Shown: piece by piece, positions 1-64,000 of the stretch
How the letters are laid out: each line of letters begins with the position of its first letter
Numbering within the stretch: position 1 is the stretch's first letter
Source: Heterodontus francisci
Lineage: Eukaryota
DNA length: 64,000 nt
NCBI RefSeq assembly: GCF_036365525.1
Contig: NC_090387.1
Span: 88,949,691 to 89,013,690, forward strand
Reading direction: 5' to 3'
Position numbers and translations under genes: made by a program
The notes under the pieces: model-generated
Seen by the model: the letters and a program-made list of their open reading frames with translations, nothing else
Databases searched by the model: none
Told to the model about the DNA's origin: nothing

Positions 1-786
1 GTGCAAGCTGACGTTCTTCTCTCATTTACTCCATAATAATGATGACAGCTGATATCCTCATCCTTACTCCTGTCGCACAGCCCAGGCATTTGTGCGTGAA
101 AATTTGCGGATATACTCAGAAACTAATCACATAACACAAATCCACAATGTGTTCAGTTCCTAACTGTTTAAATAAATACATATTACCTCAACATGAAAAA
201 ATAACAAACTTCCAGAAAATGAAATTCTGAAATCTAAATTGGATATTAAACCACTCTTATGAGTTCTCCATTAATTTGCCGATGCAATTAACAGGCTGTT
301 TTGTTGTCCGTGTTTCCATAGCTCTTCAGACCAATTTAAAGCGGTTAAGTGGAAGAATTTCTAATAGAATTCTAGGGCGCAACACATGCTGGCGACGTGA
401 GTTCGAAGGCAACATTGCCAAATAGTAAAGTCCTCCACAATATTTAACTGCACATTTACCCCAATGATCCCATTTTAAATCTGTAATATAAATTAATATT
501 CCCAAATATTTTGACTAACTGATATTTCATCTTGTTGGAGAATGACATCAAAAAGTTGGTGCAGAAATCATTTAGGTAGACTTTCAAGTTGCGGAAATGG
601 TCTAAACCTGACACCGTATATGGTCGACCTGTTATGGAAACTGCTTGAAGCTTACTTCCATTGAAATCAATGGGTTGCATTTTCCGTTAGCCCTGTGTAA
701 AACTGTAGAAATATCTCCTCGCTGTCACTTGCTGCTTCTTTTTAGGAGGAGGAATAAGATCAAATACAGTAGAGACTGTGGTGTAT

Positions 787-1098
787 CATAGAAATGCAGA
801 ACATTTACGGCACAGAAGTAAACCATTCGACCCACGTGTCTGTGCCAGCCGAAAATAGCTACGCAGTCTAATCCCACCTTCTACCTCTTTGTCCTTCGCC
901 ATGCAGATTACAGCACTTAAGCATATATCACTTTTTTAAATCAAAATGCGATTAGTGTTTGTGCCTATGTTACATCTTCAGGTACTGATTTTCAAAAACT
1001 CATCACCCTCTGGGTGAACAAAAAATCTTCTCACGCCCCACTAATGCTTATTGATTTCGCTGCTGAGGGAAACAGTTCCTTCCTATCCACTCTATCAA
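787..1098 (-). mobile_element. Old CR1/L3 LINE 3'-end fragment
   Basis: Reverse complement resembles the CR1 3' UTR and terminal ORF2 codons seen in other copies (e.g. 1898-2300, 53750-54100). Confidence 0.6.
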
Positions 1099-1495
1099 GG
1101 GTGGCTACGTTGCTTGCCAAGTAACCCAAGGCCTGGAATAATGCTGAGGAGGATGGACGCTGAAAGACCTATCTTGTGAATTTGACTTTATTTTAACGAC
1201 ATGGAAATAAATGCTGGTAGTAGAAAACTGAATACAAATCTGCCCTTCTCTCTAAAAACTGAACTGGATAATTAATGGCCTGTAAAGAAGGAAATCAGTT
1301 GCCCTTACAGTATCTGCTCTGTATGCGACTTGAGTTCCACTCCAGTATGGTTGACTCTTGACAGCCCTTTGAAACGACTTCGGAAGCCATTTATTCTTTT
1401 GATTATGAAAAAGGCGATCCACACTGACGTTGTTAAGGGCCATTAGCGATAACCCACATTAGTGATGCCCACATGCCGAGAATGTGTTAGAAAAT
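1099..1495 (+). mobile_element. Decayed short non-autonomous element (SINE-like) joining the 5' core and the 3' tail of the tRNA-headed LINE family
   Basis: 1262-1390 (gaaggaaatc...tggttgactcttgacagccctttgaaa) matches the reverse complement of 33070-33200 and 62835-62930. 1410-1485 (aagggccattag...gatgcccacatgcc) matches the LINE 3' end at 37810-37895. Confidence 0.55.
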
Positions 1496-1772
1496 GAAAG
1501 GGAAAAAAATTAAAGGTGCTGAAGATCGGTTTAAGACTTTAAATAAACATTGATAATAGTTGCAACAACAAGAAATGGATTACGAAGCCCCGACTTGCGT
1601 GAAAATTCTCTGGCCTCCCGCCACAACTTTGGCAGGAATTCTAACTAAAACACAAGTGAAGAGATCTAAATGACAGCTCCAGGCAGTTCACACAATTTGA
1701 ATGTCCATTTGCAGATGGAAGTAAAACATGGAACGATCGAACACCTGCGTAATTGCAGGGTTCTCCGTTGCA

Positions 1773-2672
1773 TGTAGAGCTACAGAGTCGTCTTAATCGC
1801 AGAAGGAGGCCATTCGATCCATCGAGTCCATGCCGGATCTCCATGGAGCTATGCAGTCAGTTCCACTTCCCGGCTCGATCCACTTAGCCGTGCAAGTCAT
1901 AGAGGCATAGACTTATTCAGCACAGAAACAGGCCCTTGGGCCCAACGGGTCCGTATCGGTTATCAAGTAACCATCTATTCAAATCCCATTTTCCAGCACT
2001 CGGCCTTCTATTCCATGGCGTTTCAAGTGCTCATCTAAATACTTCTTAAATGCTGTGACGGTTTCTGCCTCTACCACCCCTACACGCAGTGTGTTCCAGA
2101 TTCTAACCACCTTCTGGATGAAAATAAATTTCCTCAAATCTCCTCAAAACACCCGCTCCTTACCTTAAATCTATGCCCCCGGTTATTGATATCTCTGCTA
2201 AGGGTAAAAGTTAGTTCCTATCTATCCTTTCTAAGCCCCTCATAATTTTGTATACCTCATATCAGATCCCCGCTCAGCCTTCTCTTCTCTAAGAAAAACA
2301 ACCCTAGCCTATTCAGTTTCTCTTAATAGCTGAAATGCTCCAGCCGAGGCAACATCCTGGTGAATCTCCTCTGCAACCTCTTAAGTGCAATCACATCCTT
2401 CCTATAGTGTGGCGACCAGAATTCTACACAGTACACCAGCTGCGACCTAACTAGCGCTTTACACAGCTCCACCAAAACCTCCCTGCTCTTATACTCTATG
2501 CATCGCCTAATCAACACAAGTATCCCATATGCCTTCCTAACCACCTTATCTACCTTTGGTGCTGCCTTCAGTTATCTATGGACAAGTGCACCAAGGTCCC
2601 GCAGACGCTCTGTACTTCTGAGGATCCTACCGTCCATTGTATATTCCCTTGCCTTGTTCGTCCTCCCAAAAT
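1773..2672 (-). mobile_element. CR1/L3 LINE 3' portion (plus a short extra tail fragment at 1773-1897)
   Basis: ORF 2323..2544 KAYGIL..IRRCIEYKSREV..LVRSQLVYCVEFWSPHYRKD is the CR1 ORF2 C-terminal motif. Confidence 0.85.
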
Positions 2673-2859
2673 GCAGATAACTTGCTTCAGTATCAGCCTT
2701 TGCCCACTGACACCATTTGCTTTTGACCATCTGGTCTTCCTTATCAGAGCAGCCAAATCAAAGTCATGAAACATGCCTTCCCTGGTAAGAAAACGTAGCA
2801 TGCATAGCTCTGAAAAGCGTCTATCGGCCTGCTTTTCAGGAAATAAGGAGACATCATGC

Positions 2860-3455
2860 AATAAAAACAAAATACTACATTTGCTGGAAATCCGCAACGA
2901 AAGCAGGAAGTGTTGGAAATACTGAGCAGGTCTGGCAGCATTTATGAAGGGAGAAACAGAGTTAACGTTTCAGGTCGATGACCTTTCACCAGAACTGGCA
3001 AAGGTTAAAAATGTAAAAGATTTTGAGCAAGTGAAAGGGGGAGAGGGGAGAAGAACAACAGAGAAGGTCTGTGGTAAGCAGAGGGCTGGTGAGATTAAAT
3101 GACAAATATGTCATGGAATAAAAGGAAGAGAGAGTGCAAATAGTTGGAGTAAAAGACAAAGCATTTATTGAGAATGTTAATGGCAGATTAGTGAATAACT
3201 CTGTCTGAAAGCAAAAACATGAAAAACAAGTTTGAGACAGGCACATGGTAAATAAAAAAGAGCAATCTAAATAGGATCATGGGCTGCAATTGTTGACGTC
3301 AATGTTGAATCCAGAAGTCTGTGAACTGCCAAATCGGAAAATTCCCCAACTTCCTCCCCTGCGCCTAAATTTCTGACTTTGACGTGCTGCAGTGTTCCAG
3401 TGAAGCTTAACACAAGCTGGAGGAACAGCCGACTCATCTTCCGATTAGGTACCAT
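2860..3455 (-). mobile_element. Penelope-like element (PLE) 3' terminus with a short inverted fragment
   Basis: Terminal repeat aaatactgagcaggtctggcagcat...gttaacgtttcaggtc shared with other PLE ends. 3380-3455 on + encodes LQCSSEA*HKLEEQ-LIFRLGT, resembling a GIY-YIG C-terminus. Confidence 0.65.
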
Positions 3456-3570
3456 TGTACATCAGGAAATCTTAGGAAGGAAACGTGGTTCCATTCGTAT
3501 TCTAGATGTTGAAATTAAATGTGCAGAAGCACTTTAATCACTGCAGCTTGTGTTAATATGATGGGATATT

Positions 3571-4501
3571 ATCTTCTTCTTCTTTGGCGTCCTTGTCTCG
3601 AGAGACAATGGTTAAGCGCCTGGAGGTGTTCAGTGGTTTGTGAAGCAGCGCCTGGAGTGGCGATAAAGGCCAATTCTGGAGTGACAGACTCTTCCACAGG
3701 TGCAATTGATAACATTGGTTGTCGGGGCTGTTACACAGTTGGCTCTCCCCTTGCGCTTCTGTCTTTTTTCCTGACAACTGCTTAGTCTCTTCCACTCGCC
3801 ACACTTTAGCCCCGCCTTTATGGCTGCCTGCCAGCTCTGGTGATCACTGGCAACTGACTCCCACCACTTGTGATCAATGTCACAGGACTTCATGTCGTAT
3901 TTGCAGACGTCTTTAAAGCGGAGACATGGACGGCCGGTGGGCCTGTTACCAGTGACGAGCTCACTGTATAATGTGTCCTTGGGGATCCTGCCATCTTCCA
4001 TGCGGCTCACAAGGCCAAGGCATCTCAAGCACCGCTGGCACAGTAGGGTGTATTTGCTGGGGATGTTGGCCGCCTCAAGGACTTCTGTGTTGGAGATACG
4101 GTCCTACCACCTTCCACCTGATGCCAAGGATTCTCCGGAGGTAGCGAAGATGGAATGAATTGAGATGTCGCTCTTGGCTGACATACGTTGTCCAGGCCTC
4201 GATGCCATAGAGCAAGGTACTGAGGACACAGGCTTGATACACTCGGACCTTTGTGTTCGTGTCAGTGCGCCATTTTCCCGCACTCTCTTGGCCAGTCTGG
4301 ACATAGAAGTGAAAGCCTTTCCCATGTGCTTGTTGATTTCTGTATCGAGATACAGGTTACTGGTGATAGTTGAGCATCGGTAGGTGAACTCTTGAACCGC
4401 TTCCAGAGCGTGGTCGCCGATATTAATGGATGGAGCATTTCTGACGTCCTGTCCCATGATGTTCGTTTTCTTGAGGCTGATGGTTAGGCCAAATTCGTTG
4501 C
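3571..4501 (-). mobile_element. RTE-clade (BovB-like) LINE, 5'-truncated
   Basis: ORFs 3630..4028 and 4104..4457 (RMEDGRIPKDTLYSEL..RPTGRP..RFKDVCK..CGRVCHSRIGLY.HSRRC; LEAVQEFTY..STITSNL.LD.EINK). The 3' end is a (GAA)n tail. Confidence 0.9.
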
Positions 4502-4749
4502 TATATTTCTAGTAAAACAGCAGCAATTGTTGACTGAAAACGTCAAAACATAGCTCCTTCCCAACGGCAAAAATCAATCGATTTTAACCATGAACCACAC
4601 CTCCATGAGCTATATGAAACTTTTGACACAGTTAACCAAGGCATAGAAGGATTCTTAACTGACAGACAAATTATCTCTAAAATATCATGAACCTATACAT
4701 TCTATCTTGGCATTAATTATAGTTGTATGTTTAACGTACTATAAATACC

Positions 4750-6575
4750 TTTTATTCATATATAAGGAGCAAGAGGGTAACTAGAGAAAGGATTGGCCCA
4801 CTCAAGGACAAAGGAGGAAAGTTATGCGTGGAGTCAGGGAAAATGGGTGAGATTCTAAATGAGTACTTTGCATCGGTATTCACCGAGGAGAGGGACATGA
4901 CGGATGTTGAGGTTAGGGACAGATGTTTGATTACTCTAGGTCAAGTCGGCATAAGGAGGGAGGAAGTGTTGGGTATTTTAAAAGGCATTAAGGTGGACAA
5001 GTCCCCAGGTCCGGATGGGATCTATCCCAGGTTACTGAGGGAAGCGAGAGGGGAAATAACTGGGGCCTTAACAGATATCTTTGCAGCATCCTTAAACACG
5101 GGTGAGGTCCCGGAGGACTGGAGAATTGCTAATGTTGTCCCCTTGTTTAAGAAGGGTAGCAGGGATAATCCAGGTAATTATAGACCGGTGAGCCTGACGT
5201 CAGTGGTAGGGAAGCTGCTGGAGAAGATACTAAGGGATAGGATCTATTCCCATTTGGAAGAAAATGGGCTTATCAGTGATAGGCAACATGGTTTTATGCA
5301 GGGAAGGTCATGTCTTACCAACTTAATAGAATTCTTTGAGGAAGTGACAAAGTTGATTGATGAGGGAAGGGCTGTAGATGTCATATACATGGACTTCAGT
5401 AAGGCGTTTGATAAGGTTCCCCATGGTAGGCTGATGGAGAAAGTGAAGGCGCATGGGGTCCAGGGTGTACTGGCTAGATGGATAAAGAACTGGCTGGGCA
5501 ACAGGAGACAGAGAGTAGCAGTGGAAGGGAGTTTCTCAAAATGGAGACGTGTGACCAGTGGTGTTCCACAGGGATCCGTGCTGGGACCACTGTTGTTTGT
5601 GATATACATAAATGATGTGGAGGAATGTATAGGTGGTCTGATTAGCAAGTTTGCAGACGACACTAAGATTGGTGGAGTAGCAGATAGTGAAGGGGACTGT
5701 CAGAGAATACAGCAGAATATAAATAGATTGGAGAGTTGGGCAGAAAAATGGCAGATGGAGTTCAATCAGAGCAAATGCGAGGTGATGCATTTTGGAAGAT
5801 CCAATTCAAGAGTGAATTATGCAGTAAATGGAAAAGTCCTGGGGAAAATTGATGCACAGAGAGATTTGGGTGTTCAGGTCCACTGTTCCCTGAAGGTGGC
5901 AACGCAGGTCAATAGAGTGGTCAAGAAGGCATACGGCATGCTTTCCTTCATAGGACGGTGTATTGAGTACAAGGGTTGGCAGGTCATGTTACAGTTGTAT
6001 AAGACTTTGGTTCGGCCACATTTGGAATACTGCGTGCAGTTCTGGTCGCCATATTGCCAAAAGGATGTAGATGCTTTGGAGAGGGTGCAGAGGAGGTTCA
6101 CCAGGATGTTGCCTGGTATGGAGGGCGCTAGCTATGAAGAGAGGTTGAGCAGATTAGGATTATTTTCATTAGAAAGACGGAGGTTGAGGGGGGACCTGAT
6201 TGAGGTGTACAAAATCATGAGAGGTATAGACAGGGTGGATAGCAACAAGCTTTTTCCCAGAGTGGGGGATTCAATTACTAGGGGTCACGAGTTCAAAGTG
6301 AGAGGGGAAAAGTTATGGGGGGATATGCGTGGAAAGTTCTTTACGCAGAGGGTGGTGGGTGCCTGGAACGCGTTGCCAGCGGAGGTGGTAGACGTGGGCA
6401 CGATAGCGTCATTTAAGATGTATCTGCACAGATACATGAATGGGCAGGAAGCAAAGAGATACAGACCCTTAGAAAATAGGCGACATGTTTAGATAGAGGA
6501 TCTGGATCGGCGCAGGCTTGGAGGGCCGAAGGGCCTGTTCCTGTGCTGTAATTTTCTTTGCTCTTTGTTCTTTGT
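4750..6575 (+). mobile_element. Young 5'-truncated CR1/L3 (HER1-type) LINE with an uninterrupted 554-aa RT ORF
   Basis: ORF 4828..6492 has KSPGPDG, NYRPVSLTS, DFSKAFDKV, GVPQGSVLGP, KFADD and RPHLEYCVQFWSP. The 3' UTR ends in tctttgt-like repeats. The endonuclease domain is absent. Confidence 0.95.
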
Positions 6576-6734
6576 CATACAAGTGCCAACTTTTTTTTTA
6601 ATCACGGTGTTAATGTGATCCTCGCTAAACATCATTCTTAAATTATTTTCTACGTGTTTGCTGTTGTTTCGATCACAGTCAACTCTGGTTATCAATTGAA
6701 CGCAAGACAAAACATATTACTATTCTTTCAACAG

Positions 6735-7028
6735 TTCCTCCGACGCCTTTACAGATTTTCTCCAATGAGTCACCGACCTCTTTGATTCTCGTCTGTCAGA
6801 CTGCTGCATTTTCCCCGGAAAGGCTCAACATCACTTGGTATAAAAATGGATCAGTAATTACGAGCGGTACGAAGGAAATCAAAGAGCAGAATACAGAGGG
6901 ACTGTATGAAGTTTCCAGCAAACTCAATGAAACAGGCGCTTTGCAGATTGGAACGAACTATACATGTCAGGTAGAACACATCTGTCTCCAGACAGCAGCC
7001 AGTGTCCATCACGTTATACACATTTCTG
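6735..7028 (+). CDS. Ig C1-set domain exon of a SIRP-like/ITIM-bearing IgSF receptor (internal exon, phase 1-1)
   Basis: Acceptor ttctttcaacag|TT at 6734/6735 and donor TCTG|gtaagt at 7028/7029. Translation (V)PPTPLQIFSNESPTSLILVCQTAAFSPERLNITWYKNG...GLYEVSSKL...TNYTCQVEHICLQTAASVHHVIHIS has the C1-set hallmarks LxC..F.P..I.W.KNG and YxCxVxH. Same frame as ORF 6782..7045. Confidence 0.9.
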
Positions 7029-7924
7029 GTAAGTGGCCTGCTTAATTCCAACTCCTGTTTTAAAGAGAAAACGTTTATCTATAAGTGTTAAGAGTAACTG
7101 AGCACCATCCCCATGGGCTGCGAATGCAATTTTGTGCTTCGTTGATTCATATTGTTCAAATACGAGCCGAACAAATTTCGAGAGGCTTTTCCATTTATAG
7201 CCAAAATGACCTTGGCTCTTCCTTAGCAGGAAGAAATGTCAGTTTTTAGAGGCAGTGCACATCTATATTATTATAATTTTCAGCCGCCTCGATGTTGATT
7301 TGTTTTTCCGTCCCAATAACATAATCAGCACACATCGGAAATGCATCACCCTGTGACGTCCTGGCATCTCAGCTTCAGGAATTCTGGAAATCACTCCGCC
7401 GAGACCACCCACCCCCGTAAAATTTTATGCCCTGCTCCAATAATTTTCGCGGGCGTTTAGGCCGTTGGGGAGGCGTCCATTGAAGTTAAAGGTGGAGAGG
7501 CGAATAGCCCGTGTGAAAATTCTGCTGTTTTGTATTCAGCCGTTGGCCGGATGTTGAAAGAACAGCAAACTGAGATTAATTTTACATTTTTCAGAACCCG
7601 GGTATCGTTCTCCGAGACTGGCAACAGAGGCTTTTGTTAATAAAATATTCTTTATTGTCATAAATGAGGGAGACAGTTCAGTTGCATAGAAACATTTACT
7701 TGAATTCAGGTTAAACATGTCCTAGAATTACAACATTTACATCACAACGATTGGAGAGAGTGTGCACCAGTCGCACCCATGTTTGGACTATTGCATGACG
7801 CTCTGTCATTTTTATTTCGTACATTCAAGTCATTGTTGCACGCAGGCTCAGTTGTGCCCATCTGTATACACCACCTTTCTAAGCGTGTTTGATTGAGGTC
7901 GCAGAAATACATCGTCGGAAGACT

Positions 7925-10686
7925 TTTTTATTATTATTCATTCATGGGATGTGGGCGTCGGTGGCTCGGCCACCATTTATTGCCCATCCCTAATTCCCCT
8001 TGAGAAGGTAATGGTGAGCTGCCTTCTTGAACCGCTGCAGTCGAGGTTGGGCACGTACATCCACAGTGCTGTTTAAAAGAGAGTTCCAGGATTTTCACCA
8101 AGCGGCAGTGAAGGAACGGCCATATAGTTCCAAGTCAGGATGGTGTGTGACTTGGAGGGGAACTTGCAGGTGGTGGTGTTCCCATGCATTTGCTGCCATT
8201 GTCCTTCTAGTTGGTAGAGGTCACAGGTTTGGAAGGTGCTGTCTAAGGAGCCTTGTTGCATTGCTACAGTGCATCTTGTAGTTGGTGCACACTGCTGCCA
8301 CTGTGCATCGGTGGTAAAGGGAGTGAATGTTGTGGATGGGATGCCAATCAAGCGGGCTGCGTTATCCTGGATGGTGTCGAGCTTCTTGAGTATTGTTGGA
8401 GCTGCAGCCATCCAGGCAAGTGGAGAGTATTCCATCACACTCCTAACTTGTGCCTTGTAGATGGTGAACAGTCTTTGGGGAGTCAAGAGGTGAGTTACTA
8501 ACCACCGGATTCTGAGCCTCTGAAATAAAAACAAGAAATACTGTAAATACTCGGCAGGTCTGGCAGAATCTGTGGAGAGAGAAGCAGAGTTAACGTTCCA
8601 GGTCAGTTACCCTTCTTCAGAACTGACCTGAAATTTTAACTCTGCTTCTCTCTCCACAGATGCTCCCAGACCTGCTGAGTATTTCCAGAATTTCTTGCTT
8701 TTATTTCAGATTTTCAGCATCCGCAGTATTTTGCTTTTATTATTCCGAGCCTCTGACCTGCTCTTGCAGCCACGGTATTTATATGGCTACTCCAGTTCAG
8801 TTTCTGGTCAATGGCAGCCCCTGGGATGTTGATAGTGGGGGATTCAGCGATGGTAATGCCATTGAAAGTCAAGAGGAGATGGTTAGATTCTCTCTTGTTG
8901 GAGATGGTCATTGCCTGGCACTTATGTGGCGTGAATGTTATTTGCCACTCATCAGGCCAAGCCTGGATATTTTCCAGGTCTTGCTGCATATCTTCAGTAT
9001 GTGGGAGTCGCGAATATTGCTGAATATTGTGCAATCATCAGCGAACATCCCCAATTCTGACCTATTGATTGAAGAAAGGTCATTAATGAAGTAGCTGAAG
9101 ACGTTTGGGCCTAGAACACTACCCTGAGAAACTCCTGCAATGATGTTCTTGAGCTCAGAAGATTGACCTCCAACAACCACAACCATCTTCCTTTGCCCTA
9201 GGTATGACTCCAACCAGTGGAGAGTTTTCCCCCTGATTCCCATTTACTTCAGTTTTGAGAGGGCTCCTTGATGCCATACTCAGTCAAATTCTGCCTTGAC
9301 GTCAAGGGCAGTCACTCTCACCTCACCTCTTGAGTTCAGCTCTTTTGTCCATGTTTGACCCAAGGCTGTAATGAGGTCAGGAGCTGAGACACCCTGGCGG
9401 AACCCAAACTGAGCATCACTGAGCAGGTTATTGCTAAGCAAGTGCTACTTGATGGCGCTATTGATGACACCTGCCATCACTTTACTGATGATTGAGGGTA
9501 AACTGATGAGGTGGCAATTGACCGAGTTGGACTTGTCCTGCTTTTTGTGTACAGGGCATCCCTGAGACATATTCCACATTGCTGGGTAGATGCCAGTGTT
9601 GTAAGCTGTACGGGAACAGCTTGGCTAGGGGCGCAGCCAGTTCTGGAGCGCATGTCTTCAGTACTATTGCCGTAATATTGTCATGGCCTATTGCATTTGC
9701 AGTATAAAATACCTTCAGTCGTTTCTTGATATCACACGGAGTAAATTGAATTGGCTGAAGTCTGGCGTCTGTGATGCGGGAGACTTCAGGAGGAGGCCGA
9801 GATGGTTCATCAACTCGGCACTTTTGGCTGAAGATTGTTGCAAATGCTTCTCCCTGATTTTTTCACTGATGTGCTGGGCTTTCCCATCATTGAAGATCGG
9901 GATATTTGTGGAGCCACCTCCTCCTGTTAGTTGTTTAATTGTCCACCACCATTCATGGTTGGATGTGGCAGGACTACAGAGCTTAGATCTCATTCATTGA
10001 TAATGAAATCGCCTCGTTCTGTCTGCCGCATCCTGCTTATGCATTATTAGGTTGACACCTTATTTTGAGGTATGCCTGGTGCTCCTCTTGGCATGCCCTC
10101 CTGCACTCTACGTTGAACCAGGGTTGGTCTCCTGGCTTGATGGTAATGGTAGAGTGGGGGACATGCCGGGCCATGAGGTCACAGATTTTCGTTGAGTACA
10201 ATTCTGCTGCTGTTGATGGCCCACAGCGCCTCATGGATGCCCAGTTTTGCATTGCTAGATCTGTTCAAAATCTATCCCATTTAGCACAGTAATAGTGCCA
10301 CACAACACGATGGACGGTATCCTCAATGCGAAGGCGGGACATCGTCTCCACAACGACTGTGCAGTGGTCACTCCTAGCAATTCTGTCATGGACAGATGCA
10401 TCTGCAGCAGGCAGATTGGTGAGGACGAGGTCAAGTATGTTTTTCCCTCACCATCTTCCACAGACCCAGTCTCGCAACTATGTCCTTTAGGAGTCGGCCG
10501 GTAGGGGTGCTACAGATCCACTCTTGGTGAAGGACATTGAAGTCCCTAACCCAGAGTACATTCTGTGCACTTGCCGCCCTGAGTGCTTCCTCCAAGTCAT
10601 GTTCAACATGGTGGAGTACTGATTCGTCAGCTGATTGAACGCAGTAGGTGGTAATCAGCAGGAGGTTTCCTTGCCCATGTTTGACC
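7925..10686 (-). mobile_element. CR1-group LINE of the second (tRNA-headed) family, 5'-truncated, interrupted by a PLE hairpin
   Basis: Frameshifted ORFs GIRGKTLHWLESYL..GVSQGSVLGP..MFADD and TIYKAQVRSVMEYSPLAW. The 3' end ttcatgggatgtgggc...atttattgcccatccctaat is shared with other copies. Confidence 0.9.
8524..8741. mobile_element. Minimal Penelope-type insertion: two inverted terminal repeats forming a hairpin
   Basis: 8524-8610 and 8622-8708 are inverted copies. The insertion is flanked by a 15-bp duplication attctgagcctctga (8509-8523) / attccgagcctctga (8742-8756). Confidence 0.85.
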
Positions 10687-12530
10687 GTGTCCGTGCCGAC
10701 ATTCTGCAAGAGCAGCTCAGATAGTCCTACTCCCCCGCCCTTTCCCCGTGACCCTATATTTTCTTTCTTTTCAGGTTAGTGTCCAATTCCTTTTTGAAAG
10801 CCCTGATTGAATCTGTCTCCACCGTTCTCTGATACAGGTCCTAACCGCATGCTTCAGAGAAAATATTTCCTTATGTAGCCATTGGTTTTTTTGCCAATCA
10901 CCTTAAACCGGTGTCCTCTGGCTCTCGACCCTTCCGTCAATGGGAATAACATCTCTCTATATACCCTGTCTCGACCCCTCATGATTGTGAGCCCTTCAAT
11001 CATATCTTCCCTCAAACTTCTCTTCTCGAAGGAGAAGTACCCCCAGATTCTCCAACCTCTTCACGTAACTGATGTCCCGCACACCTGACTATTCTCGTAA
11101 ATCTTATCTGCACCCTCTCAAAAACCTTTAGATCCTTTCTAGAGTGTCGTGTCTAGAATTGGACACAATAGTCCAGTGTGTCGGAACCAGAGTTTTATAA
11201 AGGTGCATCAAAACCTCTTTATTTGATACTATACGCCTGTATTTATAAAGCCCAGTATGGTGTATGCCTTCTTATAAAGAAATTCCCAACCTACCCTTCC
11301 ATCTTCAAAGGTTTGTGCACATTTACCCGAGATCTATCAGTTCCTGCATCCAGCTTTACAATTGTGCTCTTTATTTCATATTGTCTTTTCTCGTCCTTAC
11401 CTACTATGATGTATCACTTCACATTTATCTGCATAAAATTTCGTCTGCACCTGCGCATCCATTCCACCAGCCTGCTCTGTCCTCTTGAAGTCTGTCACTA
11501 TCCTCCTCACAGTTCACAATGCTTCCAAGATTTATGTCATCTGCAGATTGTGAAATTATGCCCAACACATCCAGGTTCAGGTCATTAATAAACATCAAGA
11601 AAAGCAGTGGTCTATTACTGACTCATGGGAAACCCACTGGCCTTCCTTCCTCCAGTCTAAAAAATGACGGTTCACCACGGTTCTGTCTCCTGTCAGTCAG
11701 CCAACTTTGTATCCCTACTGCAACTTACCCTTTTACTCCATGGCTTCACTTTTGCTGGTAAGCCTGTTACATGCCACTTCATAAAAACAGTTTTTGCGAG
11801 GCCATATACACATCATCCACATTACCCTCAACAAACTGTTGCCTCATCAAAAAACTCAATTAAGTTAGTTGAACAAAGACTTGCCAAAGACATGCCAAAG
11901 ACTTGCAGGTTCGATAGGTTCATTGGCCATTATAAATTGCCCCTAGTATAGGTAGGTGGTAGGGAAATATATAGAGACAGGTGGGGATGTGATAGGAATA
12001 TGGGATTAGTGTAGGATTAGTATAAATGGGTGGTTGATGGTCGGCACAGACTCGGTGGGCCGAAGGGCCTGTTTCAGTGCTGTATCTCTAAACTAAACTA
12101 AAACATAATTTCTCTTTAACACATTCATGCTGACGTTCCCTAATTAATCAGCACACGTCCAAGAGGCTATTAAATTTTGTCCCGGATTTTACTCTATGAA
12201 GGATTTCCGACCGCCCATGTTAAACTGACTGGCCTGCAGTTGCTAAGCTTATCTTTACTTGTTTTCATGCTGATAAAGAGCGTAAAATCTGCACTTCGAC
12301 AGTCCTCGAGAACTACTCCAGTATCAAAAAAAGATTGGAAGATTATGGCCAGTGCCACCGCATGCCTCTTACTTCAGTATCCTCAGATCTCGCCCATCTA
12401 GTCCTGATGGCTTATCAATTTTAAGTGCAGCCAGCCTTTCTAATCTCCTCTTTATCATTTTTAGCTCCTCCAACATCTGAACTACCGCCTCTTTCACTGT
12501 GACTTCAGCCACATCTTTTTCCTTGCCAAT
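10687..12530 (-). mobile_element. Decayed CR1/L3 LINE with a V-SINE inserted
   Basis: Reverse-strand matches to CR1 motifs, e.g. ctcatcaaaaaactcaattaagttagt (NLIEFFDE) and gttaaactgactggcctg (RPVSLT). Confidence 0.7.
11890..12103 (+). mobile_element. HE1-like V-SINE, 5'-truncated
   Basis: Near-identical to the 3' half of the SINE at 19994-20345; ends in (CTAAA)n. Confidence 0.85.
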
Positions 12531-13623
12531 GTCAGTCGTTTAACTGTTCACTGGCTTTAGCCATTTGCATGTATCTTTATAATTCAATTAAGTTTGGACT
12601 TGAATTTTAAAGGCTTGCCACTGCATGCTAAACTAAAACTGGTTGGGTTTCTGTGGAATGGTTGGGACAAAGCGAATAGCGTTGAGATGGGCCATGTATC
12701 ACCTTCACTGGGATTCTTTTGATTTCCTGCCGAAGTTACAGCCGCAGCTTGAGACAGCGGCCATAAATATCCATGGCTATAATTTCGTTTTTCATCTGCA
12801 TTTTTCCTGCAGCAACTAAAAAATCCAGTATAAATGATAAGAAATTCTACAACATAGAAAATACAAAGTATCACATTTTAAGACACACCACAATTAATGG
12901 TCGTTTCGGTCATTTTTTCTTCATAAATGTGCTCGAAAAACATCTCTGACCCAGCAATAAAAGGGTGGGTGAGCATGAATAATTGGAAAACGGATAGGAA
13001 AGGACTCATTGTTGGCAAGAGCGTCCCTGTAGCCCCACACAAAGTGCAGCCTGGTGTAATTCTTACCCCTTGCAAAAGTTTGGACTTGCATTATTCCACT
13101 CATTGCCTCCGACATCCACGGGTAGAGAATGCATTCAAAGAAGGCAGCAAAATAGGAGTCAAAGAGAAAGAAAACGAATTTAGGGGCACAGAGCAAAAGG
13201 GGAATAGAAAAAAGACAAAAGTAGTCGAGTGGAGACAGAAATAGAAATGTTAATACCATGAAAACTGATAAAGATCAGGGAGATTCCATGACCTAGAATT
13301 ACATGATCTGATTTCTCTGGGGTTGCTGCCAATCTCCCACCAAAATTCGGGGAGGTTATTTGGGGTGGATCAACACCAGCCCAGCATCATTTTGAAGTAT
13401 ATGATATCGCTCAGGAGATGGTATTGGTCTCCAGCTGAAGGTATTGCACGACACACAGCCGACCGGCAGAATTGCAGAGCTTTATGTTGACTATCTCATG
13501 ACTAAAGTTACATTTTCTTTGAATTCAGAATGTGTAAATTCACAACGCCAGGCTTGTAACAGTAAAATAACCTTTTTTTCAGATCAGCAAGATCCTTAAG
13601 TGGAAGTTTTGTTTATTTTGCAG

Positions 13624-13737
13624 GTACAGATCGTGGTTTTACTCTTGTGTTTATGTATCTATGCATTGCTGTTGGGCTTTTAATTCTAATACTGATGATC
13701 ATCATTGTGAAATCGGGTAAATTACTTGGATTCAAAG
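13624..13737 (+). CDS. Transmembrane exon of the same receptor (phase 1-1)
   Basis: Acceptor ttttgtttattttgcag|GT and donor AAAG|gtaaat. Translation (G)TDRGFTLVFMYLCIAVGLLILILMIIIVKSGKLLGFK: ~24 uncharged hydrophobic residues followed by basic residues. Phase matches the C1 exon. Not in the ORF track. Confidence 0.85.
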
Positions 13738-13947
13738 GTAAATATTTTCGATTTCTCTAATGTATTCAAGAATTGGTACGTTTCAAGATAATACTTTGGC
13801 TATAATAAGATGGAGAAATTAATAATTGCACCAATGGATGAAGCAGATTTGTTTAGAGATTAGAACAATCAACGACTCTTCAACAAAACAGAGAATTTAT
13901 GCACCTTTCCGATCAGACTTCTGGAAAAGGAGATAAAAGAACCTCAA

Positions 13948-14944
13948 ATAAAAACAAGAAATGCTGGAACCACTCAGCAGGTCTGGCAGCATCTGTGGAA
14001 AGAGAAGCAGAGTTAACGTTTCGGGTTAGTGACCCTTCATTTGTGCTCCTGTAATTCTGGCCTCTTGCATATCCCCAATATTAATTACTCTCTCCGCCTC
14101 TCCACCTCTCTTTCCTCCTTTAGGACCCTCCTTAAAACTTACCTCTTTAACAAAGCTTTTGGAAACCTGTCCTAGTATCTCCTTATGGCTCAGTGTCAAA
14201 TATTATTGATAACAATCCTGTGAAGCTTCTTGGGACATTTTACTATATTAAGAGATAAAAAGCAAGTTGTTGTTATTGCTGAATATAGGATCGTCACCAT
14301 TTCACAGAACTGTAATCCACCTGGGATGTTCACAGATATTTAAGCAAGTTCAAACGATCTGTAGTTGAGTTAAAGAACAACATGGCCATGTGAGCACAAT
14401 GGCGGAACTGGATATGCAACACTACAGACAGATGAAAGTGATAGAGATACCAATCAGGTTAATTGTTGGCCTCATCATCACACTGTTCGAGCAGAACACA
14501 TACTCAGTAGGGACTGAGCCATCACAGTGAACTCCAAATGACCTTAATGACCAAAGCAGAAAAACACAATCACAATAACCTGCATTTATATAGCACCTTT
14601 AATGTAGTGAAACTTCCCAGAGCACTTCACAGGAGTGTTATCAGGCAACAACTGGCACTGAGCCAACGAAGGAGATATTTGGATGGATGACTAGGGGCTT
14701 GGTCAAAGAGGCAGGTTTTAAGGAGCATCCTCATGGAGGGAGAGAGGTCAAGAGCAGAAGAGATTTAGGAAGGCAATTCCAGAGTTTAGGGCCGAAAATA
14801 TACAAAAAAAAGTTCCGATGAAGGGTCACTGACCTGAAACGTTAACTCTGCTTCTCTTTCCACAGATGCTGCCAGACCTGCTGAGTGGTTCCAGCATTTC
14901 TTGTTTTTATTTCAGATTTCCAGCATCCGCAGTATTTTGCTTTT
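13948..14944. mobile_element. Composite Penelope-type insertion: inverted terminal repeats around ~770 bp of non-PLE cargo
   Basis: Perfect 15-bp TSD ataaaagaacctcaa at 13933-13947 and 14945-14959. A ~93-bp inverted repeat (13948-14040 vs ~14818-14911) shows two mismatches by eye. Confidence 0.85.
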
Positions 14945-15889
14945 ATAAAAGAACCTCAATGTTTGACTACAACTCACCTTGGACAGGTGGGCTATAAAAT
15001 TTCGTTTGCAGACAGTCAGCAGAAAACCAATTGAAATTCCAAAGAAAAAGAATAACTGACTCGCATTGATTGTTTATGCTAGATGATGTTAGTTTTCTGG
15101 CGATGCAACTGTTTTTTTTAGCAAAGTTAAAGCTGGACACTCGATGAACCCTAACGATATGACAGAGCAATATGTGAAGCATTTCTGCGGGGATTTTCCC
15201 CATCTCGCATCGTAACTTGAGCTGCTACTTAAATCTACCTGATGCATCGCAAGATTTGTGCAACTACTGTAAATATGGGTTGCGAACCATCAGACACAGA
15301 AATCAAAGTAAATGTAAAGTTGCTGTAAAAGAAATATTAAAATCAAGATTCTTCAGTCATTAGTAAGTTTCACAGAGCTTGTTCCACTTTCTTGGTTTAA
15401 CTTTACCAGGACATCGATAAAACCGTGCGAGAAATAATGTTCGGTGTGATATATAATTATAGAGGCTCGGATGCTAAGTGGGATACGATTAGTTTCATAT
15501 GTAGTTTGGTGGCAGAATGATGGAAACCCCAGAAACACAGAAGTAGAAATTCTCTTGGGTTCTTGACCCCCTGCTCTAGGTGGAAACCTCAGACAAAGAG
15601 CGTGACTAGTAGTTTTCCCAGTTTTTCACTACTGAAGATTCATCTATACGATGAACATTATGAACATTTATGGTTGGAATTTTAGCAGGGATTGCCCAGT
15701 TCTGCTGCCATGTTAAAGGGAAGATCGACAGGAGCGCACTTAAAAAGGACTATCCCACTTCTGTGAAGCCAAAGGGACATAATTCAGCATAAAGCTAAAG
15801 AAGGCGATGCTTGTAGTGCTACCTGGTCATCATTGCACGTTTAGAGGAGAGTGCACAAAGGGAATAGAGTCATGGAGAATACGTTAATT

Positions 15890-16520
15890 ATATGAATTTT
15901 CCAGATGTTGGTTTGGATGGCTGAAGACATTGTTGTCAATGATGGTTTGAAGGGAAGGGATTCATAAGATGCAAATAAATGGAGGGAAATAGTGTTCTCA
16001 GAGGGCAGTAAGACCGGAGATGGTCACAGAGAAAGGATAGACCAGACCACTGTTGAATTTTAACACAAGGATGCGAATTTAATATCTGAGGTAATGAGAA
16101 ACCAAGTGCCAATGCAGGTCAATGAACAGGCGGTGGGGCGTGAGAGTGACATGATACGGCTTTGGTTGTGGGCAACACCGCTTTGGTTAAGTTTCAGCGG
16201 CCGGAAGGATTAGTAAATAATCAGGCATCGATTGTAATAGTGAATACGGAAGTATTGGGAAATAATCAGGCATGGATTATAATAGTAAAGCCGGAAAGTT
16301 AAAAATGCATAGATCAATTTTTCAGCAGAAGCTGAGCTGAGGGAGATGAAACTACAGATGTGGAAATGGATAATCTTTCTGCTGGATAGGATATGTAGTC
16401 TGAAGCCCAGTTGGACGTCAACAAGACTCCAAACGCTGGAAACAGTCTGCTTCAAGCTGAAACAGTGGGCAGACATAAGTATGAGATCGGCTCCAGTGCC
16501 CGTAGTGGAGGCGAAATATG
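15890..16520 (-). mobile_element. Ancient L2-type LINE fragment
   Basis: ORF 16210..16476 contains LSSASAEKLIYAFLTFRLYYYN, a decayed L2 motif (AEKLIHAFVTSRLDYCN). Confidence 0.55.
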
Positions 16521-16794
16521 ATGGTTTAGCTCCTGTAATACGCTACCAATGTTCATCCTGTGCCTGCCGTGCACTCCTTTCAGGATGAGTAACTGCAAGT
16601 GCATGAATTGTTAGGTGTTTAGATCAGATAATATACCACATAGTGTCACATCGTCCAATTTATCTTTGTATAAAGTAATGATGCAGAGAAAATAAATCTC
16701 CATGAAGCAGTCCAAAACAGCGAAGATTCTACTTTATTGTTTAAAGTTATACGAATCCTGTACCGAACCAGTGATCATTGTGTCATAAGGTTCA

Positions 16795-19015
16795 GGCTGA
16801 CTATGAAAAAGGACAAAGGGCAATCCAGAGTAAAAATCATGAACTGGGGGAAGGCCATCTTCAATGTGGTAAGAACAGATCTGGGACGAATAAATTGGAG
16901 TTAAAAGTTTGCAGGAAAATCGGGAGCTTCCTTCAAAGAAGAGATAGTTGTGCACAGTCACGGTATATTCGCTCCAAGGGAAAATATAGGGAAAACAAAT
17001 CCAGAGTTCCCTGGATGACAAAAGAGATAAAGATTAAAATAAAGAAGAAAACGTGTCCTTATGACTGATGCAAGGTAAAAAAAAAATACTATTAAGAACA
17101 AGGATGCATGTAGACGTTTGGGAGAAGTGAAAAAGTAAATAAGAGAAGCAAAGAGAGATTATCAAAAGAGACTGGCGGTTAAAGCAAAAAGAAAATAAGT
17201 AGTAAACGGGTGGGAAAAGGAGGAGTCGCGCCGGTTAGGGACAAAAAATGGATTTGTGCTCGAAGGCAAAGGGCATAGATGAGGAATTAAATGAATACTT
17301 CGCATCTGTCTTTTCCAAGGAAGAAGATGCAACCCAGGCAATGGTGAAAGTGGAGGTAATTCAGACAGGGAAGCGTTTCAAATTGATAAGGAGGAGGTAT
17401 TGTACAGGCTGTCTGGACTTAAAGTAGAAAAGGTGCCAGGACCAGATGAGATGCATCCAAGGACACTGAGGGAAGTGAGAGTGGAAATTGAGGAGGCACA
17501 GACCTGAATATTTGTGTCTTCCTTAGACTCTGGGGTGGTGCCAGAGAATTGAAGATCTACAAATATTACAGGCCTGTTAAAAAAGGGTGCAAAGACAAAC
17601 CCAGCAACTACAGGCCAGTCAGTTTAACTTTGCTGGTGGGGAAAACTCTAGAAAGAATAATTCTGGACATAATTAATAGTCAGGTGGAGAAATGCACGTT
17701 AATTAAAGGAAGCCAACATGGATTTCTTCATGGAACATCATGTTTAACTAACTTGCTGGAGTTTTTTTGAAGAGGTAACAGAGAAGGTTGATGAGGGCAA
17801 TGCAGTTGATGTGGTATATATGGACTTCCAAACGGCGTTCGATACACTGCCATGCAACAGACTTGTGAACAAAGTTATAGCTCATGGAATGAACGGGATA
17901 GTTGCAAGATGAATGCAAAATTGGCTGAGTGACAGTAAGCAAAGTGTAGTGGTTAATGGATGCTTTGTAGGCTGGAGGAAGGTTTGGAGTAGAGTTCCCC
18001 GGGGATCAGTGTTGGGGCCCCGGCTTTGCCTGATATATATTAATGGCCTAGACCTTGGTTTACAGGGCACAAATACAAAACATGTACATGATACGAAACT
18101 TGGAATCATTGTGAACTGTGATAATGATATTGTAGAACTTCAAAAGGCCATAGGCAAGTTGGTGGAATGGGCAGAAAGGTGGCAGATAAAGTTCAATGCA
18201 GAGAAAGGTGAACTGAGACATTTTGGTAGGAAGAACATGGAGAGATAATATATAATAAAGGCTGCAATTCTAAAGAGGGTGCAAGAGCAGAGAGATCTGG
18301 GTGCATAAGTGCATAAGTCATTGAAGGTGGCAAAATGGGTTGGGAGAGTGGTTCATAAAGCATACAGTATCCGAGGCTTTATTAATAGGGACATCAAGTA
18401 CAAGAGCAAGGAGGTTATGTTGAACTTGCATTGGACAATTGTTCAGCCTCAGCTTGAGTATTGTGTCCAGTTCTGGCTGCCGTGCTTTCTGAAGGATGTG
18501 AAAGCGTTGGAGAGGGTGCAGAAAAGATTCACGAGAATGAGTCCAGGGATGAGGAACTTCAGTGTGAAGATAGATTGGAGAGTTTGGGACGGTTTTCCTT
18601 GAAGAGAAGGCTGAGAGGAGATCTGATAGAGGTATTCAAAATTATGAGGGGTCTGGACAGAGTAGATAGGGGGAAACTGTTCCCACTCGTGAAAGGATCA
18701 AGGACTTGAGGGCACAGATTTAAAGTCATTGGTAATAAAAGCAAAAGCTGCGTGAGGAAAAGGTTTTTTCACGCAGCGAGTGGGTAAGGTCTGGAATGCA
18801 CTGCCTAAGAATTTGGTAGAGGCAGGTTCAGTTGATGCATTCGAAAGGGAATAAACTGTTATATGTTAAAGGAAGAATGTGGAGGGTTGTGGGGAGAAGG
18901 CGGGGGAGTGCCACTAGGTGAAATATTCATTCGGAGAGCCAGTGTTGTCACGATTTGCCGAATGGGTCTCCTTCTGTGCTGGAATGTGTGAATGTGGAAT
19001 TCTGTGAATCTGTAA
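16795..19015 (+). mobile_element. CR1/L3 LINE, frameshifted ORF2 and 3' UTR
   Basis: ORFs 17549..17770 (NYRPVSLT..QHGF..SCLTNLLEFF), 17913..18248 and 18309..18602 (PQLEYCVQFW). Confidence 0.9.
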
Positions 19016-19316
19016 TTAGGATCGTTTTAACATAAAAGTTTAATGGAGAGTCAAGTGGGATACAATAAGACATGTTTTGTTTCTTGTTAAATATTAGATA
19101 TTCAATAAAGTGAGGACACTAACAAATTTTCATTCAGACTAAGTGTAACTTTTGACTGTACGATAATATTAAAATAGAAATTGATAAAAATGCAATTTAG
19201 AAACAGTTAAATCAGTATTAATTCTAAGAAAGTGGGACACTGGTAAAATATGGTTAAATTTGAAACCGACAACAATCTCAATATTTTCAATAATATAATG
19301 AAATTCGTGCGCAAAG

Positions 19317-19432
19317 ATTTGCAAGGTACCGAAGATACAACAGAAGAACAGCTCAGCTACGCAGCTTTGAATTTTGCAGAACCTAGGAAGCATTCAAATC
19401 GCAAGCAGATAAAAAAGAACGTGCACACACAG
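19317..19432 (+). CDS. Cytoplasmic exon 1 with ITIM LSYAAL (phase 1-0)
   Basis: Translation (D)LQGTEDTTEEQLSYAALNFAEPRKHSNRKQIKKNVHTQ; donor CAG|gtacca at 19432/19433. The acceptor is weak (gcaaag|AT); an in-phase alternative AAG acceptor lies at 19325/19326. Confidence 0.75.
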
Positions 19433-19993
19433 GTACCAAAAATTCTATTGATATATTTAATACTATTTCATATAAATACATAACTGTAACTATCTCTTTT
19501 TTATATGCAACATGATGTCATGTGTTTAGAAGTCAATATATGATTCAACTATGGATTGTTGGTGAATAGATTGCCTTCACGGATTTTTATCTCAGTTGTA
19601 TCACCCTGCTCCCCTCATGTGTTATGAACCCATTCAGGATCACGTTACTTAATCCTACTTGGTATGTCTATTAGGGGCTGAAGGGTGATATCACAGAACG
19701 GGCGTAACACAGCAGTAGCCAGTTATCAAATCGGTCCAATTTTCATATCTTTGCTAACAACATTAAAAATTGTTGGAGTGAAAAATGAGCTGCAAATACA
19801 CTGTCACCGACTTTGCTTTATCGTCAAATATGAATTTCCCACCACCAGCACCTTCCTGAGGTCGTGTGAAAATAATTCGGCTGCCTCCACATAGTTTGTC
19901 CTACCTTCCAACAATTGAATAAATAGAATCTTAGGGAGATGACGTCAATTATAAATCAACAACTGGTTTTCAGAGAATTATAGGTTAACATTT

Positions 19994-20345
19994 GGGCGGC
20001 ACAGCGGCACAGTGGTTAGCACCGCAGCCTCACAGCTCCAGCGACCCGGGTTCAATTCTGGGTACTGCCTGTGTGGAGTTTGCAAGTTCTCCCTGTGTCT
20101 GCGTGGATTTTCTCCGGGTGCTCCGGTTTCCTCCCACAAGCCAAAAGACTTGCAGGTTGGTAGGTAAATTGGCCATTATAAATTGCCCATAGTATAGGTA
20201 GGTGGTAGGGAAATATAGGGACAGGTGGGGATGTGGTAGGAATATGGGATTAGTGTAGGATTAGTATATATGGGTGGTTGATGGTCGGCACAGACTCGGT
20301 GGGCCGAAGGGCCTGTTTCAGTGCTGTATCTCTAAAAAAAACTAA
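19994..20345 (+). mobile_element. Full-length HE1-like V-SINE (tRNA-derived)
   Basis: A box cggcacagtggtta, B box gggttcaattc, V-domain core tgtgtggagtttgca.gttctccc..gtctgcgtgg.ttt..ctccgggtgctccggtttcctccca, and CR1-derived tail gggccgaagggcctgtttc.gtgctgta. Confidence 0.9.
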
Positions 20346-21460
20346 AACATGTTACAAAGGGCGAGCCTTCGGTACATCGTGCATCTGCCGGTTCTTCGGA
20401 AGAGCTTTCCGATTAGTCCCACTCCCCAGCTATTTCCACATAGCACTGCAACGTTTTCCTCTTTACGTAGTTGTCTAATTCCTTTATGAAATTTGTCATT
20501 AAATCCGGTTCCTCTAACTGTATTGCAGCCCATAACAGCTCGCTGAATAAACTCTCATGTCGTCTCTCGTTCTTTATTACAACTGCTTTAAATCAGCATC
20601 TTCTGGTTACCGACTGTTCTGCTACTGGAATCGTGTTTTCTTTATTTAGTCTATCAAAACCCTTCATGATTTTGAATACCTCTATCAAATCTCATCCTTT
20701 TCTGATCTAATGCGAACACCAGCACCCTGTGCAGTCCCTACGCAAAACTGAAGCCGTTCACCCCTAGTACCATGCCAGTAAATCTCCTCTGTACCCTCTC
20801 GAAGGTCATGACATCCTTTTAAAAGAGTGGCACCCAAAATTGGCCGTAATACCGCAGCCAAGGACAAAGCAGTGTTTTATAAACGTTCAGCATAACTTTC
20901 TTCCTTTTGTATTCTATGTCGCTATTTATAAAGACATTTATAACAGACTTCTTTGTTTCTCCTACCACCGTCAAATGCTTAGGTACGTACTGTACCACTT
21001 TTGTTTGTTTTGAGAGCCCTTTTCAGCCATTTAGTTTGTATTGCCTGTTCTATTTCTTCCAACCAGGGAGAATCACTTATGAGGAAAGGTCCACGAGCTA
21101 AAATATTAACTCATTTTTTTTCTAACCGCAAATGCTGCAGACTATTGAGTATTTCCAGAATTTTCTGTCTCGATTTACGAACTATCACTTCACACTACCA
21201 TACTGGATAACACGTATCTAAACATTTTCCCAGTCTATATCCGATATCCTGAAGCCTGGTAGTAGCCTCTCCCCTGTGCACTTGCAATCTGTAAACTTTA
21301 AAATTATGCCCAGGGTACCCAAATACAGGATATTAACATATATCAACAACGGCAGACACAACACGGACACCCTGGGGACACCACTGCATACTACCCTCCT
21401 GAAAAATAAGTCTGAAAAACAACCGTTTACCACTATTCTCAGACCCTTCACCAATTTCTG
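20346..21460 (-). mobile_element. Old CR1 fragments (with a short PLE-terminus remnant near 21098-21175)
   Basis: ORF 21218..21454 LRIVVNGCFSD..CSGVPRVSVL; CR1 3' UTR-like sequence at 20350-20520. Confidence 0.6.
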
Positions 21461-24400
21461 TCATAGTCATAGAGTTATACAGCACAGAAACAGGCCCTTC
21501 GGCCCATCGTGCCCTTGCCGGCCATCAAGCACCTAGCTATCCCAATCCCATTTTCCAGCACGTGGTCTGTAGCCTTATATGCTCTGGCGTTTCAAGTGCT
21601 CATCTAAATACTTATTAAATGTTGTGCGGGTTCCTGCCTCTACCACCCTTTCAAAGACTGTGTTCCAGATTCCAACCACCCTCTGGGTGAAAAAATTGAT
21701 TCCACAAATCCCCTCTAAACCTCCTGCCCCCTTACCTTAAATCTATGCCCCCTGGTTATTGACACCTCTGCTAAGGGAATACGTTTCTTCCTATCTGCTC
21801 TATCTATGCCCCTCGTAATTTTCTATACCTCAATCAGGTCCCACCACAACCTTCTCTGCTCTAAGAAAACAACTCTAGCCGATCCAGTCTCTCTTCATAG
21901 CTGAAACGCTCCAGCCTCGGCAGCATCCTGGTGAATCTCAACTACACCCTCTCCAATGCAATCACATCTTCCTATAGTGTGGCGACCAGAACTGTACACA
22001 GTATTCCAGCTGTGGCCTAACTAGCATTTTATACAGCTCCATCATAATCTCCCTGCTCTTACATTCTACGTCTCAGCTAATAAAGGCAAGTATCCCATAT
22101 GCTTCTTAACCACCTTATCTACCTATGATCCTGCCTTCAGTGATCTATAGACAAGTACACCAACGTCCCTCTGATCCTCTGTACCTCCGAGGGTCCTACC
22201 ATATAGTCCTTTGCCTTGTTAGTCCTCCTCAAATGCATCACCTCACACTTCTCAGAATTAAATTCCATTTGCCACTACTCCACCCATCTTCCTAGCCCAT
22301 CCATATCGTCCTGTAGTCTAAGGTTTTCCTCCTCACTATTTGTGACACCACAAATTTTCGTGTCATCTGCGAACTTACTGTTCCTACTTCTTACATTCAC
22401 GTCTAAATCATTAAGGTACACTACAAACAGCAAGGGTCCCAGCACTGATCCCTGTGGTACACCACTGGTAACAAGCTTCCAACCACAAAAACAACCCTCG
22501 ACGATCAGCCTTTGCCTCCTGCCACTAAGACAATTTTGGAGCCAACTTGCCAAATTCCCCTTGATTCCATGGGCATTTACCTTCTTACTCAATCTTCCAT
22601 GTGGGAACTTATCAAAAGCCCTACTGACGTCCATGTAGACAACATCTGCTGCTTTCCCCCATCTGCACACCTAGTCACTTCCTCAAAAAATTCAATCAAA
22701 TTTGTCAGACATGATCTCCATGCTGACTATCTGCAGATAGTCAAGTGGGGATTAATCCTGTCCTTCAGAAGTTTTCCAATAGGTTCCCTACCACTGATGT
22801 TAAACTCACTGTCCTGCAATTACCTGACTTATTCCAACTACGGTTTTTGCCTCACAAAGCAGCCTGGGATACATCTCATCTGGGCCTGGGGATTTATTCA
22901 CTTTTAAGCCCACTAAAACCGCTAATACCTCCTCCCTTTCAATATAAATTTGTTCAAGTATATCACAATCTCCCTCCCTGATCACTACATCTACAGCGCC
23001 CTTCTCCATAGTCTTCTTCTTTGGCCTCCTTATCTCGAGACACAATGGGGAAGCGCCTGGAGGTGGTCAGTGGTGTGTTGCGCAGCGTCTGGAGTGGCTG
23101 TAAAGGCCAATTCTAGAGTGACAGGCTCTTCCACAGGTGCTGCAGAAAAATTTGTTTGTCGGGGCTATTACACATTTGGCTCTCCCCTTGCGCTTTTGTC
23201 TTTTTTCCTGCCAACTGCTAAGTCTCTTCGACTCGCCACACTTTAGCCCCACCTTTATGGCTGCCCGCCAGTTCTGGCGAACACTGGCAACTGACTCCCA
23301 CGACTTGTGATCAATGTCACAGGACTTCATGTCGCGTTTACAGACATCTTTAAAGCTGAGACATGGTCGGCCGGTGGGTCTGATACCAGTGACGAGCTCG
23401 CTGTACAATGTGTCTTTGGGGATCCTGCCATCTTCCGTGCGGCTCACATGGCCAAGCCATCTCAAGCGCCGCTGACTCAGTAGTGTGTATAAGCTGGGGG
23501 TGTTGGGCGCCTCGAGGACTTCTGTGTTGGAGATATATTTTCCCACATTCTCTTGGCCAGTCTGGTCATAGCAGTGGAAGCCTTTCCCATGCGCTTGTTG
23601 ATTTCTGCATCTAGAGACAGGTTACTGGTGATAGTTGAGTCTAGGTAGGTGAACTCCTGAACCACTTCCAGAGCGTGGTCGCCAATATTGATGGATGGAG
23701 CATTTCTGACGTCCTGTCCCATGATGTTCATTTTCGTGAGGCTGATGGTTAGGCCAAATTCGTTGCAGGCAGCCGCAAACCTGTCGATGAGACTTTGCAG
23801 ACACTCTTCAGTGTGAGATGTTAAAGCAGCATCGTCAGCAAAGAGGAGTTCCCTGATGAGGACTTTCCGTACTTTGGACTTCGCTCTTAGACGGGCAAGG
23901 TTGAACAACCTGCCCCCTGATCTTGTATGGAGGAAATTTCCATCTTATGAAGACTTGAATGCATGTGAGAGCAGCAGGGAGAAGAAAATCCCAAAAAGTG
24001 TGGGTGCCAGAACTCAGCCCTGTTTCACACCACACAGGATGGGAAAGGGGTCTGATGAGGCGCCACTATGTTGAATTGTGCCTTTCATATTGTCATGGAA
24101 TGAGGTGATGATACTTAGTAGCTTTGGTGGACATCCAATCTTATCTAGTAGTCTGAAGAGACCACGTCTGCTGACGAGGTCAAAGGCTTTGGTAGATCAA
24201 TGAAAGCAATGTAGAGGGGCATCTGTTGTTCGCGGCATTTCTCCTGTACCTGATGAAGGGAGAACAGCATGTCAATGGTCGATCTCTCTGCATGAAAGCC
24301 ACACTGTGCCTCAGGGTAGACGCGCTCGGCCAGCTTCTGGAGCCTGTTTAAAGCCACTCAAGCAAAGACATTCCCCACTATGCTGAGCAGGGAGATTCCA

Positions 24401-25810
24401 CGTAGTTGTTGCAGTCACCGCAGTCACCTTTGTTTTTATAGAGGGTGATGATATTGGCATCGCGCATGTCCTGAGGTACTGCTCCCTCGTCCTAGCACAG
24501 GCAAAGCAGTTCATGTAGTGCTGAGAGTATAGCAGGCTTGGCACTCTTGATTATTTCAGGGGTAATGCTGTCCTTCCCAGGGGCTTTTCCGCTGGCTGGA
24601 GAATCAATGGCATTACTGAGTTCCGATTTTGTTGGCTGTAGGTCCAGCTCATCCATGACTGGTAGAGGCTGGGCTGCATTGCGGGCAGTCTCAGTGACAA
24701 CATTTTCCCTGGAGTACAGTTCTAGGTAGTGCTCAACTCAGCGGTCCATTTGCTTGCATTGGTCAGTGATTATGTCCCCTGATTTAGATTTGAGGGGGGG
24801 CTATCTTCTTGATGGTTGGCCCAAAAGCTCTCTTAATGCCATCATACATTCCTCTGATGTTTCCAGTGTCGGAGGTCAGCTGAATATGACTGCATAGGTG
24901 TTGCCAGTAGTCATTTGCGCAGCGCCTGGCTGTTCTTTGTGCAGCGCTTCTGCCTGCTTTAAGTGCTACGGATGTTAACTCACTGGAGGCTTTCTTGTAG
25001 TTCAACAGTGCAATGTGCTTAGCGGCTATGACAGGTTCCAGCTCTTCAATATGAGATTGAAACCAGTCTGCATTCCTCTTCACACGTTTGCCGTAAGTGG
25101 TCAAAGCTGACTCATAGATTGCTTCTCTGATGTGGGCCCACTTGGTCTCAGCATCCCCTGTGGAAGTGTTTTGAAGGGCTGTTAGAAGTGAATTTAAAAA
25201 TTTTCGGTGTCCTTCTCCATAGTGTACAAATTAAAAGTAATCATTCCAAACCTCGCCTACGTCCTCCGGCTCCACACACAGATTGACATTGTTCCCTGGT
25301 TATCCTCTTACCCTTAATATACTAATAAAATTCCTTGTGGTTTTCTTATATCTTGCGCACCAGAGTTTTTTCATGCCACCTCTTCGCTCTCGTAATCACT
25401 TTTTTAAGTACCAACCACCTTTCACAGCACCACCCCACCCACCCCTACTTTCTATTGTCGCCTCGGGCCTCCGCCGATTTCAGCGCTCTGAATCTGCCAT
25501 AAGCCTCCTTTTTTACCATATCCAATCCTCGATATCCCTTGACATCCAGAGTTCCCTGAACTTGGTGGTCCTACCCTTCACCTTTACGGGAACAGGTTGG
25601 CCCTGAACTCTCACTATTTCCTTTTTCGATGACTCCCACTGGTCTGATGCAGACGTTCCTACAAGTAGCTCTTCCCAGTACATTTTGGTCAGATCCTGTT
25701 TTATCATATTGAAATCGGCCTTCCCCCAATTCAGTACCTTTATTTCTGGTCCATCTTTGTCCTTTTCCATAACTACCTTAAATTTTGCAGAGTTATGGTC
25801 ACTATCCCCG
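21461..25810 (-). mobile_element. CR1/L3 LINE split by an RTE insertion (halves 21461-23012 and 25205-25810)
   Basis: ORFs 22275..22670 (GVPQGSVLGP, KFADD), 22806..23045 (KSPGPDEMYPRLL) and 25513..25770 (KVLNWGKADFN..., upstream ORF2 region). Confidence 0.9.
23013..25204 (-). mobile_element. RTE-clade (BovB-like) LINE, 5'-truncated, with TSD
   Basis: ORFs with ELLFADDAAL, PEAQCGF..RSTIDM and RRLRWLGHVSR. TSD ccttctccatagt at 23000-23012 and 25211-25223 (extends to ~19 bp allowing CpG decay). Confidence 0.92.
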
Positions 25811-27454
25811 ATTTTGTATGCCCGCTGCCTTTAATCCAAAGGGATTCAATTTTCTAAGCAGGGCTATTATGTGTCAATTTATCAAACGACGATTGGAAGT
25901 TTATTTGCACATCAACGGCATCTACTCTCTTCCGCACTTTATCCAATAACTCAATCAAGTTTGCCAAATACGGTTTGTCTTTAACAAATCGATATTTGCC
26001 TTCATTTATTAACCTGACTAATTTTGCCCCGGTTTAGTTTAGTTTAGTTTAGTTTAGAGAGTTTACTGCATCCAAAACTTTCCCCACCATGGATGCTAAG
26101 TTGATTGGCCTGAGACTGCGGCACTACCATTTTGAACAGGGTGTAACATTTACAATTGTCCAGATCTCTGGAATCACACCCTATCTAAGATGGATTGGAA
26201 GATTGCGGCCATCCTACTTCCCGCAGCATTATCGAATGCATCTCCTCCATTCGGTGTGCTTTATCTATTTTGAGTGCAGCCAATGTTTTAACTACCGCCT
26301 GGTTAGCTGTTTAAATGCTATCCACCTCGTACAGTACTGTGACATCGGTAGTACGCTGATATTTAGTGGAGAGATGCTAACCTTGCCCCATCCCTCTCCA
26401 AGATAATATCTCATTTTTGCTCCCTAATCGGCCCCACCCTTACCCTGATAACAAGTTTACTAACTATATGTTCATAAATGTTGTAAGTTACGGGTTATTC
26501 GATTACCGTATACTCTGCTTTCTTGTAGAACTTTGTTTTTCTTTCAGTTCAACCCTGTTGTATTCAATTCTGTTCACTGCTGAATTACCAACACGACATT
26601 TATAAATAGTTCTGCTGAAAAATCATCCAGTGAAACGTTAACTCTGTTTCTGCCTCTGCAAATATTCCATGACCTGCTGAGTATTTTCAGTATTTTCTGT
26701 TTTTATTTATTATTAGCTTCATTTATCTCTTTTGCTTTAACCTTTTGTTGTGAATTTTGGTTTTGGATGCCCCTCCTTTCATCACCGTTTTGTTAACATG
26801 TCAATTTTTGATCCGAATCCAGATGGCTCAGAACGTTGAATCATAGAATAGTATAGAAGGACAACATTCCTGCCTTGACGAATGCATAGGCTCTTTTGAA
26901 GAACAACCCACTCCGTTGCACTACCCTGCTCTTGCTCCATATCCTTACAAGCTTTTCCCCTCAAATATGTATTTAATAGCTTTGTGACGGCTCCTATTGA
27001 ATCTATATCCATCAAGATATCATGCATTACGTTCGAAATCCTAACCAGTCGTTGTGTAAACGTTCGCCTCAGTGACAACCAGCTCAAAGGTGAAGTTCTG
27101 TCTCTTATTATTCCTTCTTATATCTATGACCTCCATCAAACATCATCATCCAATCCTGCCAACATTTTGCTAATGATTCAAGTCATTTGCTATTTATTCG
27201 AGTTAATATTTATCAACTCCTTCCGTTTTTACACTGTCTGTACACATAACCTTTCCTCTCAGCGAAATAATGGAATCGCGGCATCTTTCCTCCTCCATAC
27301 TCTTTGACAAGCTGATGAAAATATGGAGGTAGATGTTATACCTTATCATTAGGCTTAATCTGGAAGTGTGAACTGACAGATCATTATAAATATCCATTCG
27401 ATTTCTATTACAAATAAACTTATAAAATGAAAATCATGCATACTTTATTATTAT

Positions 27455-29845
27455 AGGATCATAGAAATTAGAAGCAGAAGTAGAACATTCGGCCTATCCA
27501 GCCTACTCCGCCATTCATGGCTGATCATCTACCTCAATGTCATTTTTCCCTACTGTCCCCATATCCCTTCATGTCGTTAATATTCAGAAATCTATCGATT
27601 CCTGTCTTGCACATGCTCAATGATTGAGTATCCACAGCCCTCTTGCGTAGAGAATTCCATTGATTCACCACCCACTGTGTCAAGAAATTCCTCCTCATCT
27701 CAGACTTAAATGGCCTGCCCCTTATTTTGAGACTGTGTCTCCTGGTTCTAGAATCATCAGCCAGAGAACGCAATCTGTCCACATTTACCCTGTCACACCC
27801 TGTAAGTATATTCTAAGTTTCAATGAGATCATCTATCATTCTTCAAAACTCTAGAGAATACAGGCCCCGCTTCTGCTATCACACAAGAGAATCCCGCCAT
27901 CCCAGGGATTGGTCTGGTGAACGTCCACTGCACTCCCTCTATGTCAAGTATATCCTTCCTTAGATAAGGAGACCAAAACTGTACACAATACTCCAGCTGC
28001 GGTCTCACCAATGCATTATACAATTGCAGCAAGACATATTTACTCCTGTATTCAAATCCCCTTGTAATGAAGGCCAACATACAATTTGTCTTCCTAATTG
28101 CTTTCTGCACCTGCATACTAGCTTTCAGTGACTCATGAACAAGGACACTCAGGTCGCTTTGGACATCAACACTTTCCAAGCTCTCACCATTTGTGAAATA
28201 CACTGTCTTTCTGTTTTCTGCCAAAGTGGCTCACCTCACACTTACTCACATTATATTCTATCTGCAATGCTCTTGCCCATCCACATAACCTGTCCAAATC
28301 CCCCTGAAGCCTCCTTGCATCCTCCTCACGACTTACATTCCCACCTAGTTTTTTGTCATCAGCAAATTTGGAAATATTACATTTGGTTTCAAAACACCCA
28401 AACTATTTATATCGATTCTGAACAGCTGTGAACCAAGCACTGATCCTTGCGGTTTCCCACTAGGAGCAGCCTGCCATCCTGAGAATGCTTTCTGTCCGTT
28501 AACCAATTTTCAATCCAAGGCAGTATATTACCCCCAATCCCATGTGCTCCAATTTTGATAACTAACCTGCTTTGTGGGACGTTATCAGAAGCCTTCTGAA
28601 AATCCAAATACACCACATCCACAGGTTCTTCTTTATCTATGCTGCAAGTAACATCCTCAAAAACTGCAACAGGTTTGTCGAACGTGAATTCCCTTTCATA
28701 AATCCATGTTGACTCTGCCAAATCATATCATTATTTTGCCAGTGCCCAGTTATCTCATCCTTTATAACAGATTCTAACATTTTCCCTACTACTGACGTTA
28801 AACTAACAGGTCTGTAGTTCTCCGTTTCCTTCCTCACTCCCTCCTTAAATAGTGGGGTTGCATTTGCTACTTTCCAGTCTGTAGGAACCCTTCTAGAATC
28901 TATATAATTTTGAAAGTTAACCACCAATGCATCCACTATCTCTATAGCCACCTTCTTCAATACGCTGTGATCTAGCTCATCTAGTCCCGGGTATTTATCA
29001 ACTTTCACTCCAATTATTTGTTTTCTAGTACTACCTCTTTATCAATACGAATTTCTTCCAGTTTCTCATTTTTACAAGTCCCTTGGTCCCCTAGTATTTC
29101 TGAGAGATTTTCTGTGTCTTCCTCCATGAAGACAAACGTAAATTAATTGTTTAGTGTCGCCGCCATTTCTGCATTCTCCACCACATCTCTCCTGTCTCCA
29201 CCTGCAATGGACACGCATGCGTCTTGCTAATCTTTTCCTTTCCACATACCTAAAGAAGCTTTTACAGTCTGTCTTTATGCTTCTAGCTAACTTGCATTCA
29301 TAATCCGTTTTCCCTTTCTTTATTAGTTTCTTGTTGGATTCTGAATTGCTTTCATTTCTCCGGCTTACCACATTTTCTGGTGACCATATAAGTCACTTCC
29401 TTTGATCTAATGCAGTATTTAACTTCGTCTGTTAGCCGCGGCTGATTCACCTTTCCTGTTGACTTTTTGTGCATTAGACGAATGTATATTGGTTGTAAAC
29501 GGTGTAATACATCTTTAAATACTATCCACTGCCTGTCTATCGGCAAATATTATCATGTATTTTCCAAATCCACCATAGCCAACTTGCCCCTCTAACTTCA
29601 TAGTTTCATTTGTTCAGATTTAATACCCTAGTTTCAGAATGAAATGTATCTCTTTCAAACTTGATGTAAAAGTCTGTCATATTGTGGTCACTATTTGCTA
29701 ATGGCTCCTTTACAGCAAGATTATTAACTAGCCCTTTCTCATTACATAATGCTAAATCTAAAATAGCCCGATTCCCAGTTGGTTCTTCATCATACAGCTC
29801 CAGAAACCCATCTCATACACACCCCAGGAATTCATCCGCCAAAAC
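27455..29845 (-). mobile_element. CR1/L3 LINE (decayed)
   Basis: ORFs 27829..28224 (LVRPQLEYCVQFWSPYLRKD), 28637..29008 (NYRPVSLTSVVGK) and 29072..29371. Confidence 0.9.
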
Positions 29846-29847
29846 AT

Positions 29848-30375
29848 TGGCCCGGATTTCACGTTGGGTGGACCAGAACCAGATACCGAATGAAAAGTCG
29901 GTGGCGAACCACCTTGCCTGAGGATCCGACCCACATTTTATGGGTCCCGGGGCTTTAATTGTGCCGAGGCAGGACGTCCACCTGCTTGAGGGAGGACGTC
30001 CCATCTCGTTGAGCTGCCGATCCAGTGGTCATTGCCCGGGAATACAGGTCGATTTTGGTTGCCATGCCGAGGGTAATGGGTCTGCCCCCGGCGAGGCAAG
30101 TGTGGTAAGTTGCGCGGAAAGGGGTATTTTGGGTGCTGGGCGTGGTTGAGGTAGCGGGGCTGGCCCTCCATCGGGCACCCTATGCCCGATGAGTTAAGTG
30201 GCCACTTAAGGGCCTTGATTGGCCTGGGGCTGGTGGGCCGTTTTTCTCTCCCACCCTACCTAAAAGGGGACAGAGGTGGGACCGTGTCCGAAAAGCCTTC
30301 CAGAGCCTCCCGCTCCATTTTACGCCAACCACACCCTTCTCACCGCACCGCCACCCCCACCCAGCATCTGGCTCG
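29848..30375. mobile_element. GC-rich non-autonomous DNA transposon remnant (Harbinger/MITE-like)
   Basis: GC-rich non-coding block whose left end ggcccggattt resembles the reverse complement of the Harbinger terminus aaattctggccc at 52985-52996. The right end is degraded. Confidence 0.4.
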
Positions 30376-30481
30376 TTACAGCTAATTCATTGTTAACTGT
30401 CACTGACTTTAAGTTTTCAAGTAAGGTTTAAAGTAAGAAAACAAGAATAAATTTTAGTTTCATAACAACTCGCCAACTTTC

Positions 30482-33365
30482 GTTATTCATTCGAAGTGTG
30501 TGCATAATTGACAAGGCCAGCATTTATTTTCCATCACTACTTGCACTTGAGAAGTTGTTGCGCAGTTGCGTTCTTGAACTGTGCAGTGCATGTGGTGTGG
30601 GAACACCCAGAGTGTTGTTAGGAAGTAACTTCCATGATTTTGACCCAGCGACAATTAAAGGAATGGTGATAAGTTCCAACTCAGGATGGTGAGTGACCTG
30701 CAGGAAAACCTGCAGGGATTAGTGTTCCCATGTGTCATCTACCCTTCTTCTTGGAGGTGGTAGAAGTCACAGTTTTTGGAAGGTGTCGTCAAAGGGGAGT
30801 TGGCGAGTTCCTGAAATGCATCTTGTAGATGGTACACACTGCTGCCACTATCCACTGGTCATGGAGGTAGTGAATTTTGACTGTGGTAGATGGGGTGTTG
30901 ATCAAGTGGACTGCTTTATCCTGGATGGTGCTGAGTTTCTTGAGAGTTGTTGGAGCCGCACTCATCCAGAAGTGAAGAGTATTTATTCATACCTCTAATT
31001 TGTGGTTTGCAGATACAGGACTGGCTTTGGGAAGTCAGGAGGTAAGTTATTCTACTCGGAATCCCCAGTCTCTGACTTGCTCATGTAGCCACAATAATTA
31101 TATGGCTGATCCAGTTAGGCATCAGCTGAATGGTGACCCCCTAGGATTTTGATGATGGGGGAATCGGCGATGGCAATGCTGTTGAATATCAAGGAGAGAT
31201 GGTCAGATTGTTCTTTGGCAGAGATGATCATTGCCTGGCACTTCTGTGGCAGAATTATATTTCCAAATATCAGCCCAGGCCTAAATTTTTACATATATTT
31301 CTGTATGTGGACACAGACTGCTTCAGCATCTGAGGGGTTGTGAATGTTACGAAACACTGTGCAATTGTTAGCGGACATTTCCACTCCTGACCATATGTTG
31401 GACCGATGAAGTGGCTGAAGATATTTGAGCCTAGAACACTATTCTGAGGAACTCCTGCAGCGATGTCCTGGGGCTGAGATAATTGGCCGCCACCAACACA
31501 ACGATCTTCCTTTTCTCAAGATGCCAAAAACCAATGGAAATATTTCCTCCTGATTCCCACTGACGTCAATTTTGTTAACGCCTTTTGGTGCCAGATGAAG
31601 GCAAATGCTGCCTTGATCTCAAGGGCAGCCACTCTCACCTCAGCTCTGGATTCCAACTCTTTTGTTCAAGTTTCGACCAAGGCTGGAATGCGATCTGTAG
31701 CCGAGTAACCCGGGCAGAACCCAAACTGAGCATCAGTGAGCAGGTTCTTGCTGAGTGAGTCCGACTTGATAACACTGTCACTGACACCTTCCATCACTTT
31801 GCTGTCGACTGAGAGTCGATTGATGGGGCAGTAATTGGCCGAATTGGATTTGCCCTCCTTGTTGTGGACAAGACATAACTGCCCAATTTTCCATATTGTT
31901 GGGTAGATGCCAGTGCGGTAGCTGCACTGGAACAACTTGGCTAAGGGCGCGACTACTTCTGGAGTACAAGTCCTCAGTACTGCAGCGGCGTTGTTTTCAG
32001 AGCACATAGCCTTTAATGCATCCAGCAACTTCAGCCATTTATTGATATCACGTGGTGTTAAGTGAATTGGCTGAAAGCGGGCATCTGTGACGTTGGATAC
32101 CAATGTGGATCCTCCACTTGGCACTTCCAATTGAAGATTAGATTAGATTAGATTAGAGATACAGCACTGAAACAGGCCCTTCGGCCCACCGAGTCTGTGC
32201 CGAACATCAACCACCCATTTATACTAATCCTACACTAATCCCATATTCCTACCAAACATCCCCACCTGTCCCTATATTTCCCTACCACCTACCTATGATT
32301 GCAAATGCTTCAACCTTGTCATTTGCACTGACGTGCTACCATTGACGACAGGGATTGATGTGGTGCCTCCTTCTCTTGTTAGGTGTTTAATGGCCACCAC
32401 CATCCACAGCTGGATGCAAAAGGACTGCAGAGCTTTGACCTGATCTGTGATTGTTGGATCACTTTGCTCTGTCAATAGCATCTGCATCTACTGTTAAGCA
32501 TGCAGGTAGTCCTGTGTTGTAGCTTCAAAAGGTTGCATCTGATTTTAGATATGCCTGGTGTTGCTCTGGCATGATCTCCTACACTTCCTATTGAACCAGG
32601 GCTAGTCCCCTGGCTGGATGATAATGGTCGATTGAGGGATATGCCAAGCCATGAGGTTATAGATTGTGATTGAATACAATTCCACTGTTTCTGAAGGCCT
32701 GCAGTGCCATGAGTCAATGTTGAGGGCTCCCACAGGGCCACTCCCTCCCGAGTGTACACCACTATGCCACCACTCTGGTAGGTCTGTCCTGACGATGGAA
32801 CAGGACATAACCAGGGATGGTGACGAAGGAGTTTGGGACATTAGCCGTAAGGTATGATTCAGGCAGTATAACTGTGGCAGGTGGTTGCCTTATTAGTCTG
32901 GGAAAACTCTCGTAGTTTTTGCACAAGTCCCCAGAAGTTAATGAGGAGAAATTTGTAAGGTCGACGCGGCAGGTTGTGAAATGGTCATTTCGGGTCTCGA
33001 GATCGTTGCCGGGTGATCTCTCGGTTTTGTTCTTATTTAACTTTTCTGCAGTGGTTTGATACAACTGAGAGGCTTGTTAATCATTTCAGAGGGCAGTGAA
33101 GAGTCAATCACTTTGTTTTGAGTCTGGATTCACACGGAGACCAGACTGGGTCTCGACGCCAGATTTCCGTTCCTGAACGGCATTAATGGACTAGATGAAT
33201 TTGCAACAATCCTGTAATTGCACGACTAATTTTTTTTAAATCCCAGATTTATTAATTTATTGAATTTAAATTTATCCAGCTGCCGTGACGTGGTTTGAAC
33301 TCATGTCCCCAGACCATTAGCTGAGACTTCTATATTGCTTCAGTACTGCTATGCTACCGTCTCCC
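30482..33365 (-). mobile_element. 5'-complete copy of the tRNA-headed CR1-group LINE (internally deleted, decayed)
   Basis: 3' tail at ~30482-30560, RT region (ORF 31666..32130), APE N-terminus (ORF 32762..33064 VILPESYLT..IPGYVLFHRQDR), and head GGGAGACGGTAGCATAG...GAGTTCAAACC ending at 33365. Confidence 0.85.
32136..32296 (-). mobile_element. HE1-like V-SINE 3' fragment inserted in the LINE
   Basis: Reverse complement of the SINE tail at 20195-20335, with a (TCTAA)n end. Confidence 0.85.
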
Positions 33366-33887
33366 TACTACTGAACCAATACTTCGCCTTGAATTCCCCT
33401 TTCGATTCAATTTATATAAAATTGATATAAGATAATTAATCAACAGGATAACGTTTTTACAGTGGGACTTACATTTTACCTGTGCTCTGCATCAGATAAA
33501 AATTTTAACATATTCATGTTTAGACTGGCATCGAAAAAACGGGACTGTCTTCTGAACAGTCAGACTGTGCTGCCAGCTAAGAAGGGTAAAAGCGAGAGCG
33601 CGCATTGTCGGGGCCAACCGAGCGGAATGTCTACCTACCAGATTTAAAGGCCATTTCCGCTTAATTAACTCCAATTTCAACTAGTTACAATCAGCCCCAA
33701 TAAAGGGAAAAAAAACTTCCAATCTTTGCAAGCATGCCAGTTCGATGTGTCAAGTGCAGGTTCACCAAACCGACAATTAAAACTGTCTCATCAGATAAGA
33801 AAGCATTACTGCCCATTATAGGCTACTTGATTTAGAAATATGCTGACTGGTAAAGATAGAATATAACACTATATCTGAACATCACAG

Positions 33888-34055
33888 ATTCCCCAAATGG
33901 AAACCGAAGAAAGACTGACCTACTGTGCTCTAGATTTCGTCGGTCAGAAGAAAGTTCCCGGACCTACGCGGCACGAAGAGACCTCAGTGTATGCCCACGT
34001 GCAGTTCAAGAAACAGAACAGCATGCTCGGAACTCAAGGCCATGTAAGAAAATAA
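33888..34055 (+). CDS. Terminal cytoplasmic exon with ITIMs LTYCAL and SVYAHV, ending in stop TAA
   Basis: Acceptor atcacag|ATT (phase 0, matching the previous donor). Translation IPQMETEERLTYCALDFVGQKKVPGPTRHEETSVYAHVQFKKQNSMLGTQGHVRK*; TAA at 34053-34055. Not in the ORF track. Confidence 0.85.
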   Translation: MPQMETEERLTYCALDFVGQKKVPGPTRHEETSVYAHVQFKKQNSMLGTQGHVRK

Positions 34056-34265
34056 AGGCGTCAACAGAATCTTCTCTTGATTAAGTCACTGTTCATCGAG
34101 AGCTTCGTTCTCGGGCGATGAAGAAATATTAATCTATTGCATTTTTTCTGCTTCGGTGCTTCACAAAAATGTTTTCCCAATGTAAAAGATATTTGTAAAT
34201 ACCCACGATGTCAGTATAAGTTGATGTAGCATGTCCACACCAGACCGTCTGCTGTCGAATCTGGA

Positions 34266-34271
34266 AATAAA
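34266..34271 (+). terminator. Candidate polyadenylation signal AATAAA for the receptor gene (alternative at 34469-34474)
   Basis: AATAAA hexamers about 210 and 415 nt after the stop codon in AT-rich unique sequence. Confidence 0.4.
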
Positions 34272-35592
34272 GGTTCTCAAGTTCTACTCTGGAACATAAC
34301 GAGATGTTATTCTTAAATTTGAATGCGTCTCAATATATTCATAACTAAGTTAAGAAAAAGGCTAAAATGTTGAATATTTTCTGAATACGTTGAAAATCGT
34401 TTTACTTATCGTCAAACGTTACCATTTACAGCTGTGCGAAAAATACTCCTCATTTACTGAATTGCTCCAATAAAAGCAAAAACTAAATACAAACGATTTG
34501 CTGAAACTAAGGTGCTTTCAATTAGAAACGTAACCTTGTCTGAAGTATCCAGACATTGGCATTCTCCTCAAACATGATTGAATTTCACATTCCTGTTAGC
34601 AGTTAACTAACTCGTCGGACAGATTCCTCTGCAGTAGGGATCAGTTTTGTTTACCATAAAGGTTTGTATTTTCAATATAATGCATTGTAGTGAGGTTATG
34701 CAAACTTGTTCGCACATATTTTCTATTTTATGACGATGGTTAGATCAGTGCTTCTACGTAATTTGTGGTCATGACCGTATTACATTATAGATCGTTCAAT
34801 CACAGCGCTGAAAAAAAATTCGCTTTGACCAGAAGTAATGAGCATATTCATATTCACTATGGTGGGTATGCGTTCCCAGCATTGAACATTCCATGGACAA
34901 AGGGAAAATGAATGCGCTAAATATTAACCTTCACCTAATTGACCTTAAATATAGCCAAAGAGGAACAGCAGAGAGGGGAAAAAACGGGCTGAAAACAGAA
35001 CACCCTTTAAGCAAGGTACCTGATATTCATGAGGTTGGTGTTGGAAGGGGCCAGGGGAATAACGATCGGGATTTGGGAAGGCCAGGCCAGGGAGGCCCAA
35101 GGTTTCATTGCGGGACCCTGAGCGGCATTGCTTAAAATAATACTTTGCTCACTGGTCCTCTTCTATCCCTCAAAGCTGTCATCGAAAGCTGATCTGCATA
35201 TTTAAATTTAAAGCTCGAGCCGACAATACTCTGTTAGAAACATGCAAAACCTGTGGCTGATAATTCTCATTGTGTTATATGTTGTTATAGTACAATTTTG
35301 TAGATCCTGACACTTATGAATTCTAACTTATATTAATCAGGAAGGTAGCAGTTTTGTTGCTGTTGTATTGCGTTTCAGTATTACACTTCAATATGTAATA
35401 TACTCAGTGAATTATTCGTCGTCGTTTTTCGAAGTGACAAAGGCATGGATGGGGGTTTCAAAAGCGGATGAGCTAAGGTAGATGTAGAGGTGGTTCACAT
35501 AACACTCAACGAATGTGGTATTGGTTTAATTGGCATCAATGAAGTTCGAGCTCATGCCCAGCACACAACAAAGCGAGAAGCCAAAAAATATT

Positions 35593-36240
35593 ACTTATAA
35601 GCCCACCGAATCCCACAGCTACCTCGACTACACTTCTTCACTTCCTGCCTCCTGTCAGGACTCCATTCCATTCTCCCTGTTTTTCCGTCTCCAACGCATC
35701 TGCTCTGATGATGCAACCTTCCACAACATCGCTTCGGATATTTCTTCTTTTATTCCTCAACCGAGGATTCTCCCTCCCCTCCCCTCCCCCCACCCCATTA
35801 GGGTTCACAGGACTCTCAACCGAGTTCAGCCTGTTTCCCACCTTTCTGCCCTCATCCCTTCCCCTCCCTCCCAGAACTGTGACAGTGTTCCCCTTGTCCT
35901 CACTTTCCACGCCACCTGCCTCCACATCCAGAGGATCATCTTCTGCCATTTCCGTCACATCCAGTGTGATGCCACCACCAAACGCATCTTCCCCTCTGCA
36001 CCCTGTCTGCATTTCAAAGGGCTTGTTCCCTCCACGACACCCTGGTCCACTTCTCCAATACCCCCGACACCTCGCCCCTTCCCATGACACCTTCCCATGC
36101 AATCTCAGGAGATGCAATGCATGCCCATTTAGCTCCTTTCTTCTCACTGTCCAACGTCCCAAACACTTCTTTCAGGTGAAACAGCAATTTACGTGTACTT
36201 CTTTCAATTTAGCGTACTGTATTCGATGCTCACAATGCGG
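35593..36240 (+). mobile_element. Penelope-like element coding fragment (RT C-terminus, linker, start of GIY-YIG endonuclease)
   Basis: YKPTESHSYLDYTSS.P..C.DSIPFS.F.RL.RICSD, then PCNLRRCNAC..FQVKQQFTCTSFNLAYCIRCSQCG, typical of the PLE thumb, Cys-rich linker and GIY-YIG entry. Confidence 0.85.
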
Positions 36241-36259
36241 AAGTGCCAAGCGAGTGATC

Positions 36260-37908
36260 TATCTCAGCCCCCTCCTGAAGTTCCAGCATCACAGATGGCA
36301 GTCTTCAGCAAATTCGATTCATTCCATGTGATATCAGGAAACGACTGAAGATACTGGATACAGCAAAGGCTATAAACCCTGACACCATTCTGGCAATAGT
36401 GCTGAAGACCTGTCCTCCAGAACTTGCCGTGCCCCTTGCCAAGCTGTTCCAGTACAGCTACAGGAAATCTACCCAGCAACGTGGAAAAATGTCCAGTTAT
36501 ATCCTGTAAACAAAGAGCAGGACAAATCCAACCCGGCCAATTACCACACCATCAGTCTACTCTCAATCATCAATGAAATGATGGAAGGTGTCATTGACAG
36601 TGCTATCAAGCAGCACTTGCTTATCAATAACCTGCTCAGTGACGCTCAGTTTGGGTTCCATCAGGACCACTCAGCTCCTGACCCCATTACAGACTTGGTT
36701 CAAGCATGGATAAAAGATCTGAACTCAAGAGGTGAGGTGAGATTGACTGCCTTGTCATCAAGGCAGCATTTGTCCGAGTATGGCAACAAGGAGAACCTGC
36801 ACGACTGGAGTCAATGGGAATCAGCAGGAAAACTATCCACTGGTTGGAGTCATACCTGACACAAAGGAAGATCATTCTGGGCGTTGGAGGTCAATCATCT
36901 GAGCTCCAGGACATCACTGCAGGAGTTTCTCAGGGTAGTGTCCTTGGCCCAATCATCTTCAGCTGCTTCATCAATGACCTTCCTTCAATCATAAAGTCAG
37001 AAGTGGGGAGGTTCACTAATGATTGTATAATGTTCAGCACCATTCGTGACTCCTCAGATACTGAAGCAGTCCGTGTAGAAATACAGCCAGACCTAGACAA
37101 TATCCAGACTTGGACTGATAGGTAGCAAGTAACATTTGTGCCACACAACTGCTAATCAATGAAAATCTCAAACAAGAGCGAGGATCTAGCCATCTCCCCA
37201 TGACATTCAATGGCATTACGGTTGTTGAATCCCCCACTATCAACATCCTGGGGGTTATCATTGTCCAGAAACTGAACTGGAATAGCCAAATAAACACTGT
37301 GCTACAAGAGCAGGTCAGAGGCTAGGAATCCTGCAGCGAGTAACTGACCTCCTGACTCCCCAAAGCCTGTCCACCATCTACAAGGCACAAGTCAGGAGTG
37401 TGATGGAATATTCTCTACTTATCTGGATCGGAGCAGCTGCAACAGCACTCAAGAAGCTTGACACCATCCAGGACAAAGCAGCCACTTGATTGTCACTCCA
37501 TTCACAAACATTCACTCCCTCCACCACCGGCACACATTGGCAGCAATGTGTACAATCTATAAGATTCACTGTAACAACGCACCAAGGCTCCTTAGACAGC
37601 ACCTTCCAAACCCATGGCTTCTACCACCTAGAAGGACAAGGGCAGCAAATGCATGGGAACATCATCACCTGCAAGTTCCCCTCCAAGCCACACACCATCC
37701 TGACTTGGAACGATATCGCTATTTCTTCACCATCACTGGGTCAAAATTCTGGAACTCCCTTCCTCACAGCACTGTGGGCGTATCTACCCCAAATGGACTG
37801 CAGCAGTTCAAGATGGCAGCTCACCAACACCTTCTCAAGGGCAAGTAGGGATGGCAATAAATGCTGGCCAAGCCAGTGACGTCCACATCCCATGAACCAA
37901 TAAAAAAG
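36260..37908 (+). mobile_element. tRNA-headed-family CR1-group LINE, 5'-truncated
   Basis: ORFs 36578..36859, 36814..37125 (GVSQGSVLGP..FSCFINDL) and 37486..37848; 3' tail ggcaataaatgctggcc..cacatcccatgaa. Confidence 0.9.
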
Positions 37909-37909
37909 A

Positions 37910-38650
37910 TACTGAAACAGAGAATGACTGCAGAATTCCGAGGTGCAGAAGGATCTTGGTGTTCTAGTGCATGAGTCACAAAAAGTTAATATGCAAGTAC
38001 TAAAGAAGGATAAAGGAATGCTATCCTTTATTACGAGAGGAATTGAACAAAAAGTAAGGAGTTATGCTTCAATTACACATGACATTGGTGAGATCACATC
38101 TCGAATACAACATGCCTTTTTTGGATGCCTTATTTAAGGAAGGATGTAAATCTGTTGGAGGCAGTTCAGATGGGGTTTACTGGATTGATACCTGCAATGC
38201 GTGGATTGTCTTATGAGTAAAGGTAGGACAAACTGGGCTTGCTTTCACTGGAGTTTAGAAGAGTGAGGGGAGACTTCATTGAAGTATATAAGATCCTGCA
38301 CGATCTTGACAAGGTGGATGTGGAAGGCATGTTTCCTCTTGTGGGAAGTCCAGAACGAGGGGGCATTGTTTTAAAACAGGGGGTCGCCTCTTTAGGGCAG
38401 AGAAAAGGAGATTTTTTTTTTCTCTCGGATTGTTGTGCGACATTTGAATTATCCGCCTCAGAAGGTGGTGAAGGTGGGCTCTCTGAATATTTTTAAGGCA
38501 GAGGTAGATAGATTCTTGATAGGCAAGGGAATCAAAGGTTATGGGAATGTGGAATTCGAGACACAAACAGATTAGACATGATGTCATTGAATGGTGGAGC
38601 AGGCTCAAGGGGCCGAATGACCTCTGCTTCTAATTCGTATGTTCATATGT
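37910..38650 (+). mobile_element. CR1/L3 LINE 3' fragment
   Basis: QKDLGVLVHESQKV and SLEFRRVRGDFIEVYKIL; 3' UTR gaatggtggagcaggctcaaggggccgaatg. Confidence 0.8.
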
Positions 38651-38799
38651 TTATCTGCCATCATATCTTTTGATATAGTTTCCCAATCTACTGCAGCCAA
38701 CTCGACCCTCATGCCTACGTAGTTTGCTTTTTGAGATTCAAGATCATCGTGTCTGACTTCAATAAATCACTCAATCAATATAAATTTGTAGAATATTTA

Positions 38800-39125
38800 G
38801 GTGGTGCAGTGGTTAGCACCGCAGCCTCACAGCTCCAGCGACCCTAGTTCGATTCCGGGTACTGCCTGTGTGGAGTTTGCAAGTTCTCCCTGTGTCTGCG
38901 TGGGTTTCCTCCAGAGCACCCTCCCACATGCCAAAGATTTGCAGGTTGATAGGTAAATTGGCCATTATAAATTGCCCCTAGTATAGGTAGGTGGTAGGGA
39001 AATATAGGGACAGGTGGGGATGTGGTAGGAACATGGAATTAGTGTAGGATTAGTATAAATGGGTGGTTGATGGTCGGCACAGACTCAGTGGGCCGAAGGG
39101 CCTGTTTCAGTGCTGTAGCACTAAA
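38800..39125 (+). mobile_element. HE1-like V-SINE, near full-length
   Basis: Colinear with 19994-20345. Confidence 0.88.
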
Positions 39126-39907
39126 CAATATTATGGGCACTTAAAGTGGATGAAGTACCAGGAACACATGAGATGCATCCAAGGATACTGAGGAACGTGA
39201 GGCAAATCGCAGAGGCACTGGCCATAATTTTTCAGTCTTCCTTAGACTCGGGGGTAGTGCCAGAGAGCTGGAGAAATGCAAACGTTACAACCTTGTAAGT
39301 CCAGCAACTACATGCCAGTCAGTTTAACCTCAATGATGGGAAATTTTCTAGGACAAAATAATTTGGGGTACAATCAATAGTCACATCGACAAATGCATGT
39401 TAATTAAGAGAAGCCAGCATGGATTTCTTAAGAGAAAATTATGTTTAATTAACTTACTGGAGTTTTTTGAGGAGGTAACAGAGAGGGTTGATGAGGTCAA
39501 TGCTGTTGATGTGGTGCACATCAACTTTCAAAAGCGTTTGATGTAGTGCCACGCAACAGACCTGTGAGCAAACTTGTAGCTCATGGATTAAAAGGGATGG
39601 TAGAAACATGGATACAAAATTGGCTGAGTGACAGGAAACAAATGAGTATGCGTTAGTGGATGTTTTTCAGCTGGAGGAAGGTTTGTAGTGGAGTTCCCCA
39701 GGATTCAGTGTTGGACCCTTGCTTTTCCTGATATATATTAATAACCTTGGTGTATGGGGCACAATTTCAAGGTTTGCAGAAGATATGAACCTTGGAAGCA
39801 TTGTGAACTATAAGGAGGATAGTGTAGAACTTCAAAAGGACTTGGACAAGCTGGTGGAATGGGCAGACAGGTGGCAAATGAAGTTCAGTGCAGAGAAATG
39901 TGAAGTG

Positions 39908-40804
39908 CATAATTACCAGGTAAGGAAGGGGTTCAGGGCTCCCCCTTTCAACCTCTTCTTGGTTTGGCCATAAGAGATTTTAAATTGTTAAAAACACTGT
40001 GCTTTAGCTTCCTTTTCAGTGAGTCCTTGCTTACTGCTCTCTAATTGTCATGACAAAAAAAAAATCAACAAGACAGGTCTTCTCAAATTTTAACAAGAAA
40101 AATGTAGGTTTATTGACCTTAAAACTCTAATTCAGTTATAACCACAAAAAATACACAATGTAACCATGCTAGCATGCATACATACGTGATGAACAGATAC
40201 GCAAATAGAGACAGGAGGAGAAAGAAGGGGAAAGGTTTGAATAATAGCTGGAGTTCAGTTACTGGCTTTGGGTTTGATGTCAAGTATTTGTTGAAGTTAA
40301 GTCTTGCAGTTCTCATTGGGGCCCAGTGCACACTTTCAAACATGTTTTGCTGGTCTTCTGTCTTGGGCTTAAATTACTTCCACGGGTCACTGGAATGTTA
40401 CTTAAGAGAGAAACAGGGAGAGACCTTCCTTCTCTTTTGTCTTTAAATTGCAGTCTCTTCCAAAACAGGGTGGCACAATTCAAACAACCCCCAGGTTGAC
40501 AGCAGGTTAGTCGTGTGACCAGCTCCTTATTTAGAACAACCTCTCCTGTGGAGTTTGTGGATTTCCTCAAGCTTAGCAGACACTCAGTGAGCTGGGTGGG
40601 AGCAGGGTGGAATGCCAGCTCATTGAAAAAAATCATTGTCTTCTTCAGGCAACTGTCTTTTAGAATGCAAATGTGCCACCATGTGTTTAGCCATTGTTGG
40701 GGCCTTTTTAAACAAATTATTTCAAGTCCAGTTGCCATTCAAAAATAATGTTCCATATATCAAAATTAATATCTCTTATTTTGGCAGGTGTGATTTCCAT
40801 CACA
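39908..40804 (-). repeat. 3' LTR
   Basis: Direct repeat of 44036-45015 (accaggtaag.aagggg ... tttccatcaca). Confidence 0.85.
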
Positions 40805-43800
40805 CATCCACAACTAGTGGAATGAAATGCAATATTAGGAGAGCATTTCATTCCAAAAAAATAGAATGAAGAGAAAGTACAGGGAAACACACATGCATTT
40901 ATCTCATTCATCCTCGTTCATTCGGAAATCCTAAACATTGTCACAGCCTGTCTTTCCTTTGTAGCAGTGCTGCTTTAAACTGTCCCTTTTCCCTTGAAGT
41001 GGGCCTGAGATAGTTATGTGTCGTCCAAAGCGGTTTAAAGTTTCTTCAATATCAGCCTGAAATACATTGGGAATGGGCATCCCAAAAACATGTGATTTTT
41101 GGGTTGCAGCGTGCACATTTCTATGATGGCCTCGGGTGCCTTTGTTCTTGTTGAGGTCTGCAAGAACAGGGTTAGATTGAGTTAGCCCTGGTTTGCTGTT
41201 CTGCTCATGAGAGTCGGCAGTGGGTGGATCCACGATGTTCTCTCTTTCTGTGCTTTGATGAGTCATGCAAGGGCTTTTCACTTTAGGGTATATTTGGTTC
41301 CCTTTTCTCCTGACAGTGATAGAGGATTCTTTGCTAATCTTCCCTTTGTCCTCGGGGACACGCCTGTTTGAAGATATTTGTCCAGATTCCACTGAAAACC
41401 CTGCGGCACTTCGGCTAGGTGAGGCATCGCCCTCACGGTTTCTTTGCCCTCTTGAGGACTTTCTTTGTCTCTGCAAGTTTCTGTAAATGCTGTTAGCAAC
41501 TCTGGCATCTGCATTTACAGAGGAGGATGTGGGGTCTAATTTTTCCAACATTTCGGGGTTGGCTGACCAGACACTAGGGGTTTTGTTCTGTGAATCCTCT
41601 AGAATCTCCTTTAACCTGTCCCCTTTGTCCCTTTTGTCCATTTTCCTCAATAACTTTTTGACAGCCCTGTGTCTTTCTGTCCTCTTTTGTTCTCAGTAGT
41701 GGTCCCTTACAATTCACCAGCCCTCTGCAGGAGGACTTCCCAAAAGCCAATACAGGAATTAGGGATGCAGATTTCACTATGGGTTGGGGTTTCCCATCAC
41801 CCAGGCACATGTGGTAACTCCTATAGTATTCCAGCACTTCTTTATGGAGTTTAGGCCAATCAAACTGCTGACTTATGCAGGCTTTGCTTTTTCATATACC
41901 AACGTGTACAGCCATTTTAATCTCATGGGCCATTCTTAATATTTCTCTCTGGTACCACTGCAATACCATTAATGGGTGAACCACTGTCCACTCTTTGTCT
42001 TCAGGTCTGTGAGGAGAACACCACTTCCTCATCAGTACCTCATTCTTTAAATAGTAGCAATCAGGGACTCCCTCTGTTCCCATTTCGGACTGGGTAGCCT
42101 GTGCTAACTTTCAGTATTGGGTCAGTTCTCTGAGCCTCAGGTAGGGAAGATCCACTTAATTCATTCCCCGGGTCATCTAACTATCCAAAGAAAGTCTCAG
42201 AAAGACATACAGACAGACAGACATCTGCCTGCAGTGTCAATTCAGTCTCCTCTGGGGGAACTAGTTTGATTGTGGCCCGATTCACTGCACATTCAGGGGG
42301 ACTGCAGGGGACCATCTCCTGCCACTGCCCTGTCTCTCTGACCTCCTGCGGTCTCTCTTTCACTTCTGGGGAAGCTACCATTTTTGCCCCTGCCAGATCA
42401 TTACCGAGGAGCAGGTCAACCCAGTCCACAGGCAAACCAGGGACAATCTCTACAGTCACCAGTCCCGAAACTAGGTCACATTCCAAGTGCACCCGATGTA
42501 AAGGTATATGTGTACACTGCCCTCCAATACCATTCACCACCATTCTGGTATTACGGCACTCCCTGGGATACAGTCAGGCCTTTTCCCAGCAAAAGGGATC
42601 TCATGGCCCCTGTGACCCTGAGGAATACGATGGGCTTGCTTGCCCCGCTCGAGGTATATGGGGTTACTCTCCCTTGTGACACAAAATCCTGATAACCTTC
42701 AGGAATCTTATTAAATTTTCCTGCACCCACAGTAGTATATTTCCTGGGCCTTACTACTGCTGCAGTTAAAGCCACAGCTTGCTCAGCTGTGATTTCCATC
42801 AGGGTCCATTCGCCTGCACTGAGCGGCTGTGCCCTAATTAATGGGTGACCTGCTTTTCCTTCTCTCCCAGGACTGCCTGGGCTTCTATCACCTTCCCAGG
42901 CTTTGTCCTTTTTGAATTTGCGGGGGTGACTAGGAAAGGTTTTGCCCTGGGAAACCGACTTGTATATAACAGCAAACTTATCAGCCAGAACTGTGGCTTG
43001 CCTTGCTCCATGAACTTTTTGTTCCTCCACATGAGTCTTTATGGAGAGTGGGAGAAAGTTTGCAAATTCCTCCAGCAAACTTACCTCTCTGAGGGATTCA
43101 CAGCTGGGTGGCACTTTAAGAGCCCTCAAAACCTGGTAAAAAAAAAGCCAGCTGCTTACTTCTCTCAAACTGCAGGTAAGTTTAATCTGCTTGCTTCCTG
43201 AGGGTTTGAAACTTTTGGCGGTAGGCTTCCAATACAAACTCATATGCCTCGAGGATAGCATTTTTTGTCAGTTCATAATTGAATGAACACTCATCTGGCA
43301 ACAGGGAATAAACTTCATGAGCTTTTCCAGTGAGCTTACTTTGCAGAAGAAGAGTCCTGATCTCAGCTGGACACTTTAACTGCCTTGCAAGTTTCTCAAA
43401 AGATACAAAAAATGCTTCCGTGTATCCCTCATTGAATTTTGGGATCAATTTGGAAAATGTTAACAATTCTGCACATGCCCCCGCACTTCTTTCTTCCATG
43501 CTTTCACTGGGTTTACTCTGTTGTCCCCTAGTTAACTCAAGCCGCCTCAGCACCCTTTCCTCACATTCCTTCTGGAAGGTTCTTTCTCTCCCTCTCTCTT
43601 GTCTTTCTCTCTCTCTCTGTCTGCTCTCTCTCTTTTTCTTGTCTGCTAATTCAAGTTTTCTCTGTTCCTCTCCTAGCTTTGCTATTTCTATTTCTAAAGC
43701 TGTCTCTGCTTCTTCAGATTCAAGGGAAAAATTGTTGGCCACTAGACTTAGGAGTTCGGACATCCTAGCCTTGGCATAGACAGTGATCCCACACTACTCA

Positions 43801-44009
43801 TTCCATATCTCTCAATTCTTCCATAGACAGTGCCTTTAACTTATCCCAAGTTACTTCATCCTGGCTTAGATAGTTACTGGCTTCAGTCACAGACATGTCA
43901 GTATTCTAACACACACAACCACAAGAAAATATGCATTGAAATCTTTTCTCTTTTTGATTGGAATCAATTTGATTTCCCACTTCCAATTTCTCATTTGTCT
44001 GAGGGTCCA

Positions 44010-44029
44010 ATCCAGGATGCTAGCCCCCA
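44010..44029 (-). promoter_or_regulatory. Primer-binding site, tRNA-Pro-like (degenerate)
   Basis: Minus strand reads TGGGGGCTAGCATCCTGGAT just inside the 5' LTR, compared with the canonical Pro PBS TGGGGGCTCGTCCGGGAT. Confidence 0.65.
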
Positions 44030-44035
44030 AATTTC

Positions 44036-45015
44036 TGTTATGACCAGGTAAGAAAGGGGTCCAAGGCTCCACCTCTCAACCTCTTCCTGGTTTGGCCAAA
44101 ACAGGGTTTAACTTATTAAAACATCGTGTTTTAGCTTCCCTCTCAGTGAGTCTTTGCTTACTGCTCTCTAACTGTAATGGCGAAGAAATCAACCAGACAG
44201 TTTTCTCAGATTTGAACAAGAAACGTGTAAGATTTTTAACCTTAAAACTCTAATTCAGTAGAAACTACTAAAAATTACACAACACGACCATGCTAGCAGA
44301 CATACACGATAAACACACACACAAATAGAGACAGGAGGAGAAAGAAGGGGAAAATTTTGAAATAATAGCTGGAGTTCAGTTACTGGCTTTGAGTTTGATG
44401 TAAAATCTTTGTTGAAGTTAATTCTTGCAGTTCTTGTTGGGGCCGAGTGCACACTTTCAAACGTGTTTCATTGATCTTCTGTCTTGGGGCTGACGTTACT
44501 TCCATGAGTCACTGGAAATTTGATAGAGAGAGAGAGAGACAGGGAGAGACCTTCCTTCTCTTTTGTCTTCAAATTGCAGTCTCTTCCAAAAGTAAATGGC
44601 ACAATTCAAACAACCCCCAGGTTGACAGCAGGTTAATCATGTGACTAGCTCCTTATTTAGAACAACCTCTCCTGCAGGATTTGTGGATTTCTTCAAGCTT
44701 TGCACACACTCTCAGTGGGGGTGGGGGGTGGGGGGGCGGGGAGGTGGAATGCCAGTTCATTGACAAAATCCATCAGGCTAATTGAATCAGGGGTGCACTC
44801 TCACTGTCTTCTTCAGGTAACTGTCTTTTAGAATGCAAATGTCCTGCCATGTTTTCAGCCACTGTCCTTTAGAATTCAAATGAGCAGCCAGGTTTTCAGC
44901 CACTACTGTGTTTTTTTTTTTAAACAAGTTATTTCAAGTCCATTGACACTCCAAAAATAATGTCCAAATGACCAAATTAATATGTCTCACTTTGGCAAGT
45001 GTGGTTTCCATCACA
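44036..45015 (-). repeat. 5' LTR (TG...CA)
   Basis: Begins tgttatgaccagg and ends tttccatcaca; adjacent to the PBS. Confidence 0.88.
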
Positions 45016-45409
45016 TATTGGTAGGAAGAACATGGAGAAACAATATAAAATAAAGGTAACAATTCTAAAATGGGTGAAGCAGCAGAGGGACCTAGGTGTG
45101 TATGTGCATCAGTCATTGAAGCTACCAGGAGAGGTTGAGAGAGCTGTGAATAAAACATACAGTATCCTGGGCTTTATTAATAGGGGCATAGAGTAGAAGA
45201 GCAAGGAAGTTATGTTGAACCTGCAGAAGACACGACTTCAGCCTCAGCTGGAGTGCTGCATCCAGTTCTGGAAGCTGCACTTTAGGAAAGACATGAGGGC
45301 ATTGGAGAGAGTACAGAAAATATTCACGAGAATGTCTCCAGGGATGAGGAATTTCAGTTATGAAGATATATTGGAGAAGTTAGGACTGTTTTCCTTGGAG
45401 AAGAGGAGG

Positions 45410-47003
45410 ACCAAAGAGAAGGACCTGGTGCATGATGAGCCAAGGGAAGGGAGTGTAGATAGTCTCAGTCATCTCATTATCAAAAAGGAGGAGGTGTTGA
45501 GTGAATTGCAAAGCATTAAGGTAGATAAGTCCCCAGGGCCTGATGGTATCAACCCCAGAATACTGAGGGAGGCAAGGGAAGAAATTGCTGGGGCCTTGAC
45601 AGAAATCTTTGCATCCTCATTGGCTACAGGTGAGGTCCCAGAGGACTGGACAATAGGCAATGTTGTTCCTTTGTTTAAGAAGGGTAGCAAGGATAATCCA
45701 GGAAATTATAGGCCGGTGAGCCTTACGTCAGTGGTAGGGAAACTATTAGAGAGGATTCTTCGGGACAGGATTTACTCCCATTTGACTGAGGTTTTTGAGA
45801 AAGTGATGAAGATGATTGATGAAGGAAGGGCAGTGTATGTTATCTATATGGACTTCAGTAAAGCCTTTGACAAGGTCCCTCATGGCAGACTGGTACAAAA
45901 GGTGAAGTCACATGGGATCAGAGGTGAGCTGGCAAGATGGATACAGAACTGGCTTGGTCATAGAAGGCACAGGGGAGCAGTGGAAGGGTGCTTTTCTGAA
46001 TGGAGGGATGTGACTAGTGGTGTTCTGCAGGGATCAGTGCTGGGACCTTTGCTGTTTGTAGTATATATAAATGATTTGGAGGAAAATGTAGCTGGTCTGA
46101 TCAGTAAGTTTTCAGATGACACAAAGGTTGGTGGAGTTGCGGATAGTGATGAGGATTGTCAAAGGATACAGCAGGATATAGATCGGTTGGAGACTTGGGC
46201 GGAGAAATGGCAGATGGAGTTTAATCCGGACTAATGTGAGGTAATGCATTTTGGAAGGTCTAATGCAGGTGGGAGATACACAGTAAATGGCAGAGAGATC
46301 TGGGCGTACAGGTCCACAGGTCACTGAAAGTGGCAACGCAGGTGGATAAGGTAGTCAAGAAGGCATACGGCATGCTTGCCTTCATCAGTTGGGGCATAGA
46401 GTATAAAAATTGGCAAGTCATGCTGCAGCTGTACAGAACTTTAGAGAGGCCACACTTTGAATATTGCGTACAATTCTGGTCACCACACTCCCAGAAGGAC
46501 GTGGAGATTTTGGAGGGGGTGCAGAAGAGGTTTACCAGGATGTTGCCTGGTCTGGAGGGCATTAGCTATGAGGAGAGGTTGGATAAACTCAGATTGTTTT
46601 CACTGGAACGGCGGAGGTGGAGGGGCGACCTGATAGAGGTTTACAAAGTTATGAGCGGCATGGACAGAGTGGATAGTCAGAAGCTTTTTCCCCAGAGTGG
46701 AAGCGTCAGTTACTAGGGGACGTAGGTTTAAGGTGCGAGGGGCAAAGTTTAGAGGGGATGTGCGAGGCAAGTTCTTTACACAGAGGGTGGTGAGTGCCTG
46801 GAACTTGCTGCCGGGGGAGGTGGTGGAAGCAGGTACGATAGCGACGTTTAAGAGGCATCTTGACAAATACATGAATAGGATGTGAATAGAGGGATATGGT
46901 CCCTGGAAGTGCAGAAGGATTTAGTTTAGGCAGGCATCAAGATCGGCGCAGGCTTGGAGGGCCGAATAGCCTGTTCCTGTGCTGCACTGTTATTTGTTCT
47001 TTG
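45410..47003 (+). mobile_element. Younger CR1/L3 LINE inserted into the older CR1
   Basis: Closely similar to 4750-6575 (ORFs 45212..46234 in part and 46330..46716), with two internal deletions and the same tail gatcggcgcaggcttggagggccgaa. Confidence 0.9.
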
Positions 47004-47399
47004 ACGCTGAGAGGTGATTTGATAAAGGTATTCAAAATCATCAGGGGTCTGGACAGAGCAGATGGAGAGAAACTGTTCCTACTCGTGAAAGGATCGAGAA
47101 TGAGGGGGCACAGATTTAAAGTATTTGGTAAGAGAAGCAAAAGTGACATGAGGAAAAACTTTTTCATGCAGCGAGTGGTTAACATCTGGAATGCGCTGCC
47201 TGAAAACGTGGTGGAGGCAGGTTCAATTGAAGTATTCAAAAGGGAATTAGACAATTACATGAAAAGGGAGAATATGCAGGGTTATAGGGAGAAGGCAGGG
47301 GGATGGAACTGAGCGAATTGTGCTTTCAGGGAGCCAGTGCGGACATGATGGGCTGAATTGCCTCCTTCTGCACTGTTATGATTGCGATTGTGTCACTCA

Positions 47400-50300
47400 G
47401 ACCTGATCATTCTGTTTTCCCCTGCAGGTGAATCACAGCTACAGCCAGGCGACATATCCAGGGACATCCGTCCACCTCTGAGGAGGAGGTGGGGACCTCA
47501 GGTTGTGCCGTGACACATCCTTTCCCTGCACTAAACACCAGCTCAGATACGGTCATCGTGGTTGGGCTGATTGCATCTTCAGATCTGTGGTCACAACCTG
47601 GTGCTAGCACTGCACAAGTGCCGGACCAGCTGCCAGAGGCAGTTTTGGCCAATGCCTCCAACATTCAGAGGACTGTGCTGAGCCGCATAATGATGACGAG
47701 CCTCTGAGGTCATCCATTCAGTGGGAGATGTTATAGGTGTAGTGTGGAGATCTGACAAAGTTGCCAGAGACGATGCATGCTCTGGCTTAGACTCTGGAGG
47801 TGTACTTCCAGGGCATGAGTTCAGCAAAGTCCCTGTTATCTAAGTGACTGGCTTCCTCCATTGACAAATTGGCAGCGGCAGTGGAGATCCAGCTCCAGCA
47901 GGCCACCCAATGCCTGTCGGAGATGTGCAGAGACCTTAAAACCCTCGCCTTGTCAATGAGTGCAATGCATCAGTGGCTATGCAAGATAAGGACGAGGCTC
48001 CTGGGGTCTCCTCCAAGTGCTCATCCCTCTGAGATTAGCAGAGAGGCTCAAAAGAAACTCATGAAAGCACATAAGCAACAGCAGTATGCATCTAGTAGCT
48101 CCTCTCAGGACCCTCCTGATGCATACAGCAGCTCCTTGTCCCCTCTGTCAGTGACACTAGCACCTCAGAATGTCAGGATGACTGAGGGTGGTCCTGAGAC
48201 TTCTCAGGGTCACCTCAATATGCCAGGATCCTCATGACCCTGGGCAGCTGGAGGGCACCCGCCAAGGGGCATCCTGATCAGCCACCTGCCTCTGACTGGG
48301 CTGGCAGTGAGAGGACTTCGACACGTTTGAGCACTCACAAATGTAACTGCACTTTGGGTTCATTGGTGTGATTTGGAATCATGTTAATTTACGTGCTACT
48401 TCCCACAAACTTGTTTTTTTAATTTCTCATTTGGCTTATTTATGTCTCAAATGGTGATGTATGAGGCGAACATTTTCTTCTGCATGAGATGGAGGCTTGG
48501 GAGAGGTGCACCCTTGGGCCATGGTGCATTAGATGGAAAGTTGGACCGTTGAAGCTGAGATTAACGCCTGCAGGTGAGTGCTTTTGTGCTTCCAGCAGAT
48601 GTGAATGCCTGAATTTGGATTGAAATGCCAGTCACTGGCATAGTACATGGGTGATGAGCCTCAGGTCAGTGGAAACACCTGAGTATTAGAGCCTCCCTTG
48701 CACCTAACTCCTGCAAACCTCCAACTGCTTCCCCCAGATGTTCAGGTGGCTGCTCCCCCTTCTCCTCCTCAATCCCTTCCCCCTCCTCATGTGAGGATGC
48801 CTCATGCTAAACAATGTCCTTCACATCCAGGGCCTTGCCCCTCTGCAGCGCCAGGTTATGTAAGGCACAGCAGAAAACAACAATGCGAGATACCCTTGCT
48901 GGCGAGTACTGAAGGGCACCACCTGAATGTTCCAGGCATCTAAATCTCATCTTCAGAAGACCTATGTTCTGCTCAATGATGACTCTGGTGGCCACATGGT
49001 TCACATTGGATCATTCCTCTGCTCCATTCCATGGGTTCCTCACGAGTGTCATCAGCCATCTCTTCGGTGTGTAACTGCTGTCACTCAGTGTCCATCCGAG
49101 CAAGCACTCAGGAGGACTGAAAAGCACTGGCATCTGGGAATTCCGGAGAATTAATGCATCGTGACTGCTTCCTGGATAACGAGCACACATCTGAAATATA
49201 CTCTCATGGTGTCACAGACAAGTTGCACATTCATTGAGTGAAACCATTTTTGATTAATGAAGACCCCTTACAGACTTGCAGGTGCTCCAATGGCCACATG
49301 TGTACAGTCAATCATGCCTTGGACCATGGGGAACCAAGCAATGGTGCTGAAGCCTTTGGCTCTCTTGGCCTGACCGGTGGAATCAGTCTGGCTCTTGGTG
49401 AACTGGTTGGCACACCTGAATATGGCATCAGCAATCACCTTTTTGCAGTACTGTGCTGATGGTTGTGAGATTCCGAACGTCTCCTGTTTCTTTTTATTAT
49501 TATTCATTCATGGGATGTGAGCATCACTGGCTATGCCAGCATTTATTGCCCATCCCTAATTTCCCTTGAGAAGCTGGTGCTGAGTTGCCTTCTTGATCCG
49601 CTGCAGTCCATGTGGGGTAGGTACACCCACAGTGCTGTGAGGAAGGGAGTTCCAGAATTTTGACCCAGCAACAGTGAAGGAGCAGCGATATAGTTCCAAT
49701 TCAGGATGGTGTGTGACTTGGATGGGAACTTGCAGGGGATGATGTTCCCATGCATCTGCTGCTCTTGTCTTTCGAGGTGGTAGAGGTCACAGGTTTGGAA
49801 GGTGCTGTCTAAGGAACCTTGGTGCGTTGATGCAGTGCATCTTGTAGATGGCACACACTGCTGCCACTGTGCGTCAATGGTGGAGGGAGTGACTGTTTGT
49901 GGATGGTGTGCCAATCAAGTGGGTTGCTTTGTTCTGGATGGTGTCGGGCTTCTTGAGTGTTGTTGGAGCTGTGTATTCCATCACACTCCTGACTTGTGCC
50001 TTGTAGATGGTGGACAGGCTTTGGGGATTCAGGAGGTGAGTTACTCGCCACAGGATTCCTAGCCTATGACCTGCTTTTGTAGCCACGGTATTTATATGGC
50101 TACTCCAGTTCAGTTTCTGGCCAATGGTAGCCTCTAGGATGTTGATAGTGGAGGATTCAGCGATGGTAATGCCATTGAATGTCAAGGGGAGACGGTTATA
50201 TTCTCTCTTGTTGGAGATAGTTATTGCCTGGCACTTGTGTGGCATGAATCTTCCTTGCTACTTATCAGCCCGAGGCTGGATATTGTCCAGGTCTTGCTGC

Positions 50301-52996
50301 ATTTCTACACAGACTGCTTCAATATCTTAGAAGTCACGAATGGTGCTGAACATTGTGTAATCATCAGTGAACATCCCCACTTCTGACGTTATGATTGAAG
50401 GAAGGTCATTGATGAAGCAGCTGAAGATGGTTGGGCCTAGGACACTACCCTGAGGAACTTCTCCAGTGATGTCCTGGAGCTCAGATGATTGACCTTCAAC
50501 AACCACAACCATCTTCCTTTGTGCTAGGTATGACTCCAACCAGCGGAGGGTTTTCCCCCTGTTTCCCATTGACCTCAGTTTTGCTAGGGCTCCTTGATGC
50601 CATACTCGGTCAAATGCTGCATTGACGTCAAGAGCAGTCACTCCCACCTCACCTCTTGAGTTCAGCTCTTTTGTCCATGTTTGAACCAAGTCTGTAATGA
50701 GGTCAGGAGCTGAGTGGCCCTGGCGAAACCCAAACTGAGCATCACTGAGCAGTTTATTGCTAAGCAAGTGCTGCTTGATAGCACAGTTGATGACACCTTC
50801 CATCACTTTACTGATGATTGAGAGTCGACTGATGGGGCAGTAATTTACCAGGTTGGATTTGTCCTGCTTTTTGTGTACAGGACATACCTAGGCAATTTAC
50901 CACATTGCCGGGTAGATGCCAGTGTTGTAGCTGTACTGAAACAGCTTGGCTAGGGGTGAGGCAATTTCTGGAGCACAGATCTTCAGTACTATTGCCAGAA
51001 TATTGTCAGGGCCCATAGCCTTTGCAGTATCGAGTGCCTTCAGTCTTTCCTTGATATCACGCGCAGTGAATCGAATTGGCTGAAGTCTGGCATCTGTAAT
51101 GCTGGGGACTTCAGGAGGAGGCCGAGATGGATCATCAACTCGGCACTTCTGGATGAAGATTGTTGCAAATGCTTCAGCCTTATCTTTCGCACTGATGTGC
51201 TGGACTCCTCCATCATTGAGGATGGGGATATTTGTGGAGCCACCTCCTCCAGTTAGTTGTTTAATTGTCCACCACCATTCACGACTGGATGTGGCAGGAC
51301 TGCAGAGCTTAGATCTGATCCGTTGGTTATGGGATCGCTTAGCTCTGTCTATCGCCTGCTGCTTATGCAGTTTGGCATGCAGATAGTCCTGTGTTGGAGC
51401 TTCACCAGGTTGACACCTCATTTTGAGGTATGCCTGGTGCTGCTCCTGGCATGCCCTCCTGCACTCTTCATTGGACCAGGGTTGGTCTCCTGGCTTGATG
51501 GTAATGGAAGAGTGGGGGATATGCCGGGCCATGAGGTTATAGATTGTGGTTGAGTACAATTCTGCTGCTGCTGATGGCCCACAGCGCCTCATGGATGCCC
51601 AGTTTTGCATTGCTAGATCTGTTTGAAATCTATCCCATTTAGCATGGTGATAGTGCCACACAACACGATGGACGGTATCCTCAATGTGAAGGCGGAACTT
51701 CGTATCCACAAGGACTGTGCAGTGTTCACTCCTACCAATACTGTCATGGACAGAAGCATCTGCGGCAGGCAGATTGGTGAGGATGAGGTCAAGTATGTTT
51801 TTCCCTCATGTTTGTTCCCTCACCACCTGCTGCAGACCCAGTCTAGCAGCTGTGTCCTTTAGGACTCGGCCAACTCGGTCAGTAGTGGTGCTACCGAGCC
51901 ACTCTTGGTGATGGACAATGAAGTCCCCTACCCAGAGTACATTTTGTGCCCTTGCCACCCTCAGTGCTTCCTCCAAATGGTGTTCAACATGGAGGAGTAC
52001 TGACTCATCAGCTGAGGGAGGGCGGTAGGTGGTAATCAGTAGGAGGTGACCTTGTCCATGTTTGATCTCCTGTGGATGCCTGGAAGGAGCCTGATGCATA
52101 GACATTCAGAGCGACTGTGACCTTTAGTGCCAGCGGCATTGGATGACCACCCACGCAGTTGGAGCTGACCTCCACTGCCATCATCTCACACAGAGATGTG
52201 ACAGTCTCTCAGGACAGGCGCAGTCTTCTACAGCACTGGTGTTCCAACATCTGCAGAAAGCTCAGTCACTGCCAGTACACCCTGCCTACTGGGTAGAATC
52301 ATCACTTCACAGGTATTTATCTCAGTGCACTCTGTGGCCTTCTGCCCCTCCCCCATAACCAGGCTGTAGTTGGCCAGCAGGTCACTGATTTCCCTGACTA
52401 TTTGTCCCCCTGTCCCTCCTTGTGACATTCTCTTCCTCGCCGGTCGATCCTCCTCCAGAGCAAACAATGTCCACGGTTGCAGCATCCCAAAGATGTATTG
52501 GGGACAGTTGTTTGCTACCTGTACCATGAGACCTTTTGTCATTTAATGTCTCCAGTCCTTTACCCTACCACCCACAACCCCTGTCTCCTACTTAGGATAA
52601 ATCACTTATGTTGTGGCCCTACCAGGCGGTTTACTCACTCAGGTGAGCCCTGGTGAGCCAGCAATATTAGTCCCGACCTTGGAATTAACTCATAGATATA
52701 ACAGACAGAACTGAAAATTCAAGTACCTCCAACTCCTTCACTGACACAGCAGTTGCCGCTCATTTAAAGCTGCCCGGTCTGCGACCCCCCGTTTGACCCG
52801 TGCGCAGAAAGTAAAATCGAACAGCCAATGTAAAATGGCTGTCAATTGCCTTTAATCGGACAGTGAACAGCTGTCTGATGAGAGTAAAATAAACATTGGG
52901 CATAATGACGTTGGGGACCCGTTCCAACATCATGACCTGCCGTTTTTCATTTCCGCCTCTGAGGGCACACGATTTGGCAAGGTCAAATTCTGGCCC
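47400..52996 (-). mobile_element. PIF/Harbinger DNA transposon remnant split by a LINE; transposase on minus strand
   Basis: HARBI1-like motifs ALNVYASGSFQ (~52075-52110), FPMVQGMIDCTHVAI (49268..49507) and TRVIIEQNIGLLKMRFRCL..CCALHN (48807..49004). Terminus aaattctggccc at 52985-52996. 47400-48340 is probably the decayed second (Myb/SANT-partner) gene on + (inference). Left boundary uncertain. Confidence 0.8.
49488..52065 (-). mobile_element. Best-preserved copy of the tRNA-headed-family LINE (5'-truncated), inserted in the Harbinger transposase
   Basis: ORFs 51806..52105 (LWVGDF), 50897..51709, 50327..50806 and 49874..50245. 8-bp duplication tctcctgt at 49480-49487 and 52066-52073. Confidence 0.92.
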
Positions 52997-53337
52997 TTGT
53001 TTCTTTCTTAATCCTTTTACTTTATCTTTATACAGCCATCTGCACCTCATCCAGTCACATCTTTTGTTTCTTTTCTTGGCTTTGTACCATGAAACCTTTT
53101 GTCATTTAATATCTCCAGCCCTCTGCCCTTTCACAGACCCCTTTTCTTCTCCATCCACACCTTTCAGTTACTCAAACCTATTACATTTCTAACCTTTGCC
53201 AGTTCTGATGAAGGGTCATTAACCTCAAACATTTTAACTGGGTTTTTCTCTCCACAGATGCTGTCTGACCCGCTGAGACTTCCCAGCATTTTCTGTTTTA
53301 GTTTCAGATTTCCAGCATCTGCAGTATTTTACTTTTG
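52997..53337 (+). mobile_element. PLE 3' terminal region with hammerhead-like core
   Basis: ccagttctgatgaagggtca...tttcagatttccagcatctgcagtatttt; reverse complement of the 2860-3250 region. Confidence 0.7.
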
Positions 53338-53477
53338 AGATAGAATTGACCTGCTGTGGAAGAAGGGAACCAGACAGAATAGCTTTATGTGTCTGTGTTT
53401 GTACAGTGGCAAAAATTCTACAGTTAATAAAGTACAAAGTTATGGGGTGGTGCGGTGAACTAAGGTGAATATAAAAC

Positions 53478-55075
53478 TCAGGAACATAGGAAATAGGAGC
53501 AGGAGTAGGCCATTTGGCCCCACGAGCCTGTTCCACAATTCAACCAGATTGTGGCTGATCTAACTCAATGCCATTTTCCAGCACTTTCCCGATATAACTT
53601 GATATCATGAATATCTAGAAATCTATCGATCTCTGTCTTCAATTTAGAGAGTGAACATAAAAAAATGAGGTGACAACAGGAGGAATATTGAGAGCAAAGC
53701 CAGCAGTTTGTAAAAATGTGTCGACAGAAAGCTAAAGAGTTAGGTACAGAATCATAGAAATTTATGACATAGAGAGAGTCCATTCAACCATCATGTCTGT
53801 GCCAGCTGAAAAAGGACTATCGAGCCTCATCCCACTTTCCAGCACTTGCTCTGTAACTTTGTAGAGTAAAGCACTTCAAGTGTATATCTGGGAGTTTTTT
53901 ATTAAATATATCAATGGTTTTTGTCTCTACCACCATTTCAGGCAGTGAGTTCCAGACCCCCACCATCCTCTTGGGGAAAACAAAATCTCCTCAATTCCCC
54001 TCTATTCCTTTCACCAATTATGTTAAATCTATGCCCCCTGGCTATTGGTCTCTCTGCTAAGGGAAATAGGTCCTTCCTATCCACTCTATCTAGGCCCGCA
54101 CATATTTTTATGCACCTCAATTAAATCTCCCTTCAGCCTCCACTGTTCCAATGAAAACAACACCAGCCTATCCAATATTTCCTCATATCTAGTGTTTTGC
54201 AATCCTGGTAACATCATTTTAAATATCCTCTGCACCCTCTCCAGTGAGAACTTATCTTTCCTGTAATGTGATGACCAGAACTGTACTTGAGCTGTGACCT
54301 AACTAATGTTTTGGACAGTTCTAGCATAACCTCCCTGCTCTTATTTTCTATGCCGTGGCTAATAAAGGAAAGTATCCTATCTGCCTTTTTAACCACCAGA
54401 TCTACCTGTCCTGCTACATTCAGGGATCTGTGGACATGTGCACCAACATCCCTCTGCTCCTCTACACTTCTCAGAAACCTACCATTTATTGTGTACTCCC
54501 TTGCCTTGTTTGCCCTCCCCAAATGCATTACCCCCACTTCTCCAGGTTGAATTCTATTTGACACTTATCTGCCTACCTGGCCAGTGCATTGATATCTTCC
54601 TACAGTCTACTGCTTTCTTCTTCAATATCAACCCACAACCATTCTTTGTATCATCTTCAAACTTCTCAAACATGTCCCTTATATTTAAGCCAAAATCATT
54701 GGTATAAATCATGAAAAGCAAGGGACCTAGTACTAAACCCTGCAGAACCCCACTAAAATAGCCTTCCAGTCACAAAAACACCATCGATTCTTTGCTTCCT
54801 GCCACTGAGCCAATTTTGGTTCCAACCTGCCACTTTCCTTTAGATCCCTGGGCTTTTAGTTTTCTGATCAGTGTACCACGTGGGACCTTGTTAAAAGCTT
54901 TGCTAAAATCCATGACGACTACATTCAATACACTATCCTCATCGACGCTCCTTGTTAACCTCTTCAAAAAATTCAATCAATTTAGTCAGACTTGACCTTC
55001 CCTTAACAAATCTATGCTGGCTGTCCTTGATTAATCTGTGCTTTTTTAAATGACAATTAATATTGTTCCTCAATT
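53478..55075 (-). mobile_element. CR1/L3 fragments (53478-53650, 53750-55075)
   Basis: ORFs 54214..54564 (MHLGRANKAREYTING..LVVKKA) and 54770..54976 (MDFSKAFNKVP). Confidence 0.8.
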
Positions 55076-55539
55076 GTTTTCCCAATAATTTCCCTGAGTT
55101 TTCCAAGTTTCTTTTGCAGTACGATCAGGGCCAACTTAAAACATTCCCCATCGAATTCTGCAAGAGCTACTGTGGAAGTGTGAAAGAATCCCAGGGAAAT
55201 TTCAGCAGGGTTATTTCTCACTCCAGAACTGTATAAAAGTCCTGCTGATCTGACTCAAACGGCAAAAACCCACCATTTGTTAGACAACACTGACCTCTAG
55301 TGTCTAGCAAACAAATTTCAGGCAATAGAAATAAAAAATGCTGGAAACAATCAACAAGTCTGACAGCATCTGTGGAAAGAGAAGCGGAGAAACAGTTAAC
55401 TTTTCAGGTTGATGACCTTTCAGCAGAATTCTTAAAGTGGCAATGTTATGCTAATAAGACACCTAGAGCCTGTTTAAGAACCCCTCTTGGAAATTCGGCA
55501 GCCCTCCTCTCCTTTATCCTTGAAATGTATTGGGATCCT

Positions 55540-55830
55540 AATGATGAGGAGAAGAGGAAGGAGAAACAGTGCGAGGAAGGAAGGGTGAGGACAGGGAGGA
55601 GAGTGGGAGGAAATGGGGAATGGAAGATGAACAAGTGGGGGACAAATGCATGAAATCAAGGAGGAAGGGGGAAAGGAGAGGAAGGAATGAAGAGGAGAGG
55701 GGAATGAGTGATGGAGGATGAAAGTGGCAAATGAGGGGAGGAGTGGGGAGGGTGACAGAGATAAAGGGAGGAAAGAGAGGGGATTGGAGGCAAAGATGTG
55801 GAAAGGACAAAAGAGGAGTGAAGGAGTGGG
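55540..55830 (+). repeat. Purine-rich (GA/GGA) low-complexity tract
   Basis: Sequence is almost entirely G/A on the + strand. Confidence 0.8.
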
Positions 55831-56076
55831 TAACTTGTGTTGTGTCTCACTTCTGGGGTTGTTGCTCATGGTTTTTATGGGAGCCTCACATTACAGCAGA
55901 ATCACACACAGCCCCTTGGTTGTAACACATGTATCCACCCCACCCCCCAGTCCCGACGGGCAGAATGAGTGTCAGTGAGACACTAAAACCACAGACACTC
56001 ACAGTAAATGTGTCACCAGAAGCTGAACTATTTCTAAAGGTTTAGATCAGATGATCCAACAGGGTGAAGGTCAGGA

Positions 56077-56189
56077 ACAAAAACAAGAAATGCTGGATTC
56101 ACTCAGCAGGTCTGGCAGCATCTGTGGAAAGAGAAGCAGAGTTAACGTTTCGGGTCAGTGACCCTTCTTCGGAACTGTAATGCTGCAAT
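56077..56189 (-). mobile_element. Solo PLE terminal-repeat insertion with TSD
   Basis: 13-bp duplication gtgaaggtcagga at 56064-56076 and 56190-56202; body near-identical to 13948-14040. Confidence 0.8.
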
Positions 56190-56384
56190 GTGAAGGTCAG
56201 GAGCCTGTCATACACACAATGACCAGCAGGCAGCCTCAGCTCACTAACCTCCTGCTGAAGATCACATTAACTGTTCAGATCCCAGCAGCAGAGGAACTTC
56301 TGCTTCCTGTGGCCATGCAGTTCTTCAACCAAATTTCCACACAAATAGGAGCCACTGCAGAATCTGTTTTTTCGCTTCTACTTT

Positions 56385-57345
56385 CCTTGGATGTGAGCGT
56401 CACTGGCTAGGCCAGCATTTATTGCCCATCCCTAATTGCCCTTGAGAAGGTGGTGGTGTGCTGCCTTCTTGAATGCTTGCAGTCCATGTTGTCCAGGTAC
56501 ACCCACAGTGCTGTGAAGAAGGGAATTCCAGGATTGTGACCATGCAACAGTAAAGGAACGGTGATATAGTTCCAAATCAGGATGGTGTGTGCCATGGAGG
56601 GGAACTTGCAGATGATGGTGTTCCCATGCATCTGCTGTGCTTGTTCTTCTAGGTGGTAGAGGTTGTGTGTTTGGAAGGTGCTGTTGCCGAGTTATTCCAG
56701 AGCATTGTGTGTATGGTACACACTGCAGCCACTGTGCACTGGTGATGGAGGGAGTGAATGCTTAATATAGAGGATGGAGTGCCGATCGAGAATGCTGCTT
56801 TGTCCTGGATGGTGTTGAGATTCTTGAGTGTTGTTGGAGCTGCACCCATCCGGGCAAGTGCAGAGTATTGCAAGACACTCCTGACTTGTGCCTTGTAGAT
56901 CATGGACAGGCTTCGGGGTGTCAGGAGGTGAGTTACTCACCACAGAATCCTCAGCGTCTAACCTGCTCTGGTAGCCACAGTATTTTTATTGCTGGTCCAG
57001 TTAAGTTTCTGGACAATGGAAAGCCCCCAGGATATTGACGGTTAGGGATTCAGTGATCGTAATGTCACAGAAAGTCAAGGGAGATGGTGAGATTTTCTCT
57101 TGCTGGAGATGGTCATTGCCTGGCACTTGTGTGGTGTAAATGTTACTTACCAATTATCAGCCCAAGACTGAATGTTGTCCAGGTCTTACTGCACATGGGA
57201 ACAGACTGCTTCAGTATCTGAGGAGTCGTAAACAGTCCTGAACATTGTGCAATCATCAGTGAATATTCTCACTTCTGACCTTATGATAGATGGAAGATCA
57301 TTGGGCCTTGGAACTAACCTGAGGAACTCCTGCATCGATGTCCTG
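56385..57345 (-). mobile_element. tRNA-headed-family LINE 3' portion
   Basis: IYKAQVRSVLQYS..GAAPTTLKNL (56649..56903) and the shared 3' tail. Confidence 0.85.
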
Positions 57346-57504
57346 GTAAAATAGCAGTGGGGGTGGGTAAGTGACGAGAACGGCACCCTCCCACCCCCCC
57401 CCCCCCCCCCGCCTCCTCCCCTCCCCCGCCCCACCCCCGCTTCCCATTTGATTTTCCATCCTCTCCCACCTCACAGCCCTTTACCGGGTGTAACATTCCG
57501 GCCA

Positions 57505-58005
57505 TTTCTGTGTTTGCATGTGTCTTTGTGTGTATCTTTGTCACTGTGTCCATCTATGTGTGTGTCTGTTTCTGTGTCTTTGTGTCTGACTTTGTACATA
57601 GGTGTACCTACATGTGTGACCTGTCGGTGTTTGTATGTATGCCAGATTGTTTGTTGTATGTGTCTTTCTATGTGTGTTTTTGTGGTGTGTGTGTGTATCT
57701 GTTCTGATGTCTCTATATGCGTACCTGTTTGTGTTTGTCTGTGTCTGTATGTGTGTGTATCTATCTTGTGGGTGTATGCATGTCTGCTCGTTCGCGCTTG
57801 TTTGTGACTGCATGTGTCTGTTCATCTGTTTACATCTGTGCCTGTGCACATGTCTGTATCGGTCTGTGAGTCTCTGTGTTTGTTTGTGTGTCTGTGTTGT
57901 CTGTGTGTGTTTTTGTTTGGTTGTGTGTATTGTTGTGCGTTTCTGTTTATATGTGTCTATGCTTTGAGTGTGTATGTAGATCTGTATTTGTATCTATGTG
58001 CATTT
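57505..58005 (+). repeat. Degenerate TG-rich low-complexity tract, preceded by a poly-C tract at 57385-57440
   Basis: Imperfect (TG)n/(TGTC)n runs; the Cys/Val-rich ORFs here are artefacts. Confidence 0.85.
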
Positions 58006-58014
58006 TTCATTTTC

Positions 58015-61000
58015 TTTCACTGGATGTGGGCATCACTGGCTAGGCCAGCATTTATTGTACCTCATTGCCCTTGAGAAGGTGGTAGGGAGGGGCATTAATG
58101 AACTGCTGCAGTCCTTGTTGTGTAGATACACCAACAGTGCTGTTAGGAAGGGAGTTCCCAGATTTTGACCCAGCAACAGTGAAGGAAAGGCCATATAGTT
58201 CCAAGTCAGGATGGTGTGTGGTTTGGAGGGGAACTTGCAGGTGATGGTGTTCCCATGCATTGGCTGTCCTTGTCCTTGTAGGTGGTAGAGATCGTGGATT
58301 TGGAAGGTGCTGTCAAAGGAGCCTTGATGAGTTGCTGCACCGCATCTTGTAGATGGTACACACTGCTGCCACTGTGCATCGGTGGTGGAGGGAGTGAATG
58401 TTGAAGGTGGTGAATGGGGTAACAATCAAGTGGGCTGCTTTATCCTGGATGATGTCAAGCTTATTGATTGTAGTTGGAGCTGCACCCATCCAGGCAAGTG
58501 GAAAGTATTCCATCACACTCCTGGCATGTGACTTGTAGATAGGAGACAGGCATTGAGGAGTCAGGAGGTGAATTACTCACAACAGAATTCACAGCCTCTG
58601 ACCTGCTCTTATTACTTATATGGCCTGTCCTGTCCAGTTTCAGGTCAATGGTAACCCCCCCACCCCCCTCAGGATGTTGATAGTAGAGGATTCAGCAATG
58701 GTAATGCCATTGAATGTCAAGGGGAGATGGTTGGATTGTCTTTTGTTGAAGATGGTCATTGCCTGGTACTTGTGTGGTGGGAATGTTACTTGTCACTTAT
58801 GAGCCCAAGCCTAAATGTTATCCAGATCTTGCTGCATATGGACACGGACTACTTCAGTATCTGAGGAGTCGCAAATGGTGCTGAACATTGTGCAATCATT
58901 AGTGAACATCCCCACTTCTGACCTTATGATGGAGGAAAGGTCATTGATGAAGCAGCTGAAGATGGTTGGGCCTAGGACACTACCCTGAGAAACTCCTGCA
59001 GTGATGTCCTGGGACTGAAATGATTGATCTCCAACAACAACAACCATCTTCCATTGTGTTAGGTATGATTCCAAACAGTGGAGAGCTTTCCCCCTGATTC
59101 CCATTGACTCCAGTTTGGCTCGAGCTCCTTGATGACACAATTGGTCAAAATGCTGCCTTGATGTCAAGGGCAGTCACTCTCATCTCACCTCTGGAGTTCA
59201 GCTCTTTTGTCCATGTTTGGACCAAGGTTGTAATGAGGTCAGCAGCTGACTCGCCCTGACGGAACCCAAAATGAGCATCAGTGAGCAGGTTATTGCTGAG
59301 TATTTGCTCTCTCATAGCACTGTCGATGACACCTTCCATCACTTTTCTGATGATCAAGTGTAGACTGATGTGGTGGTAATTGGCCGGGTTGGATTTGTCC
59401 TGCTTTTTGTGTACAGTATATGCCGGGGCAATTTTCCACATGGTTGGCTAGATGCCAGTGTTGTAACTCAACTGGAACAGCTTGGCTAGGGGCACGGCCA
59501 GTACTCGAGAACACGTCTTCAGTAATATTGCTGGAATGTAATCATGGCCCATTGCCTTGCAGTATCCAGTGCCTTCAACCATTTCTCAATACCATATGGA
59601 GTGAATAAAATTGGCTGAAGACTGGCATCTGTGATGCTGGTGACCTGAGGAGGAGGCCAAGGTGGATCATCCACTTGGCACTTCTCGCTGAAGATGGTTG
59701 CAAAAGCTTCAGCCTTGTCTTTTGCACTGATGTTTTGGGCTCCCCTATCATTGAGGATGGAGATATTTGTGGAGCCTCCTTCTTCAGTTAGTAGTTTAAT
59801 TGCCCATCATCTTTTACGACTAAATGTGGCAGGTCTGCAGAGCCTCGATCTGACCCGTTGCTTATGGGATTGCTTAGCTCTGTCTATTGCATGCTGCTTC
59901 CACTGTTTGGCACACAAGTAGTCCTGCGTTGTAGCTTCACCAGGTTGACACCTCATTTTTAGGTATGCATGTGTGCTGCTCTTGGCATGCCCTCCTGCAC
60001 TCTTCATTGAGCCAGGGGTAAGTGGAGGATATAGCCTGGGCATAAAGTTACAGATTGTGGTTGAATACAGTTCTGCTACTGCTGATGGCACATAGCACCT
60101 CATGGATGCCCAGATTTGTGTTGTTAGATCTGTTCAAAATCTATCCCATTTAGCATAGTGGTAGTACCACACAACACGATGGAGAATATTTTCATATTTT
60201 CAATTGTGGTTCACAAAAGAAATTAGGGATAGTATTAGATCCAAGGAGGAGAAATATAAAATGGCCAGAACAAGCAGCAAACATGAGGATTGGGAGCAGT
60301 TTAGAATTCAGCAAAGGAGGACAAAGGGATTGATTAGGAAGTGGAAAATAGAATATGAGAGTAAGTTTGCAGAGAACATAAAAACTGACTGGAAAGCTTC
60401 TATAGATATGTGAAAAGAAAAAGATTAGTGAAGAAAAATGTGGTTCCCTTACAGTCAGAAACAGGGGAATTTATAATGGGGAACAAAGAAATGGCAAACC
60501 AATTAAATACATACTTTGGTTCTGTCTTCACAAAGGAGGACACAAATTACTTCCCAGAAATGTTGGGGAACATAGGGTCTAGTGAGAAGGAGGAACGGTA
60601 TGAAATTAGTATTTGTAGGGAAATGGTGTGAGGGAAATTGATGGGATTGAAGGCCAATAAATCCCCAGGGCCTGATAATTTGCATCCCAGAGTACTTAAG
60701 GATGTGGCCCTAGCAATAGTAGATGCATTGCTGGTCATTTTTCGAAATTCTATAGACTCTGGAACAGTTCCAACAGATTGGAGGGTAGCTAATGTCACCC
60801 CATTATTTAAAAAAGGAGGTGGAGAGAAAAGAGGGAATTATGGACTGGTTAGCCTGACATCAGTAGTGGGGAAAATGCTATAAAAGATGTAATAGCAGAG
60901 CACTTAGAAAACAATGACAGGATCGGACAAAGTCAACATGGATTTACAAAAGGGGAATCATGCTTGACAAATCTATTGGAATTTTTTGAGGATGTGACTA

Positions 61001-63100
61001 GTAGAATAGATAAGGGAGAACCAGTGGGTGTGGTGTATTTGGACTTTCAGAAGGCTTTCGATAAAGCAAAATTAGAGCACATGGGGATTGGGGGTAAGGT
61101 ATTAACATGGATAGAGAACTGGTTGGCAGACAGGAAACAAAGAGTAGGAATAAACCGGTATTTTTCCGAGTGTCAGGCAGTGACCAGTGGGGTACCGCAG
61201 GGACCAGTGCTAGGACCCCAGCTATTCACAATATATATTAATGATATAGATGAGGGAATTAAAGGTAATATATCCAAGTTTGCAACCGATACGAAGCTGG
61301 GTGGGAGTGTGAGCTGTGAGGAAGATGCAGAGAAGCTCCAGTGTGATTTGGACATGTTGAAGCAAATACATGGCAGATGCAGTATAATGTGGATAAATGT
61401 GAGGTTATCCATTTTGGTGGCAAAACCAGAAAGGCAGATTATTATCTGAACGGCGATAGATTGGGAAAGGGGGAGGTGCAGCGAGACCTGGGTGTCCTTG
61501 TGCACCAGTCACTGAAAGTAAGCATGCAGGTACAGCAGGCAGTTAAGAAGGCAAATGGTATGTTGGCCTTCATAGCAAGAGGATTCGAGTACAGGAGCAA
61601 GGATGTCTTACTGCAATTATACAAGGCCATAGTGAGACCACATCTGGAGTATTGTGTGGAGTTTTGATCTCCTTATCTGAGGAAGGATGTTCTTGCTATG
61701 GAGGGATTGCAGTGAAGGTTCACCAGACTGATTCCTGGGATGGCAGGACTGATGTATGAAAAGAGAAATTGAGTCGATTAGGTTTGTATTCACTAGAGTT
61801 TAGAAGAATGAGAGGGGATCTCATAGAAACCTACAAAATTCTAACAGGACTTGACAGACTAGATGCAGGAAGGATGTTCCTGGTGGCAGGGGAGTCCAGG
61901 ACCAGGGGTCACTATCTCAGGATAAGGGGTAAGCCATTTAGGAGTGAGATGAGGAGAGATTTTATTCACCCAGAGAGTGGTGAACCTGTGGAATTCTCTA
62001 CCACGGAAAGCAGTTGAGGCCAAATCATTAAGTATATTCAGGAAAGAGTTAGATATAGTTCTTAGGGCTAATGGGATCAAGGGATATGGGGAGAAAGCAG
62101 GAACAGGTTACTGAGTTTGGATGATCAGCCTTGATCGTGTTGAATGGCGGAGCAGGCTCGAAGGGCCGAATGGCCTACTCCTGCTCCTATTTTTCTGCAA
62201 CAAGTGTGCGGTGATCACTCCTACCAATACTGTCAAGGGCAGATGCATCTGTAACACGTGGATTGGTGAGGACGAGGTCAAGCAGATTTTTCGCTCTTGT
62301 TTGCTCACTCACCTCCTGCCACAGACCCACTCTAGCAGCTATGTCCTTCAAGACTGGGCCGGTAGTGTTGCTACCAAGGCATGTTTGGTGATGAACATTG
62401 AAGTCCCCTACCCAGAGTACATTCTGTCCCCTTGCCACTGACATTTCAAGTGATGCTCAACACGGGAGGAGTACTGATTCATTAGCTAAGGGTGGTAATT
62501 AGCAGAGGGTCCCGTGCCCACATTTGATGTCATGAAACTTCATGGTGTCTGGATTCAATGTTGAGGACTCGCAGGCAACTGCTGCCCGACTGTATACCAT
62601 TGCGTTGCCACCTCTGGTGATTCTGTCCTGCCGGTGGGATAGAACATACCCAGGAATGGTAATGGTGGTGTCTGTAAGGTGTCAGTCCATGAGCATGAAT
62701 ATATCAAGCTGTTGGAACAGCTTTCCAATTTTGGCAGAAGCAGAAGTAAGGAGGACTTTGCAGGGTTGGGTGTGTCTTTATCATTTCTGGTCTATCCAGT
62801 TTCATTCCTCTTTAGCTTTTCTCTAACAGTTTGGTACATTTCAGAGGGTATTTAAGAGTCAACTACATGGAGGCCAGATGGTGTAAGGATGGCAGATTTC
62901 CTTCCCTAAAGGACAATAGTGAACCAGATAGATTTGTGACATTCATCATCATTATCGAGACTAGGTTTTTTAAATTCTAGATTTATTAATTGATAAGAAA
63001 TCCCACCTGCTGCTAGGGTGGGATATGAACCCATGTCCGCAGAGCATTACCTTTCTGGATTGCTGGTCCAGTAATATTACCACTATGCCACCACCTCCCC
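58015..63100 (-). mobile_element. Second 5'-complete tRNA-headed LINE, split by a CR1 insertion (halves 58015-60192 and 62195-63100)
   Basis: The halves join colinearly against 51650-51760. ORFs 62187..62444 (LWVGDFNVHH..LDLVLTN..GRSDH, APE) and 58811..59167 (RT). Head GGGGAGGTGGTGGCATAGTGG...GGGTTCATATCC. Confidence 0.88.
60200..62190 (+). mobile_element. CR1/L3 LINE nested in the tRNA-headed LINE
   Basis: ORFs 60638..60883 (KSPGPDNLHPRVLK), 60964..61449 and 61377..61667 (RPHLEYCVEF). Confidence 0.9.
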
Positions 63101-63229
63101 ATGCATGTACATATGAGCGTGCCCATATATGTGTGTGTCGGTATGTTTATGTCTTTCTAAGTTATGTAATGTCTAACTACCCATCTGTGTGTGTGCCCCT
63201 GTATCTCACTGCAATGTTTGTGTTTATTG

Positions 63230-63230
<1 letters not shown>

Positions 63231-63303
<73 letters not shown>
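63231..63303 (+). repeat. Perfect (TG)~36 microsatellite
   Basis: Uninterrupted TG run. Confidence 0.97.
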
Positions 63304-63304
<1 letters not shown>

Positions 63305-63484
63305 TTTGGGGGAAGTCTTAACACCATATAAAAGGTGGATTTGGTTTGGGTGGGAGGTTAAACTATTGAAAACCTGAAATCTGACTCCAACCCACTTCCA
63401 CCCTCACCACTTCCAGTTTTAATGGAAGCGGAATGAAGTCCCAGGAGACAGGTTCCAACTTGCATGTTATAATGAGGCTTCCAG

Positions 63485-63843
63485 TAAAGGCCCGACCCGA
63501 CCCCGATGGGACCCGGCGACATGTGTCGGGATCGGGTAGGGTCGGGTTGCACTTCCGGGTCCAGCAGTAGGGCTCTGGTCGGGTCGGGCCTGATCGGACA
63601 CACTCTATCACCACCTCAGGTAAGTGACTTTAATGTTAATTTACTTTTTGAACTTTAAAGGTGGTTTTGCTACAGTTATTTTAAGCTTGTGCAGGTAAGA
63701 AACAAAGTGAAAAACAGAAGGTAAGTTAACTGATGGTCGGATCGGGCGCGGGGACAAATGGAAGGACTCGGGCCCGGTCGGGATCAGATGGGATTCTGTG
63801 AGTCTCGGGTCGGGTCCCATTTGCAGACCCGAGCAGGCCTTTA
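63485..63843. mobile_element. hAT-like non-autonomous element (MITE)
   Basis: Termini taaaggcc / ggccttta, repeated cccga/tcggg subterminal motifs, and a degenerate 8-bp duplication gcttccag (63477-63484) / gttgccag (63844-63851). Confidence 0.6.
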
Positions 63844-64000
63844 GTTGCCAGCCTCATTTTTGTGCATTTTAAATTTAACTCTGGCAGCTACAGGCAAGTG
63901 AGGACTGTTAGTTTCAGTAGGTAAGAGTCAATCTCCCACATTCAGACACTGCCCCACCAACACCTCCAATCTCTTCCTGGCCTTCTCCATGAGGCCTCTG

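What the first reader, a model, noticed from the sequence alone, without database searches (positions are those of the whole stretch)
6735..34055. C1-set Ig inhibitory receptor with a SIRPalpha-like tail, largely missed by the ORF track
Seen: four exons spread over 27 kb of repeats splice in phase (1-1, 1-1, 1-0, 0-stop) into C1 domain - uncharged TM - cytoplasmic tail EQLSYAALNF...NVHTQ|IPQMETEERLTYCALDFV...TSVYAHVQFKK. Established: C1-set domains are typical of jawed-vertebrate immune molecules (Ig, TCR, MHC, tapasin, SIRP, B7-H6), and mammalian SIRPalpha has four tyrosine motifs (ITYADL, TEYASI, LTYADL, SEYASV) in a similar layout that recruit SHP-1/2. Inference: this is a chondrichthyan SIRP-like or V-C1 inhibitory receptor, relevant to the origin of SIRP/CD47-type checkpoints and of non-rearranging antigen-receptor relatives. 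Orthology cannot be assigned without the upstream V exon.
Basis: partly seen in the sequence, partly recalled or inferred. Interest (0 to 1): 0.7.

Follow-up and report, generated by a model that had tools for sequence, protein, structure and literature searches.

The report
Shark brake receptor, disulfide-free tip
This is a real, spliced shark gene for a cell-surface protein that likely acts as an immune brake, one of about 45 clustered antibody-like receptor genes, and it stands out because its outer domain has lost both cysteines that normally staple that fold and is left out of the database gene model.

Summary
Confirmed. The four exons exist (6735-7028, 13624-13737, 19317-19432, 33888-34055), and one 781-nt contig from a likely RNA run joins them with no mismatch in the pieces laid. 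The gene is already in RefSeq as 'PTPNS1-like' (XP_067905014.1). Its leader and VJ-type V exon lie just upstream of the window. It belongs to a family of about 45 V(J)-C1 genes on one chromosome, with inhibitory tails or short tails plus a basic TM residue, also present in other sharks, rays and chimaera. The scan noted this family before (17 findings, at least 9 genomes, and this genome). It works like SIRPalpha, but membership is not shown: one C1 rather than two, SIRP V does not pick it reciprocally, and SIRP-neighbour markers lie on another chromosome. New here: (1) its V alone among 43 lacks both core cysteines yet keeps frame and splice sites, and the RefSeq model skips it; (2) tail motif 2 is lost (three tyrosine motifs); (3) its chromosome appears paralogous to the SIRP-marker chromosome, so the family may be a genome-duplication sister of SIRP. 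Ligand, signalling and V inclusion are untested.

The parts
1..6734 (+). Downstream part of the intron before C1. Two exons of the gene lie just upstream of the window: leader (L013:8495-8561; G000:C17:88948185-88948251) and V(J) exon (L013:8769-9089; G000:C17:88948459-88948779), the latter open, with a J-like GCGTELVV end, both core Cys replaced (Gly, Ser), and skipped in the RefSeq model
   Evidence: V: Pfam V-set E 4e-5, below the cut-off; AlphaFold pLDDT 89.9 from a paralogue alignment
6735..7028 (+). C1-set exon, phase 1-1
   Evidence: Pfam C1-set; RNA-type contig over 6878-7027; boundaries
13624..13737 (+). Transmembrane exon, uncharged helix (FTLVFMYLCIAVGLLILILMIIIV), phase 1-1
   Evidence: donor at 13737 read from the contig's loose end
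19317..19432 (+). Tail exon 1, phase 1-0; ITIM LSYAAL at 19352-19369; family motif 2 lost (NVHTQ for TVYAQ); weak AAG acceptor
   Evidence: a neighbouring paralogue has TAG at the homologous acceptor
33888..34055 (+). Tail exon 2 to stop; ITIM LTYCAL at 33915-33932 and SVYAHV at 33984-34001, tyrosines 23 residues apart
34056..34287 (+). Likely 3' UTR with AATAAA at 34266-34271
   Evidence: sequence; end inferred from the contig length, assuming it is colinear

Best explanation
The gene is spliced and encodes a membrane protein with one C1 domain, an uncharged anchor and three tyrosine motifs, and it likely acts as an inhibitory immune receptor within a shark-ray-chimaera family of paired V(J)-C1 receptors. 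Shown: six exons join in frame (359 aa with V, 252 aa without; the latter equals the RefSeq model); about 45 paralogues lie on the same chromosome; some relatives have short tails and Arg or Lys in the TM. Inferred from ITIM receptor biology: on clustering, Src-family kinases would phosphorylate the motifs, and the LTYCAL/SVYAHV pair 23 residues apart would dock the tandem SH2 domains of SHP-1/SHP-2 and damp signals from activating siblings, which would use FcR-gamma, CD3-zeta or DAP12-type adaptors. This copy is a specialised member: its V domain likely folds without the core disulfide when included, and a V-less C1-only form is likely also made, so it probably no longer shares the ligand of its siblings. 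It works like SIRPalpha but is probably not its positional orthologue.
For: Splicing. Family: 49 of 57 C1 hits and 45 of 45 V hits on C17, mostly at 76.1-77.1 and 88.4-90.3 Mb; 46 database relatives, from sharks, rays and chimaera where the organism is visible. Paired signature: 8 of 51 proteins with a basic TM residue and a short or tyrosine-poor tail, 2 labelled from this species (residue placed by eye). Tail spacing 22-23/13-14/23 in four relatives against 24/17/26 in bat SIRPalpha. V under constraint: no indel against paralogues, normal splice sites, Trp, DxGxY and GxGT kept; neutral simulation leaves the frame and splice sites intact in 19%, 9%, 4% and 1.5% of 4000 runs at 20, 30, 40 and 50% protein change, indels not modelled.
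Against: No ligand, cell type, phosphorylation or phosphatase binding was tested. RNA support is one contig from one sample whose RNA status is a guess, and it starts inside C1, so V inclusion or skipping is not seen directly; skipping rests on the RefSeq model, whose evidence I could not see. The V is the most divergent of 43 (35% to its nearest paralogue; 13 of 19 conserved columns kept), motif 2 is lost and the tail-1 acceptor is weak, all of which also fit a decaying copy. No orthologue with a cysteine-free V was found (0 of 112 database V domains; blank). The AlphaFold model borrows its fold from cysteine-bearing paralogues.
Confidence: 0.62

Rival explanations
1. The family is the true cartilaginous-fish SIRP (moved to another chromosome) and this gene is part of a SIRP/CD47-type self checkpoint.
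For: Family profile matches bat SIRPalpha over C1-TM-tail in one stretch (E 5.8e-47) and motif by motif; SIRPalpha is 2nd of the PDB hits to the profile; lungfish SIRP-like C1 best hit a C17 exon, weakly (E 5e-4); no SIRP-like V was found on C16; a family+SIRP clade is not rejected for C1 (p-AU 0.36) or for V without the B7-H6-like rows (0.42).
Against: V-C1, not V-C1-C1; V is shorter (Trp to Asp of DxG 38 residues against 47 in bat SIRPalpha); SIRP V picks C29 VJ exons first and none on C17 (0 of 53; only 150 of 559 candidates scored); SEP and syntaphilin markers are on C16 and C5; p-AU 0.034 against the clade with all 42 V rows. ITIM plus TEYxxI-type pairs also occur in Siglecs and other families (recalled).
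Confidence: 0.13
2. This copy is decaying: the V exon has been dropped from the message and is drifting, and the V-less product is a remnant with little function.
For: Both core cysteine codons are one base away from Cys; longest distance to relatives; RefSeq model skips V; motif 2 lost; weak acceptor; a LINE with a 585-aa open RT frame sits in the V-C1 intron; several cluster members are broken.
Against: All six exons are open and in phase; the transcript is spliced and appears to end after a poly(A) signal; losing exactly the disulfide pair while keeping Trp, DxGxY and GxGT fits compensation better than random decay; long neutral drift rarely leaves the frame open, though recent short drift does (19%).
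Confidence: 0.17
3. It is a PRARP- or UrIg-type relic of the antigen-receptor precursor, or a B7-H6-like ligand rather than a receptor.
For: Unsplit VJ exon plus C1 is the layout PMC10751288 gives for precursor-like genes; UrIg2 is 3rd of the PDB hits to the family profile; RefSeq labels some relatives NCR3LG1-like or tapasin-like; B7-H6-like V rows sit next to the family in one tree (95/70, long branches).
Against: The chromosome carries CBFB and malonyl-CoA decarboxylase, markers of human 16q (recalled), not an MHC paralogue; UrIg2 has three constant domains (PDB 9dmx title); ITIM tails and activating siblings point to receptors. No PRARP sequence was available to test.
Confidence: 0.08

Closest known systems
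SIRP family (SIRPalpha/beta/gamma; PMC2785349 and PMC3716694, passages read)
   Same: Unsplit VJ-type V, C1-set domain with FSP and CxVxH, uncharged TM with ITIM tail in some members and basic TM in others; family tail has four aligned tyrosine motifs with similar spacing.
   Different: One C1; shorter V; about 45 genes; different chromosome from SIRP-neighbour markers; activating siblings mostly carry Arg near the outer TM edge, not a mid-TM Lys as in the bat SIRPbeta1-like P0184; this copy has three motifs and a cysteine-free V core; CD47 binding untested.
RefSeq-modelled chondrichthyan V-C1 genes (labels PTPNS1-like, tapasin-like, NCR3LG1-like, CD276 homolog; e.g. XP_067853494.1, XP_067853517.1)
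   Same: Same family: C1 45-55% identical, same domain plan and tail cassettes; C1 tree groups them at 96/88.
   Different: All other V domains examined keep the disulfide (one frameshifted copy aside); most inhibitory members keep TVYAQ at motif 2.
UrIg/UrIg2 and PRARP (PMC10751288 passages; PMC12227049 term search only; Fu 2019 and Ohta 2019 not held, recalled)
   Same: Non-rearranging VJ exon followed by C1.
   Different: UrIg is MHC-linked and UrIg2 has three constant domains; this family is a large paired cluster on a chromosome with 16q-type markers. PRARP relation untested.
NITR of ray-finned fish (bioRxiv 10.1101/2021.06.11.448072, passages read)
   Same: Clustered non-rearranging V-J receptors (inhibitory and activating forms recalled).
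   Different: Second domain is I-type, not C1; holostean NITR clusters are flanked by runx1, donson and olfactory receptors, none of which I saw in the one flank scanned.

Membership tests
SIRP | N-terminal V-set domain with J-like GxGT end, in one exon | tested here: met
   L013:8769-9089, GCGTELVV, though both core cysteines are missing
SIRP | Two C1-set domains after V | tested here: not met
   One C1 exon between V and TM; HMM scan of the window and neighbours found no other
SIRP | Four-tyrosine inhibitory tail (alpha type) | tested here: inconclusive
   Met by the family (23/14/23 spacing), three motifs in this gene; motif type is not unique to SIRP (recalled)
SIRP | Reciprocal best match with bony-vertebrate SIRP | tested here: not met
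   Forward match good; back search with bat V gave 0 of 53 hits on C17, best on C29; lungfish V likewise, its C1 weakly on C17
SIRP | Conserved neighbourhood (NSFL1C, SNPH; human 20p13 recalled) | tested here: not met
   SEP and syntaphilin families on C16 and C5 only
SIRP | One clade with SIRP in domain trees | tested here: inconclusive
   p-AU 0.034 (42 V rows), 0.42 (40 rows, B7-H6-like rows dropped), 0.36 and 0.06 for C1; only two SIRP proteins sampled
SIRP | Binds CD47 | not testable with these tools
   Pfam CD47 search was blank and uninformative
Chondrichthyan paired V(J)-C1 cluster | L-V(J)-C1-TM-tail plan, C1 in the family clade, place in the C17 cluster | tested here: met
Chondrichthyan paired V(J)-C1 cluster | V with Cys23-Cys104 disulfide | tested here: not met
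   Gly and Ser; 42 of 42 other V keep the first Cys, 41 of 42 the second
NITR | V followed by an I-type domain | tested here: not met
   Second domain is C1-set
UrIg / PRARP | Linkage to the MHC or its paralogues; orthology | tested here: inconclusive
   C17 carries CBFB and MCD; MHC markers and PRARP sequences were not searched
ITIM receptors | Phosphotyrosine-dependent SHP-1/2 recruitment | not testable with these tools
   Motifs match the consensus; needs a pull-down

The most novel reading that the evidence does not exclude
The shark V(J)-C1 family is the whole-genome-duplication sister of SIRP: one pre-duplication VJ-C1-ITIM receptor left a copy on the chromosome that became SIRP in bony vertebrates (C16 type) and a copy on the paralogous chromosome (C17 type) that expanded to about 45 paired receptors in cartilaginous fish. 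This gene would be a derived member that switches between a disulfide-free V form and a V-less, C1-only brake.
Probability: 0.25. Interest if true: 0.72.

Novelty: new variant of a known kind. Interest (0 to 1): 0.47.

Why it matters
PMC2785349 suggests that SIRP is related to a V-C1 precursor of antigen receptors and notes that no SIRP gene was known from organisms predating adaptive immunity. A 45-gene paired V(J)-C1 family in sharks, rays and chimaera on a chromosome paralogous to the SIRP-marker chromosome gives a testable candidate for that ancestry and for shark NK or myeloid self-recognition. A cysteine-free or skipped ligand-binding domain in a spliced brake receptor is a natural test of how paired receptors shed a ligand, for example under pathogen pressure. 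The family itself is not new to databases or to this scan, which limits the surprise.

Tried and rejected
Homologue search with the V exon found nothing (weak evidence). The run search listed no holder on record as RNA; X2 and X3 did not cover tail-1, no evidence either way. Laying 20 kb at once was swamped by repeats. The first TM donor (13716) was rejected by the contig. A possible extra exon at 15.3-16.1 kb was set aside as unproven: part of it is intron sequence shared with a paralogue, with no protein match. The CD47 Pfam search was blank and uninformative. Foldseek of the V model gives generic V-set hits led by VNARs and cannot assign a family. MCD is on C17 but at 24.5 Mb, so it does not bound the cluster. 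The AU rejection of family+SIRP did not survive dropping two long rows. Protein Atlas gave no answer. No complex was folded. Paper searches that found no description of the family. Ohta 2019, Fu 2019 and Flajnik 2023 were not held, and no supplements were opened (shark genome-paper supplements may mention these genes), so absence from print is not shown.
Full report
Observation. The exons are C1 6735-7028, TM 13624-13737, tail-1 19317-19432 and tail-2 33888-34055, with AG/GT ends and phases 1-1, 1-1, 1-0, 0-stop. A 781-nt contig of run X1 (RNA by guess; three runs listed, one sample) lies on 6878-7027 at record 1-150 and on 19312-19432 at record 261-381, with loose ends that read the end of the TM exon and the start of tail-2. 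The gap in the record equals the 114-nt TM exon, and the remaining 400 nt would end 16 nt past an AATAAA. X2 and X3 did not cover tail-1. The C1 scores on Pfam C1-set (E 4e-13) and has the FSP, the 13-residue Cys-Trp spacing and the CxVxH that PMC2785349 (passages read) lists for C1-set domains.

The rest of the gene. The window lies at G000:C17:88949691-89013690. A paralogue's V found a weak match just upstream: a 321-nt phase 1-1 exon at L013:8769-9089 with an open frame and a J-like end, 207 nt after a leader exon at L013:8495-8561 and 7645 nt before C1. All six exons join to 359 aa. Without V they give 252 aa, identical to RefSeq XP_067905014.1, labelled 'tyrosine-protein phosphatase non-receptor type substrate 1-like [Heterodontus francisci]'. 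So the gene is annotated, but its model skips V. A search with the V exon found no protein (weak evidence). The RNA-type contig starts inside C1, so I did not see either 5' form directly.

The odd V. Both cysteines of the Ig disulfide are replaced, by Gly (GGC) and Ser (AGT). Of the 42 other V domains over 85 aa that I extracted from this genome, 42 keep the first and 41 the second, the exception being frameshifted. None of 112 database V domains that cover both columns lacks either. This V is the most divergent (35% to its nearest paralogue; 13 of 19 conserved columns kept), yet it has no indel in the 20-row alignment, keeps Trp, DxGxY and GxGT, and has ordinary splice sites. In a neutral-drift simulation from a paralogue exon, frame and splice sites survived in 19%, 9%, 4% and 1.5% of 4000 runs at 20-50% protein change, indels not modelled. 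Long decay is thus unlikely; recent decay is possible. AlphaFold gives a V fold at pLDDT 89.9, but from an alignment of cysteine-bearing paralogues. A new Cys sits in the G strand (GCGT for GNGT), the same word as in CD79b, where it forms an interchain bond (recalled). Earlier scan notes report disulfide-free TCR V segments in sharks (not checked here), so such loss may recur in shark Ig-family genes.

The family. The C1 exon has 57 matches in the genome, 49 on C17 including the best 44. A paralogue V has 45 matches, all on C17. They cluster at 76.1-77.1 and 88.4-90.3 Mb, with outliers at 71.0, 90.8 and 92.5 Mb. Database relatives (46 hits) come from sharks, rays and chimaera where the organism is shown, under mixed labels. 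Of 51 proteins examined, many have uncharged TMs with repeated xxYAxL ... TxYAxx cassettes, and 8 have a short or tyrosine-poor tail with Arg or Lys at the outer end of the TM (P0011, P0012, P0019, P0020, P0023, P0025, P0039, P0050, read by eye). That is the signature of a paired receptor family. This gene has lost motif 2 (His for Tyr) and the fifth motif of some relatives, leaving LSYAAL, LTYCAL and SVYAHV.

Is it SIRP? For: the family profile hits a bat SIRPalpha-like protein over C1-TM-tail at E 5.8e-47 (I printed 19 and named 10 of the 150 rows, and many long multi-Ig proteins rank higher), SIRPalpha is second among PDB hits, and the tails align motif by motif with spacing 22-23/13-14/23 against 24/17/26. 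Against: one C1; a shorter V; the bat V gave 53 hits, none on C17 and the best on C29 (150 of 559 candidates scored); a lungfish SIRP-like V did the same, though its C1 weakly preferred C17. SEP-domain and syntaphilin genes, neighbours of human SIRP at 20p13 (recalled), lie on C16 and C5. C17 carries CBFB, malonyl-CoA decarboxylase and, beside the cluster, genes I recall as OSGIN1 and SLC38A8 (84 of 439 candidate frames scanned), all human 16q markers (recalled). Trees keep the family as one group (V 88/81, or 97/90 without two long rows; C1 96/88) but do not fix its sister: p-AU for family+SIRP is 0.034, 0.42, 0.36 and 0.06 in four tests. I built these on 29 family V rows, 27 family C1 rows and two SIRP proteins. 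It works like SIRPalpha; membership is not shown.

A middle reading. The three NHR2-domain genes fall on C5, C16 and C17, the set that also holds the SEP and syntaphilin pairs (C5, C16). Human 8q, 20 and 16q form a known set of paralogous regions (recalled; no paper checked). The family therefore appears to sit on a chromosome paralogous to the SIRP-marker one, and no SIRP-like V turned up on C16. A genome-duplication sister of SIRP would explain the shared tail and layout without shared neighbours. This rests on one three-way marker family and unresolved trees, so I give it about 25%. A word search of earlier notes for this idea was blank.

How it likely works. Shown: a spliced type I membrane protein gene with an uncharged TM and three ITIM-type motifs. 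Inferred: phosphorylation by Src-family kinases, SHP-1/2 binding at the pair 23 residues apart, and damping of signals from basic-TM siblings. Two forms are likely: a disulfide-free V form with changed specificity, and a V-less C1-only form that would act without the family's ligand or in cis. Rivals are a displaced true SIRP (0.13), a decaying copy (0.17) and a PRARP, UrIg or B7-H6 type gene (0.08).

What is known. Ten paper searches found no description of the family in their listings. I read passages of PMC10751288, PMC11599192, PMC13262535, PMC2785349, PMC3716694 and bioRxiv 10.1101/2021.06.11.448072, and ran a term search of PMC12227049 (no SIRP, PRARP or ITIM). Ohta 2019, Fu 2019 and Flajnik 2023 were not held and may cover VJC1 genes like these; no supplements were read. 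The scan has noted the family before (17 findings in at least 9 genomes; several times in this genome); those notes agree with my reading but are not independent support. Verdict: real gene, new variant of a known kind, interest 0.47.

Noticed in passing
window 4735-6492 (+): LINE-type reverse transcriptase frame of 585 aa (Pfam RVT_1 E 2e-37) ending about 240 nt before the C1 acceptor, inside the V-C1 intron; might bear on V skipping.
   Followed up: partly
L015:3861-5695 (G000:C17 about 88.924 Mb) against window 33301-35127: A 1.8-kb block holding the last exon is 73-83% identical to a copy about 60 kb upstream, while the TM-to-tail intron resembles L028 (about 69%) and the V and C1 do not group with those neighbours: the gene looks like a mosaic made by unequal crossover.
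   Followed up: partly
L101:3633-4736 (-), L102:4323-5108 (-), L093:5270-5584 (-): Flank of the 88.4-Mb cluster: a pyridine-nucleotide oxidoreductase gene and an amino-acid transporter exon, recalled as OSGIN1 and SLC38A8, neighbours at human 16q23.
   Followed up: partly
G000:C5:70.5 Mb, C16:88.6 Mb, C17:1.9 Mb: The three NHR2-domain (MTG family) hits fall on C5, C16 and C17, and the SEP and syntaphilin pairs on C5 and C16: the three chromosomes look paralogous. One three-way family only.
   Followed up: partly
L073-L076, L090 (G000:C29, 14.8-15.4 and 31.0-32.0 Mb): Unsplit VJ exons of NKp30-like look (label recalled) are the best matches to SIRP V domains in this genome.
   Followed up: partly
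P0081, P0113 (database proteins): Models of family members that lack C1 (V-TM-tail), so Ig-exon skipping may recur in the family.
   Followed up: no
L025:1938-3314 (G000:C17 88.8216-88.8230 Mb): Tandem duplication of a two-exon tail cassette in a neighbouring paralogue (identical hits 1018 nt apart).
   Followed up: no
window 40931-43793 (-): Broken frames of a possible LTR retroelement (weak SCAN match, E 8e-4, below the cut-off); a further LINE RT fragment at 45197-46234.
   Followed up: partly
family V domains (alignment A4): The V domains are short between the C and F strands (Trp to Asp of DxG 38 residues), and the model's best structural matches are VNARs.
   Followed up: partly

What the first reader, a model, noticed from the sequence alone, without database searches (positions are those of the whole stretch)
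62830..63100. A LINE that starts with a tRNA-like Pol III promoter head and has no ORF1
Seen: two separate copies of the second CR1-group LINE family (5' ends at 63100 and 33365, both minus strand) begin with the same tRNA-like head. At 63100 it has a perfect A box TGGCATAGTGG (63080-63090) and a B-box-like GGGTTCATATCC (63021-63032); at 33365 it has GGTAGCATAG and GAGTTCAAACC (33292-33302). A shared ~200-nt core follows, and the apurinic-endonuclease reading frame begins within ~350-400 nt of the 5' end, so there is no room for ORF1. Established: CR1-group LINEs normally carry ORF1 and a Pol II internal promoter, while A/B-box heads define tRNA-derived SINEs. Inference: the head is part of the master element rather than a chance adjacent SINE, making this a single-ORF, SINE-headed autonomous retrotransposon. 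I cannot check whether repeat databases already describe it.
Basis: partly seen in the sequence, partly recalled or inferred. Interest (0 to 1): 0.85.

Follow-up and report, generated by a model that had tools for sequence, protein, structure and literature searches.

The report
Shark LINE with SINE-type tRNA head
Two old, independent copies of a 3.2-kb single-gene jumping element (a LINE) in a shark genome both begin with the tRNA-like promoter module normally found only on short non-coding SINEs, so this protein-coding element may be copied by RNA polymerase III, which has not been tested.

Summary
Copy A (63100→58003, minus strand, split by a nested LINE at 60343-62195) and copy B (33365→30497, minus) start at the same GGGAG. 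Both run in the same order through an A/B-box head, a ~200-nt body and a short leader into the endonuclease frame, at ~69% identity with unrelated flanks. The ORF starts ~300-335 nt from the 5' end, so ORF1 cannot fit.

Reads from the same species show no excess of head over the LINE's 5' coding part. Contigs from probable RNA runs hold a form that joins head+body directly to the LINE tail, which is the partner SINE.

The head is therefore an integral part of the element. Polymerase III transcription of the whole LINE remains an inference. TTTT depletion is only modest here (p≈0.02-0.03 against synonymous-codon shuffles, not significant against dinucleotide shuffles). The decayed heads score neither as tRNA nor as a cloverleaf.

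Lack of ORF1 is already known in L2-clade LINEs. I found no paper describing a tRNA-headed LINE, but Repbase and Dfam could not be searched.

The parts
63000..63100 (-). Copy A: tRNA-like head at the extreme 5' end. The A box is at 63090-63080, starting at element position +11. The B box is at 63031-63021.
   Evidence: Sequence; motif scan and shuffles; aligned with copy B from the shared GGGAG. No tRNA call by ARAGORN or Rfam.
62837..62999 (-). Copy A: body (core) shared with copy B and with the SINE form. It has two ~20-nt deletions relative to copy B.
   Evidence: Alignment; joints 58055->62871 and 58083->62837 in contigs of runs X5/X6; the 25-nt motif occurs only in A and B.
62196..62836 (-). 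Copy A: short leader, candidate start codon at 62805-62803, and the endonuclease domain, frameshifted and cut at 62195 by a nested insertion.
   Evidence: Sequence; Pfam Exo_endo_phos_2 on 62444-62190; homology to copies C and D.
58003..60183 (-). Copy A: remainder of the ORF (linker, reverse transcriptase, C-terminal region) and the 3' tail, with a conserved hairpin and a GAA-rich end.
   Evidence: BLAST map; Pfam RVT_1 on 59167-58814; tail alignment and fold.
30497..33365 (-). Copy B: second head-bearing copy. Head at 33365-33270, A-like box 33356-33346, B-like box 33301-33291, ORF N-terminus from about 33064. Most of the endonuclease is deleted and a truncated SINE of another family is inserted at about 32140-32290.
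49493..52021 (-). Copy C: best-preserved copy of the family, 5'-truncated about 600 nt into the element. Stop-free pieces of 99, 270, 159 and 123 aa. No TTTT on the sense strand.
7927..10684 (-). Copy D: 5'-truncated copy. Its tail hairpin carries a compensatory double change (GGTGGC...GCCACC against GCTGGC...GCCAGT).
36240..37896 (+). Copy E: 5'-truncated copy (3' half only).
56381..57346 (-). Copy F: 5'-truncated copy (last ~1 kb).

Best explanation
This is a composite non-LTR retrotransposon family of sharks, about 3.2 kb long. It has one ORF (AP-type endonuclease plus reverse transcriptase) and a hairpin-bearing 3' tail.

Its entire 5' UTR of ~300-335 nt is a SINE-type module: a tRNA-like head with A and B boxes sitting at the very first nucleotides, followed by a ~200-nt body. 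The partner SINE is the same element with the ORF removed, that is head+body joined to the last ~50-110 nt of the LINE.

The head starts the element with its A box at +11, which is the geometry of a type-2 Pol III internal promoter. Every full-length cDNA copy therefore carries its own promoter.

Most likely working model: Pol III initiates at the head and produces the short SINE RNA, and at some rate also reads through the T4-poor 3.2-kb LINE. The ORF protein then recognises the shared 3' hairpin and copies either RNA.

Shown: the architecture, that the head is integral, the SINE form, and the conserved tail hairpin. Inferred: Pol III use, translation of such a transcript, and the order of events (LINE gained a SINE head, or SINE arose by deletion).
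For: 1. Two independent copies, ~69% identical, share the 5' start, head, body, leader and endonuclease in the same order.

2. Box geometry: the A box is perfect and the B box has 1 mismatch, 48 nt apart. The chance expectation is 0.17 pairs per window. The element starts 10 nt before the A box in both copies.

3. The ORF N-terminus maps ~300-335 nt from the 5' end, against the intact 983-aa single-ORF relative P0006.

4. Raw DNA reads of the same species (X8, >=80% likeness) decline from about 28,000 at the tail to about 1,100-1,270 at the endonuclease start, about 620 in the leader and about 990 at the head, with about 160 in the flank. Head copies are thus about as frequent as LINE 5' ends.

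5. Contigs of runs X5/X6 (guessed to be RNA) join 62871 to 58055, and 62837 to 58083 with 36 nt between, giving head+body+tail. Relative to the DNA contigs of X1, head/body and tail are about 6-7 times enriched over the endonuclease region.

6. TTTT on the sense strand: none in the best-kept copies C, E, F and A-5'. T4 runs in the older copies are mostly private single-base changes. Synonymous-codon shuffles give copy C 0 against 2.7 expected (p=0.034) and all family pieces 3 against 8.05 (p=0.021). A control LINE family in the same window gives 11 against 12.5.

7. The tail hairpin is conserved, with one compensatory change and a fold z-score of -2.5.

8. Unverified first-stage notes report the same head-LINE arrangement in at least ten other windows of this genome, and two follow-ups agree.
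Against: - The heads here are not detected as tRNA and do not fold as a cloverleaf. Copy B's boxes each have 2 mismatches.
- TTTT depletion is not significant once dinucleotide content is kept: copy C has 0 against 1.4 expected, and 20% of shuffles also reach 0.
- No transcription start, polymerase or cap status was measured. X5/X6 are only guessed to be RNA, and contigs cannot show starts.
- The SINE joints were not seen in the DNA runs X1/X8 in the rows shown.
- No target-site duplications could be found to prove a single insertion event.
- Pol III transcripts of 3 kb that are translated have no natural precedent that I know of.
- The tail carries AATAAA about 40 nt before the end, which would also suit Pol II polyadenylation.
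Confidence: 0.55

Rival explanations
1. The head is integral but is not the LINE's promoter. The full-length LINE RNA is made by Pol II, either from an internal 5'-UTR promoter or by read-through from host genes.

The tRNA-derived module would then be a relic of how the lineage arose, or it serves another role. Possible roles are defining the 5' end by RNase P-type cleavage (much as HDV-like ribozymes do for R2 and RTE elements; my own knowledge), TFIIIC binding, or simply being the promoter of the SINE derivative only.
For: - The tail carries AATAAA about 40 nt before the 3' end.
- TTTT depletion is weak under dinucleotide-preserving shuffles.
- No natural precedent for a translated 3-kb Pol III transcript (own knowledge).
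- In the probable RNA contigs the ORF part is far less represented than head/body and tail, as expected if Pol III makes mainly the short form.
Against: - T4 runs fall below the synonymous-codon expectation in this family but not in the control LINE family.
- The element's first base sits 10 nt before the A box in both copies, the position expected for Pol III initiation.
- The decayed heads do not fold into a cloverleaf that RNase P would need, although decay may explain this.
Confidence: 0.35
2. The head-LINE copies are separate accidents. Either a SINE landed next to the 5' end of a LINE more than once, or a template switch from LINE RNA to SINE RNA during reverse transcription made chimeras repeatedly (as with U6-L1 chimeras). 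No head-bearing master would then exist.
For: - Template-switch chimeras are a known product of LINE reverse transcription (own knowledge).
- Only two head-bearing copies could be inspected directly in this window.
Against: - A and B share the same junction and the same complete LINE 5' part, at 69% identity. Repeated accidents should give varying junctions and truncated LINE parts.
- Head depth matches the depth of the LINE's 5' end across the genome.
- The body motif is absent from the window except in A and B. A free, abundant SINE of this kind is therefore not scattered here.
- Many other windows are reported to show the same arrangement (unverified).
Confidence: 0.05
3. The two copies are one segmental duplication, so they count as a single observation.
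For: Both lie on the minus strand of one 64-kb window.
Against: - Identity is only ~69%.
- No similarity is visible upstream of the shared GGGAG in the ~10 nt aligned, and the flanks look unrelated by eye.
- They carry different nested insertions and deletions.
Confidence: 0.01

Closest known systems
ZfL2-2 and UnaL2 (L2-clade 'stringent' LINEs of zebrafish and eel) with their partner SINEs
   Same: A single ORF (endonuclease plus reverse transcriptase) and no ORF1. Short length. The 3' tail has a hairpin and short terminal repeats, is shared with a tRNA-derived SINE, and is recognised by the LINE protein (PMC4176376; tail hairpin here).
   Different: In those pairs only the 3' tail is shared, and the LINE has its own 5' UTR (ZfL2-2 has repeats there). 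Here the LINE's whole 5' UTR is the SINE's head plus body.
Bipartite non-autonomous LINE derivatives and the SINEs built on them (BovB / Bov-A / Bov-tA; Vingi-2_ACar / SINE2-1_ACar; RTE-derived SINEs), Kojima 2018, PMC5786205
   Same: The SINE contains both the 5' and the 3' ends of its LINE, which fits an origin by internal deletion (joints).
   Different: In the known cases the tRNA head sits only on the SINE, added upstream of the LINE-derived 5' part, while the autonomous LINE lacks it. Only the RTE and Vingi clades were found to contribute 5' parts. This LINE has GVPQGSVLGP-type reverse-transcriptase motifs that I read, from my own knowledge, as Jockey/CR1/L2-like and not RTE.
U6-L1 and similar template-switch chimeras
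   Same: A Pol III-type small-RNA sequence fused to the 5' side of a LINE sequence.
   Different: Those are dead-end, one-off products with variable junctions on 5'-truncated L1s. Here the junction is fixed, the LINE part is 5'-complete, and the chimera is itself the propagating family.
R2, RTE and L1Tc elements with 5' HDV-like ribozymes
   Same: A structured RNA module at the extreme 5' end of an ORF1-less or simple LINE that could define the 5' end of the template RNA.
   Different: The module here is tRNA/SINE-like with promoter boxes, not a self-cleaving ribozyme. No cleavage function was tested.

Membership tests
tRNA-derived SINE (SINE2) | 5' head derived from a tRNA, with internal A and B boxes | tested here: inconclusive
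   The boxes are present with correct spacing in copy A and degraded in copy B. ARAGORN and the Rfam tRNA model find nothing, and there is no cloverleaf fold.
tRNA-derived SINE (SINE2) | Short (about 100-600 nt) and non-coding | tested here: not met
   The unit that begins with the head runs ~3.2 kb and encodes endonuclease plus reverse transcriptase. Only the deleted derivative seen in the X5/X6 contigs is SINE-sized.
tRNA-derived SINE (SINE2) | 3' tail taken from a partner LINE | tested here: met
   The joined form ends in the LINE's last ~50-110 nt. The tail is conserved in six copies.
CR1-group LINE (CR1/L2/Rex1 and relatives) | AP-type endonuclease followed by reverse transcriptase in one ORF, without RNase H | tested here: met
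   Pfam Exo_endo_phos_2 and RVT_1 match pieces of copies A and C. The intact relative P0006 has the same order.
CR1-group LINE (CR1/L2/Rex1 and relatives) | Placement of the reverse transcriptase inside the CR1 group in a reference phylogeny | not testable with these tools
   No named reference set (Repbase/RTclass1) is at hand. The nearest intact relatives are unnamed ENA proteins, with weaker hits in a moth and in amphioxus.
CR1-group LINE (CR1/L2/Rex1 and relatives) | ORF1 upstream of the endonuclease/RT ORF (typical, but not universal) | tested here: not met
   The ORF starts ~300-335 nt from the 5' end. ORF1-less L2 members are known (PMC4176376), so this does not exclude membership.
CR1-group LINE (CR1/L2/Rex1 and relatives) | Specific 3' tail with a stem-loop and short terminal repeats ('stringent' type) | tested here: met
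   The GCTGGC-NNN-GCCAG hairpin is conserved, with a compensatory change in copy D and a fold z-score of -2.5. The end is (TGAA)2 followed by A-rich sequence.
Bipartite LINE-derived SINE system (Kojima 2018) | The SINE body comes from the LINE's 5' region and the SINE tail from its 3' end | tested here: met
   Joints 62871-58055 and 62837-58083 in the X5/X6 contigs.
Bipartite LINE-derived SINE system (Kojima 2018) | The autonomous LINE lacks the small-RNA head, and the LINE is of the RTE or Vingi clade | tested here: not met
   The LINE itself carries the head. Its RT motifs are not RTE-like by my own reading; this was not tested by phylogeny.
Template-switch chimera (U6-L1 type) | Variable junctions on 5'-truncated LINE parts, with no propagation as a family | tested here: not met
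   The same junction and a complete LINE 5' part occur in two diverged copies, and head depth equals LINE 5'-end depth.

The most novel reading that the evidence does not exclude
An autonomous, protein-coding LINE that is transcribed in full by RNA polymerase III from a tRNA-type internal promoter, so that an uncapped Pol III transcript serves both as mRNA and as retrotransposition template. It would share one promoter with its own deletion-derived SINE. It would also be the first case outside the RTE and Vingi clades in which a LINE 5' region forms a SINE body.
Probability: 0.3. Interest if true: 0.9.

Novelty: new variant of a known kind. Interest (0 to 1): 0.7.

Why it matters
LINEs and SINEs are usually defined by a division of labour. 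LINEs are Pol II-transcribed and coding. SINEs are Pol III-transcribed, non-coding, and borrow only the LINE's tail.

A LINE whose whole 5' UTR is a SINE head plus body blurs that line. It offers a concrete, testable route for how SINE bodies arise, namely internal deletion of a headed LINE. Kojima (2018) could document such a route only for RTE and Vingi.

If Pol III really makes the 3.2-kb RNA, this would be a natural case of a Pol III transcript that is translated. It would also explain selection against T-runs in a coding sequence.

ORF fragments of the family occur in horn shark, sevengill shark and whale shark. It is therefore old, widespread in sharks, and a major genome component.

Tried and rejected
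I could not fetch other copies, or the 5' UTRs of the intact relative P0006 (3.6-3.8 kb contigs).
- The protein search over 1.84 billion representatives found only fragments or chimeric gene models of this family at 70-81% identity. No intact family ORF turned up.
- A metagenome scan with a 17-nt body motif gave 87 chance hits, none homologous by BLAST.
- tRNA detection with ARAGORN and with Rfam at E<=10 was negative for both heads. Folding gave no cloverleaf.
- The target-site duplication search was not significant for either copy. Copy A lies in CA-rich low-complexity DNA.
- TTTT avoidance looked strong under simple mononucleotide shuffling but shrank under dinucleotide shuffling. I keep only the synonymous-codon result as modest support.
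- My first guess was that this is the published HE1/HER1 pair or a V-SINE. The published HER1 tail is, as I recall, CR1-like and fits the other LINE family in this window. The ordinary SINE at 20005 and 38802 carries what I take from memory to be the V-type body. I could not name the body of the head studied here.
- Literature searches by topic and by exact sequence motifs found no description. Ogiwara 2002 was not held.
- I built no consensus and no repaired ORF.

Full report
**What is there**

Read on the minus strand, copy A begins at 63100 with GGGGAGGTGG. It has a perfect A box (TGGCATAGTGG, 63090-63080) and a B box with one mismatch (GGTTCATATCC, 63031-63021), 48 nt apart. Copy B begins at 33365 with GGGAGACGG. 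Its boxes are decayed, with 2 mismatches each, at 33356-33346 and 33301-33291.

Scanning the whole window for A/B pairs (at most 1 mismatch each, 25-70 nt apart) gives this single pair on the minus strand. The plus strand has two pairs, at 20005 and 38802, which belong to an ordinary, unrelated SINE. Shuffled windows give 0.17 pairs.

**Are the two copies one family with one junction?**

MAFFT and BLAST align A and B in the same order from the shared GGGAG onwards. The alignment runs through the head, a ~200-nt body, a short leader and into the endonuclease frame, at about 69% identity. No similarity is visible upstream of GGGAG in the short stretch aligned.

The copies carry different later damage. 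A has a 1.85-kb LINE of another family nested at 60343-62195, and then resumes at 60183 and runs to its tail at 58003. B has lost most of the endonuclease and holds a truncated SINE at about 32140-32290. They are therefore independent old insertions, not a segmental duplication.

Four further copies of the family are 5'-truncated, as is usual for LINEs: C 52021-49493, D 10684-7927, E 36240-37896 and F 57346-56381. A 25-nt body motif occurs only in A and B. The tail motif hits seven places, of which six are real tails. Within this window the head is therefore seen only where a LINE 5' end is present.

**Coding capacity**

Pieces of copies A and C match Pfam Exo_endo_phos_2 and RVT_1. Copy B's 100-aa frame (33064-32765) aligns at residues 56-94 to residues 53-91 of P0006. 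P0006 is an intact 983-aa protein with endonuclease then reverse transcriptase, found on ENA contigs of only 3.6-3.8 kb.

The ORF therefore starts about 300-335 nt from the 5' end. Copy A has a candidate ATG at 62805-62803. ORF1 cannot fit. The element is about 3.2 kb long (905 + ~40 + 2181 nt in A, plus A's small deletions).

Lack of ORF1 is not new in itself. ZfL2-2 of the L2 clade has only ORF2 and retrotransposes (PMC4176376).

**Evidence beyond the window**

In the raw DNA run X8, summed depth changes along the element as follows:

| Region | Coordinates | Summed depth |
|---|---|---|
| Tail | 58175-58349 | ~28,700 |
| Linker region, 5' of the RT core | 59925-60099 | ~4,260 |
| Endonuclease, 3' part | 62200-62374 | ~2,500 |
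| Endonuclease, middle | 62375-62549 | ~1,270 |
| Endonuclease start | 62550-62724 | ~1,110 |
| Leader | 62725-62899 | ~620 (A has deletions here) |
| Head/body | 62900-63074 | ~990 |
| Flank bin | 63075-63220 | ~160 |

Across the genome the head is thus about as common as the LINE's own 5' coding end, and the similarity stops near 63100. This is what an integral head predicts, and not what a separate hyper-abundant SINE predicts.

In runs X5 and X6 (same sample as X1, only guessed to be RNA), contigs join 62871 directly to 58055. They also join 62837 to 58083 with 36 other letters between. On the sense strand this reads as head+body followed by the last ~50-110 nt of the LINE. That is a SINE equal to the LINE minus its ORF, and the skipped part has no GT..AG ends.

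Relative to the DNA contigs of X1, head/body and tail are about 6-7 times enriched over the endonuclease region in X5. The ratios are 0.095 and 0.13 against 0.014.

Limits of this evidence: word depth is a poor measure, contigs cannot show starts, and the joints were not among the rows shown for the DNA runs.

**Pol III question**

The geometry is right. In both copies the element starts 10 nt before the A box.

For T-runs, the better-kept copies C, E, F and A-5' have no TTTT on the sense strand. The T4 runs of the older copies A-3', B and D are almost all private single-base changes. The one shared case sits where copy C reads TTTC, so both copies may have gained it by C-to-T change.

The strength of this signal depends on the null model:

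| Null model | Family under study | Control LINE family (same window) |
|---|---|---|
| Mononucleotide shuffle | C 0 vs 4.2, E 0 vs 3.2, F 0 vs 2.1, A-5' 0 vs 2.5 | T4 at the expected rate |
| Dinucleotide-preserving shuffle | Copy C: 0 observed, 1.4 expected; 20% of shuffles reach 0 | T4 at the expected rate |
| Synonymous-codon shuffle of stop-free ORF pieces | Copy C: 0 vs 2.7 (p=0.034); all pieces: 3 vs 8.05 (p=0.021) | 11 vs 12.5 (p=0.35) |

I read this as modest support, weaker than the earlier follow-ups in this scan implied.

Against a tRNA identity: ARAGORN and Rfam's tRNA model do not detect either head, and neither folds better than shuffles. In such old copies this may simply reflect decay.

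**Tail**

Six tails share GGGCAATAAATGCTGGC-NNN-GCCAG...CACATCCCATGAATGAAT followed by A-rich sequence. The hairpin GCTGGC/GCCAG carries a compensatory double change in copy D, and the tail folds better than shuffles (z = -2.5). This matches the 'stringent' tail recognition known for L2-type LINEs (PMC4176376).

The tail also contains AATAAA about 40 nt before the end. This keeps Pol II polyadenylation possible.

**Distribution**

ORF fragments 70-81% identical to copy C occur in gene models of Heterodontus francisci, Heptranchias perlo and Rhincodon typus. The family is therefore old and widespread in sharks. No intact family ORF was present among the protein representatives.

**Comparison with what is known**

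Kojima (2018, PMC5786205) found that only RTE and Vingi LINEs contribute 5' regions to SINE bodies. In those cases the tRNA head sits on the SINE only.

Here the autonomous-type element itself carries the head. Its RT motifs (GVPQGSVLGP, LDIKAAFDRVWH) look Jockey/CR1/L2-like by my own reading. No phylogeny was possible.

Eight searches of the held paper library, including one for exact sequence motifs, found no description of a tRNA-headed LINE. Repbase and Dfam cannot be searched here, so prior curation cannot be excluded.

**Earlier scan notes**

The same arrangement was noted in at least ten other windows of this genome, and two follow-ups reached a similar reading. I treated these as leads. 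My own tests confirm the architecture and the SINE form, and temper the TTTT claim.

**Verdict**

The feature is real and integral to the family. It is a new variant of the LINE/SINE theme as far as I can tell. Pol III transcription of the full LINE is a reasonable but untested hypothesis (about 0.3).

Noticed in passing
window 60343-62195 (+): A 1.85-kb, 5'-truncated LINE of a different family is nested inside copy A's endonuclease region. Its RT reads VVYLDFQKAFD...FATDTKLGG, which I take from memory to be CR1-like. Reads show a tail of 8-nt repeats (GTTCTTAT-like) at its 3' boundary near 62192. It has TTTT at the expected rate and served as the control.
   Followed up: partly
window 20000-20335 (+) and 38800-39125 (+); truncated copy inside copy B at about 32140-32290 (-): An ordinary tRNA-derived SINE with A/B boxes 33 nt apart and a body reading TGTGTGGAGTTTGCA.GTTCTCCC...GGTTTCCTCCCAC. 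I recall this as the V-SINE type of body. It ends in GGGCCGAAGGGCCTGTTTCAGTGCTGTA. It is unrelated to the head studied here.
   Followed up: partly
window 7950-8000 (-), copy D tail: A compensatory double change in the 3' tail hairpin (GGTGGC...GCCACC against GCTGGC...GCCAGT in the other copies). This points to selection on the stem, presumably for recognition by the LINE protein.
   Followed up: partly
window 63232-63298 and 57400-58000: A long (CA)n microsatellite and CA-rich low-complexity DNA lie on both sides of copy A. The element appears to have landed in a CA-rich tract, which hides any target-site duplication.
   Followed up: partly
window 63500-63830 (-): A stretch rich in repeated CCCGACCCGA / GGGTCGGG motifs upstream of copy A. 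Its nature was not examined.
   Followed up: no
protein P0009, not in the window: An 827-aa gene model made of sushi/CCP-like repeats contains a ~115-aa stretch of this LINE's linker region (72% identity). This is either an exonised LINE fragment or an annotation artefact. Its source organism was not looked up.
   Followed up: no
proteins P0006, P0152, P0154: Intact 983-aa single-ORF relatives (40% identity) sit on ENA contigs of 3.6-3.8 kb, from an unknown organism.
   Followed up: no
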